Below, piece by piece: positions 1 through 56,092 of a stretch of 56,092 nt of DNA (positions within the stretch are counted from its first letter, which is position 1; each line of letters starts with the position of its first letter). The DNA is from a virus (taxonomy: Duplodnaviria; Caudoviricetes). The stretch lies in the IMG/VR virus record IMGVR_UViG_3300037264_000469, positions 1 through 56,092 of that record. One strand, 5' to 3'. A program made the position numbers and the translations under genes. The notes below the pieces were generated by a model. It was given only the letters and a program-made list of their open reading frames with translations. It had not been told where the DNA came from and ran no database searches.

Positions 1-44
1 ATATGTCCGTATATTTTTAAGTTTCCAACATTTACATTTTCCAT
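1..44 (-). CDS. 5' end of a gene running off the window (MENVNVGNLKIYGH...), possibly the next replication gene
   Basis: ATG at 44 with open frame to position 1; only 14 codons visible. Confidence 0.3.
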   Translation of the reverse strand, partial: MENVNVGNLKIYGH

Positions 45-122
45 AGTTTACGCTCTTTCTATTCGGTTATCCTACACTAACGACGTTCATACGTCCATTT
101 ATAATAAATCGTTTTTATATTC

Positions 123-151
123 TTGACTTTTTCTATTCGTTGTGCTATATA
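123..151 (+). promoter_or_regulatory. sigma70-type promoter
   Basis: TTGACT-N17-TATATA with TG just upstream of the -10, ahead of ORF 224. Confidence 0.6.
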
Positions 152-223
152 TTATACACAAGCTGAAATCCTTTGTATGAAAGGCCAAAGCTTTAGATCA
201 CTAACTAAAGAAAGGTATATATT

Positions 224-1036
224 ATGTCTAACTATGACGTTCGCATTCTCGTAAACGGCAATAATTGTCGTCAATATTATCACAATGGCAAAACATTTAT
301 CGAAGCCAAAGATGGATCGGAATATTGTATAGAAATCAAAAATAACACTTGGAAAAGAATTCTTGCCTGTTGTTCTGTAGATGGACTTAACATTCTTGAC
401 GGAGAACCATCTACTCCTGATGGACCGGGGTATGTTATTAGTGCTCATGCATCCAATAGATATGATGGGTTTAGAGTTTCCGATTCAACAATCGCAAAGT
501 TTATTTTTGGTAAAAAATCTGAATCATATGCTGCTTCAAAAGAAGATGGATCTGAACGAAATGTAGGAGTTATTGGAGTTCGTATTTTTGAAGAAAAAAG
601 CAATCACTATTATTCTCCACTCGTTATTAGATCATATGGTTGCAATTCTAAACAGGATAATATCAATATTCCTCCTATCGAGTTTCCTCCAACTATTTGT
701 AGTACCGGAACTCCACTTCCACCTAACCCGATTGTTACGTGTTGTAGCGTCAATGATGTTAATGATAATTTAATCATGGATAAATCCCAAGCTTATAGTA
801 ATTACAATGCTCCAAAATTTGATATGGGTACAATGTGGGGCGAAGCAAAAGAAAGTAAAGTTGTAGAAGTAGAGTTTGCGCGAGGTTCATTGTCTCTTTC
901 ACTTGATATTTATTATGCCAGTCGCCAAAATCTCATTGATATGGGAGTTCCAATCGGAACGGAAAAACATGTAAACTTTCCATCACCATTCGTTGAGAAA
1001 AAATATGCCACACCACCAAAAAATTGGAGAGGATAA
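224..1036 (+). CDS. conserved hypothetical protein, 270 aa
   Basis: AAGG SD-like element, own promoter and terminator; motif Y.I.I.NN..KR.L...SVDGL....G...GYV...DGFR resembles an uncharacterised bacterial/phage family. Confidence 0.75.
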   Translation: MSNYDVRILVNGNNCRQYYHNGKTFIEAKDGSEYCIEIKNNTWKRILACCSVDGLNILDGEPSTPDGPGYVISAHASNRYDGFRVSDSTIAKFIFGKKSESYAASKEDGSERNVGVIGVRIFEEKSNHYYSPLVIRSYGCNSKQDNINIPPIEFPPTICSTGTPLPPNPIVTCCSVNDVNDNLIMDKSQAYSNYNAPKFDMGTMWGEAKESKVVEVEFARGSLSLSLDIYYASRQNLIDMGVPIGTEKHVNFPSPFVEKKYATPPKNWRG

Positions 1037-1062
1037 AACCAATCTATCTCTCTAGTTGGCTC

Positions 1063-1091
1063 AAATCCGGTTGATTATCAACCGGATTTTT
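1063..1091 (+). terminator. intrinsic terminator between convergent genes
   Basis: AAATCCGGTTGAT-T-ATCAACCGGATTT inverted repeat ending in a T run. Confidence 0.75.
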
Positions 1092-1108
1092 CCATTGCTA
1101 CCCTAGAT

Positions 1109-1249
1109 TTAGCTTGTTTCTGATAGTATTCCTCTGAAAAAGATTTTACCGTTTTTTGAACCTTCTTCAAGTTCTTTTTCGATTTGTTTTCGTAATTCTT
1201 GTTTCTCATGCCTCTTTTTAGATCTAGTTTCAATTTTTTTTCTATTCAT
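1109..1249 (-). CDS. small charged protein, 46 aa (MNRKKIETRSKKRHEKQELRKQIEKELEEG...), below the ORF-track cutoff
   Basis: ATG 1 nt after the nuclease stop codon; open frame to TAA at 1109. Confidence 0.45.
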   Translation of the reverse strand: MNRKKIETRSKKRHEKQELRKQIEKELEEGSKNGKIFFRGILSETS

Positions 1250-1250
1250 A

Positions 1251-2336
1251 TTATTCAGATCTGGTTACACTATCTAACCCCGAAAAACATTCTGTCAACC
1301 ACGACTGATGGTCGGGGAAACTATTAATCATAGCATCTTCTATAATCATCTTTACAATGACCATTCTATCCATATGAGGAATTTTTGACATTTCTAATTT
1401 TTCATGTACCAAAAGTTGAGCGGTGGTAGTTAATAAACTATCCTTGAGTTGCATTAAAGCAATATTTCTTTCCAATATACTTCTCCCCTCAATAACTCTT
1501 TCGTATACCTTGTATTTATCTTTATTCGTAATGGCATAGTTAATGACATCATCAATATTAAATATCTTTTCCTCAGACAAAAATGGAAAACACTTTATAA
1601 TAGTTTTTATGCCCGCTCCTTTAATTCCATTTATATTATCAGAATCATCACCATCCATTGCTCTAAATAATACAAAATTATTTGGGTGAATTCCATATTC
1701 TCTTGAGACTTCCGCAGGACCATATAATATTTTTTTGGTAGGACTCCACACTTTTATTCTATCGCTTACTAATTGTAGGAAATCCTTATCAGAGGACATA
1801 ATAGTTACTTTAGATTCTTTAAACTCATCTGTCGCACAATAAGCAATAGTATCATCAGCTTCCACATGGTCCAATCTTAAAATATTTATAGGAAAATATT
1901 CAAGATATTTATCTAATCTTATTAATTGATTTAAACAATTTCGTTGTTCATCATCTAACTTGGATTGATCTTCATAAATACGATTAAGACGAATTTTATT
2001 TTTTCTATGTTCTTTATATTCAGAAAATATTTTCCGTCGTTTGAATGACCCACCCATTCCATCAAAAGCAATAATACAGCGGGTAGGATGAAGAAGTTTG
2101 ATAGCATATCCAATAGACCGAAAAAACCCCACAATTCCTCCAGTATGTTCTCCATTATCATTCAAGCTTGGAATAGCCATAAATGCACGAAGGTATGTAT
2201 TATAACCATCTATTAAAAGAATATCAGAGTTTGTAGATCTTTTCCATTGATTATCTGCGTGATCTTGTTCTAATTTATTTTTAGATTGCTTATAAGCAAT
2301 AGATAATGCTAATCTTTGTTCAGGAGTTAAATCCAT
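1251..2336 (-). CDS. 5'-3' exonuclease / flap endonuclease (T4 RNase H or PolI N-domain-like)
   Basis: Motifs LIDGYN, AFDG, YK..R, EADD.IA, SSDKDF.QL, GD.SDNI.G.KG.G.KT. Confidence 0.92.
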   Translation of the reverse strand: MDLTPEQRLALSIAYKQSKNKLEQDHADNQWKRSTNSDILLIDGYNTYLRAFMAIPSLNDNGEHTGGIVGFFRSIGYAIKLLHPTRCIIAFDGMGGSFKRRKIFSEYKEHRKNKIRLNRIYEDQSKLDDEQRNCLNQLIRLDKYLEYFPINILRLDHVEADDTIAYCATDEFKESKVTIMSSDKDFLQLVSDRIKVWSPTKKILYGPAEVSREYGIHPNNFVLFRAMDGDDSDNINGIKGAGIKTIIKCFPFLSEEKIFNIDDVINYAITNKDKYKVYERVIEGRSILERNIALMQLKDSLLTTTAQLLVHEKLEMSKIPHMDRMVIVKMIIEDAMINSFPDHQSWLTECFSGLDSVTRSE

Positions 2337-2338
2337 TA

Positions 2339-3523
2339 TTATTCGTCTTTAATTGCTTTTTCTGTAATATCATCGTTTTCAGAGGTAGAACGCTCAATAT
2401 TTTCTTCTACTTTGCTATTTGGATCTTTATATTGCATAATATAATTATCACAAATTGATTGATACATTTCTTCTTTAAGGACGGGATCATTATTTATTAA
2501 ACTTGGAAGTTGTGCTGGTTTAAATTCAAGTGTAGATCCATCTTTGCGTTTATATTCATAACCACGACCATCACCAGTTATAATACTACGGGTTTTCATA
2601 AAATCAATCCAACTAGCTATGTCTTGGATACCAGAATCATACATAATATCAAATGCCGCAGTCCTATAATTAGGACCACAACGATTTTTAATAATTTGTG
2701 CCTGACATTCCATTCCAATAACGTCCTTGACAGAATTTTTAATTTTACCAATATTTACCAAACGAATTCTTATTGAACAAGCAAATGGTAATGCTTTACC
2801 ACCGGGTACAACCCATTTATCCCCAAATGGTCCGGCATTCATATTATAACGTACTTGGTTTGTATATACTATTAATATACGTTGTTTTGCCATCAATCCA
2901 ACAATCTTACGCATTGCTTTACTTATAATAATAGATTTTCCGGTGTTATATCCATCAACTCCGTGCTCGGATTCCATTTCCGTCTCTGTAGATGCTTGTG
3001 CGACAGAATCAACAAAAATAGTTAACAATCTATTTTTATTAGCTTTTCTGAATTCTCCAATACATAACTCTAATTTACTAAAAAAATCTTCAAGGGTGGT
3101 AAAAGGAACATAGTTAACATTTTTTATATCCACTCCAAGTGCTGTCCAGAAATTTCTGTCAACTGCAAATTCCGAATCAAAGAAAACAGATAATCCGCCT
3201 CGGCGTTGTGTTTCTGCAATTATTTGAGCACAAATTAAAGATTTTCCAGTTCCCTCTAATCCACTTAATTCTACCATTCTTCCTACCGGAAGACCACCAT
3301 TTGGTTTATTAGAAATTGCTAAATCCAACAACGTAGATCCTGTAGATATCCATTCAGTAATTAATGAAGGACTATCATCTTCATCAAGAAAATAAGCTGC
3401 CTTACCTCCATCTTTATTAGCTTTATTTAAAGCCGTTTGAAGTAACACGGCCAATTCGTCGCGATTTATATTTTTGTCTAATTCTACATGCTTAGATGTT
3501 GAAACTTTTTTTATTGCTGGCAT
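2339..3523 (-). CDS. recA: RecA/UvsX recombinase
   Basis: ISTGS..LD.A...GGLP.GR..E, Walker A GLEGTGKS, VDSVA, NQVR, GGKAL.F. Confidence 0.93.
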   Translation of the reverse strand: MPAIKKVSTSKHVELDKNINRDELAVLLQTALNKANKDGGKAAYFLDEDDSPSLITEWISTGSTLLDLAISNKPNGGLPVGRMVELSGLEGTGKSLICAQIIAETQRRGGLSVFFDSEFAVDRNFWTALGVDIKNVNYVPFTTLEDFFSKLELCIGEFRKANKNRLLTIFVDSVAQASTETEMESEHGVDGYNTGKSIIISKAMRKIVGLMAKQRILIVYTNQVRYNMNAGPFGDKWVVPGGKALPFACSIRIRLVNIGKIKNSVKDVIGMECQAQIIKNRCGPNYRTAAFDIMYDSGIQDIASWIDFMKTRSIITGDGRGYEYKRKDGSTLEFKPAQLPSLINNDPVLKEEMYQSICDNYIMQYKDPNSKVEENIERSTSENDDITEKAIKDE

Positions 3524-3543
3524 AAATTATTTCCTTCAGAAGT

Positions 3544-3581
3544 TCTTGAGAAGATACCATATTTCAGGTATCTTCTCAAGA
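3544..3581. terminator. 15-bp stem hairpin between ssb and recA (terminator, attenuator or processing site)
   Basis: TCTTGAGAAGATACC-N8-GGTATCTTCTCAAGA perfect inverted repeat; no U-tract on the minus strand. Confidence 0.5.
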
Positions 3582-3601
3582 TATTTTATACGAATTTTCT
3601 G

Positions 3602-4441
3602 TTAGGATTTCTTGTTAAAGAAATCTTCGAATGACTTACCGTAATCCATCGCTGGTGCTTGTACTTGTGATGGAGATGGGGATGTAGACGCTGGCAAAGT
3701 CGCTAAGTCAGCAGTGTCATCAATATCGTCTCCGACATCAGCATCATTATTGTCAACTGCTAATTCTGGATTTAAGAATTTATCCAATACAAATTTCAAA
3801 TCAGTATATTCAGGTAAATTCCAAATACTAAGAATATCTGGCTGTTCCTTAATTTTTGCGATCAATTCTGATTTTGTTGGATCTACTACAGGTGTTTTTC
3901 TTGGGTCTGGCGTAATCGTAGTTTCTGGAAAACTTTTTCCGTCTTTACCCTTTTTCTTGGATTCCTTATGGAATTCAACCTCAATATCATTTCCATCTGT
4001 CCACGAGGTAATATCTCCCCATTTAGGATTAGTAATGAGTTTGAGTAATTGCTTGAAAACTGTAACACCAAATCCCCAAAACTTCACGCCTTGATCTTCT
4101 TGCCCACGAACAATAATAGGAGCGTAAGTACGGGGCTTAGCTTCTATTGTCTTTGCCAACTCTCGCTGAGATTGAACCCCAGATGCTCGCAGAGTTTCTA
4201 CAAACTCCGCAATGGGATCCGGTTTTCCAAACGTACAAGGAGCAAGATATGTTTTTCCTGCAATCTTGTAATAGAATTTTAATTCAACAAATGGTGAATC
4301 TGGATTGTACTTGTAGGGAACTATCCGTACCGTCTGTAATCCTTCTTTTGGTTTCCAGAGGTATTTTGATGCTTCTGATTGCTTTGCTTCATCTTCGAAC
4401 TCTTTGAGTCGATGAGCCAATAATTGTAAATTAATAGCCAT
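3602..4441 (-). CDS. single-stranded DNA-binding protein, T4 gp32-like
   Basis: WKP..G...VRIVP, DPI.E, VKFWGFG..V, GDIT...G.D, acidic C-terminal tail ending FEDFF; adjacent to recA. Confidence 0.85.
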   Translation of the reverse strand: MAINLQLLAHRLKEFEDEAKQSEASKYLWKPKEGLQTVRIVPYKYNPDSPFVELKFYYKIAGKTYLAPCTFGKPDPIAEFVETLRASGVQSQRELAKTIEAKPRTYAPIIVRGQEDQGVKFWGFGVTVFKQLLKLITNPKWGDITSWTDGNDIEVEFHKESKKKGKDGKSFPETTITPDPRKTPVVDPTKSELIAKIKEQPDILSIWNLPEYTDLKFVLDKFLNPELAVDNNDADVGDDIDDTADLATLPASTSPSPSQVQAPAMDYGKSFEDFFNKKS

Positions 4442-4497
4442 AATGTTTTTAATTGGTTAATTGTTTAATTAGGTAATCAGGTTAATTGCTTAACTAG
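4442..4497 (-). promoter_or_regulatory. AATTAA-repeat leader of ssb, putative translational autoregulatory operator
   Basis: About six 8-9 nt imperfect units (AGTTAAGC/AATTAACC/TGATTACC/TAATTAAAC/AATTAACC/AATTAAAA) directly before the ATG. Confidence 0.5.
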
Positions 4498-4577
4498 AGT
4501 GTTAGGTCTCAACTTGCTTACTCTAATATATAGTGATTATACCATAGAAAAACTCATTTTCAATTAATTTTATTTTT

Positions 4578-4982
4578 TTATTGCTGACCGAAGACATTGA
4601 CAATTTTCAGCGGAATAATACGAACAGAAACATCTCCGGTAATAATTAAAGAATTTTTATAAAGCTCCCACTGAACGACAAACGTTTTATCCATATGACC
4701 ATTTTCTTCTTCGATAAGTTTATTCATGGCATTCAAAGTATATAACGTATTTGTATGTTTTTTTCGATGAATAAGAATGGTATTGAGAAATTTTTCATCT
4801 TCTTTTTTCATGTCCAATACATTATAAGTCAGATAGATTTCATGAGGAACTTTTTCATTAGAAAATGCAAAAATTCTATCATTATATATTTTATAAAACC
4901 GCATTATTTCTTTTGATGTCCCTTCAAAATCTTTAACATTGGAAAAAGTACATAACAATTGTCGCTTGATATAGTCATTCAT
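4578..4982 (-). CDS. conserved phage hypothetical protein, 134 aa
   Basis: Clean ORF; LLCTF, TYNV and HRKK.TNTLYT.NA.N motifs. Confidence 0.75.
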   Translation of the reverse strand: MNDYIKRQLLCTFSNVKDFEGTSKEIMRFYKIYNDRIFAFSNEKVPHEIYLTYNVLDMKKEDEKFLNTILIHRKKHTNTLYTLNAMNKLIEEENGHMDKTFVVQWELYKNSLIITGDVSVRIIPLKIVNVFGQQ

Positions 4983-5005
4983 AAAAATTTTAAAGAAACA
5001 CTAAT

Positions 5006-5737
5006 TTAATTTACATATGGATCTAATATTTCAAGTACTTTGGTATATCTTTTTCTCTTTGAAAATTCATATATTTCCTTTACCTGATTTTTTTCTTCTT
5101 CTGTAATCTTTGGATGAAATTTTGTTGACAACATATCATCCTCGCCCTTAATAATAAATTGATTAACCACTGCTTTTTCTGCTGCTTTTCTTAGCGGCGT
5201 TGTTGGTATTGTAACTGGAGATTCCGGAGGTTCAGGAGGAGACTCTGGGGTTTCTGATCCTCTGGGCGGTTCTATTGCTAATTGTTGCCCGCTTTGAAAT
5301 ACAGATTGTGGGGATGGTTCTGTGGGTTCGACAGCAGGTTCAGCATCCGGAGCGTCGGTTTTAGGTGGTTCGTGAAAAAGATTAGGAGCTGGTCTTGAAG
5401 GTTCTTGACCTTTTTTAGCCGCAAGTGGACTTCTTGGTTTAGGATTTTTTTCGAAATGTGTTCCTCTTGCTATTGCTTTCTTTTTGTGTTCTGGAGTAGG
5501 GAATGTTGCCAGAATACCGTCTGCATTCCATGCCTGTCTGTCTGGAAAATTTCCTGCTCCCTCTGCTTCTTGCATTGCATTAGTTATAGATATAGCATCT
5601 TCAAGAGTTAATCCCCTCTTAACAAAATAATCCCGTAGAGCACACATATGCTCCTCTTCATTCAACCTAAAAATGCCATCTTTAACCCGTTCGTCCAAAC
5701 AAATTTCGGCAAGAATATTATCTATAATATGTGACAT
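5006..5737 (-). CDS. hypothetical Pro-rich protein, possible internal head protein
   Basis: Clean ORF preceded by a TATTTATA motif; N-terminal IIDNILAE. Confidence 0.7.
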   Translation of the reverse strand: MSHIIDNILAEICLDERVKDGIFRLNEEEHMCALRDYFVKRGLTLEDAISITNAMQEAEGAGNFPDRQAWNADGILATFPTPEHKKKAIARGTHFEKNPKPRSPLAAKKGQEPSRPAPNLFHEPPKTDAPDAEPAVEPTEPSPQSVFQSGQQLAIEPPRGSETPESPPEPPESPVTIPTTPLRKAAEKAVVNQFIIKGEDDMLSTKFHPKITEEEKNQVKEIYEFSKRKRYTKVLEILDPYVN

Positions 5738-5784
5738 ACCTTTGCAATATAAATATTACAAAAGTATTTTAAAGTATATATTTT

Positions 5785-7140
5785 TTAGAATGAAATTTGT
5801 TTAACATCATTATATGAACTACCAATATATGTTTTCATATCATAAGTTCCATTATAACTCATTATTCTTCTTATTTCATTTAAAGTTTTAAATTCATCGT
5901 CTTTATGAAAATCATAAATAACAGCATCATAAGTGTATAAAATTGCTTTTGTCTTTCTACCAACAAGATATTCTTGAATTTCTTTTATTTTTGGAATAGC
6001 AATTTCTCCTTCTGCCGCCTGAAGAATATAATTAAATACTTTAGAAGGATTTGGATCTTGAATATGTTCTGACGTTATTTTTCTCTTAAAAAATGGAGTT
6101 AACACATATCCATTTTTTATAAAAAACAACCATTGTTCATCAATATATTGTTTAAGATTCGCTAAATACTTAATGTGATGGTATTTATTTTCTATTTCTC
6201 CATAAAGTTGTCGGAAGGTTATATTTTTTGCCTCTCGAATATCAATATCGTCTATGTTTTGTTTTCCAAAGTATAATTTAGCAAGATATTCGTAAATATT
6301 AACATTTATAGGAATATTATAATTGATTAATTTACAAATTATTCTTGGATGAAATGCTGAGTAGTCAATAACAACAACTTTACCATTTTCTCCGAATCTG
6401 GAAATAAAACATTCTCTAGATTTATCTTTAGAATTTAATGCCGCATAATTAACCCCTCCATAACGATTGCTTGGCCTTCCCGTATTTGTATAGATATTGT
6501 ACTGACTATAAACTAGTCCTAATGTATTAGGGAAAGATTTAAATCTAGCATTGAATTTTTCTTTATCTACATAAATTCCAGTATGTTCCATTTCACCTAA
6601 AGTTGGAATTATAATATCATTCATTATTTTAAATCCATCGTCTAAAATAAAATCCGAAATAACGGTGCTTATATCCTCACACAAATTATTAAAAAACTCA
6701 AGATGTTTCATTAACGGAATAATTTTATTTATACTTTCACCTGCTGGTGTATTCCTACTAACTAATTTATGTGCCGAAGTTTCATATTCATACAATTCCA
6801 ATATTTTAGAATTTTTAAAGAACATCCACAAATTTACATCCATTAAATTCAGCATTGGAAACAACTGATATGTGGTTTTTTTATCTACTACCCACTTTTT
6901 ATTGGGGTGATTTTTTATAAACTTTTCGAATAACTCTTTTACTTTAGAGTTAGGATTAGAATCTGGATGATTAAAAGCATAATAATAAATCTTACCGCTG
7001 GAAATGTTTTTGATAAAAATTATAGAAGGAAATGTAGATACAGGATGAACTCCATTAAAAATGGGTATAATATGAATTATCCAGTCCCCTTCTGTATTTT
7101 CGAGAATAAATCGCTGAAGATCACTTTCGCATTCTATCAT
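5785..7140 (-). CDS. minimal family A (PolA-like) DNA polymerase
   Basis: TGRPS, N..AL, motif A DYSAFHPR, motif B REAKNITFRQLYG, NY.LQ, motif C YTYDA. Confidence 0.85.
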   Translation of the reverse strand: MIECESDLQRFILENTEGDWIIHIIPIFNGVHPVSTFPSIIFIKNISSGKIYYYAFNHPDSNPNSKVKELFEKFIKNHPNKKWVVDKKTTYQLFPMLNLMDVNLWMFFKNSKILELYEYETSAHKLVSRNTPAGESINKIIPLMKHLEFFNNLCEDISTVISDFILDDGFKIMNDIIIPTLGEMEHTGIYVDKEKFNARFKSFPNTLGLVYSQYNIYTNTGRPSNRYGGVNYAALNSKDKSRECFISRFGENGKVVVIDYSAFHPRIICKLINYNIPINVNIYEYLAKLYFGKQNIDDIDIREAKNITFRQLYGEIENKYHHIKYLANLKQYIDEQWLFFIKNGYVLTPFFKRKITSEHIQDPNPSKVFNYILQAAEGEIAIPKIKEIQEYLVGRKTKAILYTYDAVIYDFHKDDEFKTLNEIRRIMSYNGTYDMKTYIGSSYNDVKQISF

Positions 7141-7146
7141 TGATTT

Positions 7147-7175
7147 AATGTATCCGTTTTAACAATAAAAGTCAA
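7147..7175 (-). promoter_or_regulatory. sigma70-type promoter for the polA-like gene, giving a near-leaderless mRNA
   Basis: TTGACT-N17-TACATT, 6 nt before the ATG. Confidence 0.65.
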
Positions 7176-7181
7176 TTATTT

Positions 7182-9857
7182 TCAGTCTTTAATTCCGAGT
7201 TGTTTTTTGAGACGTTTCCTAAGAGGAAGTATACCAGCGGTAATTGTAGTTGTCCATTTTCCATTTTGGATGGACTCAGTTAAATCTATAATACGAAATA
7301 CAATATTTTTATGTGAATATGGTTCTGGTAAATTTTTAATTAAAAACATCATAAATGTTCTTAACCCTCCAATTCCTTGGATAGTAATTTGTGCTTGAAT
7401 ACCTACTACAATTCCAATATATTTTGGATTATTATCTATATCACCGTCATCTAATAGTAATTTTAATACCTCCGATCCGGAGGGTGGAATAGCTAATCGT
7501 TTAACAAAAACATTATCATTAGAATCTTTTGTTGTCATTTGAAACGATCCTTCCGGCGGTTTTATACTTTGCAATGTCTGCATCATATTTTTAAAAGCCG
7601 AAGAAGTTTTTTGCCTTGGAATTATTCTTTTTTGATCTTCACTCAAAAATAATCTATCTTTGAATTTAAAATTAAATACCTCACTTGTATCAGTTAATGA
7701 TACTCTTTTATCAATGCCATCTCTATTGGCAAATATAGTTCTAATAGCAATAGAATCACCCAAAGTTGGATTAAAATTTATGCTTTGTATTAAACTATCG
7801 GCGTCATAATAATCAAACGTAAACACTTTTCCTCTATTAATTGAAAATGGAAATCTATAATCTACAATCTTCATCGCAGCAAAAATTTCAGATGAACTTC
7901 TTGTATCGTCCTGCGCCTGCGCCTTTCCAGTCGAATTTATTATTCTTAAATCCCAAAAGTTTCCACATTCTGATGAAATAGTTTGTAATACTCTATTCAA
8001 AACATTTACAAACGTCTTTACAGATTGATCCTTCAAAATATCTGAAAGTTCTTGTACATTAAAGTATATGTTTTTCAAATATCCAGAAAAATATTTAGGA
8101 TATGACTGAGATGCGCCTTCTGGAGTAATATCAGAAGTGGATGGAAATGCATATTTACCGGGCGCAAATCCTCGAATATTATCATATCTTAATCTATTAA
8201 TTACAACATCTAAATCATCTCGTAATGCTTTACTATCTATTCCACCACAAATTCTATATAATTTCCAATCGGCATATAATTCCGGATCTAATTCTGATCT
8301 TTTACGATCTATTTTTACAAATCCTCCATCGTTTCTGCTCATCTGATTATAACTAAAATCATCCACATCTTTAGCATTTAGTCCCCACAGCCCATAAAAA
8401 TATTTAGGCACATGAGCATTGGGAATAAGAACTTTATATCCATTTGTAGAAATTAAATTTTTGTGTCCGCTAATAACACAATCCGATATATCAATTTTAA
8501 ACATTGGATGATTATTAAATCCCCTGAGCATATAAGAATGATAATTTAAAATTTCAACTAATAAATCCATAGTAATCCAAACATTTTTGAGAGGTGCAGT
8601 TCTATCAAAATCTTCAGATTTATTATCGAATGCAATTTTATCGTGTGCGGACAACTCTTCATTTTTAGGTATTCCGGGGCGTATTAGAGGAATAGCAGTA
8701 GTAGGGGATGGAATAAGTGTTGTCCTTGCTATGATATTCTCCTTTTCTACAAAATTTCTACCATAAAAAATTCCATAAAGTATTTCTTCCCATCTACTTT
8801 TATTATTTCCTATTTTATCTGGATATGTTTCTCTCAAATAAGATGCGAATTCACTTATAGGGCTTTTACCTTCGAATTCATATCCATCTGGAGTTCTTTG
8901 TTTAACTTGTATATTAAATGGATCTGGTGCAGTTGCTACAGATTTTATATCAGCCAAATATTGAGTGACAAAACTCTTTAAGCTATCTAATATAGTCGTA
9001 GCGGATTTGTTGCCGTCTCCAGACGACGGTTCAACTTCACTATCACTATCACTTTTAATGAAAATACTTGCGTCCGTAGTAAGACCAGCATAAATTCGAT
9101 CCGGAGAAGTAATTTCTGTTTTGACTTTAATTTTGTTACCGTCAATACTCCATTCAAATTTAGTAACTATTCCAAATATTACATCATAATTTCCCCTAGA
9201 TTTAAGAATATGTGAATTATATAGTGGATACGGATTGTTTCTTAATTCTTTTAATAACTTCATATCATTTAAATCCAATAAAGACGTAGGATCAAAATGA
9301 TTCCATCCCCATTCTAAAATACATGTAATATTAGGTGTCAAAAAATAAGGCGTCATGTATTCCAATTGTTTTAATGAAAAACATACCCACTCAATCGTAG
9401 CCCTTCTAAATAATTCTTTTTGAATAGTAACGTTTATACTTTCTATTTCTGGTGGGGGAACATGAATAGGATACCGACTCGTATTTAAATTGTTTTCTAT
9501 GGTATGAGGAATTCCATCAGGAGTATATCCTATAACACTGTTTATATTGTCATCACCATCTTTCGAAAATCCATAACCAGTATAAAAGTTCTTACCACTA
9601 TATAAAACAAATCCCGGTTTTAAAAAATTATCAAATTTATCATTAGTTGGATCTGGAAATCCAGCTCCATTAGAACAAAATCTTGCCCATGCAGTCATTG
9701 GACCTTTATAAGTCTTCCAATCTCCTTCTAACTCATCCCACTGTCCCTTTTCTCCAACAACAAATTCAAATCCTCTAATTAATTTTCTACGGTCCAATTC
9801 AGATTGAATTTCTTCCGGTATGTTTGCTGGTTCCCACGGAATTAATGGTTGAGACAT
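7182..9857 (-). CDS. baseplate hub-like protein (gp27/gpD positional equivalent), 891 aa
   Basis: Lies after the LysM-like gene in the tail module; LEWGW motif; C-terminal ITIQGIGG...W.TTITA beta-barrel pattern. Confidence 0.6.
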   Translation of the reverse strand: MSQPLIPWEPANIPEEIQSELDRRKLIRGFEFVVGEKGQWDELEGDWKTYKGPMTAWARFCSNGAGFPDPTNDKFDNFLKPGFVLYSGKNFYTGYGFSKDGDDNINSVIGYTPDGIPHTIENNLNTSRYPIHVPPPEIESINVTIQKELFRRATIEWVCFSLKQLEYMTPYFLTPNITCILEWGWNHFDPTSLLDLNDMKLLKELRNNPYPLYNSHILKSRGNYDVIFGIVTKFEWSIDGNKIKVKTEITSPDRIYAGLTTDASIFIKSDSDSEVEPSSGDGNKSATTILDSLKSFVTQYLADIKSVATAPDPFNIQVKQRTPDGYEFEGKSPISEFASYLRETYPDKIGNNKSRWEEILYGIFYGRNFVEKENIIARTTLIPSPTTAIPLIRPGIPKNEELSAHDKIAFDNKSEDFDRTAPLKNVWITMDLLVEILNYHSYMLRGFNNHPMFKIDISDCVISGHKNLISTNGYKVLIPNAHVPKYFYGLWGLNAKDVDDFSYNQMSRNDGGFVKIDRKRSELDPELYADWKLYRICGGIDSKALRDDLDVVINRLRYDNIRGFAPGKYAFPSTSDITPEGASQSYPKYFSGYLKNIYFNVQELSDILKDQSVKTFVNVLNRVLQTISSECGNFWDLRIINSTGKAQAQDDTRSSSEIFAAMKIVDYRFPFSINRGKVFTFDYYDADSLIQSINFNPTLGDSIAIRTIFANRDGIDKRVSLTDTSEVFNFKFKDRLFLSEDQKRIIPRQKTSSAFKNMMQTLQSIKPPEGSFQMTTKDSNDNVFVKRLAIPPSGSEVLKLLLDDGDIDNNPKYIGIVVGIQAQITIQGIGGLRTFMMFLIKNLPEPYSHKNIVFRIIDLTESIQNGKWTTTITAGILPLRKRLKKQLGIKD

Positions 9858-9894
9858 TGGAACTCTCCTTCATTAGAAAATACATTCATAACTT

Positions 9895-10194
9895 TTATTT
9901 ACTATTTAATTGATTAAATTCATCTATTATTTGATTGATATTGGTAGGAACTCTCAAAAATGTACCGGGTTCTATGCTTAATCGTCCCTTTCCTATATTA
10001 TTTGCCAAAGCAAGAATCCACCATAAAGTTGGATCTCCATAATATTTGTATGCCAAATAATCTAAATAATCCGCTTCATTTGTAATAATAACTTTATCAC
10101 TATTAGATGCATTTATAACGGGATAATGTGTAGTGAAAAAAACCCGTTTCCCATCATATCTTGTAAATGTTTTTGTTGTAGAATATCTTTTCAT
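9895..10194 (-). CDS. LysM-like baseplate protein (P2 gpX / T4 gp53-like)
   Basis: D.LD.LAYKYYGD..LWWILA.AN......G..LRVP. Confidence 0.85.
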   Translation of the reverse strand: MKRYSTTKTFTRYDGKRVFFTTHYPVINASNSDKVIITNEADYLDYLAYKYYGDPTLWWILALANNIGKGRLSIEPGTFLRVPTNINQIIDEFNQLNSK

Positions 10195-10195
10195 A

Positions 10196-12691
10196 TTATA
10201 TACGAGGCAAAGTTATTAGAGGATTTGTTTCAATTCCGGGTATTGGAGTAAACGAAGGAGTTTCTACCCCCGTAGTAACCTTGGTTGGTTTATAATCCTT
10301 CGAATCAAATGAGGGAGGCGGGTTAGATTCTCCTTGACTTACAGATGGAAATATTTTTTCATTTCCAAATGTTCTTTTATCTTCATTTGAAGTTAATACC
10401 ACATTTCTTCCATATTGGTATTCTACAAGTGCTTGATGCATATATGGTTGATTTTCTATATCTAACGGATGATACTCATCTGTATGCGGCGCGTGTCCAA
10501 AATTAGCTCCACCAGCTATTGCTCGTTCCTTCTCAAGAATAATAGTACTAAGAGAAATTTTTGCTTCAAGGGGAAATTGACCAAACTCCTTACGATTGCT
10601 TTTTATTTTATCCGATTTAATATAATTGACAAGATAAAACCACTCTTTATCAATAGAATTCTCTTCATTCATTGTTTCCCATGATGCATCATCTGGAATA
10701 TTTACAGTTACACTTTGAATAAGAATTGGTTGTTTTTTGTATAAATCTCCAATGGTTAGTTCTACCATTGGCGGAACCATAAATCTGTTAAACGGCAATT
10801 GATTTGATGAAACCGTATAATTGGCTGGTTTAGTCAATGTCATTAAATAATTTATTCGTTTCCAAGTAGGAGCTAACTCAATAATACTACTAATTACTAT
10901 ATCAAATGAAAATTGTAAAGCTCTTGTAAATCCACCATATGAATAAAGATGATCTGCCCTACCAATAAAAGACAAATCTTCCCAGTTTGCATAGGAAGAT
11001 TCATTAATTCCTTTAACCGTCGCTCTAAAAGGAATGTATTTATCATTAACTATATCGTAAAAGAAAAATGCTATTTGATCATCCTTATATGGTTCCCATT
11101 TAGTCCATCCCGGTATGTCACTAGATTTAATATATCTCTCATTACTAGATTTTTTACCAGGTAAAATTCTTAAAGTATTAATTGCATCAAAATTTCCTGC
11201 CCCGGGAAGTTTCAAAGATTTTTTCGCAATATCATTGCTAACGGAATTATCTATCATCCTAATATCTTTATCCAAGTATTTAGATAACACTCCTTTTGGA
11301 TAATTAAGTCCTGTTCTTTCACGGGTTTTATCTGTTGTTGCAAACAATGCATTATATCCATTTTTAGCTGGATTAGAAATTGGTGCTGGAAGCATTTTAG
11401 ATTCTTCTTCGGGCGTTATATCATAAACTCCGGATTTTTTAAGGCTTCTAATTAACTTATCTAAACTTTCATTTACTTTTTGGATGGATTTATGATCTAT
11501 TCTCTTCGTTGGATATTTATTTTCTTCTTTTACATATTCGGCATATTGAAGCATTATATCCGATGCTTCATAATTTTCATCTTTAGAAACTCCAACAGAA
11601 TTGCCATATCTAATTCCAGGCTTATCTTTATTTGTCTGTGAAAGTGAAATATCATATCCCACAGAACCAACCCCATCAATAAACTCTAAAATGCCCGCAT
11701 GGGAATATTTAATCATGACCGTTCCATTTGGATTAGTAATAAGCCAATATGGTTTAGGTGTAAGTTGATTATTTTTTCTAATACCGTCTTTCGTATGCAA
11801 TCCGGCAATCCATTTTTGTCCAAACTCAAGTCCTGATCTACTATTCCCATCATATTTAAATCTATCTGATCCAGCAATCATAATTCCATATGAACCTTCA
11901 TCCCCTCTAAATACCGTTCCTTCTGGTTGACTTAATCTGAAAGTATTTGGTATTAAAGAATTTATAAGACTTTTTCCTAACGACTTCCAAGAAAATTTTC
12001 CAGTATTTGGTGGTTGCCATTTAGACGTAAAATGAGAATATCCTACACCAGCAGTATTTGCTCTTAATAATCCCTTGGCATCTGTTTTTTTATTAGCATC
12101 AGGCAAAGCACCTACACCAACACTGCCGGGAGGAGCACCAACTGTCTGGTCTGCACCTAATATATTAGGAATAGTATCTCCAATGAGAGTTCTGGCAATT
12201 CCTAATAATCCACCACTAAGGTCGAAGTGTCGTTTTGGTCTTACCAATCCTAAGGCCAATCCCATCCCCGCCGCAACTATGGGAGATGTTGGATTATAAA
12301 TTCTAGTTTCATTATATACAGAACTAGCTTGGAGAAGAAATTGCTTTCCTAAAAATAAAACACCATCTCCAGATAGCAAATATTTTGATATTCTAGTTAC
12401 ATCTCTTGGGGCCGAGCCCAACGGAAATATTCTAGATTCATATTTACGAGCCCAACTAAACCCACCTTTTGCTTCATCAATATAATCATAGATAAATGGT
12501 TGTTTAGCACCAAAATTTAATAACCCATAAAATGGAGTATGATAGTCGACATAAGGAGAATATCTATGATAAATAGATGTATCATTAGCTTGAATTAAAA
12601 GTTCCAATTTACCCGGCGTAGGAACAGTAGGATAATTAAGAGGAACGGAAATTAATCCACTTTCTGGTTTTATTGTTTGAGGACTTCCCAT
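10196..12691 (-). CDS. baseplate / tail-tube initiator-like protein, 831 aa
   Basis: Between tape measure and LysM genes; C-terminal FRA...I.ES..NW.....GRA...Y.Y.GF.R.L.F.F and PP...LTIGD tube-like pattern. Confidence 0.6.
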   Translation of the reverse strand: MGSPQTIKPESGLISVPLNYPTVPTPGKLELLIQANDTSIYHRYSPYVDYHTPFYGLLNFGAKQPFIYDYIDEAKGGFSWARKYESRIFPLGSAPRDVTRISKYLLSGDGVLFLGKQFLLQASSVYNETRIYNPTSPIVAAGMGLALGLVRPKRHFDLSGGLLGIARTLIGDTIPNILGADQTVGAPPGSVGVGALPDANKKTDAKGLLRANTAGVGYSHFTSKWQPPNTGKFSWKSLGKSLINSLIPNTFRLSQPEGTVFRGDEGSYGIMIAGSDRFKYDGNSRSGLEFGQKWIAGLHTKDGIRKNNQLTPKPYWLITNPNGTVMIKYSHAGILEFIDGVGSVGYDISLSQTNKDKPGIRYGNSVGVSKDENYEASDIMLQYAEYVKEENKYPTKRIDHKSIQKVNESLDKLIRSLKKSGVYDITPEEESKMLPAPISNPAKNGYNALFATTDKTRERTGLNYPKGVLSKYLDKDIRMIDNSVSNDIAKKSLKLPGAGNFDAINTLRILPGKKSSNERYIKSSDIPGWTKWEPYKDDQIAFFFYDIVNDKYIPFRATVKGINESSYANWEDLSFIGRADHLYSYGGFTRALQFSFDIVISSIIELAPTWKRINYLMTLTKPANYTVSSNQLPFNRFMVPPMVELTIGDLYKKQPILIQSVTVNIPDDASWETMNEENSIDKEWFYLVNYIKSDKIKSNRKEFGQFPLEAKISLSTIILEKERAIAGGANFGHAPHTDEYHPLDIENQPYMHQALVEYQYGRNVVLTSNEDKRTFGNEKIFPSVSQGESNPPPSFDSKDYKPTKVTTGVETPSFTPIPGIETNPLITLPRI

Positions 12692-12703
12692 AAATAATAA
12701 ATA

Positions 12704-14986
12704 TTAAGCTACGTTCATTCCAAATCCATTTTTAAATCCAGTCTGTCGTGCTAAAGTAGTACTTAATAATTGCCCATCAATATAAACCGCAATCTTACCA
12801 GATTGCAAATTCTCATTAAGATTATTAATTGCAGTTAAAATATTAGATAATGATCGATTAGATTCTTCTTTTTCTGCGGTAGCCGCTTCTTTTTCTTTCC
12901 GAGATGTATCTACTACAGAAGTTTTGATTGGTTCTGTCCCAAATTGAGCAACGGGAATATAAGCAGCAGTAGCTTGTTTTTCTACTGGCTCTGTTTGTAA
13001 TAGTCCAGTTGCCCCACTCTGAAGTCTTTTAGCAATATCACCCATCCCCGGTATTTTATTCAAAATCCATGCAAATGCCGTTCTAAATGGATAAGTTAAA
13101 GCATCAAATATCATTGCTCCAGCAGCCGCTATTCCTTTTACAATTTGCAAAGCCATATAAGATGGGGAATTTGCAACAAAGATTGATTTAATCCATTCCC
13201 AAGCTCTCTTAAATGGTTCAACAAATGTTTTATGAAGGGCGTCTCCTATACCATAAAATGGTTTAGAAGGATCCCAACTGTTCCATATATTAATAACTAA
13301 TTGTAATGCTGTTATAATCAACCCGAGAGGCCCCAAAAAGAAAGGAGCTACTAATTTAAACATACTAAAAATTTGCCAAATAGATGCAACAATTGGAAAT
13401 AAATTTATAAATGCTCCAAGAATTTTTAATGATCCATGTATAATAGGTAAAAACAATTGACTTACCTGCATTAACAATTTATTCCATTCGTTTTGAATTG
13501 CTACCATCATTTCTTGATTTGCTCGTTGTTGAAGTTGCATTTCTAAATTTTCAGAAATATTTTTTGCAAATGTTTCATTAGCATTTTTCATTTTTTCATA
13601 TGCTGCAACTTGTTTTGCTAAATTTGGATCTCGTCTTGCTTCTTCTATTTGTTTTTCAGCTTGAACCATTTTCATCAACTCATCTACAGAACGACCTGTA
13701 GCCTTCGCAAATGCTTCCATCTGAAATACATCCAAGTTTTCAAAATCAACCGATCGAGCAATTCTAAGAATTTCTTTGGTCGACCCTATTAAATCTTTAT
13801 TATAGGCCAATTCACGCGCTTTTTGTAGGTTGATATTTCTTCCTATTAAAACAGACGCTTCCATTTCAGAAGCAATATTGTTAGTAAAACTCAAAAGTTC
13901 TTTACTAGCATTTGCTATATCATTTAGAGTCGTATTTAACCTACGAGCTTCTACAGCCGTTTTAATAATTGCTAACGGAAACTTTGATATCATGGTAAAT
14001 GCAGTCCCCGACATCTTAGCAACATCTGTCATTACCGAATTTAAAGGAACACCAGCGGCTTCTGTTATAGCTCCTGCAAAATAAACCATTGACTTTTGCG
14101 AAGTCATAGTACTCTTAGATATTGATCCTAAGTTTCTAAGTACTTGAGCAGTAGTCTCTTCTGTAACCCCCAATTGAGCACTTAATAATGCAGATGTTTT
14201 AACTAACTCTTTAGTAACACCATGAACCCCACCCATTTCTGCTCCAAGGGTCTTAATAGATTCATTTGCTATATCTATTGTCACCCCAATATGGGCAAAA
14301 TTAATAGCAATATTTTCACCCATGTTTCTTAATTCTTTAGCAGCAGCACGTTGCATTCCCATAAATCTTCTAAACGCCGCCGCCGATTTTTCAAAAGAAT
14401 CATACATCGCTCGCGCAAACAATGTGATTGTTAATACTCCAGCTAATACTCCAGATTTTAATTTTGATAGTCCTGGAATAAGTTCTTGTAATTTATCATT
14501 AAATGCTTTATAATTCTCTAATTCTTTAAATCCTATTCCAAATCTTTCTTTGATAGATTGAAGTGTAAATTTTTCCAATTCTCTTCTTCTCTTTAATATT
14601 TCTTCTAATTCCTTTTTCTCTCCATCGAAAGCCTTTTTGTGAAAATCTTTTTGAAATTTAATAAGTTTAAGCTCGGATTCTCTGGAAGCAAGCATTTCCT
14701 TTGGAATTGTTCCTTTCTTCACTTCCTCTTGCAAAATTCTTGTTTTTTCTATTTCTTCATCTAAAAATTTTCTATATTGAGTCCAATTGTCTCTTAATTT
14801 ATTTTCACGGGAAGCATCAATATCATATAATTCTTTCCCAAGTTTTCCTTCTTCTTCTCTGGTTTTATTAATTTCTTTTTGAATATCTAAAAGTTCATAA
14901 CTTTTTTCAACAGACATTTCCTGTAATTTAAGGAGAAATTCTTCCGGTGAAGGTGTTCCAGTAGGAGGTGTTCCAGTTGATGCCAT
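12704..14986 (-). CDS. tail tape measure protein
   Basis: Long Ala/Leu/Lys-rich helical protein with hydrophobic and W/F periodic segments; canonical position after the chaperones. Confidence 0.8.
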   Translation of the reverse strand: MASTGTPPTGTPSPEEFLLKLQEMSVEKSYELLDIQKEINKTREEEGKLGKELYDIDASRENKLRDNWTQYRKFLDEEIEKTRILQEEVKKGTIPKEMLASRESELKLIKFQKDFHKKAFDGEKKELEEILKRRRELEKFTLQSIKERFGIGFKELENYKAFNDKLQELIPGLSKLKSGVLAGVLTITLFARAMYDSFEKSAAAFRRFMGMQRAAAKELRNMGENIAINFAHIGVTIDIANESIKTLGAEMGGVHGVTKELVKTSALLSAQLGVTEETTAQVLRNLGSISKSTMTSQKSMVYFAGAITEAAGVPLNSVMTDVAKMSGTAFTMISKFPLAIIKTAVEARRLNTTLNDIANASKELLSFTNNIASEMEASVLIGRNINLQKARELAYNKDLIGSTKEILRIARSVDFENLDVFQMEAFAKATGRSVDELMKMVQAEKQIEEARRDPNLAKQVAAYEKMKNANETFAKNISENLEMQLQQRANQEMMVAIQNEWNKLLMQVSQLFLPIIHGSLKILGAFINLFPIVASIWQIFSMFKLVAPFFLGPLGLIITALQLVINIWNSWDPSKPFYGIGDALHKTFVEPFKRAWEWIKSIFVANSPSYMALQIVKGIAAAGAMIFDALTYPFRTAFAWILNKIPGMGDIAKRLQSGATGLLQTEPVEKQATAAYIPVAQFGTEPIKTSVVDTSRKEKEAATAEKEESNRSLSNILTAINNLNENLQSGKIAVYIDGQLLSTTLARQTGFKNGFGMNVA

Positions 14987-15037
14987 AATTTATAATAAGT
15001 GCTTATTTTATAAATATAGATCAGTTCTGTTTTTCGC

Positions 15038-15066
15038 TTGACTGGGATATAAAAATAGGATAGAGT
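15038..15066 (+). promoter_or_regulatory. sigma70-type promoter
   Basis: TTGACT-N17-TAGAGT, 6 nt before ATG 15073. Confidence 0.6.
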
Positions 15067-15072
15067 ATTCGC

Positions 15073-15345
15073 ATGAGTGAATCTCAAAGCGAACTACATT
15101 GGATATCAAAAGTCTTATTGAACGGATTTATTTGTGTCGTGTTATTTATATTTATAACATCACTGTTCTGTCCAATATTTTTACCATCAATTAAGGAATA
15201 TTTAATTCAAAAATATAAAGATTATCAGTATAAAGATAATCTAGTAAAAGAAGAATATTTTTATTATAAATGTATTTTTTGGATTATTTGTATCGTTGCT
15301 TGGGGTTTATTATTTTTAGCAAATAAATCTGAAATCTATTACTAA
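15073..15345 (+). CDS. small membrane protein with 2 predicted TM segments, moron-like insert
   Basis: Two hydrophobic stretches; own promoter; antisense to the tail operon. Confidence 0.65.
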   Translation: MSESQSELHWISKVLLNGFICVVLFIFITSLFCPIFLPSIKEYLIQKYKDYQYKDNLVKEEYFYYKCIFWIICIVAWGLLFLANKSEIYY

Positions 15346-15595
15346 AAATGCTTACCGTCTATCGCTGGTCCTCGCGCAATTTTTTGAGTAGGAGTATGTT
15401 CCGACATTTTTCCCTGAGATTTATCAATTTCTGCTTGTTCTTTTTCTTTAACATTAATTAATCGTTTTAAATAAAAATCTCTATACTGGACTGGCATGGA
15501 ATATAAAGAACTATATTCAAATTGTCCGTAATGAATTAAATCGAAAAGTGTATTATGAAGGTATATTTTATAATCATCCGTTAGGCCAAAAAAAT
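15342..15595 (-). CDS. tail assembly chaperone frameshift extension (FFGLTDDYK...), T4 gp51-like
   Basis: Overlaps the upstream chaperone in its +1 frame at a T7 run; YSMP...RDFY..RL motif; no convincing independent start. Confidence 0.65.
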
Positions 15596-16395
15596 CCAAC
15601 GCCCATAGGCGTTTCCTCCCTCCTTTCCAATCCACAATTGGAACAAGTAAAATCGAAAGTGCTATCAATGTCTGGCAAGGTTTCTTTCATATATTTGCGG
15701 AGAGCCAAACTGTCTTTGGAAAGTAATTCTTCATTAACAAACCGTCTAATTTTCATTTTATCAGTATCACCATTAATAGATGTTATAACATGAGATAAAC
15801 GAGTGGTAACTTCTTTGGTAAAATCTTTAGATAACTTAGCAAATGTTTCCAATTCTCTATCTATTACACTTTCATCTCGTTTATTTAAAAGTTTAAATGA
15901 AATATTAATTTTAGAAAAGGGTAAAGTAAAATCAAAAGAATTGACTCCCCGCTGATAATTTTCAAAATCAAACGGACGATTATCAATTTTACCCAAATCA
16001 ATAGTTACGTTGTTTTCTTTGGTACATCGTCCACAAGAAACTTTAGCATTATATTCATCACCATATGCTAATCTTCTTAAAGCAAAAAAGATTGCATTTC
16101 TATCGCATATCAAAATATCATCTGGTTTAATTGTTTTATCAATAAGTACAGATTCTAAAAGTTTATCAAGAACCAAGTTTTTTTGTATTAAATTCTTTGA
16201 CGTGAGAATATCTTCCTCTTTTGCAGTCATCATTTTTAATTCAACGGTTCCTTTTGAAAGAGGATTTTCTTCCGTATAAAACCATCCTTTACTTGGAAGG
16301 TTAATAACTTCAGTTGGAAACTTTGACTCTTGTTTTATTGGAATTGGATTTGTAACTGATGGACGACTAATTGTAATAAGATTTGGATCTGGCAT
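15574..16395 (-). CDS. baseplate hub assembly / tail assembly chaperone (T4 gp26-like), Zn-binding
   Basis: LPSKG..Y, MTAKEEDIL, two CxxC pairs, FFWP C-terminus. Confidence 0.8.
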   Translation of the reverse strand: MPDPNLITISRPSVTNPIPIKQESKFPTEVINLPSKGWFYTEENPLSKGTVELKMMTAKEEDILTSKNLIQKNLVLDKLLESVLIDKTIKPDDILICDRNAIFFALRRLAYGDEYNAKVSCGRCTKENNVTIDLGKIDNRPFDFENYQRGVNSFDFTLPFSKINISFKLLNKRDESVIDRELETFAKLSKDFTKEVTTRLSHVITSINGDTDKMKIRRFVNEELLSKDSLALRKYMKETLPDIDSTFDFTCSNCGLERREETPMGVGFFWPNG

Positions 16396-16458
16396 AGTAA
16401 CTTTATAAATGTTGTTCTCTTCTTAATATATAGAGACCAAATTTACTTTTTAACTTTT

Positions 16459-17022
16459 TTAATTACTAAAATATTCCTCGTAATCTTCAATATTATCTAA
16501 GATTTCCTGACCAATTTCTATTGCGGCATCGCGATGAATAACTGGAAGGTCTTTGTGGGCGCTTGTCATTTCTTTTCCATTTATAAAAACTGTATAATGT
16601 GCTTGTCCCCAAAAATCTACGGGTTTTATTTCCATTTTTGGATTTCCTTCAACTTCTGTTAAAGTACCGACACTTCCATGTTGAAGTGTAGTTACTCGCT
16701 CTTGACTTTTAGGTATTTCTTTATTTCTTATATATCTAAGTTCTTTTTCCGTAGAAATCTTTTTCTGTCGTAAAATATCTAATCTTTGTTTTTCTGCTTC
16801 GAGTTCCGCTTCAATTTTCTCCCGTGCCGCTTTTTCTTGTGCTGTTTTCTCCGCAGAAGACATAGGTTCAACGGAGGGAGTAGGTGAAGAACTACCAATT
16901 GAACCTATTCCTACTGTCGAGGTAGAAGAAAGTTCACTACCAAGTTGTTCATTTGTTACTAACTCTGATAATACTTCTTTGACAACTTCGCGTACAAGAT
17001 GCTTTATGGAAGATTGTTTCAT
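16459..17022 (-). CDS. hypothetical protein, possible internal head protein
   Basis: N-terminal IKHLVREVVKEVLSE, coiled coil. Confidence 0.65.
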   Translation of the reverse strand: MKQSSIKHLVREVVKEVLSELVTNEQLGSELSSTSTVGIGSIGSSSPTPSVEPMSSAEKTAQEKAAREKIEAELEAEKQRLDILRQKKISTEKELRYIRNKEIPKSQERVTTLQHGSVGTLTEVEGNPKMEIKPVDFWGQAHYTVFINGKEMTSAHKDLPVIHRDAAIEIGQEILDNIEDYEEYFSN

Positions 17023-17267
17023 TATTTAGAAAGTGTCTTTCTTACCATTTTTTTTATAACTTTCTTTAATTCATTAATTTCTTTAGGGATAGGAGGTTGA
17101 TCTGCTGTTCCTTGTCCTTCGGCGGGAGGAGCAGGTGCTCCAATGGATTCTTCTTGACGTGGATGCAATTGAAATTTACCAACTTCTTTTATATTCATTG
17201 TATCTAGGACTTCGCAGATACATTTTCTAACAAGTTGCTCTAAAATTTGATTTTTTACGTTAGACAT
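17022..17267 (-). CDS. hypothetical protein, 81 aa
   Basis: TAATG-coupled to the downstream gene; LEQLVRKCICEVL and LKKVIKKMVR amphipathic motifs. Confidence 0.6.
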   Translation of the reverse strand: MSNVKNQILEQLVRKCICEVLDTMNIKEVGKFQLHPRQEESIGAPAPPAEGQGTADQPPIPKEINELKKVIKKMVRKTLSK

Positions 17268-17277
17268 ATAAATAATA

Positions 17278-17769
17278 TTAGTATTGAAGAATTGCGTAGT
17301 CGTAGCTTAAAGTAAGATTGATTGTTACAGGATCTCCGCTATCTGTCCAATTTAACTCGCCACCATCGAAAGCTGTGGGAAATGCACCTTTCAGAGTCCA
17401 TTCTTCAACTTTATCTCCAACAGGACCAAGAACAGCAATGGTTACCTCTTTTTTGTAGAAATCCATATAACCATCGCGTCCGGTCACAGATTCATGACTT
17501 AAACGAAACCATTCAAATACAGATTGAGCAGCGGATGGTACGACCGGATCATAAAGTTCCAAGGAAATTGTTTCCCAAATGGTCTTGCCCTTAAAATACC
17601 ATTGTAAATTGATATAATCTATGGCCTTGCGCTCTTGGGTCCATTTTGGACGGTCGGTTTTTCTTATTAAAAAGCTTTGAATGCCATCAATATACATGAG
17701 AAAACGATTTTTTGTTTTCGGTTCCCACATTGTATAGAATGTTTCGTTATTGGTAAGTAGATCTGCCAT
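17278..17769 (-). CDS. tail tube protein (T4 gp19-like)
   Basis: EPK..NRF, W.TI.L.LYDP, EW.R, VEEWTLKGAFP, LTLSYD.A. Confidence 0.9.
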   Translation of the reverse strand: MADLLTNNETFYTMWEPKTKNRFLMYIDGIQSFLIRKTDRPKWTQERKAIDYINLQWYFKGKTIWETISLELYDPVVPSAAQSVFEWFRLSHESVTGRDGYMDFYKKEVTIAVLGPVGDKVEEWTLKGAFPTAFDGGELNWTDSGDPVTINLTLSYDYAILQY

Positions 17770-17879
17770 AAGTTGTTGTTCTATAAGATGTTAAGAATAC
17801 ATTAAATTCTATATTAATATTATAATTTAGATATAAAGTATTCATCTGTAATATAAATACTTCATTAACATAAAATAAA

Positions 17880-17907
17880 TTGACATCTGATAATATTTCT
17901 ATAATAT
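17880..17907 (+). promoter_or_regulatory. sigma70-type promoter
   Basis: TTGACA-N16-TAATAT upstream of 17936; AAGGA SD. Confidence 0.5.
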
Positions 17908-17935
17908 ATACCTATATAAGAAGGAAAAATATTTT

Positions 17936-19441
17936 ATGGGTAGACCAAAATTAAATCCGGATACGATTAAAAAGATTTGTCCTATGTGCAATCTTGAGTT
18001 TGAAGTTTCTTTTTACTTAAGAAATCGGCGCACATATTGTTCCAAAAAATGTTCTAACAATGATCCAGTCGTTATTAATAAAATGATTTCATCTCAATTT
18101 GATGTGTTTCAAAAAAAATATGGAATGCATCCTATGAAAACAGACAAAACAAAAGAAAACTTAAAAAAATCAGTAATGGAAAAGCATGGGGTAGATTGGA
18201 TTTCAAAAAAGGAAGGATGGTATGACAAAATTAAAGAAAATAATATAAAAAAACATGGACTTGAGAGTTTTAATAATAGAGAAAAATCAAAACAAACTTG
18301 TTTACAAAAATACGGAGTAGATAATCCATCAAAATACAAAGAAATTATGGATTCTATAAACCAAACAAAATTAACAATTCATTATAACTCTTTAAAAGAA
18401 TATTGCCAAAGTAATAATTTATTAGTTTTATTTGATAGATTAAATTATATCGGATATGAATATAAAAATAAATATCTATTTAAATGTACCAAATGTAATT
18501 ATGTATTTGAAGTACCTATTAATAATTCATTTGGACATTTGTACTGTGAAAAATGTGATCCAGACAAAAAATTAACATTAGAAAATTCTTTTTTTGATTT
18601 TCTTTCATCTTTGACACCACCTGTTTTGATAAAAAGACATGATAGAACGATTTTATATGGTAAAGAATTAGATTTTTATTTACCGGAGAAAAAAATAGCA
18701 TTTGAATTAAATGGATTATATTGGCATAGTGAAAATGGATTTGGATTAAGTAAACACTATCATTTAAATAAAACAAAAGGATGTATTGCTCATGGTATAC
18801 GATTAATTCATATTTTTGAAAATGAATGGAGAGATAATCCAGAACTTATAAAATCTGTAATAAAAACGATATTAAAATGTAATGTTGATAATATAATTTA
18901 TGCAAGGGAATGTATTATAAAGGAAGTATCTGCAAAGGAGAAAAATGAATTTTTAAACAAAAACCACTTGCAACAAGAAGATAAATCAACAATAAAAATA
19001 GGATTATATAATAACAACAATTTAGTTTCAATAATGACATTCAGAAAATCCAGATTTGATAATAAAATAGAATGGGAATTATCTAGATTTTGTAATTCTA
19101 TGGGTACAATAATTAGTGGTGGAGCTAGTAAATTATTAAAATATTTTATTAACACATATTCACCAAAATCAATTGTATCTTATAATGATAGAAGATATTT
19201 TTCAGGAGATTTATATCCAAAATTAGGATTCGAATTTGTATCTAACACTTCTCCATCTTATCATTATATTACACCGGATTATAAAAATACAATAAATAGA
19301 ATGAGTTTTCAAAAACATCTTTTAGAGAAAAAACTTTCGATTTTTGACGAAACTTTATCAGAATGGGAAAATATGAAAAATAATGGGTTTGATAGAATAT
19401 GGGATTGTGGATGTGGAAAGTGGGTATTGAAATGTAATTAA
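17936..19441 (+). CDS. homing-endonuclease-like protein: Zn fingers, KYG repeats, Vsr/EDxHD-like nuclease, C-terminal GNAT (Mom-like) domain
   Basis: CxxC motifs; ELDFYLPEKKIAFELNGLYWHSE; YAREC...NHLQ...ELSRFC...GGASKLL...SYNDRR; IWDCG. Confidence 0.75.
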   Translation: MGRPKLNPDTIKKICPMCNLEFEVSFYLRNRRTYCSKKCSNNDPVVINKMISSQFDVFQKKYGMHPMKTDKTKENLKKSVMEKHGVDWISKKEGWYDKIKENNIKKHGLESFNNREKSKQTCLQKYGVDNPSKYKEIMDSINQTKLTIHYNSLKEYCQSNNLLVLFDRLNYIGYEYKNKYLFKCTKCNYVFEVPINNSFGHLYCEKCDPDKKLTLENSFFDFLSSLTPPVLIKRHDRTILYGKELDFYLPEKKIAFELNGLYWHSENGFGLSKHYHLNKTKGCIAHGIRLIHIFENEWRDNPELIKSVIKTILKCNVDNIIYARECIIKEVSAKEKNEFLNKNHLQQEDKSTIKIGLYNNNNLVSIMTFRKSRFDNKIEWELSRFCNSMGTIISGGASKLLKYFINTYSPKSIVSYNDRRYFSGDLYPKLGFEFVSNTSPSYHYITPDYKNTINRMSFQKHLLEKKLSIFDETLSEWENMKNNGFDRIWDCGCGKWVLKCN

Positions 19442-19446
19442 AATTA

Positions 19447-22059
19447 TTATGCTGTTGTTTCAATAAATTGAAATGCTTTAATAGCACCTTTTAATGTTGG
19501 TTTTGCTTGGTAACATCTATGAGTATTAGTCACATACCAAGTTTTTCCTTTAACAATAGATTTCCATATTGCTGGTGTTTCTTCTCCATTTGGTCCGTGA
19601 TGCCAAACCGCTCCAGCATCCATAACAACCTTTCTTTCTTCATCGGTTAAAGGTTTTCTATTATCTTTAAGAGTATTCATTTTCGGAGACTCTACTAATA
19701 ACAATTCCTTCAAAGAAATTCTTTCTAATTGTCTCATTCTTCTTATTTGATCTTGATAATAATTGGGATCAGATTCTCCTTCTGTTGCCGCTGGGTTTGG
19801 TCCAACAGATGTAGGGTCAAATCCTTCTTTTTTAATGTTTTGTTTAACTGCTTCTACAGGTAATGTCTTTAATGGTTTATCATCTGCGAATGCCTCTTTT
19901 CCTTTTAAAGTCATTTTTGGCATCTCATTTAAATTTTCTTGTCTAGTTAAAATAGAAGGAAGTGGAGTTTTCATATGTAACGACAACATTGTATCGGATG
20001 AAATATCATCTCCAGTATGATGTATTAACATAGATGTATTTACATTATAATTATTCTTTAAATATTTATTGACTTCTGCTTTGTCTTCTTCTTCCGGACG
20101 TTCCCACCAAAAAACATAATTTGTAGATATTTTATGTCTCCATTTTTTATCGTCGTAACTATCATGAAAATGCTTATGATTTTTATTTAATTCAACATTT
20201 TTGATATTATAATGTGGTCCCATAGAACCAGCTAAAACATCATTATTTTGTACTGTATAAATTTGTGGGCTTTCTTTTAATATTTTACTGGAACTCTCAA
20301 AATCTACTGTCCATCGTCCAACACTTTTTGGATCATCTTCCGGTTTGCCTGCACCATATCCTTCTTCATAAAATCTTTTTAATGCTACATCATCCCCGAA
20401 TTCAAATTTTAATAATCGTACTAATTCGTCTGGAACGTCATCTATGTTTTGGGATTGCAATTTAGGATCATGTACTCCACCTAAACTAGCTACAGTAACG
20501 ATATTTTTTTTGACATCATATCTTCCACAATAATCTGCATTATATGTAGGCAAAATATATGTGTGCCAATATGCAGGACCTTCTCCTTTTGTTTTTATTT
20601 TTGTCAATGATTCCCCCCGACTCCATTTCCACAAATAATCTCCTTTATTATGACCAAAATCCATATAGACTCCTTCATTGACAGGTGCATTTATTAAACT
20701 AATTCTTTTTCTAATTTCATTATCAATTTTATTATAAAATTCTAGCTCATCTTCAAGTTGTTTTTCTATTGAAGGAGTTAAGTGTTGTTGTCCCTTACCT
20801 TTTATAAAATAACGATGACTTCTTCCTATTTTATCTCTAAGTGCTTTTAAGTTATCCAATGTAAGTTTATCCCATGGTATATTCGTAGTAGAAACATATG
20901 TGGGAGGTTGAGGATGTCTTGCTCTTAAATCTTTTTGGGTTACTTCATCTACTTTTTCTAATTGTCCCCAATCTCCAACTATATCTTGGTCAAAATAAAA
21001 TAAATCCAATATTTTATATGTTCTAAAGAATGGGTGGGATTTAATGTAATTATCTATTTCTGAATTATGATACCATTTAGTGTGTCTAGTGGCATCGGTT
21101 ACCATTACACTAACACCTTTAGGTTCAATAAATAATTGAAGAGGAAGCATATCTTTCATACTTCCCATATTAACCAAATTTTGCATAGCGGTATAATGAT
21201 ATGCTTTATCTCTATCCCAAATATAAATTTCCGATCCTAATAATATTGCGCCAACTTGAGTATGCCGCTCACAATCTTTTATTTCTCTTCGAGATGGATT
21301 TCTAAAAATCTCCACATAATTTTGTTCTCCTCTCATGTTGGTAGTAAAAGAACTATGAAATCTCTCATTTACAGATTTAGGGAGAGACAATTCTTTATCA
21401 TATGTTGCATTAACTGCATTTTTTAGTTTTTTCATTATACCTCTAGAACGAAGTATTTTGAATACTATATTTTCCAAACTTAACTCTCCCTTCAGATCTA
21501 ATCCATATTGACGATAAGCATCTATATATTCTTTAACTGACTTCATATAGTCTCGTTCACCAGTTGCAATTGCTTTTTCTATATAATCTTTTAATTGATT
21601 ATATTTTGATACAATTGCTACTCTATTTAGGGACAAATTTTTTTGTTGTGGTACTCTAATCCATTTATCTTTTGCAATAGAATAAATTCCGGTTACATGT
21701 GGTTTTGTATCGAAAATAGGTTGAATATTAATTTCAACTGGATGCCCGCTGATTTCTATATTATGTTCTTCATTCCATCGTGACGCGGCTGTTCTGGTTA
21801 CTTCTTTTGCAGTTTCCGGTGGCATTTGAAGTTGATTAAAATCAATCAATACATGAATATCTAAATCACTGTCGGGCGTCCAGTTGTAATTTGCCGCCGA
21901 TCCTATTAAATAAATATCCTTTATCGGCGCTTTAAATTCCGACTTTTCATAAAAATCTTTGGCAATTTTTAATAACCGGATCCTTACATTAGAGTCTAAT
22001 TTATTATCTTTCCATAATAATGGACATAGATTTTTATTATAAAGTCGTACTTTACTCAT
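19447..22059 (-). CDS. 870-aa multidomain protein with N-terminal Pol-beta-superfamily nucleotidyltransferase
   Basis: LIGSAANYNW...SDLDIH (hGS plus DxD), ENIVFK.LR; followed by unrelated short modules. Confidence 0.8.
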   Translation of the reverse strand: MSKVRLYNKNLCPLLWKDNKLDSNVRIRLLKIAKDFYEKSEFKAPIKDIYLIGSAANYNWTPDSDLDIHVLIDFNQLQMPPETAKEVTRTAASRWNEEHNIEISGHPVEINIQPIFDTKPHVTGIYSIAKDKWIRVPQQKNLSLNRVAIVSKYNQLKDYIEKAIATGERDYMKSVKEYIDAYRQYGLDLKGELSLENIVFKILRSRGIMKKLKNAVNATYDKELSLPKSVNERFHSSFTTNMRGEQNYVEIFRNPSRREIKDCERHTQVGAILLGSEIYIWDRDKAYHYTAMQNLVNMGSMKDMLPLQLFIEPKGVSVMVTDATRHTKWYHNSEIDNYIKSHPFFRTYKILDLFYFDQDIVGDWGQLEKVDEVTQKDLRARHPQPPTYVSTTNIPWDKLTLDNLKALRDKIGRSHRYFIKGKGQQHLTPSIEKQLEDELEFYNKIDNEIRKRISLINAPVNEGVYMDFGHNKGDYLWKWSRGESLTKIKTKGEGPAYWHTYILPTYNADYCGRYDVKKNIVTVASLGGVHDPKLQSQNIDDVPDELVRLLKFEFGDDVALKRFYEEGYGAGKPEDDPKSVGRWTVDFESSSKILKESPQIYTVQNNDVLAGSMGPHYNIKNVELNKNHKHFHDSYDDKKWRHKISTNYVFWWERPEEEDKAEVNKYLKNNYNVNTSMLIHHTGDDISSDTMLSLHMKTPLPSILTRQENLNEMPKMTLKGKEAFADDKPLKTLPVEAVKQNIKKEGFDPTSVGPNPAATEGESDPNYYQDQIRRMRQLERISLKELLLVESPKMNTLKDNRKPLTDEERKVVMDAGAVWHHGPNGEETPAIWKSIVKGKTWYVTNTHRCYQAKPTLKGAIKAFQFIETTA

Positions 22060-22099
22060 TTATTATATATAGTTTTTTATTTATATATTGTATAATTTT

Positions 22100-23830
22100 T
22101 TAGGGAGATTCGTTTTTCATAACACGAATTTGTTCTAATGCCTCAGCAAGTTGTTGTCTAATTTCTGCACATTCATCCGGAGGCATCTCGGTTAATTGAT
22201 ACGGTCCAATGTCCCACGCCTTATCAATACTTCGGGGAAGTCCATCCAAATCAACATTAAGCATCGGAGCAATTTCAACCCACGAAGTAAGATTTGTTCC
22301 TTTACCCAAGGCAACGACATCATTAGTTTGAAGATGAAAATCGTATGGTGGAGTGCGGGCGGCATATAAATTATAAAGAGGTAATTGACTAGAATTATGT
22401 TTGAATGGTGAAACGGCATTTAGTGCTTCCGCATTATTCCAAGGTCGATTACCCATATATCTAATTTTACTACTCGGTCCCGAAACTATATTATAATCAA
22501 ACATCCACTTGTCATAATCAATATTAGATGGTTGTAAATTTGTAGATGCTAAACTAACACCTGTAGCATCATCAAGATGATCATTACATCCAATTACAGC
22601 ATTATTTAAAAAATAACAATTCGTAATAGTATAAAAATCATTTGTACCTCTGGCTTTATCCGACTTGTAATGAAATGTATGTCCTATTGCTGACGACTTC
22701 CATATATGCCATAAATTATTAGCAATGAACAAATTAGTAATAATAACATTGGTATTATGTTTGTTTGGAGACCACCAAGCATCAAAAAGAAAAATGAACC
22801 CAGTCTCAGTTGGAACTTTTTCATTAATAAATAAATTATTATAAAGAAGAAAATTGCCATTAATTGGATTTGACATTTGTGCATAAGCTAAACTAGCATA
22901 ATAATTTTCTCCCGGCGAAAAATCAACAATAATATTATGATGAATGCGATAATTAGATCCCCACGTTTGAAAACAATCCGGATGCCCTCCATCGCCTGCC
23001 GCATCCCATCCGTCTATAATACAACGATAGATATCTGCACCCCCACCCCCAATTTGCATAGCATCATTTCCAACTTTTGTTATAATTGTATCATGAACAA
23101 TCAAATCATCAAATCTATTAGGTTGAATGCCCGATCCCCGATTGATGCCATCTCCCCAATGCTGTTCATGAATCCAACAATACCCAATTTCTGCTAATCG
23201 TGTATCGCCATTAATATGAATTCCATGTTTTTGACCTGTGGTTTGTTCTCCACAACGATATGTCATTGTCCATAAAATTTTATTCCCAGTCGTCGATCCT
23301 CGCATATATATTCCAGGCCCGGTCGGATTCTGAAGATGAATACCTATATTATTTGTAATTTGCCATAAATCGTGAACTGATGGGGGAACATTAAATAATG
23401 GATTAATTGCACCATTAATATGTATCCAACTATAATTACTAAAAGATACTGCTCTCAAATATACATGTCCTCTACGAATTGGATCGGTTGCGAGTTGGAT
23501 TGTTAATGGTGCATCACTAGTACCACCTTTATTAATTGTCAACGCTTCACTACCAAAATTACCAGCAGCCAATTCAATAACATCGCCGGGACGAATCTGA
23601 GTCCAAATAATATTACTAAACGCCTTCCATGGACTATCCCATGAAAGACCATTACCATTCTCACCTGTATACATAGGATCTATATGCCATGTGGTAGTAA
23701 AACAGGAAATAGGAAATAAAATAATTCCCGCAATTCCTATAATTAAAAATTTGTTAAATTTCCTGTTGAAACTTTTTATTAACTCTTTACAATTATCGAA
23801 AAGATAATAGACAATTTTTTTATTTTTCAT
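22100..23830 (-). CDS. right-handed beta-helix (pectate-lyase-like) protein with N-terminal hydrophobic segment
   Basis: G.G.SW..PW, PGD.I.L..G, DG I/H.D..Q, NN-ladder repeats, C-terminal DFHL...DLDG.PR....WDIGPYQ. Confidence 0.75.
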   Translation of the reverse strand: MKNKKIVYYLFDNCKELIKSFNRKFNKFLIIGIAGIILFPISCFTTTWHIDPMYTGENGNGLSWDSPWKAFSNIIWTQIRPGDVIELAAGNFGSEALTINKGGTSDAPLTIQLATDPIRRGHVYLRAVSFSNYSWIHINGAINPLFNVPPSVHDLWQITNNIGIHLQNPTGPGIYMRGSTTGNKILWTMTYRCGEQTTGQKHGIHINGDTRLAEIGYCWIHEQHWGDGINRGSGIQPNRFDDLIVHDTIITKVGNDAMQIGGGGADIYRCIIDGWDAAGDGGHPDCFQTWGSNYRIHHNIIVDFSPGENYYASLAYAQMSNPINGNFLLYNNLFINEKVPTETGFIFLFDAWWSPNKHNTNVIITNLFIANNLWHIWKSSAIGHTFHYKSDKARGTNDFYTITNCYFLNNAVIGCNDHLDDATGVSLASTNLQPSNIDYDKWMFDYNIVSGPSSKIRYMGNRPWNNAEALNAVSPFKHNSSQLPLYNLYAARTPPYDFHLQTNDVVALGKGTNLTSWVEIAPMLNVDLDGLPRSIDKAWDIGPYQLTEMPPDECAEIRQQLAEALEQIRVMKNESP

Positions 23831-23881
23831 AATATTTTTATTTATTTTTGTTATTTTGTTTAAGTTATATAATGTAATGTT

Positions 23882-24520
23882 TTATCTCCATGTAGCAGTA
23901 GATACATTCGTGGATAACATTATATCATCCTCCGATTGAGGCAATTCTTCCTTAAATGTTTTTCGTTTCATTATTCGCCTTGCCACTTCAAATAATGAAG
24001 GATTTATTATATCTTGAAGTGCATCTATTGTTTTCCTATAATTCCTCGAATTATGCAATATACCAGTTCCACCTGAATTATTCCATTCAGCAATGTTTGT
24101 TGGGTGGTCATCTATCAAAATTCCTGTTTTAGATGCATATTTTTGTTTTAAGTGTCTGTCCTCAACAATTATTATATCTTCCTTATTTATTTGAGAGAGT
24201 TCTCTAATTAACCATTCTCGTTTACCCTCACTTATCTTGGCGTGCTGGTCTTTCCTTTCTTTACTGCCTGTACTGGATAAAATACGAGGATTCCTGAATA
24301 ATAACCTACAATCCTCGTATAATTCCTTCCCACCATGTATCCAATCTAAATTGGACCAAAATTCTTTTCCTTGGTTTAGAAATTTTTCAACTGCGAATGG
24401 TTTACCACGTTCTTCCTCTACTTCTTCAAAACTTTGTCCATCGGCTATCTTTTTATATCCATTGTTAAAATCAACTAAAACTCCGTCCATATCTAAAAAT
24501 ACGGTGTATTTTTCATTCAT
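23882..24520 (-). CDS. HAD-family 5'(3')-deoxyribonucleotidase
   Basis: FLDMDGVLVDF, FW..L, K..W, LIDD...NI.EW...GG.GI.H. Confidence 0.85.
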   Translation of the reverse strand: MNEKYTVFLDMDGVLVDFNNGYKKIADGQSFEEVEEERGKPFAVEKFLNQGKEFWSNLDWIHGGKELYEDCRLLFRNPRILSSTGSKERKDQHAKISEGKREWLIRELSQINKEDIIIVEDRHLKQKYASKTGILIDDHPTNIAEWNNSGGTGILHNSRNYRKTIDALQDIINPSLFEVARRIMKRKTFKEELPQSEDDIMLSTNVSTATWR

Positions 24521-24554
24521 ATATGTATAAATACTTTATTCTCATTATAATATC

Positions 24555-24582
24555 TTGACAATATTCTATTATAGATTATACT
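24555..24582 (+). promoter_or_regulatory. sigma70-type promoter with no downstream plus-strand gene
   Basis: TTGACA-N16-TATACT. Confidence 0.5.
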
Positions 24583-24700
24583 CGAATTCGAGTATTAATC
24601 GAATAATAAATTAATAATTAATTCGATAATAATCGAATATTCGAATTAATAATCCTAATTAATTAAATTCGAAAAAACAAATGGATTAATAATCGAATTC
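24578..24700. repeat. AT-rich array of 8 TCGA sites, including 18-bp and 12-bp perfect palindromes
   Basis: ATACTCGAATTCGAGTAT (24578-24595), TCGAATATTCGA (24633-24644), repeated TAATAATCGAAT. Confidence 0.75.
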
Positions 24701-27700
24701 TTAAATTCTTTAATAGAAGTTGGATGTTTTTTCTTTGCTTTATTTATGAGTCCCATCAATAATTTTCGTTTTTCTTCATCGGAAATACCAGGATCCTTCA
24801 ATTTTTTATTATGTGCTCCTTTAAGACTAATAAAATAATTAACTTGACCTAAAGTATCAAGTGGTGGCAAACCACCAGCAGATAAAGCAGTATTTACATT
24901 TTTAATTACCTTTTCAGCATGAGAAGGTTCTTCTTCAGATTTTTCTGGTGGTTCTTCTTTCTTTGTTTTAGGAGATTTTGTTATTGAAGAGGATGCAACG
25001 AAACTAGCCTTACTAGAATCCCAACGATTTCCCTTAGACATGTTTTGTTGCCATACCTTTTCCGGTAAGTCGGCGGGCATTGCCTCATCCCCAAATTTCC
25101 CTCTAAAATCCTGACGCAATTGAGCGGTTAATTCTTTATTTCCACTTGACAGTGCTTTTGAATATTGCTTTACTACTTCGTTAAAGTTATTTTTGAAATC
25201 CTCAAAAGCCGGATCATCAATGGAAACTTTGGGGGGTGTCGTTGGTTTTGATGGTTCTTCCTCGGGAGGTAATTCTCCTGTACTCATAAATCCTTTTTCT
25301 TGTAACTTCCACATACCATCATCTTGATAAACTTTTGCTGGGTGAAATATACGAATATTTTTTGGACTAACACCTCCGGTTGCATTATATCCTTTAAAAG
25401 TTGAAAATCTATCGGCGTTGTCAGCTTTAGGAACAATATAATAATTATTACCAGCTACTATAAGAAAGCAGCGTTGTGGAGAAGTTTCTGGTACTTTCGT
25501 TCTCCAAAAGTCTCCAAAAGTTGAACTAGAAGACCATACCTCGTGTATGCTACTAAAACTTGAAACGGTTTCTTCCAATCTATTTTTTAGAAAATAATCA
25601 CCCCATTCAGGACCACCACTTTTTGCATAAGATAGAAATGCCTCTGCAACTTCTGAGTCAACAGAAGATTTTGTCACTGGTTTTTTTGGTGGTACTCCAC
25701 CGGAGGGAGTTCCACTAAGAGGAACTGAAGCAGGAGGTTCAGCAGAAATTGGATTGCTACTCAACTTCCCGTGGTCCATAGGATCATATCGCAATCCGTT
25801 TCGCTTAACCTTTATCGGTTTTATACCAGACACACTACTAGGAAGAACATTATCAGCACCTTCAATTCTAAACCCTTTTGTATAGGCCCATTTACCATCA
25901 TCATTTACTTTTGGTAGTACGAAAGAATCATTTCCTACTTCAACCAAAAAGTATTCCCCTGCCGACGCTGGAGGTCTTTTCTCATTAAAATGTAGAGTAT
26001 CATCGGCTGTTGGATGCCAAACTGTTTTTACTGTTGCCGATGGAAGTCTCTTTTTAACTTCTGCCTCCAATGCTTCAATACTCCAATAACTCCCCTTAGC
26101 ATAAGATACTCCAGATTCTCCAACGGCTGCGGCAGTATTAGAAGCAGCAGGAGGTGTTGAAGTGAGGGGTGCTGTTGGTTTTGTTGGAGTTCCGGTGAGA
26201 GGAGTTGTAGGAGGTGCTGTTGGTTTTGTTGGAGTTCCGGTGAGAGGAGTTGTAGGAGGTGCTGTTGGTTTTGTTGGAGTTCCGGTGAGAGGAGTTGCAG
26301 ATTTTGGAGGAGTTCCTGCTAATTTAGTAGCTTTTGTTACTAAATCTCCAGAATTTGCATCTTTACCCAACATTTCAACCGCCATATAGACATATTTTTC
26401 TGAATCTTCTTTATTAAATCCCAGTGTTTGCATGGCCTTTATAGCATCGTCTATATTCGGTTTCTTTTTACCTTTAAATTCCATACGTTTACGGTCAATA
26501 GTAGCTACTACTGCTCTTTGAAATTGATCAGTTAATACATTTAAATTAGGAAGAGTTTTTAAAGCTTGTTCTAATATAGGTACTTCTTTAGTTATAATAC
26601 TAGATAATGAAAATTTCTTTCCTTCGGGACTTCTAGAATCAACGTGATGATCAAAAAATCTGAAAATAGGTATTATAATATTTTCTTTTTTTGCATGTGA
26701 ATATAATGAAATATATATTTCATTATAGTGGGCATGTTTTTTATCTGCTGAATGATGTCGTGTTCTTAAATAAACATCAACTTTTCTTGGAATTCCACCA
26801 AGATTTACTTCAAAATTACCTATTGGAATATCAAACGTTCTAAATTTTCTATATTTATAATGAAATCTATGTAAAAATTCATTTTCTGGAGGTTCCGGAA
26901 GATCTTTAATTCTTTCTTTTTCTTTTTTCTCATCGTCTTCATCACTTTCCGTGACTGTATCAGACATTGTTTTTTCTGGCGGTTCCGACAACGGATCGTC
27001 AAAATAATCATCGGGCATTGCGTGATGTTTTTTCTTTTCCGCTTCCCATTCGGGATCATCCCATTCGGTTGGAAGTTTATCAGCAGTAAAATATAAGCCA
27101 GATCTTTTTGTATCTTTTTTAACTGCATTAACAAAAGATTCTATTGTTTTTGTAATAACTTGTTTTACAAATTCTAAATTTTCATTGTCTTCCGTAGATG
27201 TTGGGGTTCCTTTAACTATTGGTCCTGCCGAAGGTATTGTTGTTGGGACGGTAACCGGTGGAGTTATTGATGGGGGAGGAGCAGTTAATCTAACTAATGC
27301 TCCACCTGTTAATGGTTCCAGCACATTTTGTAATATTTTACTTTTATTGGGATCTCCGAGAAGTTTGGTTTTAATTTCTTGGTTAGAAAAATTTGTGGTT
27401 TTTTTAGTATCTTGAACAAACTGTGTAAATAATTGTTCCAATCTATCTTTGTACGCCGCAATGATTTTTTTTGTGTCACCGCTGGCGAGTGCTTTTACTA
27501 AAGATGGATGTCTTAAAAATCCTTTTAATCCTTGTTCATCTACTTGTTTTGGACCAGTTTGTGTATACTTAAATGGTTCAATAGGCGTTGACCCCGGAGT
27601 ACCATATCTTCGTGGTGTCAATAAACTTTTTACCGCTGCTTTCGAAAATTGAGGTTTAAGTGAAGTACGAATTTCCCTTTCTAATCTTTCAAACAATTTA

Positions 27701-27969
27701 ATTGTTTCTTTTTCACTTGAAGTAAGATCTTTTAATTTTCTTGTTGAAGGAGCAACATGTTGATTAAAATCCTGAGCTAAATCTCCTACATTTGTTAGAA
27801 GCGAATTCCATAGAGAATCAACCTTAGTATCATCTACAGTTTTTATTCCCTTACCTGTAACCGATTTATATTGTTGAATCTTGGATGCTCCTAAAGCTTT
27901 AATTCTATCCCATAATCCCTCGGCTATATAAGGAGACCCCGCAAGATGTGTTCTATAATTATTATCCAT
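24655..27969 (-). CDS. 1104-aa hypothetical modular protein with Pro/Thr linkers, a RuvA-C-like helical domain and a duplicated domain
   Basis: DAIKAMQTLGF..EDSE...SGDLVTKA; two copies of W...FL..VGN...V.PK....KG; TATTTATA upstream. Confidence 0.75.
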   Translation of the reverse strand: MDNNYRTHLAGSPYIAEGLWDRIKALGASKIQQYKSVTGKGIKTVDDTKVDSLWNSLLTNVGDLAQDFNQHVAPSTRKLKDLTSSEKETIKLFERLEREIRTSLKPQFSKAAVKSLLTPRRYGTPGSTPIEPFKYTQTGPKQVDEQGLKGFLRHPSLVKALASGDTKKIIAAYKDRLEQLFTQFVQDTKKTTNFSNQEIKTKLLGDPNKSKILQNVLEPLTGGALVRLTAPPPSITPPVTVPTTIPSAGPIVKGTPTSTEDNENLEFVKQVITKTIESFVNAVKKDTKRSGLYFTADKLPTEWDDPEWEAEKKKHHAMPDDYFDDPLSEPPEKTMSDTVTESDEDDEKKEKERIKDLPEPPENEFLHRFHYKYRKFRTFDIPIGNFEVNLGGIPRKVDVYLRTRHHSADKKHAHYNEIYISLYSHAKKENIIIPIFRFFDHHVDSRSPEGKKFSLSSIITKEVPILEQALKTLPNLNVLTDQFQRAVVATIDRKRMEFKGKKKPNIDDAIKAMQTLGFNKEDSEKYVYMAVEMLGKDANSGDLVTKATKLAGTPPKSATPLTGTPTKPTAPPTTPLTGTPTKPTAPPTTPLTGTPTKPTAPLTSTPPAASNTAAAVGESGVSYAKGSYWSIEALEAEVKKRLPSATVKTVWHPTADDTLHFNEKRPPASAGEYFLVEVGNDSFVLPKVNDDGKWAYTKGFRIEGADNVLPSSVSGIKPIKVKRNGLRYDPMDHGKLSSNPISAEPPASVPLSGTPSGGVPPKKPVTKSSVDSEVAEAFLSYAKSGGPEWGDYFLKNRLEETVSSFSSIHEVWSSSSTFGDFWRTKVPETSPQRCFLIVAGNNYYIVPKADNADRFSTFKGYNATGGVSPKNIRIFHPAKVYQDDGMWKLQEKGFMSTGELPPEEEPSKPTTPPKVSIDDPAFEDFKNNFNEVVKQYSKALSSGNKELTAQLRQDFRGKFGDEAMPADLPEKVWQQNMSKGNRWDSSKASFVASSSITKSPKTKKEEPPEKSEEEPSHAEKVIKNVNTALSAGGLPPLDTLGQVNYFISLKGAHNKKLKDPGISDEEKRKLLMGLINKAKKKHPTSIKEFKNSIINPFVFSNLIN
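26168..26297. repeat. 45-bp in-frame tandem repeat, ~2.9 copies (TPLTGTPTKPTAPPT)
   Basis: Identical units start at 26168, 26213 and 26258. Confidence 0.9.
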
Positions 27970-27980
27970 ACTATGTTATA

Positions 27981-28009
27981 AATATATTACATTGAATGCT
28001 TAGTGTCAA
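27981..28009 (-). promoter_or_regulatory. sigma70-type promoter overlapping a TATTTATA motif
   Basis: TTGACA-N17-TATATT upstream of ATG 27969. Confidence 0.55.
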
Positions 28010-28043
28010 AGTTTTATACGCTTCCAATGTGTTTCTAGTTGTC

Positions 28044-28421
28044 TTATTCATCTTCCCCATGAGACTTCCAGAAATTAATATTATCTCGGTTTGCTGGTAT
28101 TATTCTATGTTCTGGGTTGAGTTTCCTGAGATTATCTTTAATCCACCGTTCTACTGATTGTTTCTCTTCATCTGTTGGTGTTTGAAACCCCCACCAATAA
28201 ATAATATTTATATCATGTCTATATCTCCACCGAATTAAGTTCGTATCCGATTCACCCCTCCATTCAGGCGGCAATCCCATCAAATAATTATGATGAGTTT
28301 CGTCTTCCCCCGATTGAATATCAAACGCAATAACTTTGAGATTTGTTCTATTAATCCACCCGAGATATAAAGTGGCATTTTTATTTACTATTTCCTTCAA
28401 TAATGATTTTAACTTAATCAT
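28044..28421 (-). CDS. hypothetical protein (likely start MIKLKSLLKE), paralogous to a module of the 870-aa protein
   Basis: TATTTATA 3 nt upstream of ATG 28421; RWRY...N..YWW...PTDEEK..V..W. Confidence 0.7.
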   Translation of the reverse strand: MIKLKSLLKEIVNKNATLYLGWINRTNLKVIAFDIQSGEDETHHNYLMGLPPEWRGESDTNLIRWRYRHDINIIYWWGFQTPTDEEKQSVERWIKDNLRKLNPEHRIIPANRDNINFWKSHGEDE

Positions 28422-28432
28422 ATCTATAAATA

Positions 28433-30244
28433 TTATGGTTTTATCCATTCGTATTTATAATGTCCACAATCCCATATTCTATCATATCCGTTTAATTGCA
28501 TATTTTGCCATTCAGATAATTTAGGATCAAATGTTTTTAATTTTTTAGATAGTTGATCCTTTCTAAAGTTAAATCTATGATGCCGTACATTATTAGAATT
28601 AAAATACCAATAATTTGAAGGTGTATTTCCAACCAATTTGAATCCTATTTTTGGATAAAAAGAATTTTCATCGCTCCATCTTCTATCGGCATAAGATATT
28701 ATTTTATCTGGATTATATGTTTTTATAAAATAAGTTAATAATTTACTTCCTATTCCTACTACAGATTTAGAAGTACAAAATCTATACATTTCATAAACAT
28801 TATTTGTTGTGGTTTTATTTCCAAGAGCAAGTCTAAGTTTACCAAATGTCATAACTGCCACGAGTTCTTCTTTGTAATAAGCTCCTAATTGTAATGAAGA
28901 CCTATCATCTCCTTGTAGATGATGACTTTTTAAAAAGTCTGCGGAAGTATTATAGTTAATAATTTTTATTTCACATTTTCTTGCGTAAACCTTTTCTTTA
29001 TCACACATCAACAAATGCTTTAATTTAGATTTTACAATTTCCGGTTTATAATTCCACTCATCCCCAAAAATATGAATTAATTTTATGTTTATTTTTTTAC
29101 ATTCCAATGTTTTATTTAAATGATAATATTTATTCTTTCCCCCTGCTACTTCCGAATGCCAATATAATCCATTGAATTCTATAGCCAAATTTTTAAGCGG
29201 AATATATATATCAAGTTCTAATCCACTTAATGTTATTCTATTATTTTCTAAAATTTCCCCAGAAAATATAGATTTTATATAATCAATAACTTCTTGCTGA
29301 GGTTTTGATACCGGAATAGGATAACAAATTGGGCAACGTGGTTTCTTACCATTACACATTGTATCTTCAAATTTTGTATTGCAAATTTTACATTGAAATT
29401 CATATTTTTTATATTCTTGGGAACCACTATACTCAGACTCATTAAAAAGAAAATTTACAAATGGTTGATATTTTTTATATAATTTTCTAAAACCTACTTT
29501 TATAAAACAATTATGATAAGAACCAAAGTTTTTTATTATTGTAGATGTTCTTTTATGAGAGAAATCTAAAGTACCATATTTTTCCAATGTAGTATTTCTA
29601 GCCTTATCGGAGAAATCTAAAGTACCATATTTTTCTAACTTTGTTTTATTACTTTTTTCATTTACATTTAATGTTCCATACTTAAGTAACTTTGTAGATA
29701 GTGTTTTATTTATAATTTTATCCGATTGCATTGGATTATATGTGTTATATTTTTTCAAACATGTTTCTTTTGCAAGAATTCTATTATTATAATTCTCATT
29801 TCCATATTTTTTAAATTTTGTTTTTTTAACTTTTTCGGAAAAATTTTCCAATTGAGAAGTATACTTTACACCATATTTTTCCATGTTGTTTTCTGTCAAC
29901 GATTTCATTCGCTTTTCATTCCTGATATTGGACGCAGCATAATTTTTTTCACATTCCGGAGAACATAATTTGTATTTATGTGAACTTTTCTGAACAATAA
30001 ATGATTTTTCACAAAAAATACAACTTCTTTCAACCAAATTAGTATTCTTCTGGTATACATTGTGACATTTAATATCACAAAATGTTTTTTTAACAACAGA
30101 AGATCTTCCTAATAATTTATTGCAATTTTTACAAAATACATCTGAAGAATTATTATAAATAATTTTACATTCTGAATTACAAAATGAACCAGAAAAACTA
30201 TTTCCTAACCTTTTTTTACACTGTTTACAATATCTATATGACAT
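28433..30244 (-). CDS. homing-endonuclease-like protein (paralog of 17936..19441) with C-terminal GNAT (Mom-like) domain
   Basis: Multiple CxxC, KYG repeats, ELDIYIP..NLAIEFNGLYWHSE, YARKC...HHLQG...RFCT...GSKLL...SYADRRWS, IWDCG. Confidence 0.75.
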   Translation of the reverse strand: MSYRYCKQCKKRLGNSFSGSFCNSECKIIYNNSSDVFCKNCNKLLGRSSVVKKTFCDIKCHNVYQKNTNLVERSCIFCEKSFIVQKSSHKYKLCSPECEKNYAASNIRNEKRMKSLTENNMEKYGVKYTSQLENFSEKVKKTKFKKYGNENYNNRILAKETCLKKYNTYNPMQSDKIINKTLSTKLLKYGTLNVNEKSNKTKLEKYGTLDFSDKARNTTLEKYGTLDFSHKRTSTIIKNFGSYHNCFIKVGFRKLYKKYQPFVNFLFNESEYSGSQEYKKYEFQCKICNTKFEDTMCNGKKPRCPICYPIPVSKPQQEVIDYIKSIFSGEILENNRITLSGLELDIYIPLKNLAIEFNGLYWHSEVAGGKNKYYHLNKTLECKKINIKLIHIFGDEWNYKPEIVKSKLKHLLMCDKEKVYARKCEIKIINYNTSADFLKSHHLQGDDRSSLQLGAYYKEELVAVMTFGKLRLALGNKTTTNNVYEMYRFCTSKSVVGIGSKLLTYFIKTYNPDKIISYADRRWSDENSFYPKIGFKLVGNTPSNYWYFNSNNVRHHRFNFRKDQLSKKLKTFDPKLSEWQNMQLNGYDRIWDCGHYKYEWIKP

Positions 30245-30273
30245 ATATACCTTTTAAGTTGTAATGGATATAT

Positions 30274-30302
30274 ATATTACCACGATTTATAAATAATGTC
30301 AA
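30274..30302 (-). promoter_or_regulatory. sigma70-type promoter for the endonuclease-like gene
   Basis: TTGACA-N17-TAATAT with TG extension. Confidence 0.6.
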
Positions 30303-30303
30303 T

Positions 30304-30341
30304 AAAAAAAAGAGCGAACAAAACTTGTTCGCTCTTTTTTT
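30304..30341. terminator. bidirectional intrinsic terminator after the sheath gene
   Basis: A-run/GAGCGAACAA-aac-TTGTTCGCTC/T-run. Confidence 0.85.
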
Positions 30342-30360
30342 GTTTATAAATTATTGATTA

Positions 30361-33300
30361 TTAAGCAGTTGGAAATGTCGCGCCAGTTGGTAATATATTA
30401 AAATCCAATATAATAAATTCGGCAGACTTAGTTGGTTTCAACCAAATTTGTCCATAAAGGATATTTCTATCTACCAAATCGGGTGTATTATTGCTTTCAT
30501 CCATTACAACTTGGAATGCGTACAAACCACTTCTTTGTTGTATACTTTCTAAATATGGGTTGACAATTGACAAGAATCTGAGACGAGTTGCCGCAGTATT
30601 TTGTTCAAACACCAAATATCTTGAGGTAGTTGCGAAGAATTTTTTAATTTCAATAAGCAATCTTCGAACATTAATACGATCTAATGCCGAGGATGCTACT
30701 TGAAGTGTTTTCTGTCCCCACACCGAAATTCCTTGGCCCGGAAATGCCGCAATAGGATTAACTCTACCTTCATAAAGGGTATCTCTTTCGGAGTGAGTTG
30801 TTCTATCAGTTACTTGAACTGCTTGAGGAATACCACCACGGTTCAATCCTGCCGCAGCCCACCATTCGCCCGCTACTTTATCGTTAGAAGCGTATACAGC
30901 AGGTATAACAACAGATGGAGGAACCACTTCTATTTTGTTGGTATATATATTTTTAATTTTAATCCAAGGATAGTATGCTCCTGCATAATTTGTGTCAAAT
31001 TCTCCTGCGAGGCTAACAACTTCATCAATTTGTCCGGCTTGTGGAGTTCCATCATCAAGATACAAATCAGGAATGTAAAAACAATCTCCACGAGTTTCGC
31101 ACATGTCGAGAACACGATTTACAACATATGGATGTAATGAATAAATAATGCCGGGAGTTACAATAAGATTAATATCAAATTCGTCGGCATTTCCTAAAGC
31201 ATTAACACACTGAACGTAAGCTATTGAACCGGCGGTTGTACTTGTCGCGCAGTTTAAACCTTGGGTATTTCCCGGAACAATATTTCCACCTATAGCAATA
31301 GGAATTGCTGGAGATTGACCATCAAATCCTCCTTGGAATCCAAATACAAACTTACGCATCTTTACATGAGTCGTTTCATTTATAGGATCGAAAATAGATG
31401 GAATTATATTACTTCCTTCTAGGAACGAACCCGTCCCAACTCCATTTGCTGTAATATCTTGGTCTAATGCAAATGATACATTTTGTCCTGCGCTTATTGA
31501 TGGGTACGATACAAAACTTGGCAAAGGAGCAAAGTATTGTCTGTTATCTATTGATACTCCCGTGCCAGCAGAAGATGTAGGATACAATCCTGAAAGTTCA
31601 GCATCTGCACCAGTAGGAGCATCATCAAATACTACACCGGATGGATATTTACCAGGAAATTCTCCGTATACAGATGCTTTACTATATTTCATTGGAGCAC
31701 ACCAATATCCAGCAGAACTATTGACTGGAACGGCGTATTCTTGGAATCCATATGGGACCGCAGTATTAGGAATTGGATTCGGAGACATTTCAATTCTAAT
31801 ATACCTGCTTAAATTATCAAAATCCCCTACTTCAATAATTTTACCATCATATCTTATGTAAGAGTATTTAGATCCGATTCTACGAGCAATAAAATTAGCA
31901 GAATCTGGATTCAATGAAAGATTTTGGAATGATTCCAAAACCGAAGGCTTTCTGTCTGTATCGCTATAATTTCTTACAGTAAGAGTAAATGATCCCCAAT
32001 CACTTCCTACAACTTGTCCAGCCAATTTTACATTGGATATTTCAATTTTAAATGAAGTATTGGTAATTGTTCCGTCTGATAAAGTCCATACTTGGAATAA
32101 TGAATAACGAGTTGGAGATCCACCATTCCATGGAGAAATTTCTTGAGAAACAACCCAAGGAGTATATGCATTAGTTAATGCAAAAGCAGAGTCTCCTCCA
32201 GATGGATTTAACGAATATTCATCGGTAAAATTCATTGGTTCTCCAACAAAATCTGCCCCTGCTGGAACTGGTGCTCCAACAAATTGCCAATGAAGTGGAT
32301 CTGCTACAACGCTTTCCAAACTATTCTCAAAGAACTTATAAAGATATGCAGCTTCTAATTTTGTACCCTGTGCATATTCTGCTGGATCGCCAGCAGTTGC
32401 ATCTGAACCAAATACATTTTTAATATAATTTGTATTTCCTGAATCAAAAGAGAAGTTATATACTCCATAAGAAGAAGATGCACTCGTTTGAGTCAAGGTT
32501 AAATTGTAACTTACGCTTACAGTTCCCGACCCTGATATTTGGGACGCAGTTACCATAGTAGAACCAGAAAATCCCGGTGCTTCTAACGAAGTATTAATCG
32601 GAGCATTTTGTGTGTCAGCTAATACAGCAATTATTTTATATTCCGTATTATCAGACCAACTTCCACTACAAGGATCAAAAGTGGCATCATCCGCATCAAA
32701 TTCTCCAGTAAATGGACCAAAACTTCCGGTTATTACCCCACCAAAATAAAAAATAGGATCAGCACAAGTTCCTAAATCTTGCGTCACCGATCCACTTATA
32801 ATTGTGATATCATCAAATGGATAAACTCCAGCGGACGTAGTAACATTAGTTAACAATCCACTGCCAGACTCAGCCGATAAAACAAATTGCAAAACAGATG
32901 AAGCCGCTGATCCACTGTTAAGAACTGAGCTTGTGACTTTTATTTCGACATTTACTCTTCCGGAAATTTTTCCTAAAGATACTTCTTCATTATTATAGAG
33001 TAAACTACCACTTAAAGAAGATACACTAAATGGTGCTGCTGCACTGGCGGCAAGAGTTGCAAATGTAACGTTCAAGTCACTATTTGTAAAAACTACAGAT
33101 CCAGTAAATGCTGTATAATTATCAACATCGACTGATGATGTAATAGTTTCCCATGCCACAGTTCCATTTGTTACATATGAGGCTTGAGCATCAACAGTTC
33201 CTGCATCTTCTCCGCGCAACCATGTTCCTTTCTTGGCATATATGATATATGGAAATTTTTGATGATATCCGGTTAAAGATCCAACACGACATACAGTAAC

Positions 33301-33564
33301 AAATCCCTTTGCTTTTAAATATTCCATGGCGGTATAGGGACCATAATAGGTTCCATCCGCAACACCAAATTTAGATTCTAAATCAGCGGGAGATTCGCAG
33401 ACTGTTGGTATAAATCCCGGTCCCTTTGGAAAGGGGGCTACAACGACTGCTCCGATATCCGCGACACCCTGAGCAATACCGGAAAGATCGTTTTCGCGTG
33501 AAAAAACGCCCGGGCTTACGATTTTGTTATGAGGAGTAAAGTTTCCACCTTCAGTAATTGGCAT
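30361..33564 (-). CDS. tail sheath protein (T4 gp18-like) with large Ser/Gly-rich insertions
   Basis: SPGVFSREND.S, YYPW, PPS, W.A.AG.NRG, LY...VNPI..F.G.G...WGQKT, RINVRRL, P.KSAEFI.LDF. Confidence 0.95.
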   Translation of the reverse strand: MPITEGGNFTPHNKIVSPGVFSRENDLSGIAQGVADIGAVVVAPFPKGPGFIPTVCESPADLESKFGVADGTYYGPYTAMEYLKAKGFVTVCRVGSLTGYHQKFPYIIYAKKGTWLRGEDAGTVDAQASYVTNGTVAWETITSSVDVDNYTAFTGSVVFTNSDLNVTFATLAASAAAPFSVSSLSGSLLYNNEEVSLGKISGRVNVEIKVTSSVLNSGSAASSVLQFVLSAESGSGLLTNVTTSAGVYPFDDITIISGSVTQDLGTCADPIFYFGGVITGSFGPFTGEFDADDATFDPCSGSWSDNTEYKIIAVLADTQNAPINTSLEAPGFSGSTMVTASQISGSGTVSVSYNLTLTQTSASSSYGVYNFSFDSGNTNYIKNVFGSDATAGDPAEYAQGTKLEAAYLYKFFENSLESVVADPLHWQFVGAPVPAGADFVGEPMNFTDEYSLNPSGGDSAFALTNAYTPWVVSQEISPWNGGSPTRYSLFQVWTLSDGTITNTSFKIEISNVKLAGQVVGSDWGSFTLTVRNYSDTDRKPSVLESFQNLSLNPDSANFIARRIGSKYSYIRYDGKIIEVGDFDNLSRYIRIEMSPNPIPNTAVPYGFQEYAVPVNSSAGYWCAPMKYSKASVYGEFPGKYPSGVVFDDAPTGADAELSGLYPTSSAGTGVSIDNRQYFAPLPSFVSYPSISAGQNVSFALDQDITANGVGTGSFLEGSNIIPSIFDPINETTHVKMRKFVFGFQGGFDGQSPAIPIAIGGNIVPGNTQGLNCATSTTAGSIAYVQCVNALGNADEFDINLIVTPGIIYSLHPYVVNRVLDMCETRGDCFYIPDLYLDDGTPQAGQIDEVVSLAGEFDTNYAGAYYPWIKIKNIYTNKIEVVPPSVVIPAVYASNDKVAGEWWAAAGLNRGGIPQAVQVTDRTTHSERDTLYEGRVNPIAAFPGQGISVWGQKTLQVASSALDRINVRRLLIEIKKFFATTSRYLVFEQNTAATRLRFLSIVNPYLESIQQRSGLYAFQVVMDESNNTPDLVDRNILYGQIWLKPTKSAEFIILDFNILPTGATFPTA

Positions 33565-33675
33565 AGTCTTATCCTTCTTTCAATGATTGTTAAGTCTAAA
33601 GAAAGTTTATATTTCACTTTATAAATATCTTCCGAAAATGTCAAGATACAAATATTTATATCCTTTCTTAAACTC

Positions 33676-33963
33676 TTATGTCTTTGAAACCGTAGGGGTA
33701 AATGTACCATCATTCATGTTAAGGTTTCCCTCTCCATATTTTTTAATAATAGTGTCTATAAGGTCTTGTTCAAGTTTTTGAAGATTCTGCCAACCTTCTT
33801 TCAACCCTTTTTCTTTTGCAACAAATTCCGATACCATACGGTCTAATTCCATCTTTTCAATTTGCAGTTCCCCAAATTTGAAAACCATTGCTTGAAATTT
33901 ACTTTGTAACATTTTAACTTCAGCAAGTTCTGCTTCGGAAATTTTAATATTTTCATTTGTCAT
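33676..33963 (-). CDS. small coiled-coil hypothetical protein (likely start MTNENIK)
   Basis: ATG at 33963 after a CTATATAT motif; C-terminal KKYGEG.LN..DGTF. Confidence 0.7.
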   Translation of the reverse strand: MTNENIKISEAELAEVKMLQSKFQAMVFKFGELQIEKMELDRMVSEFVAKEKGLKEGWQNLQKLEQDLIDTIIKKYGEGNLNMNDGTFTPTVSKT

Positions 33964-34004
33964 ATACCTATATATATAGGAAAGAAATTCTTTAAACATT
34001 GGTT

Positions 34005-34682
34005 ATGAAGGTCATTTTTTGTATACCCGGAAATAACTTTTCTGGAAACTTTTTAAAATCTTGGACTTCTCTATTATTAAACTGTTTTAATAATAATATT
34101 GAGGTATTATTGTCTCAAAGATATAATCCCAACATTTATTATGTTCGATCTGAATGTCTTGGAGCAAACTTATTACGCGGAAAAAAACAAGTTCCATTTG
34201 ACAATAAAATAAATTATGATTATTTAATGTGGATTGATTCCGATCAAATATTTGCTCCAGAACATTTTTTCTCTTTATTATCCGATAATAAGGATATTGT
34301 AGGTGGATTATATCTAATGGAAGGAAGAACTCATTTTGCCTCAGTAAAAACGTGGGATGAGGATTATTTTAGAAAAAACGGAACATTTCAATATTTAACA
34401 CCAAAAGACCTTTCTAGTAATGAAGAATTAATAGAAGTTGTTTACAGTGGATTTGGATTCCTTTTAATAAAACGAGGCGTATTTGAGAGTTTAGAATATC
34501 CGTGGTTTGAACCTCAAACTATAAACTTTGGAAATGATATTGAAGATTTTGCGTCTGATGATATATCCTTTTGTATTAAAGCAAAAAAAGCAGGATATCA
34601 AATATTTGTAGATCCTAAAGTTATAATAGGACACGAAAAATCCGAAATTTTATACATTCCAAAACTTAACTTGGAAGCTTAA
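34005..34682 (+). CDS. GT-A fold (GT2-like) glycosyltransferase
   Basis: YDYLMWIDSD (DxD), GFGFLLIKRGVFE, YPWF, DDISFC, GH.K. Confidence 0.8.
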   Translation: MKVIFCIPGNNFSGNFLKSWTSLLLNCFNNNIEVLLSQRYNPNIYYVRSECLGANLLRGKKQVPFDNKINYDYLMWIDSDQIFAPEHFFSLLSDNKDIVGGLYLMEGRTHFASVKTWDEDYFRKNGTFQYLTPKDLSSNEELIEVVYSGFGFLLIKRGVFESLEYPWFEPQTINFGNDIEDFASDDISFCIKAKKAGYQIFVDPKVIIGHEKSEILYIPKLNLEA

Positions 34683-36982
34683 ATAATAAAAGAATTAACT
34701 AAAAGTGGTTGAATTGATTTTATAACTTTCTCCACGGTAATAGATTTGGAACAAAGATGGATATTTGGAGTTCCTTTATATTTAGGACAATATTCCCAAT
34801 CTTTATCAAAAACTTGTCCTTTCCAATTAAAACATCCTTGGCAAATATCTTCGGGAGGATTAATATTAATTTTATTAGAAAACTCACACCACGGATAACT
34901 AAATCCAGATATCATGGCAACTTTTTTATTCATTCCCCAAGCAATCCATGCAACCCCGGATGGTAACCCTATAAAAAATTCACAATGGAACAAATATTTC
35001 TGAACATCTGCTACAGATTCTACATTTGCATTAATAACATTAGATATATTTCTATCCGTTTTGCTAATATTAACAACCCTATATCCTCTCTCATTCAAAT
35101 ATAAAGCCAAGTTCTCCCACCCCTCGGGGTAATGCCAATATTTACATAAAGATGTAGATTCTGTAGCAATGCAAATATATTTTTCTACTATTGGTCTTTC
35201 TACATTTGGAATATGTAATAGAGGTCGAATTTCTTTATAATCTAACCCCAAAATATCAGAAGCTACTTTTTGTAAGGGCATTTCATTCCAAGGATGTGGC
35301 GAGGTAGATCTATTTTCGGTATTAAAACATCCAATTGAATATGACGCAAATATGTTATTGATTCCACTACCAGGAGATATAAATTCTAAGTCTGGATATC
35401 TTTCTTTAAATAAATCATTATGAAAAGTAGATACAATTACATGACAGTTGTGTTTTTTTCTAAATTCTTCTACATAAGGTATCCACGCAATATTATCTCC
35501 AAGAGCAGCACTATCAAATCCAATAAAAACTCTTTGCCCAGTCAAATTTATTTTATCGTCAAAAATACATTGATTATTAGTTATTATTCTTATTTTCCAA
35601 TCCAAATAATACTTGGTAAATGGTCGCGTCCATTGGCTTGGCTTTAAATTAGCCGCGTAAGTAATAAAATTATTTTTTTGATCTATGAATTCTACTCTAT
35701 AATCTTGATTTGGATCTCCTCCTTTAAGTTCTATATAAGGGCCATCAACATAATGGCGAATTATTTGAAGTGGAGGGTGTTTTTTAGCGAAAACTCTTTC
35801 TTTTGCTGGAGTTATTTCATTATAAAAAGATATCAATTTATTTTTAAAAAAAACATTTTCGTCTTTTTTCTTTAAAATCTCTTCATTATAAATAATTTCG
35901 TTTATTTTTCTTGCCACTGGGGGGGTTTTAACACAGTGAAACATAAAAACATCATCTTTATTTCTCGGAATATACGATTGAGAAGGATATCCTAAACTAA
36001 AATTATTTAAGTCGTTTAAATGTTCTTTTTGAGAATTGAAATAATAAAAAAACTTTACATCCTTTTCGGTGTGTATATTAATGGACGCAAATGTAAAGAG
36101 TGCTTTTGTTTTTCTTTTCCACAACAAACAATTCAATAATAATTCATCATGAAGATATTCTTCTAAACGTATTTTTGCTATTTCGTTAGATGTGCATATT
36201 TCGTGCCATTCTTCCAGTAGATCTTTATGAGTTATATTGTAATGAATTACATTAGTCATTCCATGAGGCATAAATTGATTTTCCGGAGTTCCTAATTTTA
36301 AATATTCTCTTACCTTTGGTCCGGGAATATATAAAGTTCCATTCATTATAATATAATCCCACGCACTTTTTTGTAAAATTAACATATTTTCTTGCGGAGG
36401 AGAATAATTTACAAACTTTTCTATATTACTTCTAACCTGAATATCGGAATCCATAAATAAACCATTCGCAATTCCATCTTTTAAAGATTGTAATAATATT
36501 TTTGGTTTAGTTAAGAGAACCGTATCATGGTCGGGGCATTTCTCGTTATTATCAAAATATACATTTTCTAAATTATGACTTTTGATTTTAGAATGATAAT
36601 TTATAGTGTAATGATAAATTGGTGTATTAGTATATTTTCTTATTCCATCTATTAAACAAGATGTTATTTCTTCAAATTTGTCATTTGATATTAAAACTAT
36701 AGACGTAGAACTTTTATTTTTATTAATTTGATCTTTATATATACATGTACTATTTTGAAAAATATCTATATAAAATTCTTCGGTATTCCAAGTATTAAAA
36801 AAATTATTATATATAAAAGAAAAAGTTTTTTCTTCTGTCGGTAAAAAATCACAAACCTGAAAAATTACTTCATGAAAATATATATTTTTTACAGATACAA
36901 AACATTCTTTTAAAAATTTATTTGATAAATTTTTAACGCTTATTCTATTTTCAAGAAGTTTAATATCGAAGATTTTTTGCAT
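34679..36982 (-). CDS. TibC/AAH-like (autotransporter O-heptosyltransferase, GT9-related) fused to an N-terminal GT-A domain
   Basis: LGDNIAW..Y..EFRKKH.C, K.W....GW, FFIGLPSG.AW.AW, ISGFS....EF, Cys4 motif CQGC..CP..C; N-terminal KP..L...MDSD. Confidence 0.82.
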   Translation of the reverse strand: MQKIFDIKLLENRISVKNLSNKFLKECFVSVKNIYFHEVIFQVCDFLPTEEKTFSFIYNNFFNTWNTEEFYIDIFQNSTCIYKDQINKNKSSTSIVLISNDKFEEITSCLIDGIRKYTNTPIYHYTINYHSKIKSHNLENVYFDNNEKCPDHDTVLLTKPKILLQSLKDGIANGLFMDSDIQVRSNIEKFVNYSPPQENMLILQKSAWDYIIMNGTLYIPGPKVREYLKLGTPENQFMPHGMTNVIHYNITHKDLLEEWHEICTSNEIAKIRLEEYLHDELLLNCLLWKRKTKALFTFASINIHTEKDVKFFYYFNSQKEHLNDLNNFSLGYPSQSYIPRNKDDVFMFHCVKTPPVARKINEIIYNEEILKKKDENVFFKNKLISFYNEITPAKERVFAKKHPPLQIIRHYVDGPYIELKGGDPNQDYRVEFIDQKNNFITYAANLKPSQWTRPFTKYYLDWKIRIITNNQCIFDDKINLTGQRVFIGFDSAALGDNIAWIPYVEEFRKKHNCHVIVSTFHNDLFKERYPDLEFISPGSGINNIFASYSIGCFNTENRSTSPHPWNEMPLQKVASDILGLDYKEIRPLLHIPNVERPIVEKYICIATESTSLCKYWHYPEGWENLALYLNERGYRVVNISKTDRNISNVINANVESVADVQKYLFHCEFFIGLPSGVAWIAWGMNKKVAMISGFSYPWCEFSNKININPPEDICQGCFNWKGQVFDKDWEYCPKYKGTPNIHLCSKSITVEKVIKSIQPLLVNSFII

Positions 36983-38543
36983 AAATTACTCCCATGTTAC
37001 TATCTAACATATTAACGTTAGTATCATATCCATAGTATGGCAACCATGTATAATCAAAATCATTTCTGGCTAATTTTTCTATTATTGATAAAACTTTATA
37101 ATTGGTATTATCATGAAATTCTATTATCATTTGTTTAATTCTACAAAGATTTTTATCAGAAATACTATCGAAAAACATATACTCCGCGCCCTCAATATCT
37201 ATTTTCATAAAATCCAGTATATTTTCTTTTATTTCATTTTCAAATAAAACATCTGGTGTTATAGTGGGAACCTTTATTGTATTTATTGTTTTTTGAGAAT
37301 CAATTATTGGAAATACGCTAGATACAACTGAAACATCTTCACATTGATAAAAATCTATTGAAGTCATACTGTCGTATACAGCATTAGGAATAATTTTTAC
37401 ATTTTTATAATGCCCTAGTATTTCGATCAACATACTTGTATTTCTGGGGTTGGCTTCCACCATATAAATTTTACAATTTGGATCTACTACGAAATTAATG
37501 CTTGCCATCCCAATATTTGTTCCAATATCCAAATAATTTTTTATATTTTTTAATTTATCATTTAAATTTACATCTTCATAAATTTTAAAATTAATTAAGG
37601 CATTGAAATCTTGTAGTTTTCTATGTTCTTTATATTTATTTCGCTTAAATTTATTACACAGTGGATGTTTTAAAGAAAAATCTTTAACATTGAAATTTTT
37701 TATTATTTTAGTTTTGGAATTTTTAGGAATAAATTCTACATAAAACCCATTTTGTAATTCGGAATTTATTGGTGGAAGTATCCACAAAGTTAATTTTGGG
37801 GGAATGACTCTATTTTTAAGGAAATAAACCTCGAGATCTGTGAAATAATCAAATATATAAATATCCCCATCAAACATAGCCTCAGACTCATTAGAAATAT
37901 AATATCTATTTTCTAATGCATTATATGAAACTTGAAGTCCAGAATAATCATATCCTACTTTATCTATTTTATTGTCACCAAAAAATTCTGCTTTATTTGG
38001 ATACGTAAATATTTTATGTTCTAGTTTTTTCTCTTTAATTGTTAAAACCCAGCACAATTCCAAAAGATTGCACTTGGCAAACATTTCTTCGATGGTCTTG
38101 TAAACCGGAAAGGTATCCAATAAGAAATTTACATTACAGAAAAAACTATTGGTTGCCAAAAAATATTCTCCCCACTGACAAGAAACAAAATCATATTTAT
38201 AATCTTTGATCCAGTCTTTAAAATGATGGATATCTACAATTTCACTATCATATGTTATTTTATATGCCCATTCTATTCCCACAAACCTTAAGTGTTCAAA
38301 GGACTGTCGTATTAGAACATTTTCTGCCACCCCATGAGAATATTTTCTATCATCAATTATATTTGACCTTTCGTATATAACATAATCACATTTTTCTTGA
38401 ATATCTTCTGGTATGATAGAATGAGAAGATAACACTAAATAATAATTTTCGGTAGAAATTTTATTTATCATATCACGAAGACATTCTAATCCTTCGTCTG
38501 AACTTTGATAATAAGTTATAACCCATCCTATTTTTTTATTCAT
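36960..38543 (-). CDS. FkbM-family methyltransferase with an N-terminal GT-like domain
   Basis: LDIGTNIG, VEANP, DFMKIDIEGAE, IIEFH. Confidence 0.82.
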   Translation of the reverse strand: MNKKIGWVITYYQSSDEGLECLRDMINKISTENYYLVLSSHSIIPEDIQEKCDYVIYERSNIIDDRKYSHGVAENVLIRQSFEHLRFVGIEWAYKITYDSEIVDIHHFKDWIKDYKYDFVSCQWGEYFLATNSFFCNVNFLLDTFPVYKTIEEMFAKCNLLELCWVLTIKEKKLEHKIFTYPNKAEFFGDNKIDKVGYDYSGLQVSYNALENRYYISNESEAMFDGDIYIFDYFTDLEVYFLKNRVIPPKLTLWILPPINSELQNGFYVEFIPKNSKTKIIKNFNVKDFSLKHPLCNKFKRNKYKEHRKLQDFNALINFKIYEDVNLNDKLKNIKNYLDIGTNIGMASINFVVDPNCKIYMVEANPRNTSMLIEILGHYKNVKIIPNAVYDSMTSIDFYQCEDVSVVSSVFPIIDSQKTINTIKVPTITPDVLFENEIKENILDFMKIDIEGAEYMFFDSISDKNLCRIKQMIIEFHDNTNYKVLSIIEKLARNDFDYTWLPYYGYDTNVNMLDSNMGVIYAKNLRY

Positions 38544-40174
38544 ACTCTTTCCCCACTATAATCAATTTTATCCAAAAGAGAATATCCAGAAAATTGCATA
38601 GTCAAAATCTCATCAAACACGCCGGTCTTATATTTGTTCAGATTGTTCATGAATAGTAAATCAGTTACATTCCATGGTGCAGTAGCATACATATTTTTAA
38701 ATAATTCATACGACCTTCGCGGGATCAAATAAGCATGAGCAGCAACAAAGTGACTTACAATCATATAATCGTTTTTTTTCTCTAAAATATTTTCGTTGTG
38801 ATGATGAACAAATGAAAACATTATTAAATCTTTATTATTATTTAAAATTTTACATGCTTTATTTATGTAATTAACAAATTGATCTGTGGTTATTCTTATA
38901 CCACAATCACACTCAAACATCATTATAAAATCATATTTATCTTCGGCAATAGCCTCAAGTAATCCATTCTTATGTGCTAAATAACATCCATAATGTCCCG
39001 GTGTTAATTTTCCACCGGGTTCCATAGAAATAAGGTCTGGGTTAATGCAATTTTCTCTGGGTGGAAGTTCCTTATATGGTTTATTAAAACACATTTTATA
39101 ATCTATTCCATAGTTTTTCAATTTTGATAAAGTTTGAATAGATTTCATTTCTCTTTTTGCAAATACATCCGTTAAAAGATGCCGAGCAGTTATTTTATAA
39201 TCTGCGGAAGATAAATCAATTTTAACATCATATGAAGAAGTTTCATATAATAAATATGATTTTATCAGTTTGATATTTTTATCAAAATCATCAGTTAGAA
39301 ATTGTATATTTTTGAATTTAGATAGTCCATCGCCATAAGTGCTTAAATTATATGCTAAAATAGGAATATTATAACTATTTGCCTCTACCAAGGTAATCGG
39401 TCTATTTTCAAATTTAGAAGTAAAAAGGAATAAATCACCTGCTATTAAGAATTTATAAACATCGTCTCTTTCATTCCACAATACACAATTATTTGGCATG
39501 TCATCTAATAGTGGTTTCCAATAAGCCTCAAAATTCAAAGCTCTATTTCCTATAAAATGAAATATTATTTTTTTATCTTTTAATTTTTTGGCATACTCAA
39601 AGATTTCTTTTTGATTTTTTCCAGGTGTAAAAAGACCTACGTTTATAACATGAAAATACGACGGATCTAAACCTAACTCATCTAAATATCTTCGTTTTAA
39701 ATCGGCAGTAGAATGTGGAAATTCTAATACATCAAAATCATTGGTTGTTTTTATGTATTGTTCCATGTTACATCCAGAAACAAACATGGTTTTATCCGCC
39801 ATAACCCATTTATCATTTAAATTGAACATAGTTCCATGAGTAGTTTCACAAATTTTGTAGGAACTATTTCCATACAATCTTTTTAAAATATCATCGGTAA
39901 TAAACGTTTCTGGATATTCTTCAAAATGAACTATTTCTGGATTTATTTTTTCTATTATTGAAAATATTTCTTCTTTATTAGAAGAAAGAGTAATAAGTTT
40001 TTCTCGTATTAATTCTCTTAATTTGTTTTTTTGAATAACATATGCATCGGCTATATTATCCCATTCTACGATATAAACATCAAACTCATTTACAAGACAT
40101 TGTACCTTTTTCAAAAGATATTGAGGCAATCCGCCGGTGGATAAATGAGGTGTAATAAATAAAATTTTCTTCAT
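38540..40174 (-). CDS. two-domain glycosyltransferase (GT4 plus GT25-like)
   Basis: PHLSTGG.PQ, KNQ, E..PI.L.EA; C-terminal GCYLAH, FECD, AHAYLI. Confidence 0.8.
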   Translation of the reverse strand: MKKILFITPHLSTGGLPQYLLKKVQCLVNEFDVYIVEWDNIADAYVIQKNKLRELIREKLITLSSNKEEIFSIIEKINPEIVHFEEYPETFITDDILKRLYGNSSYKICETTHGTMFNLNDKWVMADKTMFVSGCNMEQYIKTTNDFDVLEFPHSTADLKRRYLDELGLDPSYFHVINVGLFTPGKNQKEIFEYAKKLKDKKIIFHFIGNRALNFEAYWKPLLDDMPNNCVLWNERDDVYKFLIAGDLFLFTSKFENRPITLVEANSYNIPILAYNLSTYGDGLSKFKNIQFLTDDFDKNIKLIKSYLLYETSSYDVKIDLSSADYKITARHLLTDVFAKREMKSIQTLSKLKNYGIDYKMCFNKPYKELPPRENCINPDLISMEPGGKLTPGHYGCYLAHKNGLLEAIAEDKYDFIMMFECDCGIRITTDQFVNYINKACKILNNNKDLIMFSFVHHHNENILEKKNDYMIVSHFVAAHAYLIPRRSYELFKNMYATAPWNVTDLLFMNNLNKYKTGVFDEILTMQFSGYSLLDKIDYSGERV

Positions 40175-40223
40175 AACTTATTCGGTCATATATAGTATTT
40201 AAAACGGATTAAATCAACGAAAA

Positions 40224-41408
40224 TTATAATTTTTGACTTTTTATAATCCTTAAAAGGTTGTCTACAGTATTTTCTTCCGTAAGATGTGAAACTTTCTTAT
40301 TAGATAGCAACCCCTTTTCAATAATTTTGCTTTTATTATTATAACAATATCTAAAATTTTCTACAACACTTTTTTCATTAACTTTAGCCCAAAATCCTTC
40401 GGTAGGACCATACATTCCTAATGCTAATTCTTCTTCATAATCTATTGGAATTCCTACGTGTTCATCAAAAAATTCAGTTATTCCGCCATAATTTGCGGCC
40501 ATAACTGGTCTACCACACATCATTGCTTCGTGTTGCATAAGACCCCAACCTTCAGAATAAGACAAAGAGACGAAAACATCAAGACTTGCATAATAATCTG
40601 CCATTTTTTCTTCGGTATAATCATCAAATATTATTTTAATTCTGGAATCTGCATATCTCGGAAAGGATGAATACTGTTTGATATCAATTTTCACTCTTAA
40701 TTCTACATCTTTAATTTTTGGATTAAATGCTTTGCAAAAACATTCTATTGTATATTCCAATCTTTTTCTTGTTTGGTTTTGTGCTTCGCCACATCCAAAT
40801 ACCATTTTGGATTCAGTATGGGGAGGTCTATAAAAAAACGTATTTGGATTGATTCCAAGAGGTACAACATATATTGGAGAAGTTGTTCCGCTCTGTAAAA
40901 AATTAATACGATTCCAATTGGATGGAACTAATATTCTATTGTTGGGGTGGTTAAATCTGTTTACAACCATTGCGTCTAATTGAGAAGATTCCCACATCGT
41001 ATATATAAATTTTTTTCTTTTTAAATTGGAATTTAATAGGTGATTTTTTAATTGAAAATCCAGTGATAACGGGCAAACAACAAATTCATCCGTAGATAAC
41101 AATAAATCTCTTCCCACTGATCGAATTAAAGATGCATATTTTCCAACAACATTTGTATCAGTTGGAAGAATATATAAATCAACCCCCCTTAATAAAAAAT
41201 TTCTTATAAATACATCTATTATTTTACCATATCCAGAAATTGTATTAAGTGGAGATTTAAATAATAATATCACATCTTCTTCACTCGGTCGTTGTAACAT
41301 TTGTTGTGGCACGGGTGTACCCAAATTATTTTTACATAATTTATTTTTATGGGCAACAAACGATGAACTCAAAGCATTTGTAATATCAGATATAACATAT
41401 TCTATCAT
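40224..41408 (-). CDS. GT4-family glycosyltransferase
   Basis: SGYG, TMWE, VPS.WN, VVPLGI, EGWGL..HEAM.CG.PV. Confidence 0.88.
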   Translation of the reverse strand: MIEYVISDITNALSSSFVAHKNKLCKNNLGTPVPQQMLQRPSEEDVILLFKSPLNTISGYGKIIDVFIRNFLLRGVDLYILPTDTNVVGKYASLIRSVGRDLLLSTDEFVVCPLSLDFQLKNHLLNSNLKRKKFIYTMWESSQLDAMVVNRFNHPNNRILVPSNWNRINFLQSGTTSPIYVVPLGINPNTFFYRPPHTESKMVFGCGEAQNQTRKRLEYTIECFCKAFNPKIKDVELRVKIDIKQYSSFPRYADSRIKIIFDDYTEEKMADYYASLDVFVSLSYSEGWGLMQHEAMMCGRPVMAANYGGITEFFDEHVGIPIDYEEELALGMYGPTEGFWAKVNEKSVVENFRYCYNNKSKIIEKGLLSNKKVSHLTEENTVDNLLRIIKSQKL

Positions 41409-41411
41409 AAA

Positions 41412-41759
41412 TTATGGAGGATTACTTCCTGACGAAGAAAGATCATCTATATCGTCTGATGGAATAAATTCTGCTCCAATGGGAATATCATCAAACGAAT
41501 TATGATCTCTAATATATTCACGAATTGAAGGTTTTAATGTAGAAAATACAATTTGGCATACTTCTGTGACGCTTTTTCCAGAACAATCCGAAATTGGAAT
41601 ATGATGTTCAAAATATCGTATTTGTCTATTTGAAAGTATAACATCAAATCCTATTATTCGACGAAGATTATGATCTTCGTATCGTTTTAATATTAATTTA
41701 TAATTTTGTGGCATATGTTTGTTAATTAAATAGTTGAACGTATCGCGTTCCGACTCCAC
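41412..41759 (-). CDS. hypothetical protein
   Basis: ORF filling the gap between the fibre gene and GT4; true start may be ATG at ~41717. Confidence 0.55.
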
Positions 41760-44700
41760 TAATAATTATTGCTAACCATCCATAATGAGTAGTATGTGCT
41801 CCGGTTCCATCAGTGGAAGTGTTGGAACTAGCAACCGTAATAGATCCAGCCATATTTATAGATCCGTTAATATATAGTTTGTATCCACCCGGAGAGGCAC
41901 TAATTCCTACACCAGATCCATCGTCTTGAAGAATTGCACTACTGGCAATTGAAGTTCCATCAAATCTTAATACATATCCACTAGAAAACGAAGTATTATT
42001 GGTTCCGCCGATTGATATCGCAAATGGCGTAGCATATGTTGCACCACTAGTTCCCGATGTTCCTTTCGTTCCACTAGTACCCGATGTTCCATTATTACCT
42101 GCTGGTCCTTGTCCACCATCTATACCAGATGTTCCTGAGGTTCCCGATGTTCCTTTCGTTCCACTTGTGCCTGAAGATCCACTTATTCCAGATGTTCCTG
42201 AGGTTCCCGATGTTCCTTTCGTCCCACTTGTTCCAGATGTACCACTTACTCCTGATATACCCGATGTTCCGCTTGTTCCACTATATGCAAATGCGAAAGA
42301 AGCAGTTAAAGCGTGGGATGCAGAAATAGAATTAATAGCTAAACTTGCAGTTTCATTTATTGCTGGCACTTTTATAGTTGAAGAAGCCCATACTGGTCCG
42401 GTAAATATATCTGCTTCTGTTTTATGTACTATACTATCAAAACTAGCAGTCGTATATCCAATACAAACATCGCGCAATTTTATTGTAGGAACATCCCACT
42501 GAGTAGATACCCCCGCCTGATTTTGAATATAAATAATGGGACGCCCATCACTACCAGAACCAAAACTTGCTGTATAAAGTGAAGTATGAGGATTTCCTAA
42601 TACAAATGCATTTGTATTAAACCAACGATTTGGCGTTGCTGAAGTACTACCATTTCTTTGCCCAACTAAATAAAATGAAAGGGCATTAATAGTTGAAGTA
42701 TAATTATAAACATCAACCCATCCGGCAAATGTAAATGGATCTGTTAAATTTGGAAGTTGAATTCTTAAATATCCTGTTCCAATATATAGTCTACTAATAA
42801 ATCCTCTTTCAGGAATACTAATAAATGACCCGGTTGGAATAAATCTACTTGACACCAAATCCTCTCCCAATCCATGCCCACCAACTCCAACATGAGAATT
42901 TAAATTTAAAGAAGAAGATAGTTGTAAACTGTGAGATGCCGCATTATCTATTGTAATTATAGATCCACTATTAAATATAAATGTACTATTATCAATTTGG
43001 CGTAAAGAAGAACTTACTAATGTAGTTCCATTCCATTTTGGAATGTAATCATCAACCGGATGTCCTACATAAGATGCTGTTTGGGCAAATAAAGATGTAA
43101 TAGCAATACTTGCTGTATCTGTATTTCTTCCATCTAATACAGTCATGCCGAATGAAGTGGAAACGAAGTAATTAGTACTTGGAAATATATCTATCTCCAA
43201 ATTATTATTCAAGAATTCGTAGCTTTGTGATGTGTATCCAAAACAAACATCACGCATTCGGATCATGCTGAAGTTCCATGTCGTACTTGCTCCTCCATTA
43301 CCACCGATGTAGATACCCGGTCGTCCATCGCTACCAGTCCCAAAAGATGCTGTCAATCTATAGGATGTGTTGGTAGTATGGAATTTACTAGCGATATGTA
43401 ATGCACTAACATCTTGCCAGATGGTGTTGCCAGCTACAAGGTTAGAAGGTGTGCCGCTAACATATATTGAAGATCCTCCCCGATTGGAATTAAGAGAATA
43501 TAAATCAATCCAAGCAGAGAAGATACATGCTCCACCCTGTAAAGGAGGCAATTGAATTCTTAGTGCTCCGATGGGGGATTCCCTATCGGATAAGAATCCT
43601 TTTTTCGGAATAGTAATAAACGATCCAGTCCCGAATAATCCGCGTATGCTTCCACTTTCTTTTGTTCGTGCCCCACCACCGATGCTTACATTATAATCTA
43701 AATTCAATGAAGCGGATAATAATAATGCAGTACTTGATGCGCTATCTATGGTGATTATTGAAGCACTATTAAATATAAATGTACTATCACCAACTTGGCG
43801 TAAGGAAGAAGTTACTAATGTAGATCCATTCCATCTTGAAATATAATCATCAACTGGATTTCCTACATAGGATGCTGTTAATGTCCACGATGCAGTTGTC
43901 GCATATGAAGATGTTCCAATGAAAGACCCGTGAAAAGAACCGGTTCCAAACGCGGATGCTGAAACAGGACCCCCAATATGTAATTTTGCTCTCGGAATTA
44001 ATGTTCCTATACCAACACTAGAATTAGTATCTATTGCTAAATATGTTGAACCAGATGTTACTAATTGACCAAATCCCAGATTGCTTCCGGAAACATAACC
44101 CGTATTTAGATTATTTGTATATTGAATTGTTGGACTTGCATCTAATGCTACAATTTCACATTTAGCTATATCTATTTCAAAATAGGTATTAATTGGAGTA
44201 TTTTCTATAATATAAAAAAAAGCAGTAATCGCAAATGACCCCACATTTCCTATAACTTGTAAAAATTCATAATAAGACCATTCTTTTGTAAGAAATTTTG
44301 ATGTAAGCCAATATCCAGATGTTCCAGTTCCTACCGCATTACTAGCAAAATTCCAAGATTTATCCCCTAAAGAACCAGTATTCATTCTAGCCCACATTTT
44401 ATATAACAACCTATCACCGGGCTTATATTGAAATCCACTGATGGAACCCGTTAAAGATGCACCAATGCCAGCATAAAATCCACCAAATCCAGGAGTAGGA
44501 GTTACATTATATGTTCCTGTTCCATCATATTTAACTTTAAGTATTCTGCCACTAGAATTTGGTACACTACCACTAATTGAACTAGTATCCACTGTAGAAG
44601 ATATAGTTACTTTACCACTCGCAGAATTATCATATACTGCCCAACCTGTAATTCCATCTAAAAATTCGGTGTTTCTGTTTGTTATTCTTCCGGATAATGA

Positions 44701-45696
44701 ATTCAATAAACTTATAGATCCAGAATTTCTTAATTGAGTACCGTTTGGAATACGAATTCTTACATCACCCGCATCAATATTATTTATATTGATTTCTAAA
44801 CTTGCTGTTCCTGTTGTACGATTAACCAATGATAAAAGTGCTGATGGTGTAGTTGTATTTATACCAACTCTGTTTCCGTCATCATAAACTAAACTTGCTG
44901 AATTTAATGTATTATTATTCCATCTAGGAACGTAATTATTAGTTCCATTTCCAATAAAAGATGCGGTTAATGAATAACTAGCAGATAATGACAGGCTAGA
45001 AGAATCTACAGATTTAGCACTTATTCTTTCAATAGGAATTGATGAAGTAATGTAATAATCTAGCCACTGATAAAAATCAAAGTCAATGCCATTATTTAAA
45101 GCATCAAAACTTGCTGTAGTATAACCAAAGGTGAAATCGCGAAATTTAACGGTTGGTGTGTCCCAATTTGAATTTACTCCACTAGAATTACCAATGTAAA
45201 TTGTTGGTCGACCAAAACTACTAGTTCCAAAACTTGCTGTTAACTTATGCTCATTGTTTTTATTTGCTATAGAAATTGCGGAAAGAATATTCCAATTTCT
45301 ATTACTTACTGTCTCAGTTACCACTCCACTTAAATATATTGTGGAAGCCTTATAAGAATCGTTGAGAGTTAAAAAATCCAACCATCCACTAAAATAATAT
45401 CCTGATGGTATATTAGGAAGTTGAATTCTTAAAAATCCAGACATTGACGCACCATTTCCAGCTAAAAAACTATTTTTCGGAATTGTTATGTATGATCCGC
45501 GTCCTATTATTGGACTGGCACTTGCACTTTCTGGATTTTTAGCTGCTCCGCCAATTCCAATATCTCTATACAACGATAATGAAGCCGACAGATTAAGCGA
45601 CGATGATATAGCATTTTCAATTGTTATTGCCGAATTATCTATAAAGGTCGCATCACCCCTTACTATTAGACCATTTTTTACTACAAATTCATTCAT
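41722..45696 (-). CDS. virion fibre/appendage protein with three repeated domains and a short GTS collagen stretch
   Basis: N-terminal NEFVVKNGL; three LRIQLP...TASFG...GRP.IYI modules; VGI.T..P fibre motifs; Gly-X-Y run. Confidence 0.75.
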
Positions 45697-45720
45697 AATT
45701 TATTCTTTCATTTTCCAGAA

Positions 45721-48700
45721 TTACATTATTTTTATTGATGCTTTAACTGCCCATCCAGCAGTGTTACTTGACCTAGTAACTAACCCCACATCCCCCGGAC
45801 CTACCGTATTAAGTTTAATTGACATAGATAAAGCATTGGTATTACCAATTTCAGCGGTGGTTACTTCATTGTATTCAATATTATCATCATTCCAATTTGC
45901 TACCATCATACCGGCTCTACTATTAGAACCCGATGCCACGCTGTATTCAAAGTAACCAGATCTATAAGAACCAGTGTTAGTATAAAACATTACAAAATCT
46001 AAGTTAGGTGAAGGTATTATTATACTTGCATAATCAATCTTTATATCACCAAAATTAAAATTATTATTGGTAAAATGACTTGATGATACCGCATAACTCG
46101 AAGATAAAGAACTACTTGCCCACGAGGCCGACACAGCATATATACTTTGAGTAGAATATATTGACACTTTGGATTTTTCACTCCACGAAGATGTTCCATG
46201 AAATGATCCAGTTCCAAAAATAGATGCTGATATTGCCCCTTGAACATGAAATTTTGCTTGTGGACTTGATGTACCAATACCTAAGTTTCCACCTAGGATA
46301 TACTGGTTATCAGAATGTCCTAATGCCACAATTGTATTGCTACCTGAAACAATTATGAACTTACTGGTAGGATAAAATCTAAATTGGTTTGGATTATTGT
46401 AAACATTTATCACCATATTACTGTGGCTTACAAATGGCGTAATGAATGCATAGGTTATTGAACCTAATCCACCATAAGAACCAAATATTGAAAATGACTG
46501 TGATAATGGATTTGCTATTCCTACTTGACCTACTGAATAATATCTTGCCCATCCTCCATCACCTAGCGTTGCAATTTGAACGCCATAAGGTGCATGAGAA
46601 GAAGATAGAACTAGCCCACCGTATGTAATATGTGGTGCGGTTGTAGAACCAAAATCTCTAATTGCACCAATACCAAGTTGATTATCGGTTACCCATCTTG
46701 CAGTATAATTCGTACTACCACCCAAGACTTCATTAGATATATCAGAATAACTAGATGTTACTGCGTAGCTTCCTGTAAATGTATAACTTGCCGTTATAGT
46801 ATATGACGAACTTCTAGCATATGATGCGGTTATGGCGTATGAAGCAGATTCATATGGTAAATAAGCTTCTATTGGAAGCGTATCACTATTTATTTCTTCA
46901 ACCCGTGGTCCCCAAAAATAAACTACACTGCTGGTTGTTGTATTATAATATTCAGATACTCTCTGTGTTTGAACATTACCTGTGCCTATTTTATATTCTA
47001 CACCAGATGTTCTGTCAAATGAACCGGATTGAGTATATACTCCGCTTTTTAATAAGGATGATCCAGTTGAATCCGTGGCCCATAAATAACCTACAAATAA
47101 TAACCACTGATCTTTCGGGAGCGACGATGCATTTCTTTGTAAGAAGAACGGATTGCCATTAACCGTATTATTTAAATTTAATGTATTAGATGTAGAAGCA
47201 CCTAAAAAGATAGTTCCGTTATTTGGTGGTGTATTACTTAAAATTTTAACCCAAACAGAATATCTATGAGATTTACTAGGAATAGCAGGTAAAGTAGCAT
47301 CCCATCCGCCATTAGCAGCGAAATCTCCTGCTGATGTTACTTTCCAAATTAATGATCGTTGTCCATATGGATCAACATCATAACTTCTTGTGTTTTCATT
47401 ATTAGCACCAACTTGGATAAACACTGTTTCGACCATTGGTCCACTTCCACTATACCACTGAGTATCTGGAACCAAATTTCTGGCAACATATCCCGTTTTA
47501 TCAACAAGATATTGAGAAGAAGAAAGCGTAGTGGTTACTGTAACTTTATCACTATTACCATAAATTTCCGACGTTGAACTTAATTTATTATTGTTGACCC
47601 ATTTAATATAATAATCATTAGTTCCTTCTCCAACATAAGATGCAGTTAATGCATAAGATGCAGATATACAACAAAGCGCACAACTTGCAAAACTGGAAGT
47701 TTTAGAATATGATGAACTTAATGTATATGATGAACTTAATGTATATGATGAACTTAATGTATATGATGCTGATAAGGCATATGAGGCCGATAAGGCATAT
47801 GAGGCCGATAAGGCATTTAACGCATAAGAAGCAGTTCTGTTTGTATGAACTTCACCGCTAACATCAACAGTTAGTAAATCAATGTCAGATAATTGTTGTA
47901 TTAATCCTGTTAACCTTAGTGGATCAGAAGAGGCAGATATATGTAATTTGTTAGTGGGTGTTGTTGTATTTATTCCTACATTTCCATCTATACCTTTAAT
48001 AGTCATCCATGTATTGTAATCAGTCAAGCTGGATGAAATAAAATCAAATTTTAGATTAAAATCATTGCTTGCTGCTGAAATTTGATCAGTAGATACCCGC
48101 ATTCTTTCGAACGATCCATATTTAAATGCTAATCTTGCATCATTTCCAGTAAATCCAGAAGCTAGATATGGAGATTCTATAATCATTCCTACGGAACCGC
48201 TTTGAGAAAATATCCTCATTCCACTTCCACTTACATCTAAACTATATGAAGGAGCAACTTGTCCTGTGCTTATTCCTATAAATCCTCCGTTTGGATTTAA
48301 TATCAAAGGAAATCTTGAAGATAGATCTATCTGGCTAGTAAATTGAAGCCATGCCCCCAATCCACTATGCATAGATCCGATGTCTAAAACTCCATTGGAA
48401 TCGGTATGTCTTAGTCTCAATATCGATCCGGTTTGGATTTTTCCTGATGCCGCAGGCCACGCACTTGGAAGTGTAGAAACTACATCTAAAGATGAAGATG
48501 GATTAGTTTGATTTACTCCAATAAAATTATTAGTTGGGTATTCCGTCATTATGGAATCGCCAATAGTAGTTGGAGAAGTAAATTTTACTATTCTATTTGT
48601 GGTTCCACTTATTGCTACTGATGTTCCACTTGTACCAGACGAACCGCTTACTCCTGATGTTCCGCTTGTACCAGATGTGCCTTTAGTTCCACTTGTACCA

Positions 48701-51700
48701 GACGAACCACTTACTCCTGATGTTCCGCTTGTACCAGATGTGCCTTTAGTTCCACTTGTACCTGAAGAACCACTCACTCCTGATGTTCCAGATGTACCTT
48801 CTGTTCCACTTGTTCCCGATGTTCCACTTGTTCCTGAAGAACCACTCACTCCAGATGTACCACTTGTACCAGATGTGCCTTTAGTTCCACTAGTTCCCGA
48901 AGAACCACTCACTCCTGATGTTCCAGATGTACCTGAAGTACCATCCATTCCGGATGTACCACTTGTACCAGATGTGCCTTTAGTTCCACTAGTTCCCGAA
49001 GAACCACTCACTCCTGATGTTCCAGATGTACCTGAAGTACCATCCATTCCGGATGTACCCCCTGTACCACTTGTACCAGATGTGCCTTTAGTTCCACTAG
49101 TTCCCGAAGAACCACTCACTCCTGATGTTCCAGATGTACCTTCCGTTCCACTTGTTCCCGATGTACCTTTTGTTCCTGATGTACCCGAAGTACCTCTTGT
49201 TCCACTTGTACCCGACGAACCACTTATTCCTGATGTTCCACTCGTTCCACTTGTACCTTCTGTTCCACTGGTGCCTGATGAACCACTTACTCCACTTGTT
49301 CCTGATGTTCCTTTTGTTCCACTTGTACCCGACGAACCACTTATTCCTGATGTTCCACTAGTTCCCGATGTACCTTCTGTTCCACTAGTTCCTGATGTAC
49401 CTTCTGTTCCACTGGTGCCTGATGATCCACTTACTCCACTTGTTCCTGATGTTCCTCTTGTTCCACTTGTACCGCTTGTTCCAGTCGTTCCTGATGTTCC
49501 TTTTGTCCCACTTGTACCTGATGTACCACTTGGAGTTATAGCATACGATGCTGTTATTGCATGACTCGATGTTAATGCATATGATGCAGATGTTGATCCT
49601 GATGCATATGATGCCGATACAACAAATGTTAGAGATTGAGTTACATCGAAGAATTTAAAATAACTTCCACTTAAAGTATACGAGGCTGATAATGCTTCCT
49701 TTGCAAATAATGTATAGGATGCCGTTTTACTTGAGTGAACAACCCCACTAACATCAATAGTTAATAAATCAATATCTGATGATTCTATTACATTTTGTAA
49801 TCGTAATGGATTAGCGGCAGAAGATACATGTAATCTGTTGGTTGGAAGTATCGTGCCAATTCCTACATCTACTCCATCTTCATAAATTAAACTCGTAGGA
49901 GTTAAGGTATTGTTTTGCCATTTTGGAATGTAATTATCAACACCTTCTCCGATATATGATGCACTCAATGCATATGAAGAACTTAGTGAAAACGAAGAAC
50001 TTAGTGAAAATGAAGCGGTTAATGAAAATGAAGAACTTAATGAAAATGATGTGGTTATTGGATAAGTAGATCCGGATACAATAAATGCACTTGTTCCTGA
50101 TGTACCTCTTGTCCCACTTGTTCCTGATGTTCCTCTTGTTCCACTAGTTCCTGAAGAACCACTTACTCCAGACGTTCCAGAAGTACCAGCAGTTCCGGAT
50201 GTTCCACTTGTTCCTGAAGTTCCGTTTGTTCCACTTGTTCCTGAAGAACCACTCACTCCAGATGTTCCAGATGTGCCTTTAGTTCCACTTGTTCCAGATG
50301 AACCACTTATTCCTGATGTTCCACTAGTTCCCGATGTACCTTCTGTTCCACTGGTGCCTGATGATCCACTTACTCCACTTGTTCCTGATGTTCCTCTTGT
50401 TCCACTAGTTCCTGAAGAACCACTTACTCCAGACGTTCCAGAAGTACCAGCAGTTCCGTATGTTCCACTTGTCCCAGAAGTACCTTTTGTTCCACTAGTT
50501 CCTGAAGAACCACTTACTCCAGACGTTCCAGAAGTACCAGCAGTTCCGGATGTTCCACTTGTTCCTGATGATCCACTTATGCCAGATGTACCTGAAGTAC
50601 CAGCTGTTCCCGAAGTTCCTGTTGTACCGCTAGTTCCCGATGATCCACTCACTCCTGATGTTCCCGAAGTACCAGCAGTTCCTTTTGTTCCGCTCGTTCC
50701 AGATGAACCACTTACTCCAGATGTACCGGATGTACCAGCAGTTCCTGATGTTCCTTTTGTTCCGCTCGTTCCGCTTGGAGTTATAGCATATGAAGCACTT
50801 ATTGAATATGATGCCGTTTTATTTGTATGAACAACTCCATTGACATCAACAGTTAATAAATTAATATCGTTTAGTTCTCTTAACCCAGCCAGTTTCAGTG
50901 GATCTTGCGATGAAGACACATATAATTTATGTAATGATTCGGTTGATCCAATTGATAAATTTGACCTGATATAAGATGGACTTTCGTTGATAGAATATAT
51001 TGCCCATGGATTATCTACTGTTCCCGGCTCAAACTTATTTGTATCAATAAAAATACCATAACTATTTTCTATATATGATGCACTCTGACAGAATGGAGTT
51101 ATGTAAACTCCATAAGATCGTGAGATACTACCAGTAATCCATTCATCTTCTGAACTTAATCCAAATTGAACTCTAATTCCATATAATCCCTCAAGCCTTC
51201 CTTTATGATCAGTTCCTAGTGTAGATTGAACATTTAATGCAATATAATGTCCACTATTAGTGATAAAATTATTAACATATGTATTACCTAAATTGTTTTC
51301 ATATGACGACCAATAATAAGTTCCATCTATAGTAGCTCTGAAAGCCGGAATCGTTCTAATACTAGAAACATCTCGATCAAATACAAGACCCTGAACATCC
51401 AAAATTGCATCTTCTACATCAAACGAATTTATTCCAACAAACTGACCATGATTGCTTATGGCAGAAACTTGAGTCAATTTATTATTAAGCCAGTAAGGTA
51501 CAAAATAATCTGATCCTTCTCCAATATAAGATGCGGTTAATGCGTAAGATGCAGATAGAGCATTCAATGCCCAAGATGATGTAATTGGATATAATGATCC
51601 AGTTGTGAAATTAGCACTTATTCCACTTGTGCCAGATGAACCAGCCGTACCAGATGTACCTTTTGTTCCACTAGTTCCTGACGTACCTGTTGTTCCACTC

Positions 51701-54700
51701 GTACCCGATGTACCTTTTGTTCCACTAGTTCCAGATGATCCACTTACTCCCGATGTTCCACTTGTTCCTGATGTACCCTCTGTACCACTTGTTCCACCTG
51801 TACCACTTGTACCACTTGTTCCCTCTATTCCGGGAATTCCGGGATTACCATCTACTCCAGACGAACCAGCCGTTCCACTTGTTCCGGATGTACCCTTTGT
51901 TCCTGAAGTTCCGCTAGTTCCAGATGTTCCCCTTGTACCACTTGTACCTTCTGTGCCACTTGTACCAGAAGTACCTTCTGTGCCACTTGTACCAGAAGTA
52001 CCTTCTGTGCCACTTGTACCTGATGATCCACTTACTCCTGATGTTCCCGATGTACCTTTTGTTCCAGATGAACCAGCAGTTCCCGATGTACCTTTTGTTC
52101 CTGATGTTCCAGATGTTCCACTTGTACCCGATGTTCCAGATGTTCCTTCCGTTCCACTTGTACCTGATGTTCCTTCTGTTCCACTTGTACCCGATGAACC
52201 ACTCACTCCAGATGTTCCTGAAGTACCCGATGAACCTCTCGTACCACTTGTACCCGACGAACCACTCACTCCTGATGTTCCTGATGTTCCACTTGTTCCA
52301 GAAGTACCAAAAGTTCCCGATGTTCCACTTGTTCCAGAAGAACCACTTACTCCAGACGTTCCAGAAGTACCAAAAGTTCCCGATGTTCCACTTGTCCCAG
52401 AAGTACCTTTTGTTCCACTCGTACCTGAAGAACCGCTTACTCCGGATGTTCCAGACGTTCCGCTTGAGCCACTTACTCCAGATGTTCCGGATGTTCCTCT
52501 TGTTCCTGCTGTTCCACTTGTTCCCGATGTACCTTCTGTCCCACTTGTTCCCGATGTACCTTCTGTCCCACTTGTTCCCGATGTACCGCTTGTTCCAGAA
52601 GAACCACTCACTCCAGATGTACCACTTGTTCCTCTCGTACCACTCGTTCCGCTTGTACCACTCGTTCCGCTTGTTCCTTTCGTACCACTCGTTCCGCTCG
52701 GAGTTATAGCATACGATGCCGTTGTTGCATGACTTGAAGTTATTGCATGAGACGCCGACAATGCGAATGACGAACTTAGTGAAAATGAAGCAGTTTTATT
52801 TGTATGAACAACTCCATTGACATCAACGGTTAATAAATTAATATCGTTTAGTTCTCTTAACCCAGATAGTTTTAATGGATCTTGTGATGAAGACACATAT
52901 AATCTATGTAATGACTCGGTTGATCCAATTGATAAATTTTCTCTTAAATAAGACGGACTTTCATTAATAGAATATAATGCCCATGACTGACTTACAGATC
53001 CACTTGTAAATTCATTTACATTAATAAAAATTCCAAAGCTATTTTGAATATAATATGCATTATTGCAATATGGAGTTATATAAATTCCATAAGCATAATC
53101 AGCACTTCCCGTAACATATGAAGTAGTAGAATTTAATCCAAATTGAACTCTAATTCCATATATTTCTGAAATATTTCCTCTATGATCATTTCCTAATGTA
53201 GCTTGAACATCTACCCCCATATAATATCCACTACTCGTAATAGAACTACTAACGTAAATGTTTCCTGGGTTAATGGTATATGCTTTCCAATAATAAGTTC
53301 CATTGGTATCAGCTATAAAGGCTGGAGTTGTTTTAATAGCATCGGAATCCTGATTGTATTCTATTCCTCTAACTTCTAAGAAAGTAGTCGAGTCAAACGC
53401 ATTTATTCCTACATACTGATTGTGAGTACTTATAGATGAAGTTTGAGTCAGTCTATTATTAAGCCAGTGTGGAACGAAATAATCGGTTCCTTCACCAATA
53501 TAAGATGCAGTTAATGCATATGATGCACTTTTGGCCCAAGATGCTGTTATAGGATATAATGATCCGGTTGTGAAATTAGCACTTATTCCACTTGTTCCTG
53601 ATGAACCACTTATTCCACTTGTCCCAGACGTTCCCGATGTTCCTTTCGTTCCGCTTGTGCCAGATGTACCCGATGTTCCTTTTGTTCCACTTGTACCAGA
53701 CGTACCACTTGGAGTTATAGCATACGATGCTGTTATTGCATGACTTGATGTTAATGCATATGATGCAGAGGTTGATCCTGATGCATATGATGCCGATACA
53801 ACGAATGTTAGAGATTGAGTTACATCATATAATTTAAAATAACTTCCACTTAAAGTGTACGAGGCTGATAATGCTTCCTTTGCAAATAATGCATAAGATG
53901 CTGTTCTACTTGAATGAACAACTCCACTAACATCAATGGTCAATAAATCAATATCTGATGATTCTATTACATTTTGTAATCGTAGTGGATCAACAGTGGC
54001 AGATACATGTAATCTGTTGGTTGGAAGTATCGTGCCAATTCCTACATCTACTCCATCTTCATAAATTAAACTTGTAGGAGTTAAGGTGTTGTTTTGCCAT
54101 TTTGGAACGTAATTATCAACCCCTTCTCCTATATATGATGCACTCAATGCATATGAAGCGGATAATGCCCATGATGACGTAATTGGATATGATGACCCGG
54201 TTGTAAAATTAGCACTTATTCCACTTGTTCCGGATGAACCTGCTGTTCCACTTGTACCTGATGTTCCTCTTGTTCCACTCGTTCCAGATGATCCACTCAC
54301 TCCAGATGTTCCTGCGGTTCCTGCTGTTCCACTTGTACCAGATGTTCCCGATGAACCTCTTGTGCCACTTGTACCAGATGATCCACTTACTCCTGATGTT
54401 CCCGATGTTCCTGATGTGCCACTTGTGCCCGATGAACCAGCCGTTCCGCTTGTACCAGACGTACCTTCTGTTCCACTTGTTCCAGACGTGCCTTCTGTTC
54501 CACTTGTTCCAGACGTGCCTTCTGCACCACTTGTACCAGATGTACCTCTTGTGCCACTTGTGCCCGATGATCCACTTATTCCAGATGTTCCTGATGTACC
54601 TTTTGTACCCGATGTACCAGATGTTCCTGAAGAACCACTTACTCCAGATGTTCCGCTTATACCGGATGAACCAGCAGTTCCACTTGTTCCTGCCGTTCCA

Positions 54701-56091
54701 CTTGTCCCCGATGAACCACTTACTCCAGATGTTCCGCTTATACCAGATGAACCAGCAGTTCCACTTGTTCCAGATGTTCCTCTCGTTCCACTTGTACCAC
54801 TTGATCCACTTATTCCTGCTGTTCCACTTGTACCACTTGATCCACTTATTCCTGCTGTTCCCGAAGTCCCTTCGGTTCCACTTGTTCCAGATGAACCACT
54901 TACTCCAGATGTGCCGGATGTACCAGCGGTTCCCGATGTTCCTTTTGTTCCGCTTGTTCCAGATGAACCACTTATTCCTGAAGTACCCGATGTACCTCTT
55001 GTTCCTGATGTACCTGAAGTACCTTCTGTTCCTGATGTACCTGAAGTACCTTCTGTTCCTGAAGTACCCGAAGTACCTTCTGTTCCACTTGTTCCTGATG
55101 ATCCACTTACTCCGGATGTTCCTGATGATCCACTAATACCAGATGTTCCTGATGTTCCTTTCGTTCCGCTTGTGCCCGATGTTCCTTTCGTTCCACTTGT
55201 TCCGGATGTACCGTCAATTCCACTTGTACCAGATGTGCCTTCTGTACCACTTGTGCCAGATGAACCGCTTACTCCGGACGTTCCGCTTGTTCCACTTGAT
55301 CCACTGATTCCAGATGTTCCCGAAGTACCAAAAGTACCTGATGTACCTGAAGTACCTCTTGTTCCTGATGTACCTGAAGTACCTTCTGTTCCTGATGTTC
55401 CTTCCGTTCCTGATGTACCTGAAGTTCCCTCCTGTCCACTTGTACCAGATGTTCCTTTAGTTCCGCTTGTACCAGATGTTCCCGAAGTTCCTCTTGTTCC
55501 ACTTGTTCCGCTTGATCCACTTATTCCTGACGTTCCTGATGTTCCACTTGTACCAGATGTGCCTTCTGTACCACTTGTGCCAGATGAACCGCTTACTCCG
55601 GACGTTCCGCTTGTTCCACTTGATCCACTGATTCCAGATGTTCCCGAAGTACCAAAAGTACCTGATGTTCCCTTTGTTCCACTGGTTCCCGATGTTCCCT
55701 TTGTTCCACTGGTTCCCGATGTTCCCTCTGTTCCACTGGTTCCCGATGTTCCCTCTGTTCCACTGGTTCCCGATGTTCCCTCTGTTCCACTCGTACCTGA
55801 TGATCCATTCGCTCCCGATGTTCCTGAAGTTCCACTTGATCCACTGATTCCAGATGTTCCCGAAGTACCTGATGTGCCTTTTGTACCACTTGTACCCGAT
55901 GATCCACTTATTCCAGATGTTCCTGATGTTCCTTTCGTTCCACTTGATCCACTAATTCCTGATGTTCCCGATGTTCCCGATGTACCCGCCGAACCATCCG
56001 TTCCACTTGTACCTGAAGTACCTTCTGTTCCCGACGTTCCTTCCGCTCCCGATGTTCCACTTGTGCCCGAAGTACCTTTTGTTCCTGATGT
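45721..56091 (-). CDS. giant collagen-like (Gly-Thr-Ser)n fibre protein, >=3456 aa, 5' end outside the window
   Basis: The track start at 54300 is an internal GTG; the same frame reads GTS repeats at 54301 and at 56091 and no in-frame stop was noticed; VGIGT..P fibre motifs and SASYA repeats. Confidence 0.85.
47708..47815. repeat. 18-bp tandem repeats encoding LSASYA / LSSSYT
   Basis: TATGATGAACTTAATGTA x3 and GATAAGGCATATGAGGCC-type units. Confidence 0.8.
48617..49533. repeat. Gly-Thr-Ser coding repeat tract (9-bp degenerate periodicity)
   Basis: Continuous Gly-X-Y with synonymous codon variation. Confidence 0.9.
50090..50778. repeat. Gly-Thr-Ser coding repeat tract
   Basis: Continuous Gly-X-Y with synonymous codon variation. 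Confidence 0.9.
51620..52702. repeat. Gly-Thr-Ser coding repeat tract containing a classical collagen segment [13 protein letters not shown]
   Basis: Continuous Gly-X-Y with synonymous codon variation. Confidence 0.9.
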
Positions 56092-56092
56092 A
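54218..56092. repeat. longest Gly-Thr-Ser tract, >600 codons, open at the window edge
   Basis: Continuous Gly-X-Y with synonymous codon variation. Confidence 0.9.

Follow-up and report, generated by a model that had tools for sequence, protein, structure and literature searches.

Two collagen-like fibre genes bearing Gly-Thr-Ser (GTS) triplets are directly followed, in a fragment of a large T4-like (jumbo) phage, by a set of sugar-transferase genes, one of which is a relative of the protein O-glycosyltransferase TibC. The phage therefore probably sugar-coats its own fibres, and we read the block as a probable virion-fibre O-glycosylation cassette acting in the cytoplasm. The observations behind this reading are the genes themselves, the family and fold assignments, the kept catalytic residues, and an association, statistical as well as phylogenetic, between this branch of enzymes and Gly-X-Y proteins in phages and bacteria. 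In the literature searched for TibC-type glycosylation of phage collagen-like fibres, no paper was found. The window is the whole stretch of DNA analysed, 56,092 nt in length; its features are listed in Table 1.

Table 1. Features of the fibre and enzyme block and of the adjoining sheath gene.
Feature	Coordinates	Strand	Basis
Fibre 1, 3456 aa visible, 5' end cut by the window edge	45721..56091	-	translation, triplet census, Pfam Collagen
Fibre 1 collagen segments	54214-56085, 53581-53706, 51616-52695, 50089-50772, 48619-49527	-	segment map
Fibre 2, 1324 aa	41722..45696	-	Pfam Collagen 41.5 bits
Fibre 2 collagen-like segment, aa 1140-1220	42037-42279	-	segment map
Small ORF between fibres and enzyme genes, 115 aa	41412..41759	-	no family match
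GT4-family glycosyltransferase (GT-B fold), 394 aa	40224..41408	-	PF13692 47.2 bits, PF00534 41.4 bits
Fusion gene, GT4 + weak GT25-like, 544 aa	38540..40174	-	Pfam
N-terminal GT4 domain of 544-aa fusion	39125..40174	-	PF00534 40.4 bits
C-terminal GT25-like domain of 544-aa fusion	38540..39124	-	PF01755 20.2 bits, below cut-off 24
Fusion gene, GT-A fold + FkbM, 527 aa	36960..38543	-	Pfam, TIGR01444, AF2 model
N-terminal GT-A-fold glycosyltransferase domain, aa 1-201 of 527-aa fusion	37941..38543	-	AF2 model, structure alignment
FkbM-family SAM methyltransferase domain, aa 337-497 of 527-aa fusion	37053..37535	-	PF05050, TIGR01444
Fusion gene, N-terminal half + TibC-like C-terminal half, 767 aa	34679..36982	-	last of four co-oriented enzyme genes
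N-terminal half of 767-aa fusion, aa 1-408	35758..36982	-	DxD motif D178/D180
TibC/Aah-type (BAHT) protein O-glycosyltransferase domain, aa 424-758 of 767-aa fusion	34709..35713	-	TIGR04414, PDB 4rap
Convergent gene, 227 aa, DSD motif	33999..34682	+	phrog_1574 210.6 bits; phrog_34859 glycosyltransferase E 2e-7
Tail sheath gene, 1067 aa	30361..33564	-	PF04984 43.9 bits, PF17482 40.3 bits

Fibre genes and their setting

The block consists of the two fibre genes, both on the minus strand, then four co-oriented enzyme genes and one convergent gene, and it adjoins the tail sheath. This is the layout given in the initial annotation, and all of the features described there were found in place. The sheath gene places the block within the virion structural module; the enzyme genes lie inside a T4-like late structural module that also carries the genes for sheath, gp19 and baseplate. 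Neighbouring genes in the block overlap or are separated by short gaps, and a scan of the minus strand from 33000 to 46500 found no terminator-like sites. The site TATAAATA occurs on the minus strand at 33653-33660, just upstream of the sheath gene, and again at 41853-41860, 94 nt upstream of the 115-aa ORF. That ORF has no family in Pfam, NCBIfam or PHROG searches, and the fetched loci contain no relative of it. An RNA-library run from another study contains short, near-identical contigs covering the sheath, glycosyltransferase and fibre genes, which lends weak support.

The fibres had been described as nearly proline-free and as holding more than 1500 residues of GTS triplets, and the census agrees: Gly-X-Y residues total 1635 over both fibres, mostly Gly-Thr-Ser. 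In fibre 1, five (GTS)n segments alternate with globular or Ser-rich modules and are followed by a 965-aa non-collagen C-terminal part. The Gly-X-Y runs are 624, 42, 360, 228 and 303 aa (1557 aa in sum), and 289 of their 519 triplets are GTS, with Thr at X in 396, Ser at Y in 400 and Pro in only 2. Pfam Collagen matches this protein at 641.7 bits in 18 stretches. Fibre 2 begins with three repeated non-collagen modules, continues into a short collagen-like segment with Gly-X-Y runs of 54 and 24 aa, and ends in a 104-aa C-terminal knob; its matches to PHROG tail-fibre families run through the collagen stretch only. The fibres also contain long Ser-rich non-collagen stretches, including repeated SASYAL-type ones. 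The Logan contigs of the likely source run break within the collagen arrays and make repeat-to-repeat joints, so the exact repeat numbers are assembly-dependent.

The enzyme genes

The TibC/AAH-like call holds for the C-terminal half of the 767-aa protein against the curated TibC/Aah model TIGR04414, which scores 268.9 bits (271 bits in a second search) with a cut-off of 200. The TibC structure (PDB 4rap) is matched at E 3.9e-43 over TibC residues 37-379. A match to GT9, an LPS family, reaches 18.2 bits, below its cut-off of 22. Residues D496, T610, K614, P674 and W679 align with TibC D110, T226, K230, P300 and W305, and C714/C717/C732/C744 align with the four iron-finger Cys, so that the domain shares the catalytic Asp, three donor-binding residues (two that bind phosphate and the Trp that contacts heptose) and the iron finger. 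Across 15 relatives, the Asp, Lys, Trp and four Cys never vary, and the Thr hardly does. The portion of PMC4358343 on the TibC active site names Asp-110 as catalytic, and also donor-binding residues, the iron-finger Cys and Arg-286, which contacts adenine. This adenine-reading Arg is absent here, with V660 at its position; the column is Arg in 54/54 classical rows versus 14/95 phage-type rows. ADP-heptose is doubtful as the donor because Arg-286 is mostly lost in the phage-type branch and is Val here. No heptose-activation or sugar-nucleotide genes were seen within the window. A PfkB kinase resembling heptose-7-phosphate kinase occurs in 13 of 49 TibC contigs, never scoring above the curated cut-off, and it is absent from the contig of the closest relative and from three genomes rated 100% complete.

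The N-terminal half of the same protein has no Pfam or PHROG family. Its DxD motif, D178/D180, suggests a GT-A or GT8-like transferase; these residues are invariant among 3 sequences, and an atlas lead points to a phage GT8 cluster (score 0.92). The AF2 model of this half (pLDDT 51) is too poor for use.

Of the remaining enzymes, the 394-aa GT4 has relatives in 6 loci of the TibC set. The 544-aa protein had been called GT4 plus GT25-like; the GT4 part stands and is the most constant partner of TibC-like genes in phages (relatives in 66/85 TibC-set loci), while the GT25 label rests on a score below cut-off for a domain with relatives in 38 of the loci. The predicted FkbM fusion is real, with PF05050 at 55.4 bits (cut-off 22.7) and TIGR01444 at 58.8 bits (cut-off 37.7). 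Its N-terminal domain matched no Pfam family; the AF2 model (pLDDT 92.3) has a GT-A fold, followed by a beta-rich linker domain at about aa 203-284. A same-fold search returned many GT-A enzymes at VIA-align Z 13.6-12.4. Among them is domain 1 of chlorovirus A64R (2p72; Z 13.2, rmsd 3.2, 171 aligned), a score tied with many GT-A enzymes and therefore showing only the shared fold. The convergent 227-aa gene, which overlaps the TibC fusion gene at the latter's stop, is a real gene by its PHROG match, but the GT2 label given to it is weak, with Pfam GT2 models reaching only E about 0.1, below curated cut-offs. From its sequence it is probably a GT-A glycosyltransferase.

None of six block proteins scanned has a hydrophobic segment (maximum KD19 1.38), and the block contains no lipid-carrier transferase, flippase, polymerase or export genes. 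Soluble enzymes encoded in a late structural module fit protein glycosylation better than modification of LPS or DNA.

Association of TibC-like genes with Gly-X-Y proteins

The co-occurrence proposed in the initial annotation was examined from both directions and is positive in each. A Gly-X-Y ORF lies within 10 kb in 46/80 phage TibC loci versus 0/80 random viral loci, so a chance origin of the Gly-X-Y content is excluded. Among TibC loci with full flanks, 27/34 have such an ORF and 7/34 do not. The median distance from TibC gene to Gly-X-Y ORF is 1367 bp, with 20 of 46 within 1 kb and three different arrangements represented; the neighbours are mostly Ser/Thr-rich and Pro-poor (mostly GTS/GSS). 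The association is present in 18 of 23 TibC clusters formed at 60% identity. Conversely, a TibC-like gene above the curated cut-off is found in 20/75 contigs bearing (GTS)6 versus 0/50 random contigs. The pairing is not strict either way: 34/80 phage TibC loci show no Gly-X-Y ORF, and 55/75 (GTS)6 contigs have no TibC, including 3 of the 5 estimated to be at least 90% complete.

The closest relative (L074) has the same gene order as here, and both locus L003 and Microcystis phage Mel-JY01 have collagen genes followed by glycosyltransferase, TibC and methyltransferase fusions. Eight loci without collagen genes instead have the GT4-fusion and TibC genes behind a giant non-collagen ORF of about 1265 to 2463 aa. 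In the one of these that was checked (L045), the giant ORF ends in a Gp53-like tail-fibre part, and no sequence similarity was found between it and the fibres here.

The (GTS)n/TibC-like pairing is also seen in bacterial chromosomes. A GTS/GSS ORF is nearby in 16 of 80 prokaryote TibC-like loci, all of them on the phage-type side of the tree. On a 2.67-Mb Methylococcales contig, the TibC-like gene lies among lgt, thyA, ppa, lpxC and ftsZ, and is convergent with a gene for a 293-aa signal-peptide protein whose sole conspicuous feature is a run of about 39 GTS triplets. There are no other glycan genes beside this minimal pair, and an ortholog of the 293-aa protein adjoins a TibC-like gene in a further locus (L335). 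One branch of the tree (support 72) holds 57 rows from Burkholderiaceae, Acetobacteraceae and others, none with a Gly-X-Y neighbour; one locus checked there has an AIDA-domain neighbour. On the other side, which includes the phage-type enzymes, 57 of 102 rows have a Gly-X-Y neighbour. These labels are clustered on the tree (30 changes versus 47 for shuffled labels), and therefore part of the association is shared ancestry.

Proposed pathway, alternatives and related systems

We infer glycosylation itself from these data, together with its acceptor, donor, order of steps, benefit and whatever it may do to the triple helix. The fibre genes would be co-expressed with the downstream enzyme genes late in infection. 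The TibC-like domain would put the first sugar, probably heptose or a related NDP-activated sugar, on Ser hydroxyls of nascent fibre proteins in the cytoplasm; the most likely acceptors would be the Y-position Ser of the Gly-Thr-Ser triplets. The two GT4 domains and the GT25-like, GT-A and DxD domains could then extend it to a short glycan, perhaps with the convergent 227-aa gene product, and the FkbM domain would methylate a sugar. The result would be sugar-coated fibres with about 0.45 micrometre of collagen-like segments broken up by globular modules. If so, the coat could lend stability or stiffness to a triple helix without proline, shield it from proteases or tune adhesion. The initial annotation had proposed much the same, glycan-coated and methyl-capped fibres, and as a whole its interpretation is partly supported. 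It also drew an analogy with Riftia cuticle collagen, in which the glycosylated Thr sits in the Y position. The analogy is inexact, as Thr occupies X and Ser occupies Y here, and TibC, in the relevant part of PMC4358343, modifies Ser and not Thr.

The sugars might instead be placed on Ser-rich, beta-structured parts of the fibres (SASYAL-type stretches, globular modules) or on other structural proteins. This would agree with the known BAHT substrate, since TibC and Aah, as that same part of PMC4358343 has it, modify Ser in beta-helix strand-loop-strand repeats of autotransporters and not collagen, and it would suit the Ser-rich non-collagen stretches here and the collagen-free relatives with TibC genes behind giant ORFs, the one checked being a tail-fibre protein. 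We nevertheless think it rather unlikely: Gly-X-Y ORFs are the common neighbour across most TibC clusters, the Methylococcales partner stands out only for its GTS triplets, and the giant fibre of L045, the one collagen-free relative compared, does not resemble the fibres here. Quite unlikely, in our estimate, is an auxiliary host-takeover module whose enzymes remodel host LPS, capsule or another surface glycan, for instance against superinfection, with the adjacency to fibres incidental. The heptosyltransferase-like domain is a member of BAHT, a family that modifies proteins, and scores below the GT9 cut-off; it has the BAHT-specific iron finger, the block lacks membrane segments and lipid-carrier, flippase and polymerase genes, the Gly-X-Y association is strong against random controls, and no further glycan genes accompany the bacterial minimal pair. 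What speaks for host-glycan remodelling is that it is the reading given, in section 3.4.10 of PMC7824862, to clusters of kinase, nucleotidyltransferase and multiple glycosyltransferases in jumbo cyanophages, that portions of PMC10747093 and PMC8066274 interpret phage "heptosyltransferases" as LPS genes, that the GT4 domains have weak NCBIfam matches, which are to enzymes acting on lipids or glycolipids, and that most (GTS)6 contigs are without TibC. Very improbable is that the transferases modify phage DNA, or that these genes are inactive remnants. Pfam and NCBIfam searches matched none of the domains to a family of DNA glycosyltransferases, and all enzyme frames are intact, with catalytic residues kept and the module conserved across many phages. 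The phage is T4-like, and T4 glucosylates its own DNA with its glucosyltransferases.

Fibre O-glycosylation, the reading we prefer, has several partial parallels. The collagen-like filament BclA of the Bacillus anthracis exosporium reportedly carries O-linked oligosaccharides on its triplets, ending in a modified, methylated sugar. BclA triplets are Pro-rich, unlike the fibres here, and BclA is on the spore surface rather than a virion; its glycosylation enzymes are not known to be BAHT relatives. In mycobacteriophages, phage transferases encoded beside structural genes are said to glycosylate capsid and tail-tube proteins. The enzyme families, targets and hosts differ from those here, and no collagen-like substrate or BAHT enzyme is known to be involved in that system. 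The phrase "virion glycosylation" is in use in the literature (abstract of PMC11256854).

The TibC-TibA and Aah-AIDA-I systems of E. coli (TIGR04414; PDB 4RAP/4RB4; PMC4358343, in the portion cited above) have homologous enzymes with shared catalytic residues, and likewise encode a soluble cytoplasmic enzyme beside a long, repetitive, Ser-rich surface protein. There the neighbour is a beta-helical autotransporter, whereas here it is a phage collagen-like Gly-Thr-Ser fibre. Unlike TibC, the enzyme here is fused behind another domain, sits in a multi-transferase operon and has Arg-286 replaced; the phage-type enzymes are on a separate branch from those of Burkholderiaceae and Acetobacteraceae. 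In the passages of PMC9614988 on Mimivirus L230/L71, a virus enzyme glycosylates a virus collagen-like structural protein, as is proposed here. L230, of a eukaryotic virus, adds a hydroxyl to Lys and glucose to the resulting hydroxylysine, in the manner of animal collagen; there is no hydroxylase here and the proposed acceptor is Ser. The same source, where it treats chlorovirus PBCV-1, describes A064R, an enzyme of the capsid glycan, as having two glycosyltransferase domains and one methyltransferase domain, so that a virus-encoded glycosyltransferase and sugar O-methyltransferase are fused in one protein, as in the 527-aa protein here. The A064R glycans are N-linked on the capsid protein, and here the methyltransferase is an FkbM-family enzyme.

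The fibre genes and the enzyme block

The window is a linear IMG/VR viral contig of 56 kb with an estimated completeness of 16%, a GC content of about 32% and almost all of its genes on the minus strand. Because it encodes gp32-like and RecA/UvsX-like proteins, a T4 baseplate protein, a gp19 tail tube and a tail sheath, its gene content marks it as a piece of a T4-like jumbo phage. Both the likely DNA source run and an RNA-library run containing the window are labelled "sediment metagenome", and a near-identity DNA search of the deposited phages with the window returned no match. Contigs of the RNA library span 28 of 30 bins of the window, a coverage that is uninformative on transcription, strand or level. 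The T4 late-promoter-like octamer TATAAATA occurs at 28 sites in the whole window versus 12.9 expected, and it is found directly upstream of several minus-strand structural genes (e.g., at 33653, 28452 and 22078). Since most of its minus-strand sites near the cassette fall within genes, this enrichment is just a hint of late transcription. There are two DUF7487 proteins, of which the minus-strand one lies among the structural genes, adjoins the sheath and strongly matches homing/HNH endonuclease PHROGs (392.6 bits); both genes probably entered the structural module as mobile endonucleases. The structural region also includes a protein with an N-terminal nucleotidyltransferase (NTP_transf_2/Pol-beta-like) domain.

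Features of the window, with the cassette in gene order, and of related loci discussed in the text
Record	Feature	Coordinates	Strand	Size and remarks
Window	Fibre 1	window edge to 45721	-	3456 aa, single open frame, 5' end truncated by the edge
Window	Fibre 2	41722-45696	-	1324 aa, follows fibre 1
Window	Small ORF		-	115 aa
Window	GT4		-	394 aa
Window	GT4 + GT25-like fusion		-	544 aa
Window	FkbM fusion		-	527 aa
Window	TibC fusion		-	767 aa
Window	Convergent gene		+	227 aa
Window	DUF7487 protein	28433-30244	-	
Window	Nucleotidyltransferase-domain protein	19447-22059	-	870 aa
Window	DUF7487 protein	17936-19441	+	
L045 (phage locus)	Giant non-collagen ORF	3-6953		2317 aa
L003 (120-kb viral contig)	Protein with central TibC-like domain	8984-11680		898 aa
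L334 (2.67-Mb Methylococcales MAG contig)	Stand-alone TibC-like enzyme locus	9974-12041		enzyme of 371 aa
L369 (Acetobacter fallax)	Stop-to-stop open frame	1423-9558		2712 aa
L004 (Microcystis phage Mel-JY01, PP395634)	Collagen-like open frame	2-3049	+	1016 aa, runs off the record start
L004	"Hypothetical protein" CDS	1-651	-	
L004	"Hypothetical protein" CDS	739-2298	-	

The initial annotation described a pair of fibres with more than 1500 residues of nearly proline-free Gly-Thr-Ser triplets, and the counts agree: fibre 1 has 1557 aa of Gly-X-Y, and a further 78 aa of this repeat lie towards the C-terminus of fibre 2. In fibre 1, these residues form five runs of 624, 42, 360, 228 and 303 aa, which would extend for ~445 nm as a triple helix. 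Between the runs lie non-collagen modules of 169–295 aa, and a C-terminal part of 965 aa comes after the last run. GTS makes up 289 of the 519 triplets of fibre 1, followed by GSS (58), GVS (32), GTK (31) and GTE (28). By position, X is Thr in 396 and Y is Ser in 400, while a charged residue (E, K, R or D) takes the Y position in 84; Pro is present in two triplets. The collagen triple helix is a trimer, usually aided by proline or hydroxyproline or by charge pairs. Both fibres exceed the Pfam cut-off of 27.2 bits for Collagen (PF01391), fibre 1 at 641.7 bits and fibre 2 at 41.5 bits. No relatives of the first 1100 aa of fibre 2 were found among the fetched loci. Long open frames on the opposite strand over the arrays arise as by-products of the repeat.

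The assembled lengths of the arrays are unreliable because contigs break in or join the repeats and read depth climbs there. Logan contigs of the likely source run break within the arrays, and within the region 42000–49500, contigs from the DNA and RNA-library runs join the fibre 2 array to those of fibre 1 (e.g., 42084 to 48794). Depth is several-fold higher inside the arrays of that region. The array repeats are either common to other genomes of the sample or collapsed in the assembly.

The enzyme genes follow on the same strand, with neighbours overlapping or separated by short gaps; the 227-aa gene converges on the TibC fusion, and the tail sheath is next. This is the gene order originally claimed, namely co-oriented enzyme genes downstream of the fibres and by the sheath, plus one convergent gene, and the GT4 and FkbM fusion labels stand as well. 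The GT4 models PF13692 and PF00534 give the 394-aa protein 47.2 and 41.4 bits, respectively; for the 544-aa protein, the N-terminal half reaches 40.4 (PF00534) and 29.7 bits, with all four scores over the Pfam cut-offs. Residues 351–544 of the latter match GT25 weakly (PF01755; 20.2 bits, cut-off 24). The FkbM domain passes both curated cut-offs (PF05050, 55.4 bits versus 22.7; TIGR01444, 58.8 bits versus 37.7). A terminator scan of 33000–46500 found none on the minus strand, none of the six block proteins has a membrane-like segment, and no relatives of the 115-aa ORF turned up in the fetched loci.

The N-terminal domain of the FkbM fusion was modelled from 35 sequences (pLDDT 92.3, pTM 0.86), and in this model, residues 1–201 adopt a GT-A glycosyltransferase fold. 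They align to many GT-A enzymes, domain 1 of chlorovirus A64R among them, with Z of 13.6 to 12.4, which amounts to a tie. Foldseek matched the domain to LH3, glycogenin and COLGALT1 at E ~1e-6. LH3 and COLGALT1, both among its top matches, are collagen glycosyltransferases, but VIA-align ranks numerous unrelated GT-A enzymes equally with them, so no collagen-specific conclusion is drawn. The N-terminal half of the TibC fusion has no Pfam match and one near-length homolog. A DxD motif in it is invariant in the three sequences compared, and a language-model search leads to phage GT8 proteins (score 0.92, 176 shared features); the AF2 model, built on three sequences, is too poor to use (pLDDT 51).

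A distinct branch of the TibC/Aah family

The TibC/Aah-like label of the 767-aa protein is well founded, with one reservation. TIGR04414, the profile of the TibC/Aah-type protein O-heptosyltransferases (BAHT), matches at 268.9 bits over profile positions 25–372 of 374 (271 bits in a second measurement; curated equivalog cut-off 200). The TibC structure 4rap is matched at E 3.9e-43, with coverage of TibC residues 37–379, including most of the barrel region 1–97. On sequence grounds, we count the domain among the BAHT enzymes, in a separate branch of that family. BAHT enzymes have an N-terminal beta-barrel and a beta-hairpin thumb and assemble into a dodecameric ring; the domain of the window is fused behind a 408-aa N-terminal half.

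The sections of the TibC study drawn on here (PMC4358343) give Asp-110 as the catalytic base, Thr-226 and Lys-230 as gripping the beta-phosphate, Trp-305 as contacting the heptose, Pro-300 as setting stereoselectivity, and four Cys as holding an iron. They also describe Arg-286, which reads adenine N1 of ADP-heptose, as highly conserved and required for activity, and the acceptor as Ser rather than Thr. In the window protein, D496, T610, K614, P674 and W679 are in register with Asp-110, Thr-226, Lys-230, Pro-300 and Trp-305, and C714, C717, C732 and C744 align with the iron-finger Cys-339, 342, 358 and 370. Across 15 relatives, the Asp, Lys, Trp and four Cys are invariant, and the Thr is nearly so. 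The position of Arg-286 is occupied by V660. In a census of this column, from which the 10 rows (of 159) that lacked the anchor motif were excluded, all 54 classical-branch rows have Arg; the 95 phage-type rows include Val (36), Thr (26), Arg (14) and Ile (10). As judged from this alignment, loss of the Arg is a property of the whole phage-type branch. With Arg-286 replaced by V660, ADP-heptose is not assumed as the donor of the window enzyme, and since most members have lost the adenine-reading Arg, the branch may use another donor.

A PfkB kinase, with a heptose-7-phosphate kinase as its best match (~101 bits, cut-off 345), adjoins TibC in some relatives, and a cytidylyltransferase-like protein is also encoded 3' of TibC in some. 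Of 49 TibC contigs, 13 have the heptose-7-phosphate-kinase-like PfkB, which is missing from the contig of the closest relative among the matches listed and from three genomes rated 100% complete. The PfkB result carries little weight because the model matches 12 of 14 control genomes too. For the nucleotidyltransferase beside TibC in relatives, no identity as heptose-1-phosphate adenylyltransferase is claimed; NMN adenylyltransferases matched it only weakly (~35 bits).

Neighbours of TibC-like genes in phages and bacteria

A locus search with the single protein gave two viral loci, so an alignment-based profile was used instead; scanning IMG/VR with it found at least 593 viral stretches encoding TibC-like relatives. 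Eighty of these loci, with flanks of up to 10 kb, were searched for Gly-X-Y ORFs, defined by at least 36 aa of runs. Such an ORF is nearby in 46 of the 80, nearly always Pro-free and Ser/Thr-rich, and in 27 of the 34 loci with full flanks. The median distance from TibC is 1367 bp, and three relative arrangements occur. None of 80 random control loci around an arbitrary 14-mer, comprising half as much DNA, has a Gly-X-Y ORF (Fisher p 2.6e-18). In the reverse direction, contigs were sampled by a degenerate (GTS)6 DNA pattern, and 75 whole contigs of 80 were used; 20 of the 75 (7/38 and 13/37) encode a TibC-like protein above the curated cut-off, compared to 0 of 50 random contigs (p 2e-5). The co-occurrence of (GTS)n proteins with TibC-like genes across phage genomes, which the initial annotation put forward for checking, is therefore seen from both sides. 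It holds after clustering of the enzymes: with identity thresholds of 90%, 70% and 60%, a Gly-X-Y neighbour is found for 36 of 64, 28 of 40 and 18 of 23 clusters, respectively.

Of the 85 TibC-set loci, 66 contain the GT4 domain of the 544-aa protein, making it the steadiest partner of TibC; the GT25-like domain occurs in 38, a sheath homolog in 20 and FkbM in 11. Shuffling of domains about the TibC core seems to be common, with open frames from 360 to 1470 aa. In L003, for example, the TibC-like domain is the middle of a protein that, judged by eye, runs from GT4 through TibC-like to a C-terminus resembling class I methyltransferases, and its immediate upstream neighbours are three GTS collagen genes.

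The TibC/collagen pairing is non-obligatory. Three of five (GTS)6 contigs estimated to be at least 90% complete have no TibC-like gene, and eight phage loci have no collagen ORF, their GT4-fusion and TibC genes coming after a giant non-collagen ORF. In L045, the collagen-free locus that was checked, the giant ORF has a Gp53-like tail-fibre C-terminus and an intein splicing domain (aa 1876–2013) and no similarity to the window fibres. It is directly upstream of the TibC-like gene and of a fusion of GT4, methyltransferase and GT25-like domains, the last scoring similarly to that of the window (20.5 bits against PF01755).

A prokaryote scan with one genome per species found 119 relatives, of which 80 loci were retained, and 16 of these have a GTS/GSS ORF nearby. 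All 16 group on the phage-type side of a tree built from 159 distinct enzyme domains. One branch (support 72) holds 57 rows from Burkholderiaceae, Acetobacteraceae, Selenomonadales and one phage, none with a Gly-X-Y neighbour; the opposite side holds 102 rows, 57 of them with one. The neighbour label is clustered on the tree, with 30 changes versus a shuffled mean of 47. BAHT enzymes modify a neighbouring autotransporter adhesin, at strand-loop-strand Ser sites of its beta-helix, and in L369, the classical-branch locus that was checked, an AIDA-domain protein adjoins the TibC-like gene. In contrast, the TibC-like gene of the window adjoins collagen-like fibres, and no autotransporter is encoded in the window. 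The open frame upstream of the L369 enzyme, which it slightly overlaps, combines an AIDA stalk with Hint and GT4-like domains, an unusual adhesin architecture.

Among the bacterial loci, the Methylococcales have two-gene pairs. In the clearest case, L334, a stand-alone TibC-like enzyme is encoded amid housekeeping genes, and the gene convergent with it specifies a 293-aa protein with a signal peptide, ~39 GTS triplets and, at its C-terminus, a small domain. Similar pairs are found in L327, L332, L335 and L340, and the small proteins share a conserved domain of ~130 aa. An ortholog of the small L334 protein in another methanotroph has fewer GTS triplets and misses the count threshold, so the prokaryote counts are conservative. 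We take the pair to be a putative minimal enzyme–substrate pair in methanotrophs.

Proposed glycosylation of the fibres and rival readings

We think it reasonably probable that the cluster carries out cytoplasmic O-glycosylation of the virion fibres. The TibC-like domain would start on Ser of the fibre proteins in the cytoplasm, the remaining transferases would lengthen the glycan, and the FkbM domain would methylate a sugar, much as the methyltransferase domain of chlorovirus A064R methylates the capsid glycan according to the part of PMC9614988 used here. The main rival is host surface-glycan remodelling, which is the published reading of such clusters in the portion of PMC7824862 considered here. 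That reading fails to explain why the enzyme is a BAHT, why the block has no membrane or export parts, and why it is associated with Gly-X-Y repeats. Another rival accepts virion glycosylation, with Ser-rich stretches of the fibres outside the collagen runs as the acceptor, an idea kept alive by the collagen-free relatives. The strongest single argument for the triplet repeat as the acceptor is the Methylococcales two-gene pair, which mirrors tibC-tibA.

Fibre glycosylation as we favour it has a bolder and rather doubtful extension, in which a distinct and widespread TibC/Aah branch, mainly in aquatic and sediment jumbo phages plus the Methylococcales pairs, would have exchanged beta-helical autotransporters for proline-free Gly-Ser/Thr-Ser collagen as its substrate, with sugars on Y-position Ser replacing hydroxyproline. 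Hyperglycosylation of these Ser residues would then hold sub-micrometre triple-helical fibres together, and such "glyco-collagen" would count as a novel structural material in viruses and bacteria.

Parallels are already known: BclA is a glycosylated collagen-like protein, and mycobacteriophage virions are glycosylated. A parallel as virus-encoded collagen glycosylation is offered by mimivirus L230/L71, as described in the same part of PMC9614988. Main texts were searched for TibC or heptosyltransferase in combination with phage, cyanophage or collagen, and none reported the TibC/collagen pairing. What the window adds is the branch-wide loss of Arg-286, the modelled GT-A fold of the FkbM-fusion domain and an enzyme tree split by neighbour type. 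The TibC/Aah family has so far been linked to bacterial virulence adhesins. If our reading holds, many large uncultured phages produce glycoproteins of their own, and "LPS heptosyltransferase" auxiliary genes of viromes would be read differently. It would also provide a genetic handle on the folding of proline-free collagens and a compact enzyme-plus-repeat pair for glycosylated collagen-like materials.

Cultured systems for tests are the Methylomicrobium-group methanotrophs and Microcystis phage Mel-JY01, for which a literature search by name found no paper. Mel-JY01 also has a gene labelled "structural protein". The collagen-like frame at the start of the Mel-JY01 record has 597 aa of GTS/GSS repeats and overlaps two minus-strand CDS, so a collagen-like fibre gene has probably been annotated there on the wrong strand. 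The C-terminal end of a 1226-aa Mel-JY01 protein annotated as "methyltransferase FkbM" is a TibC-like domain.
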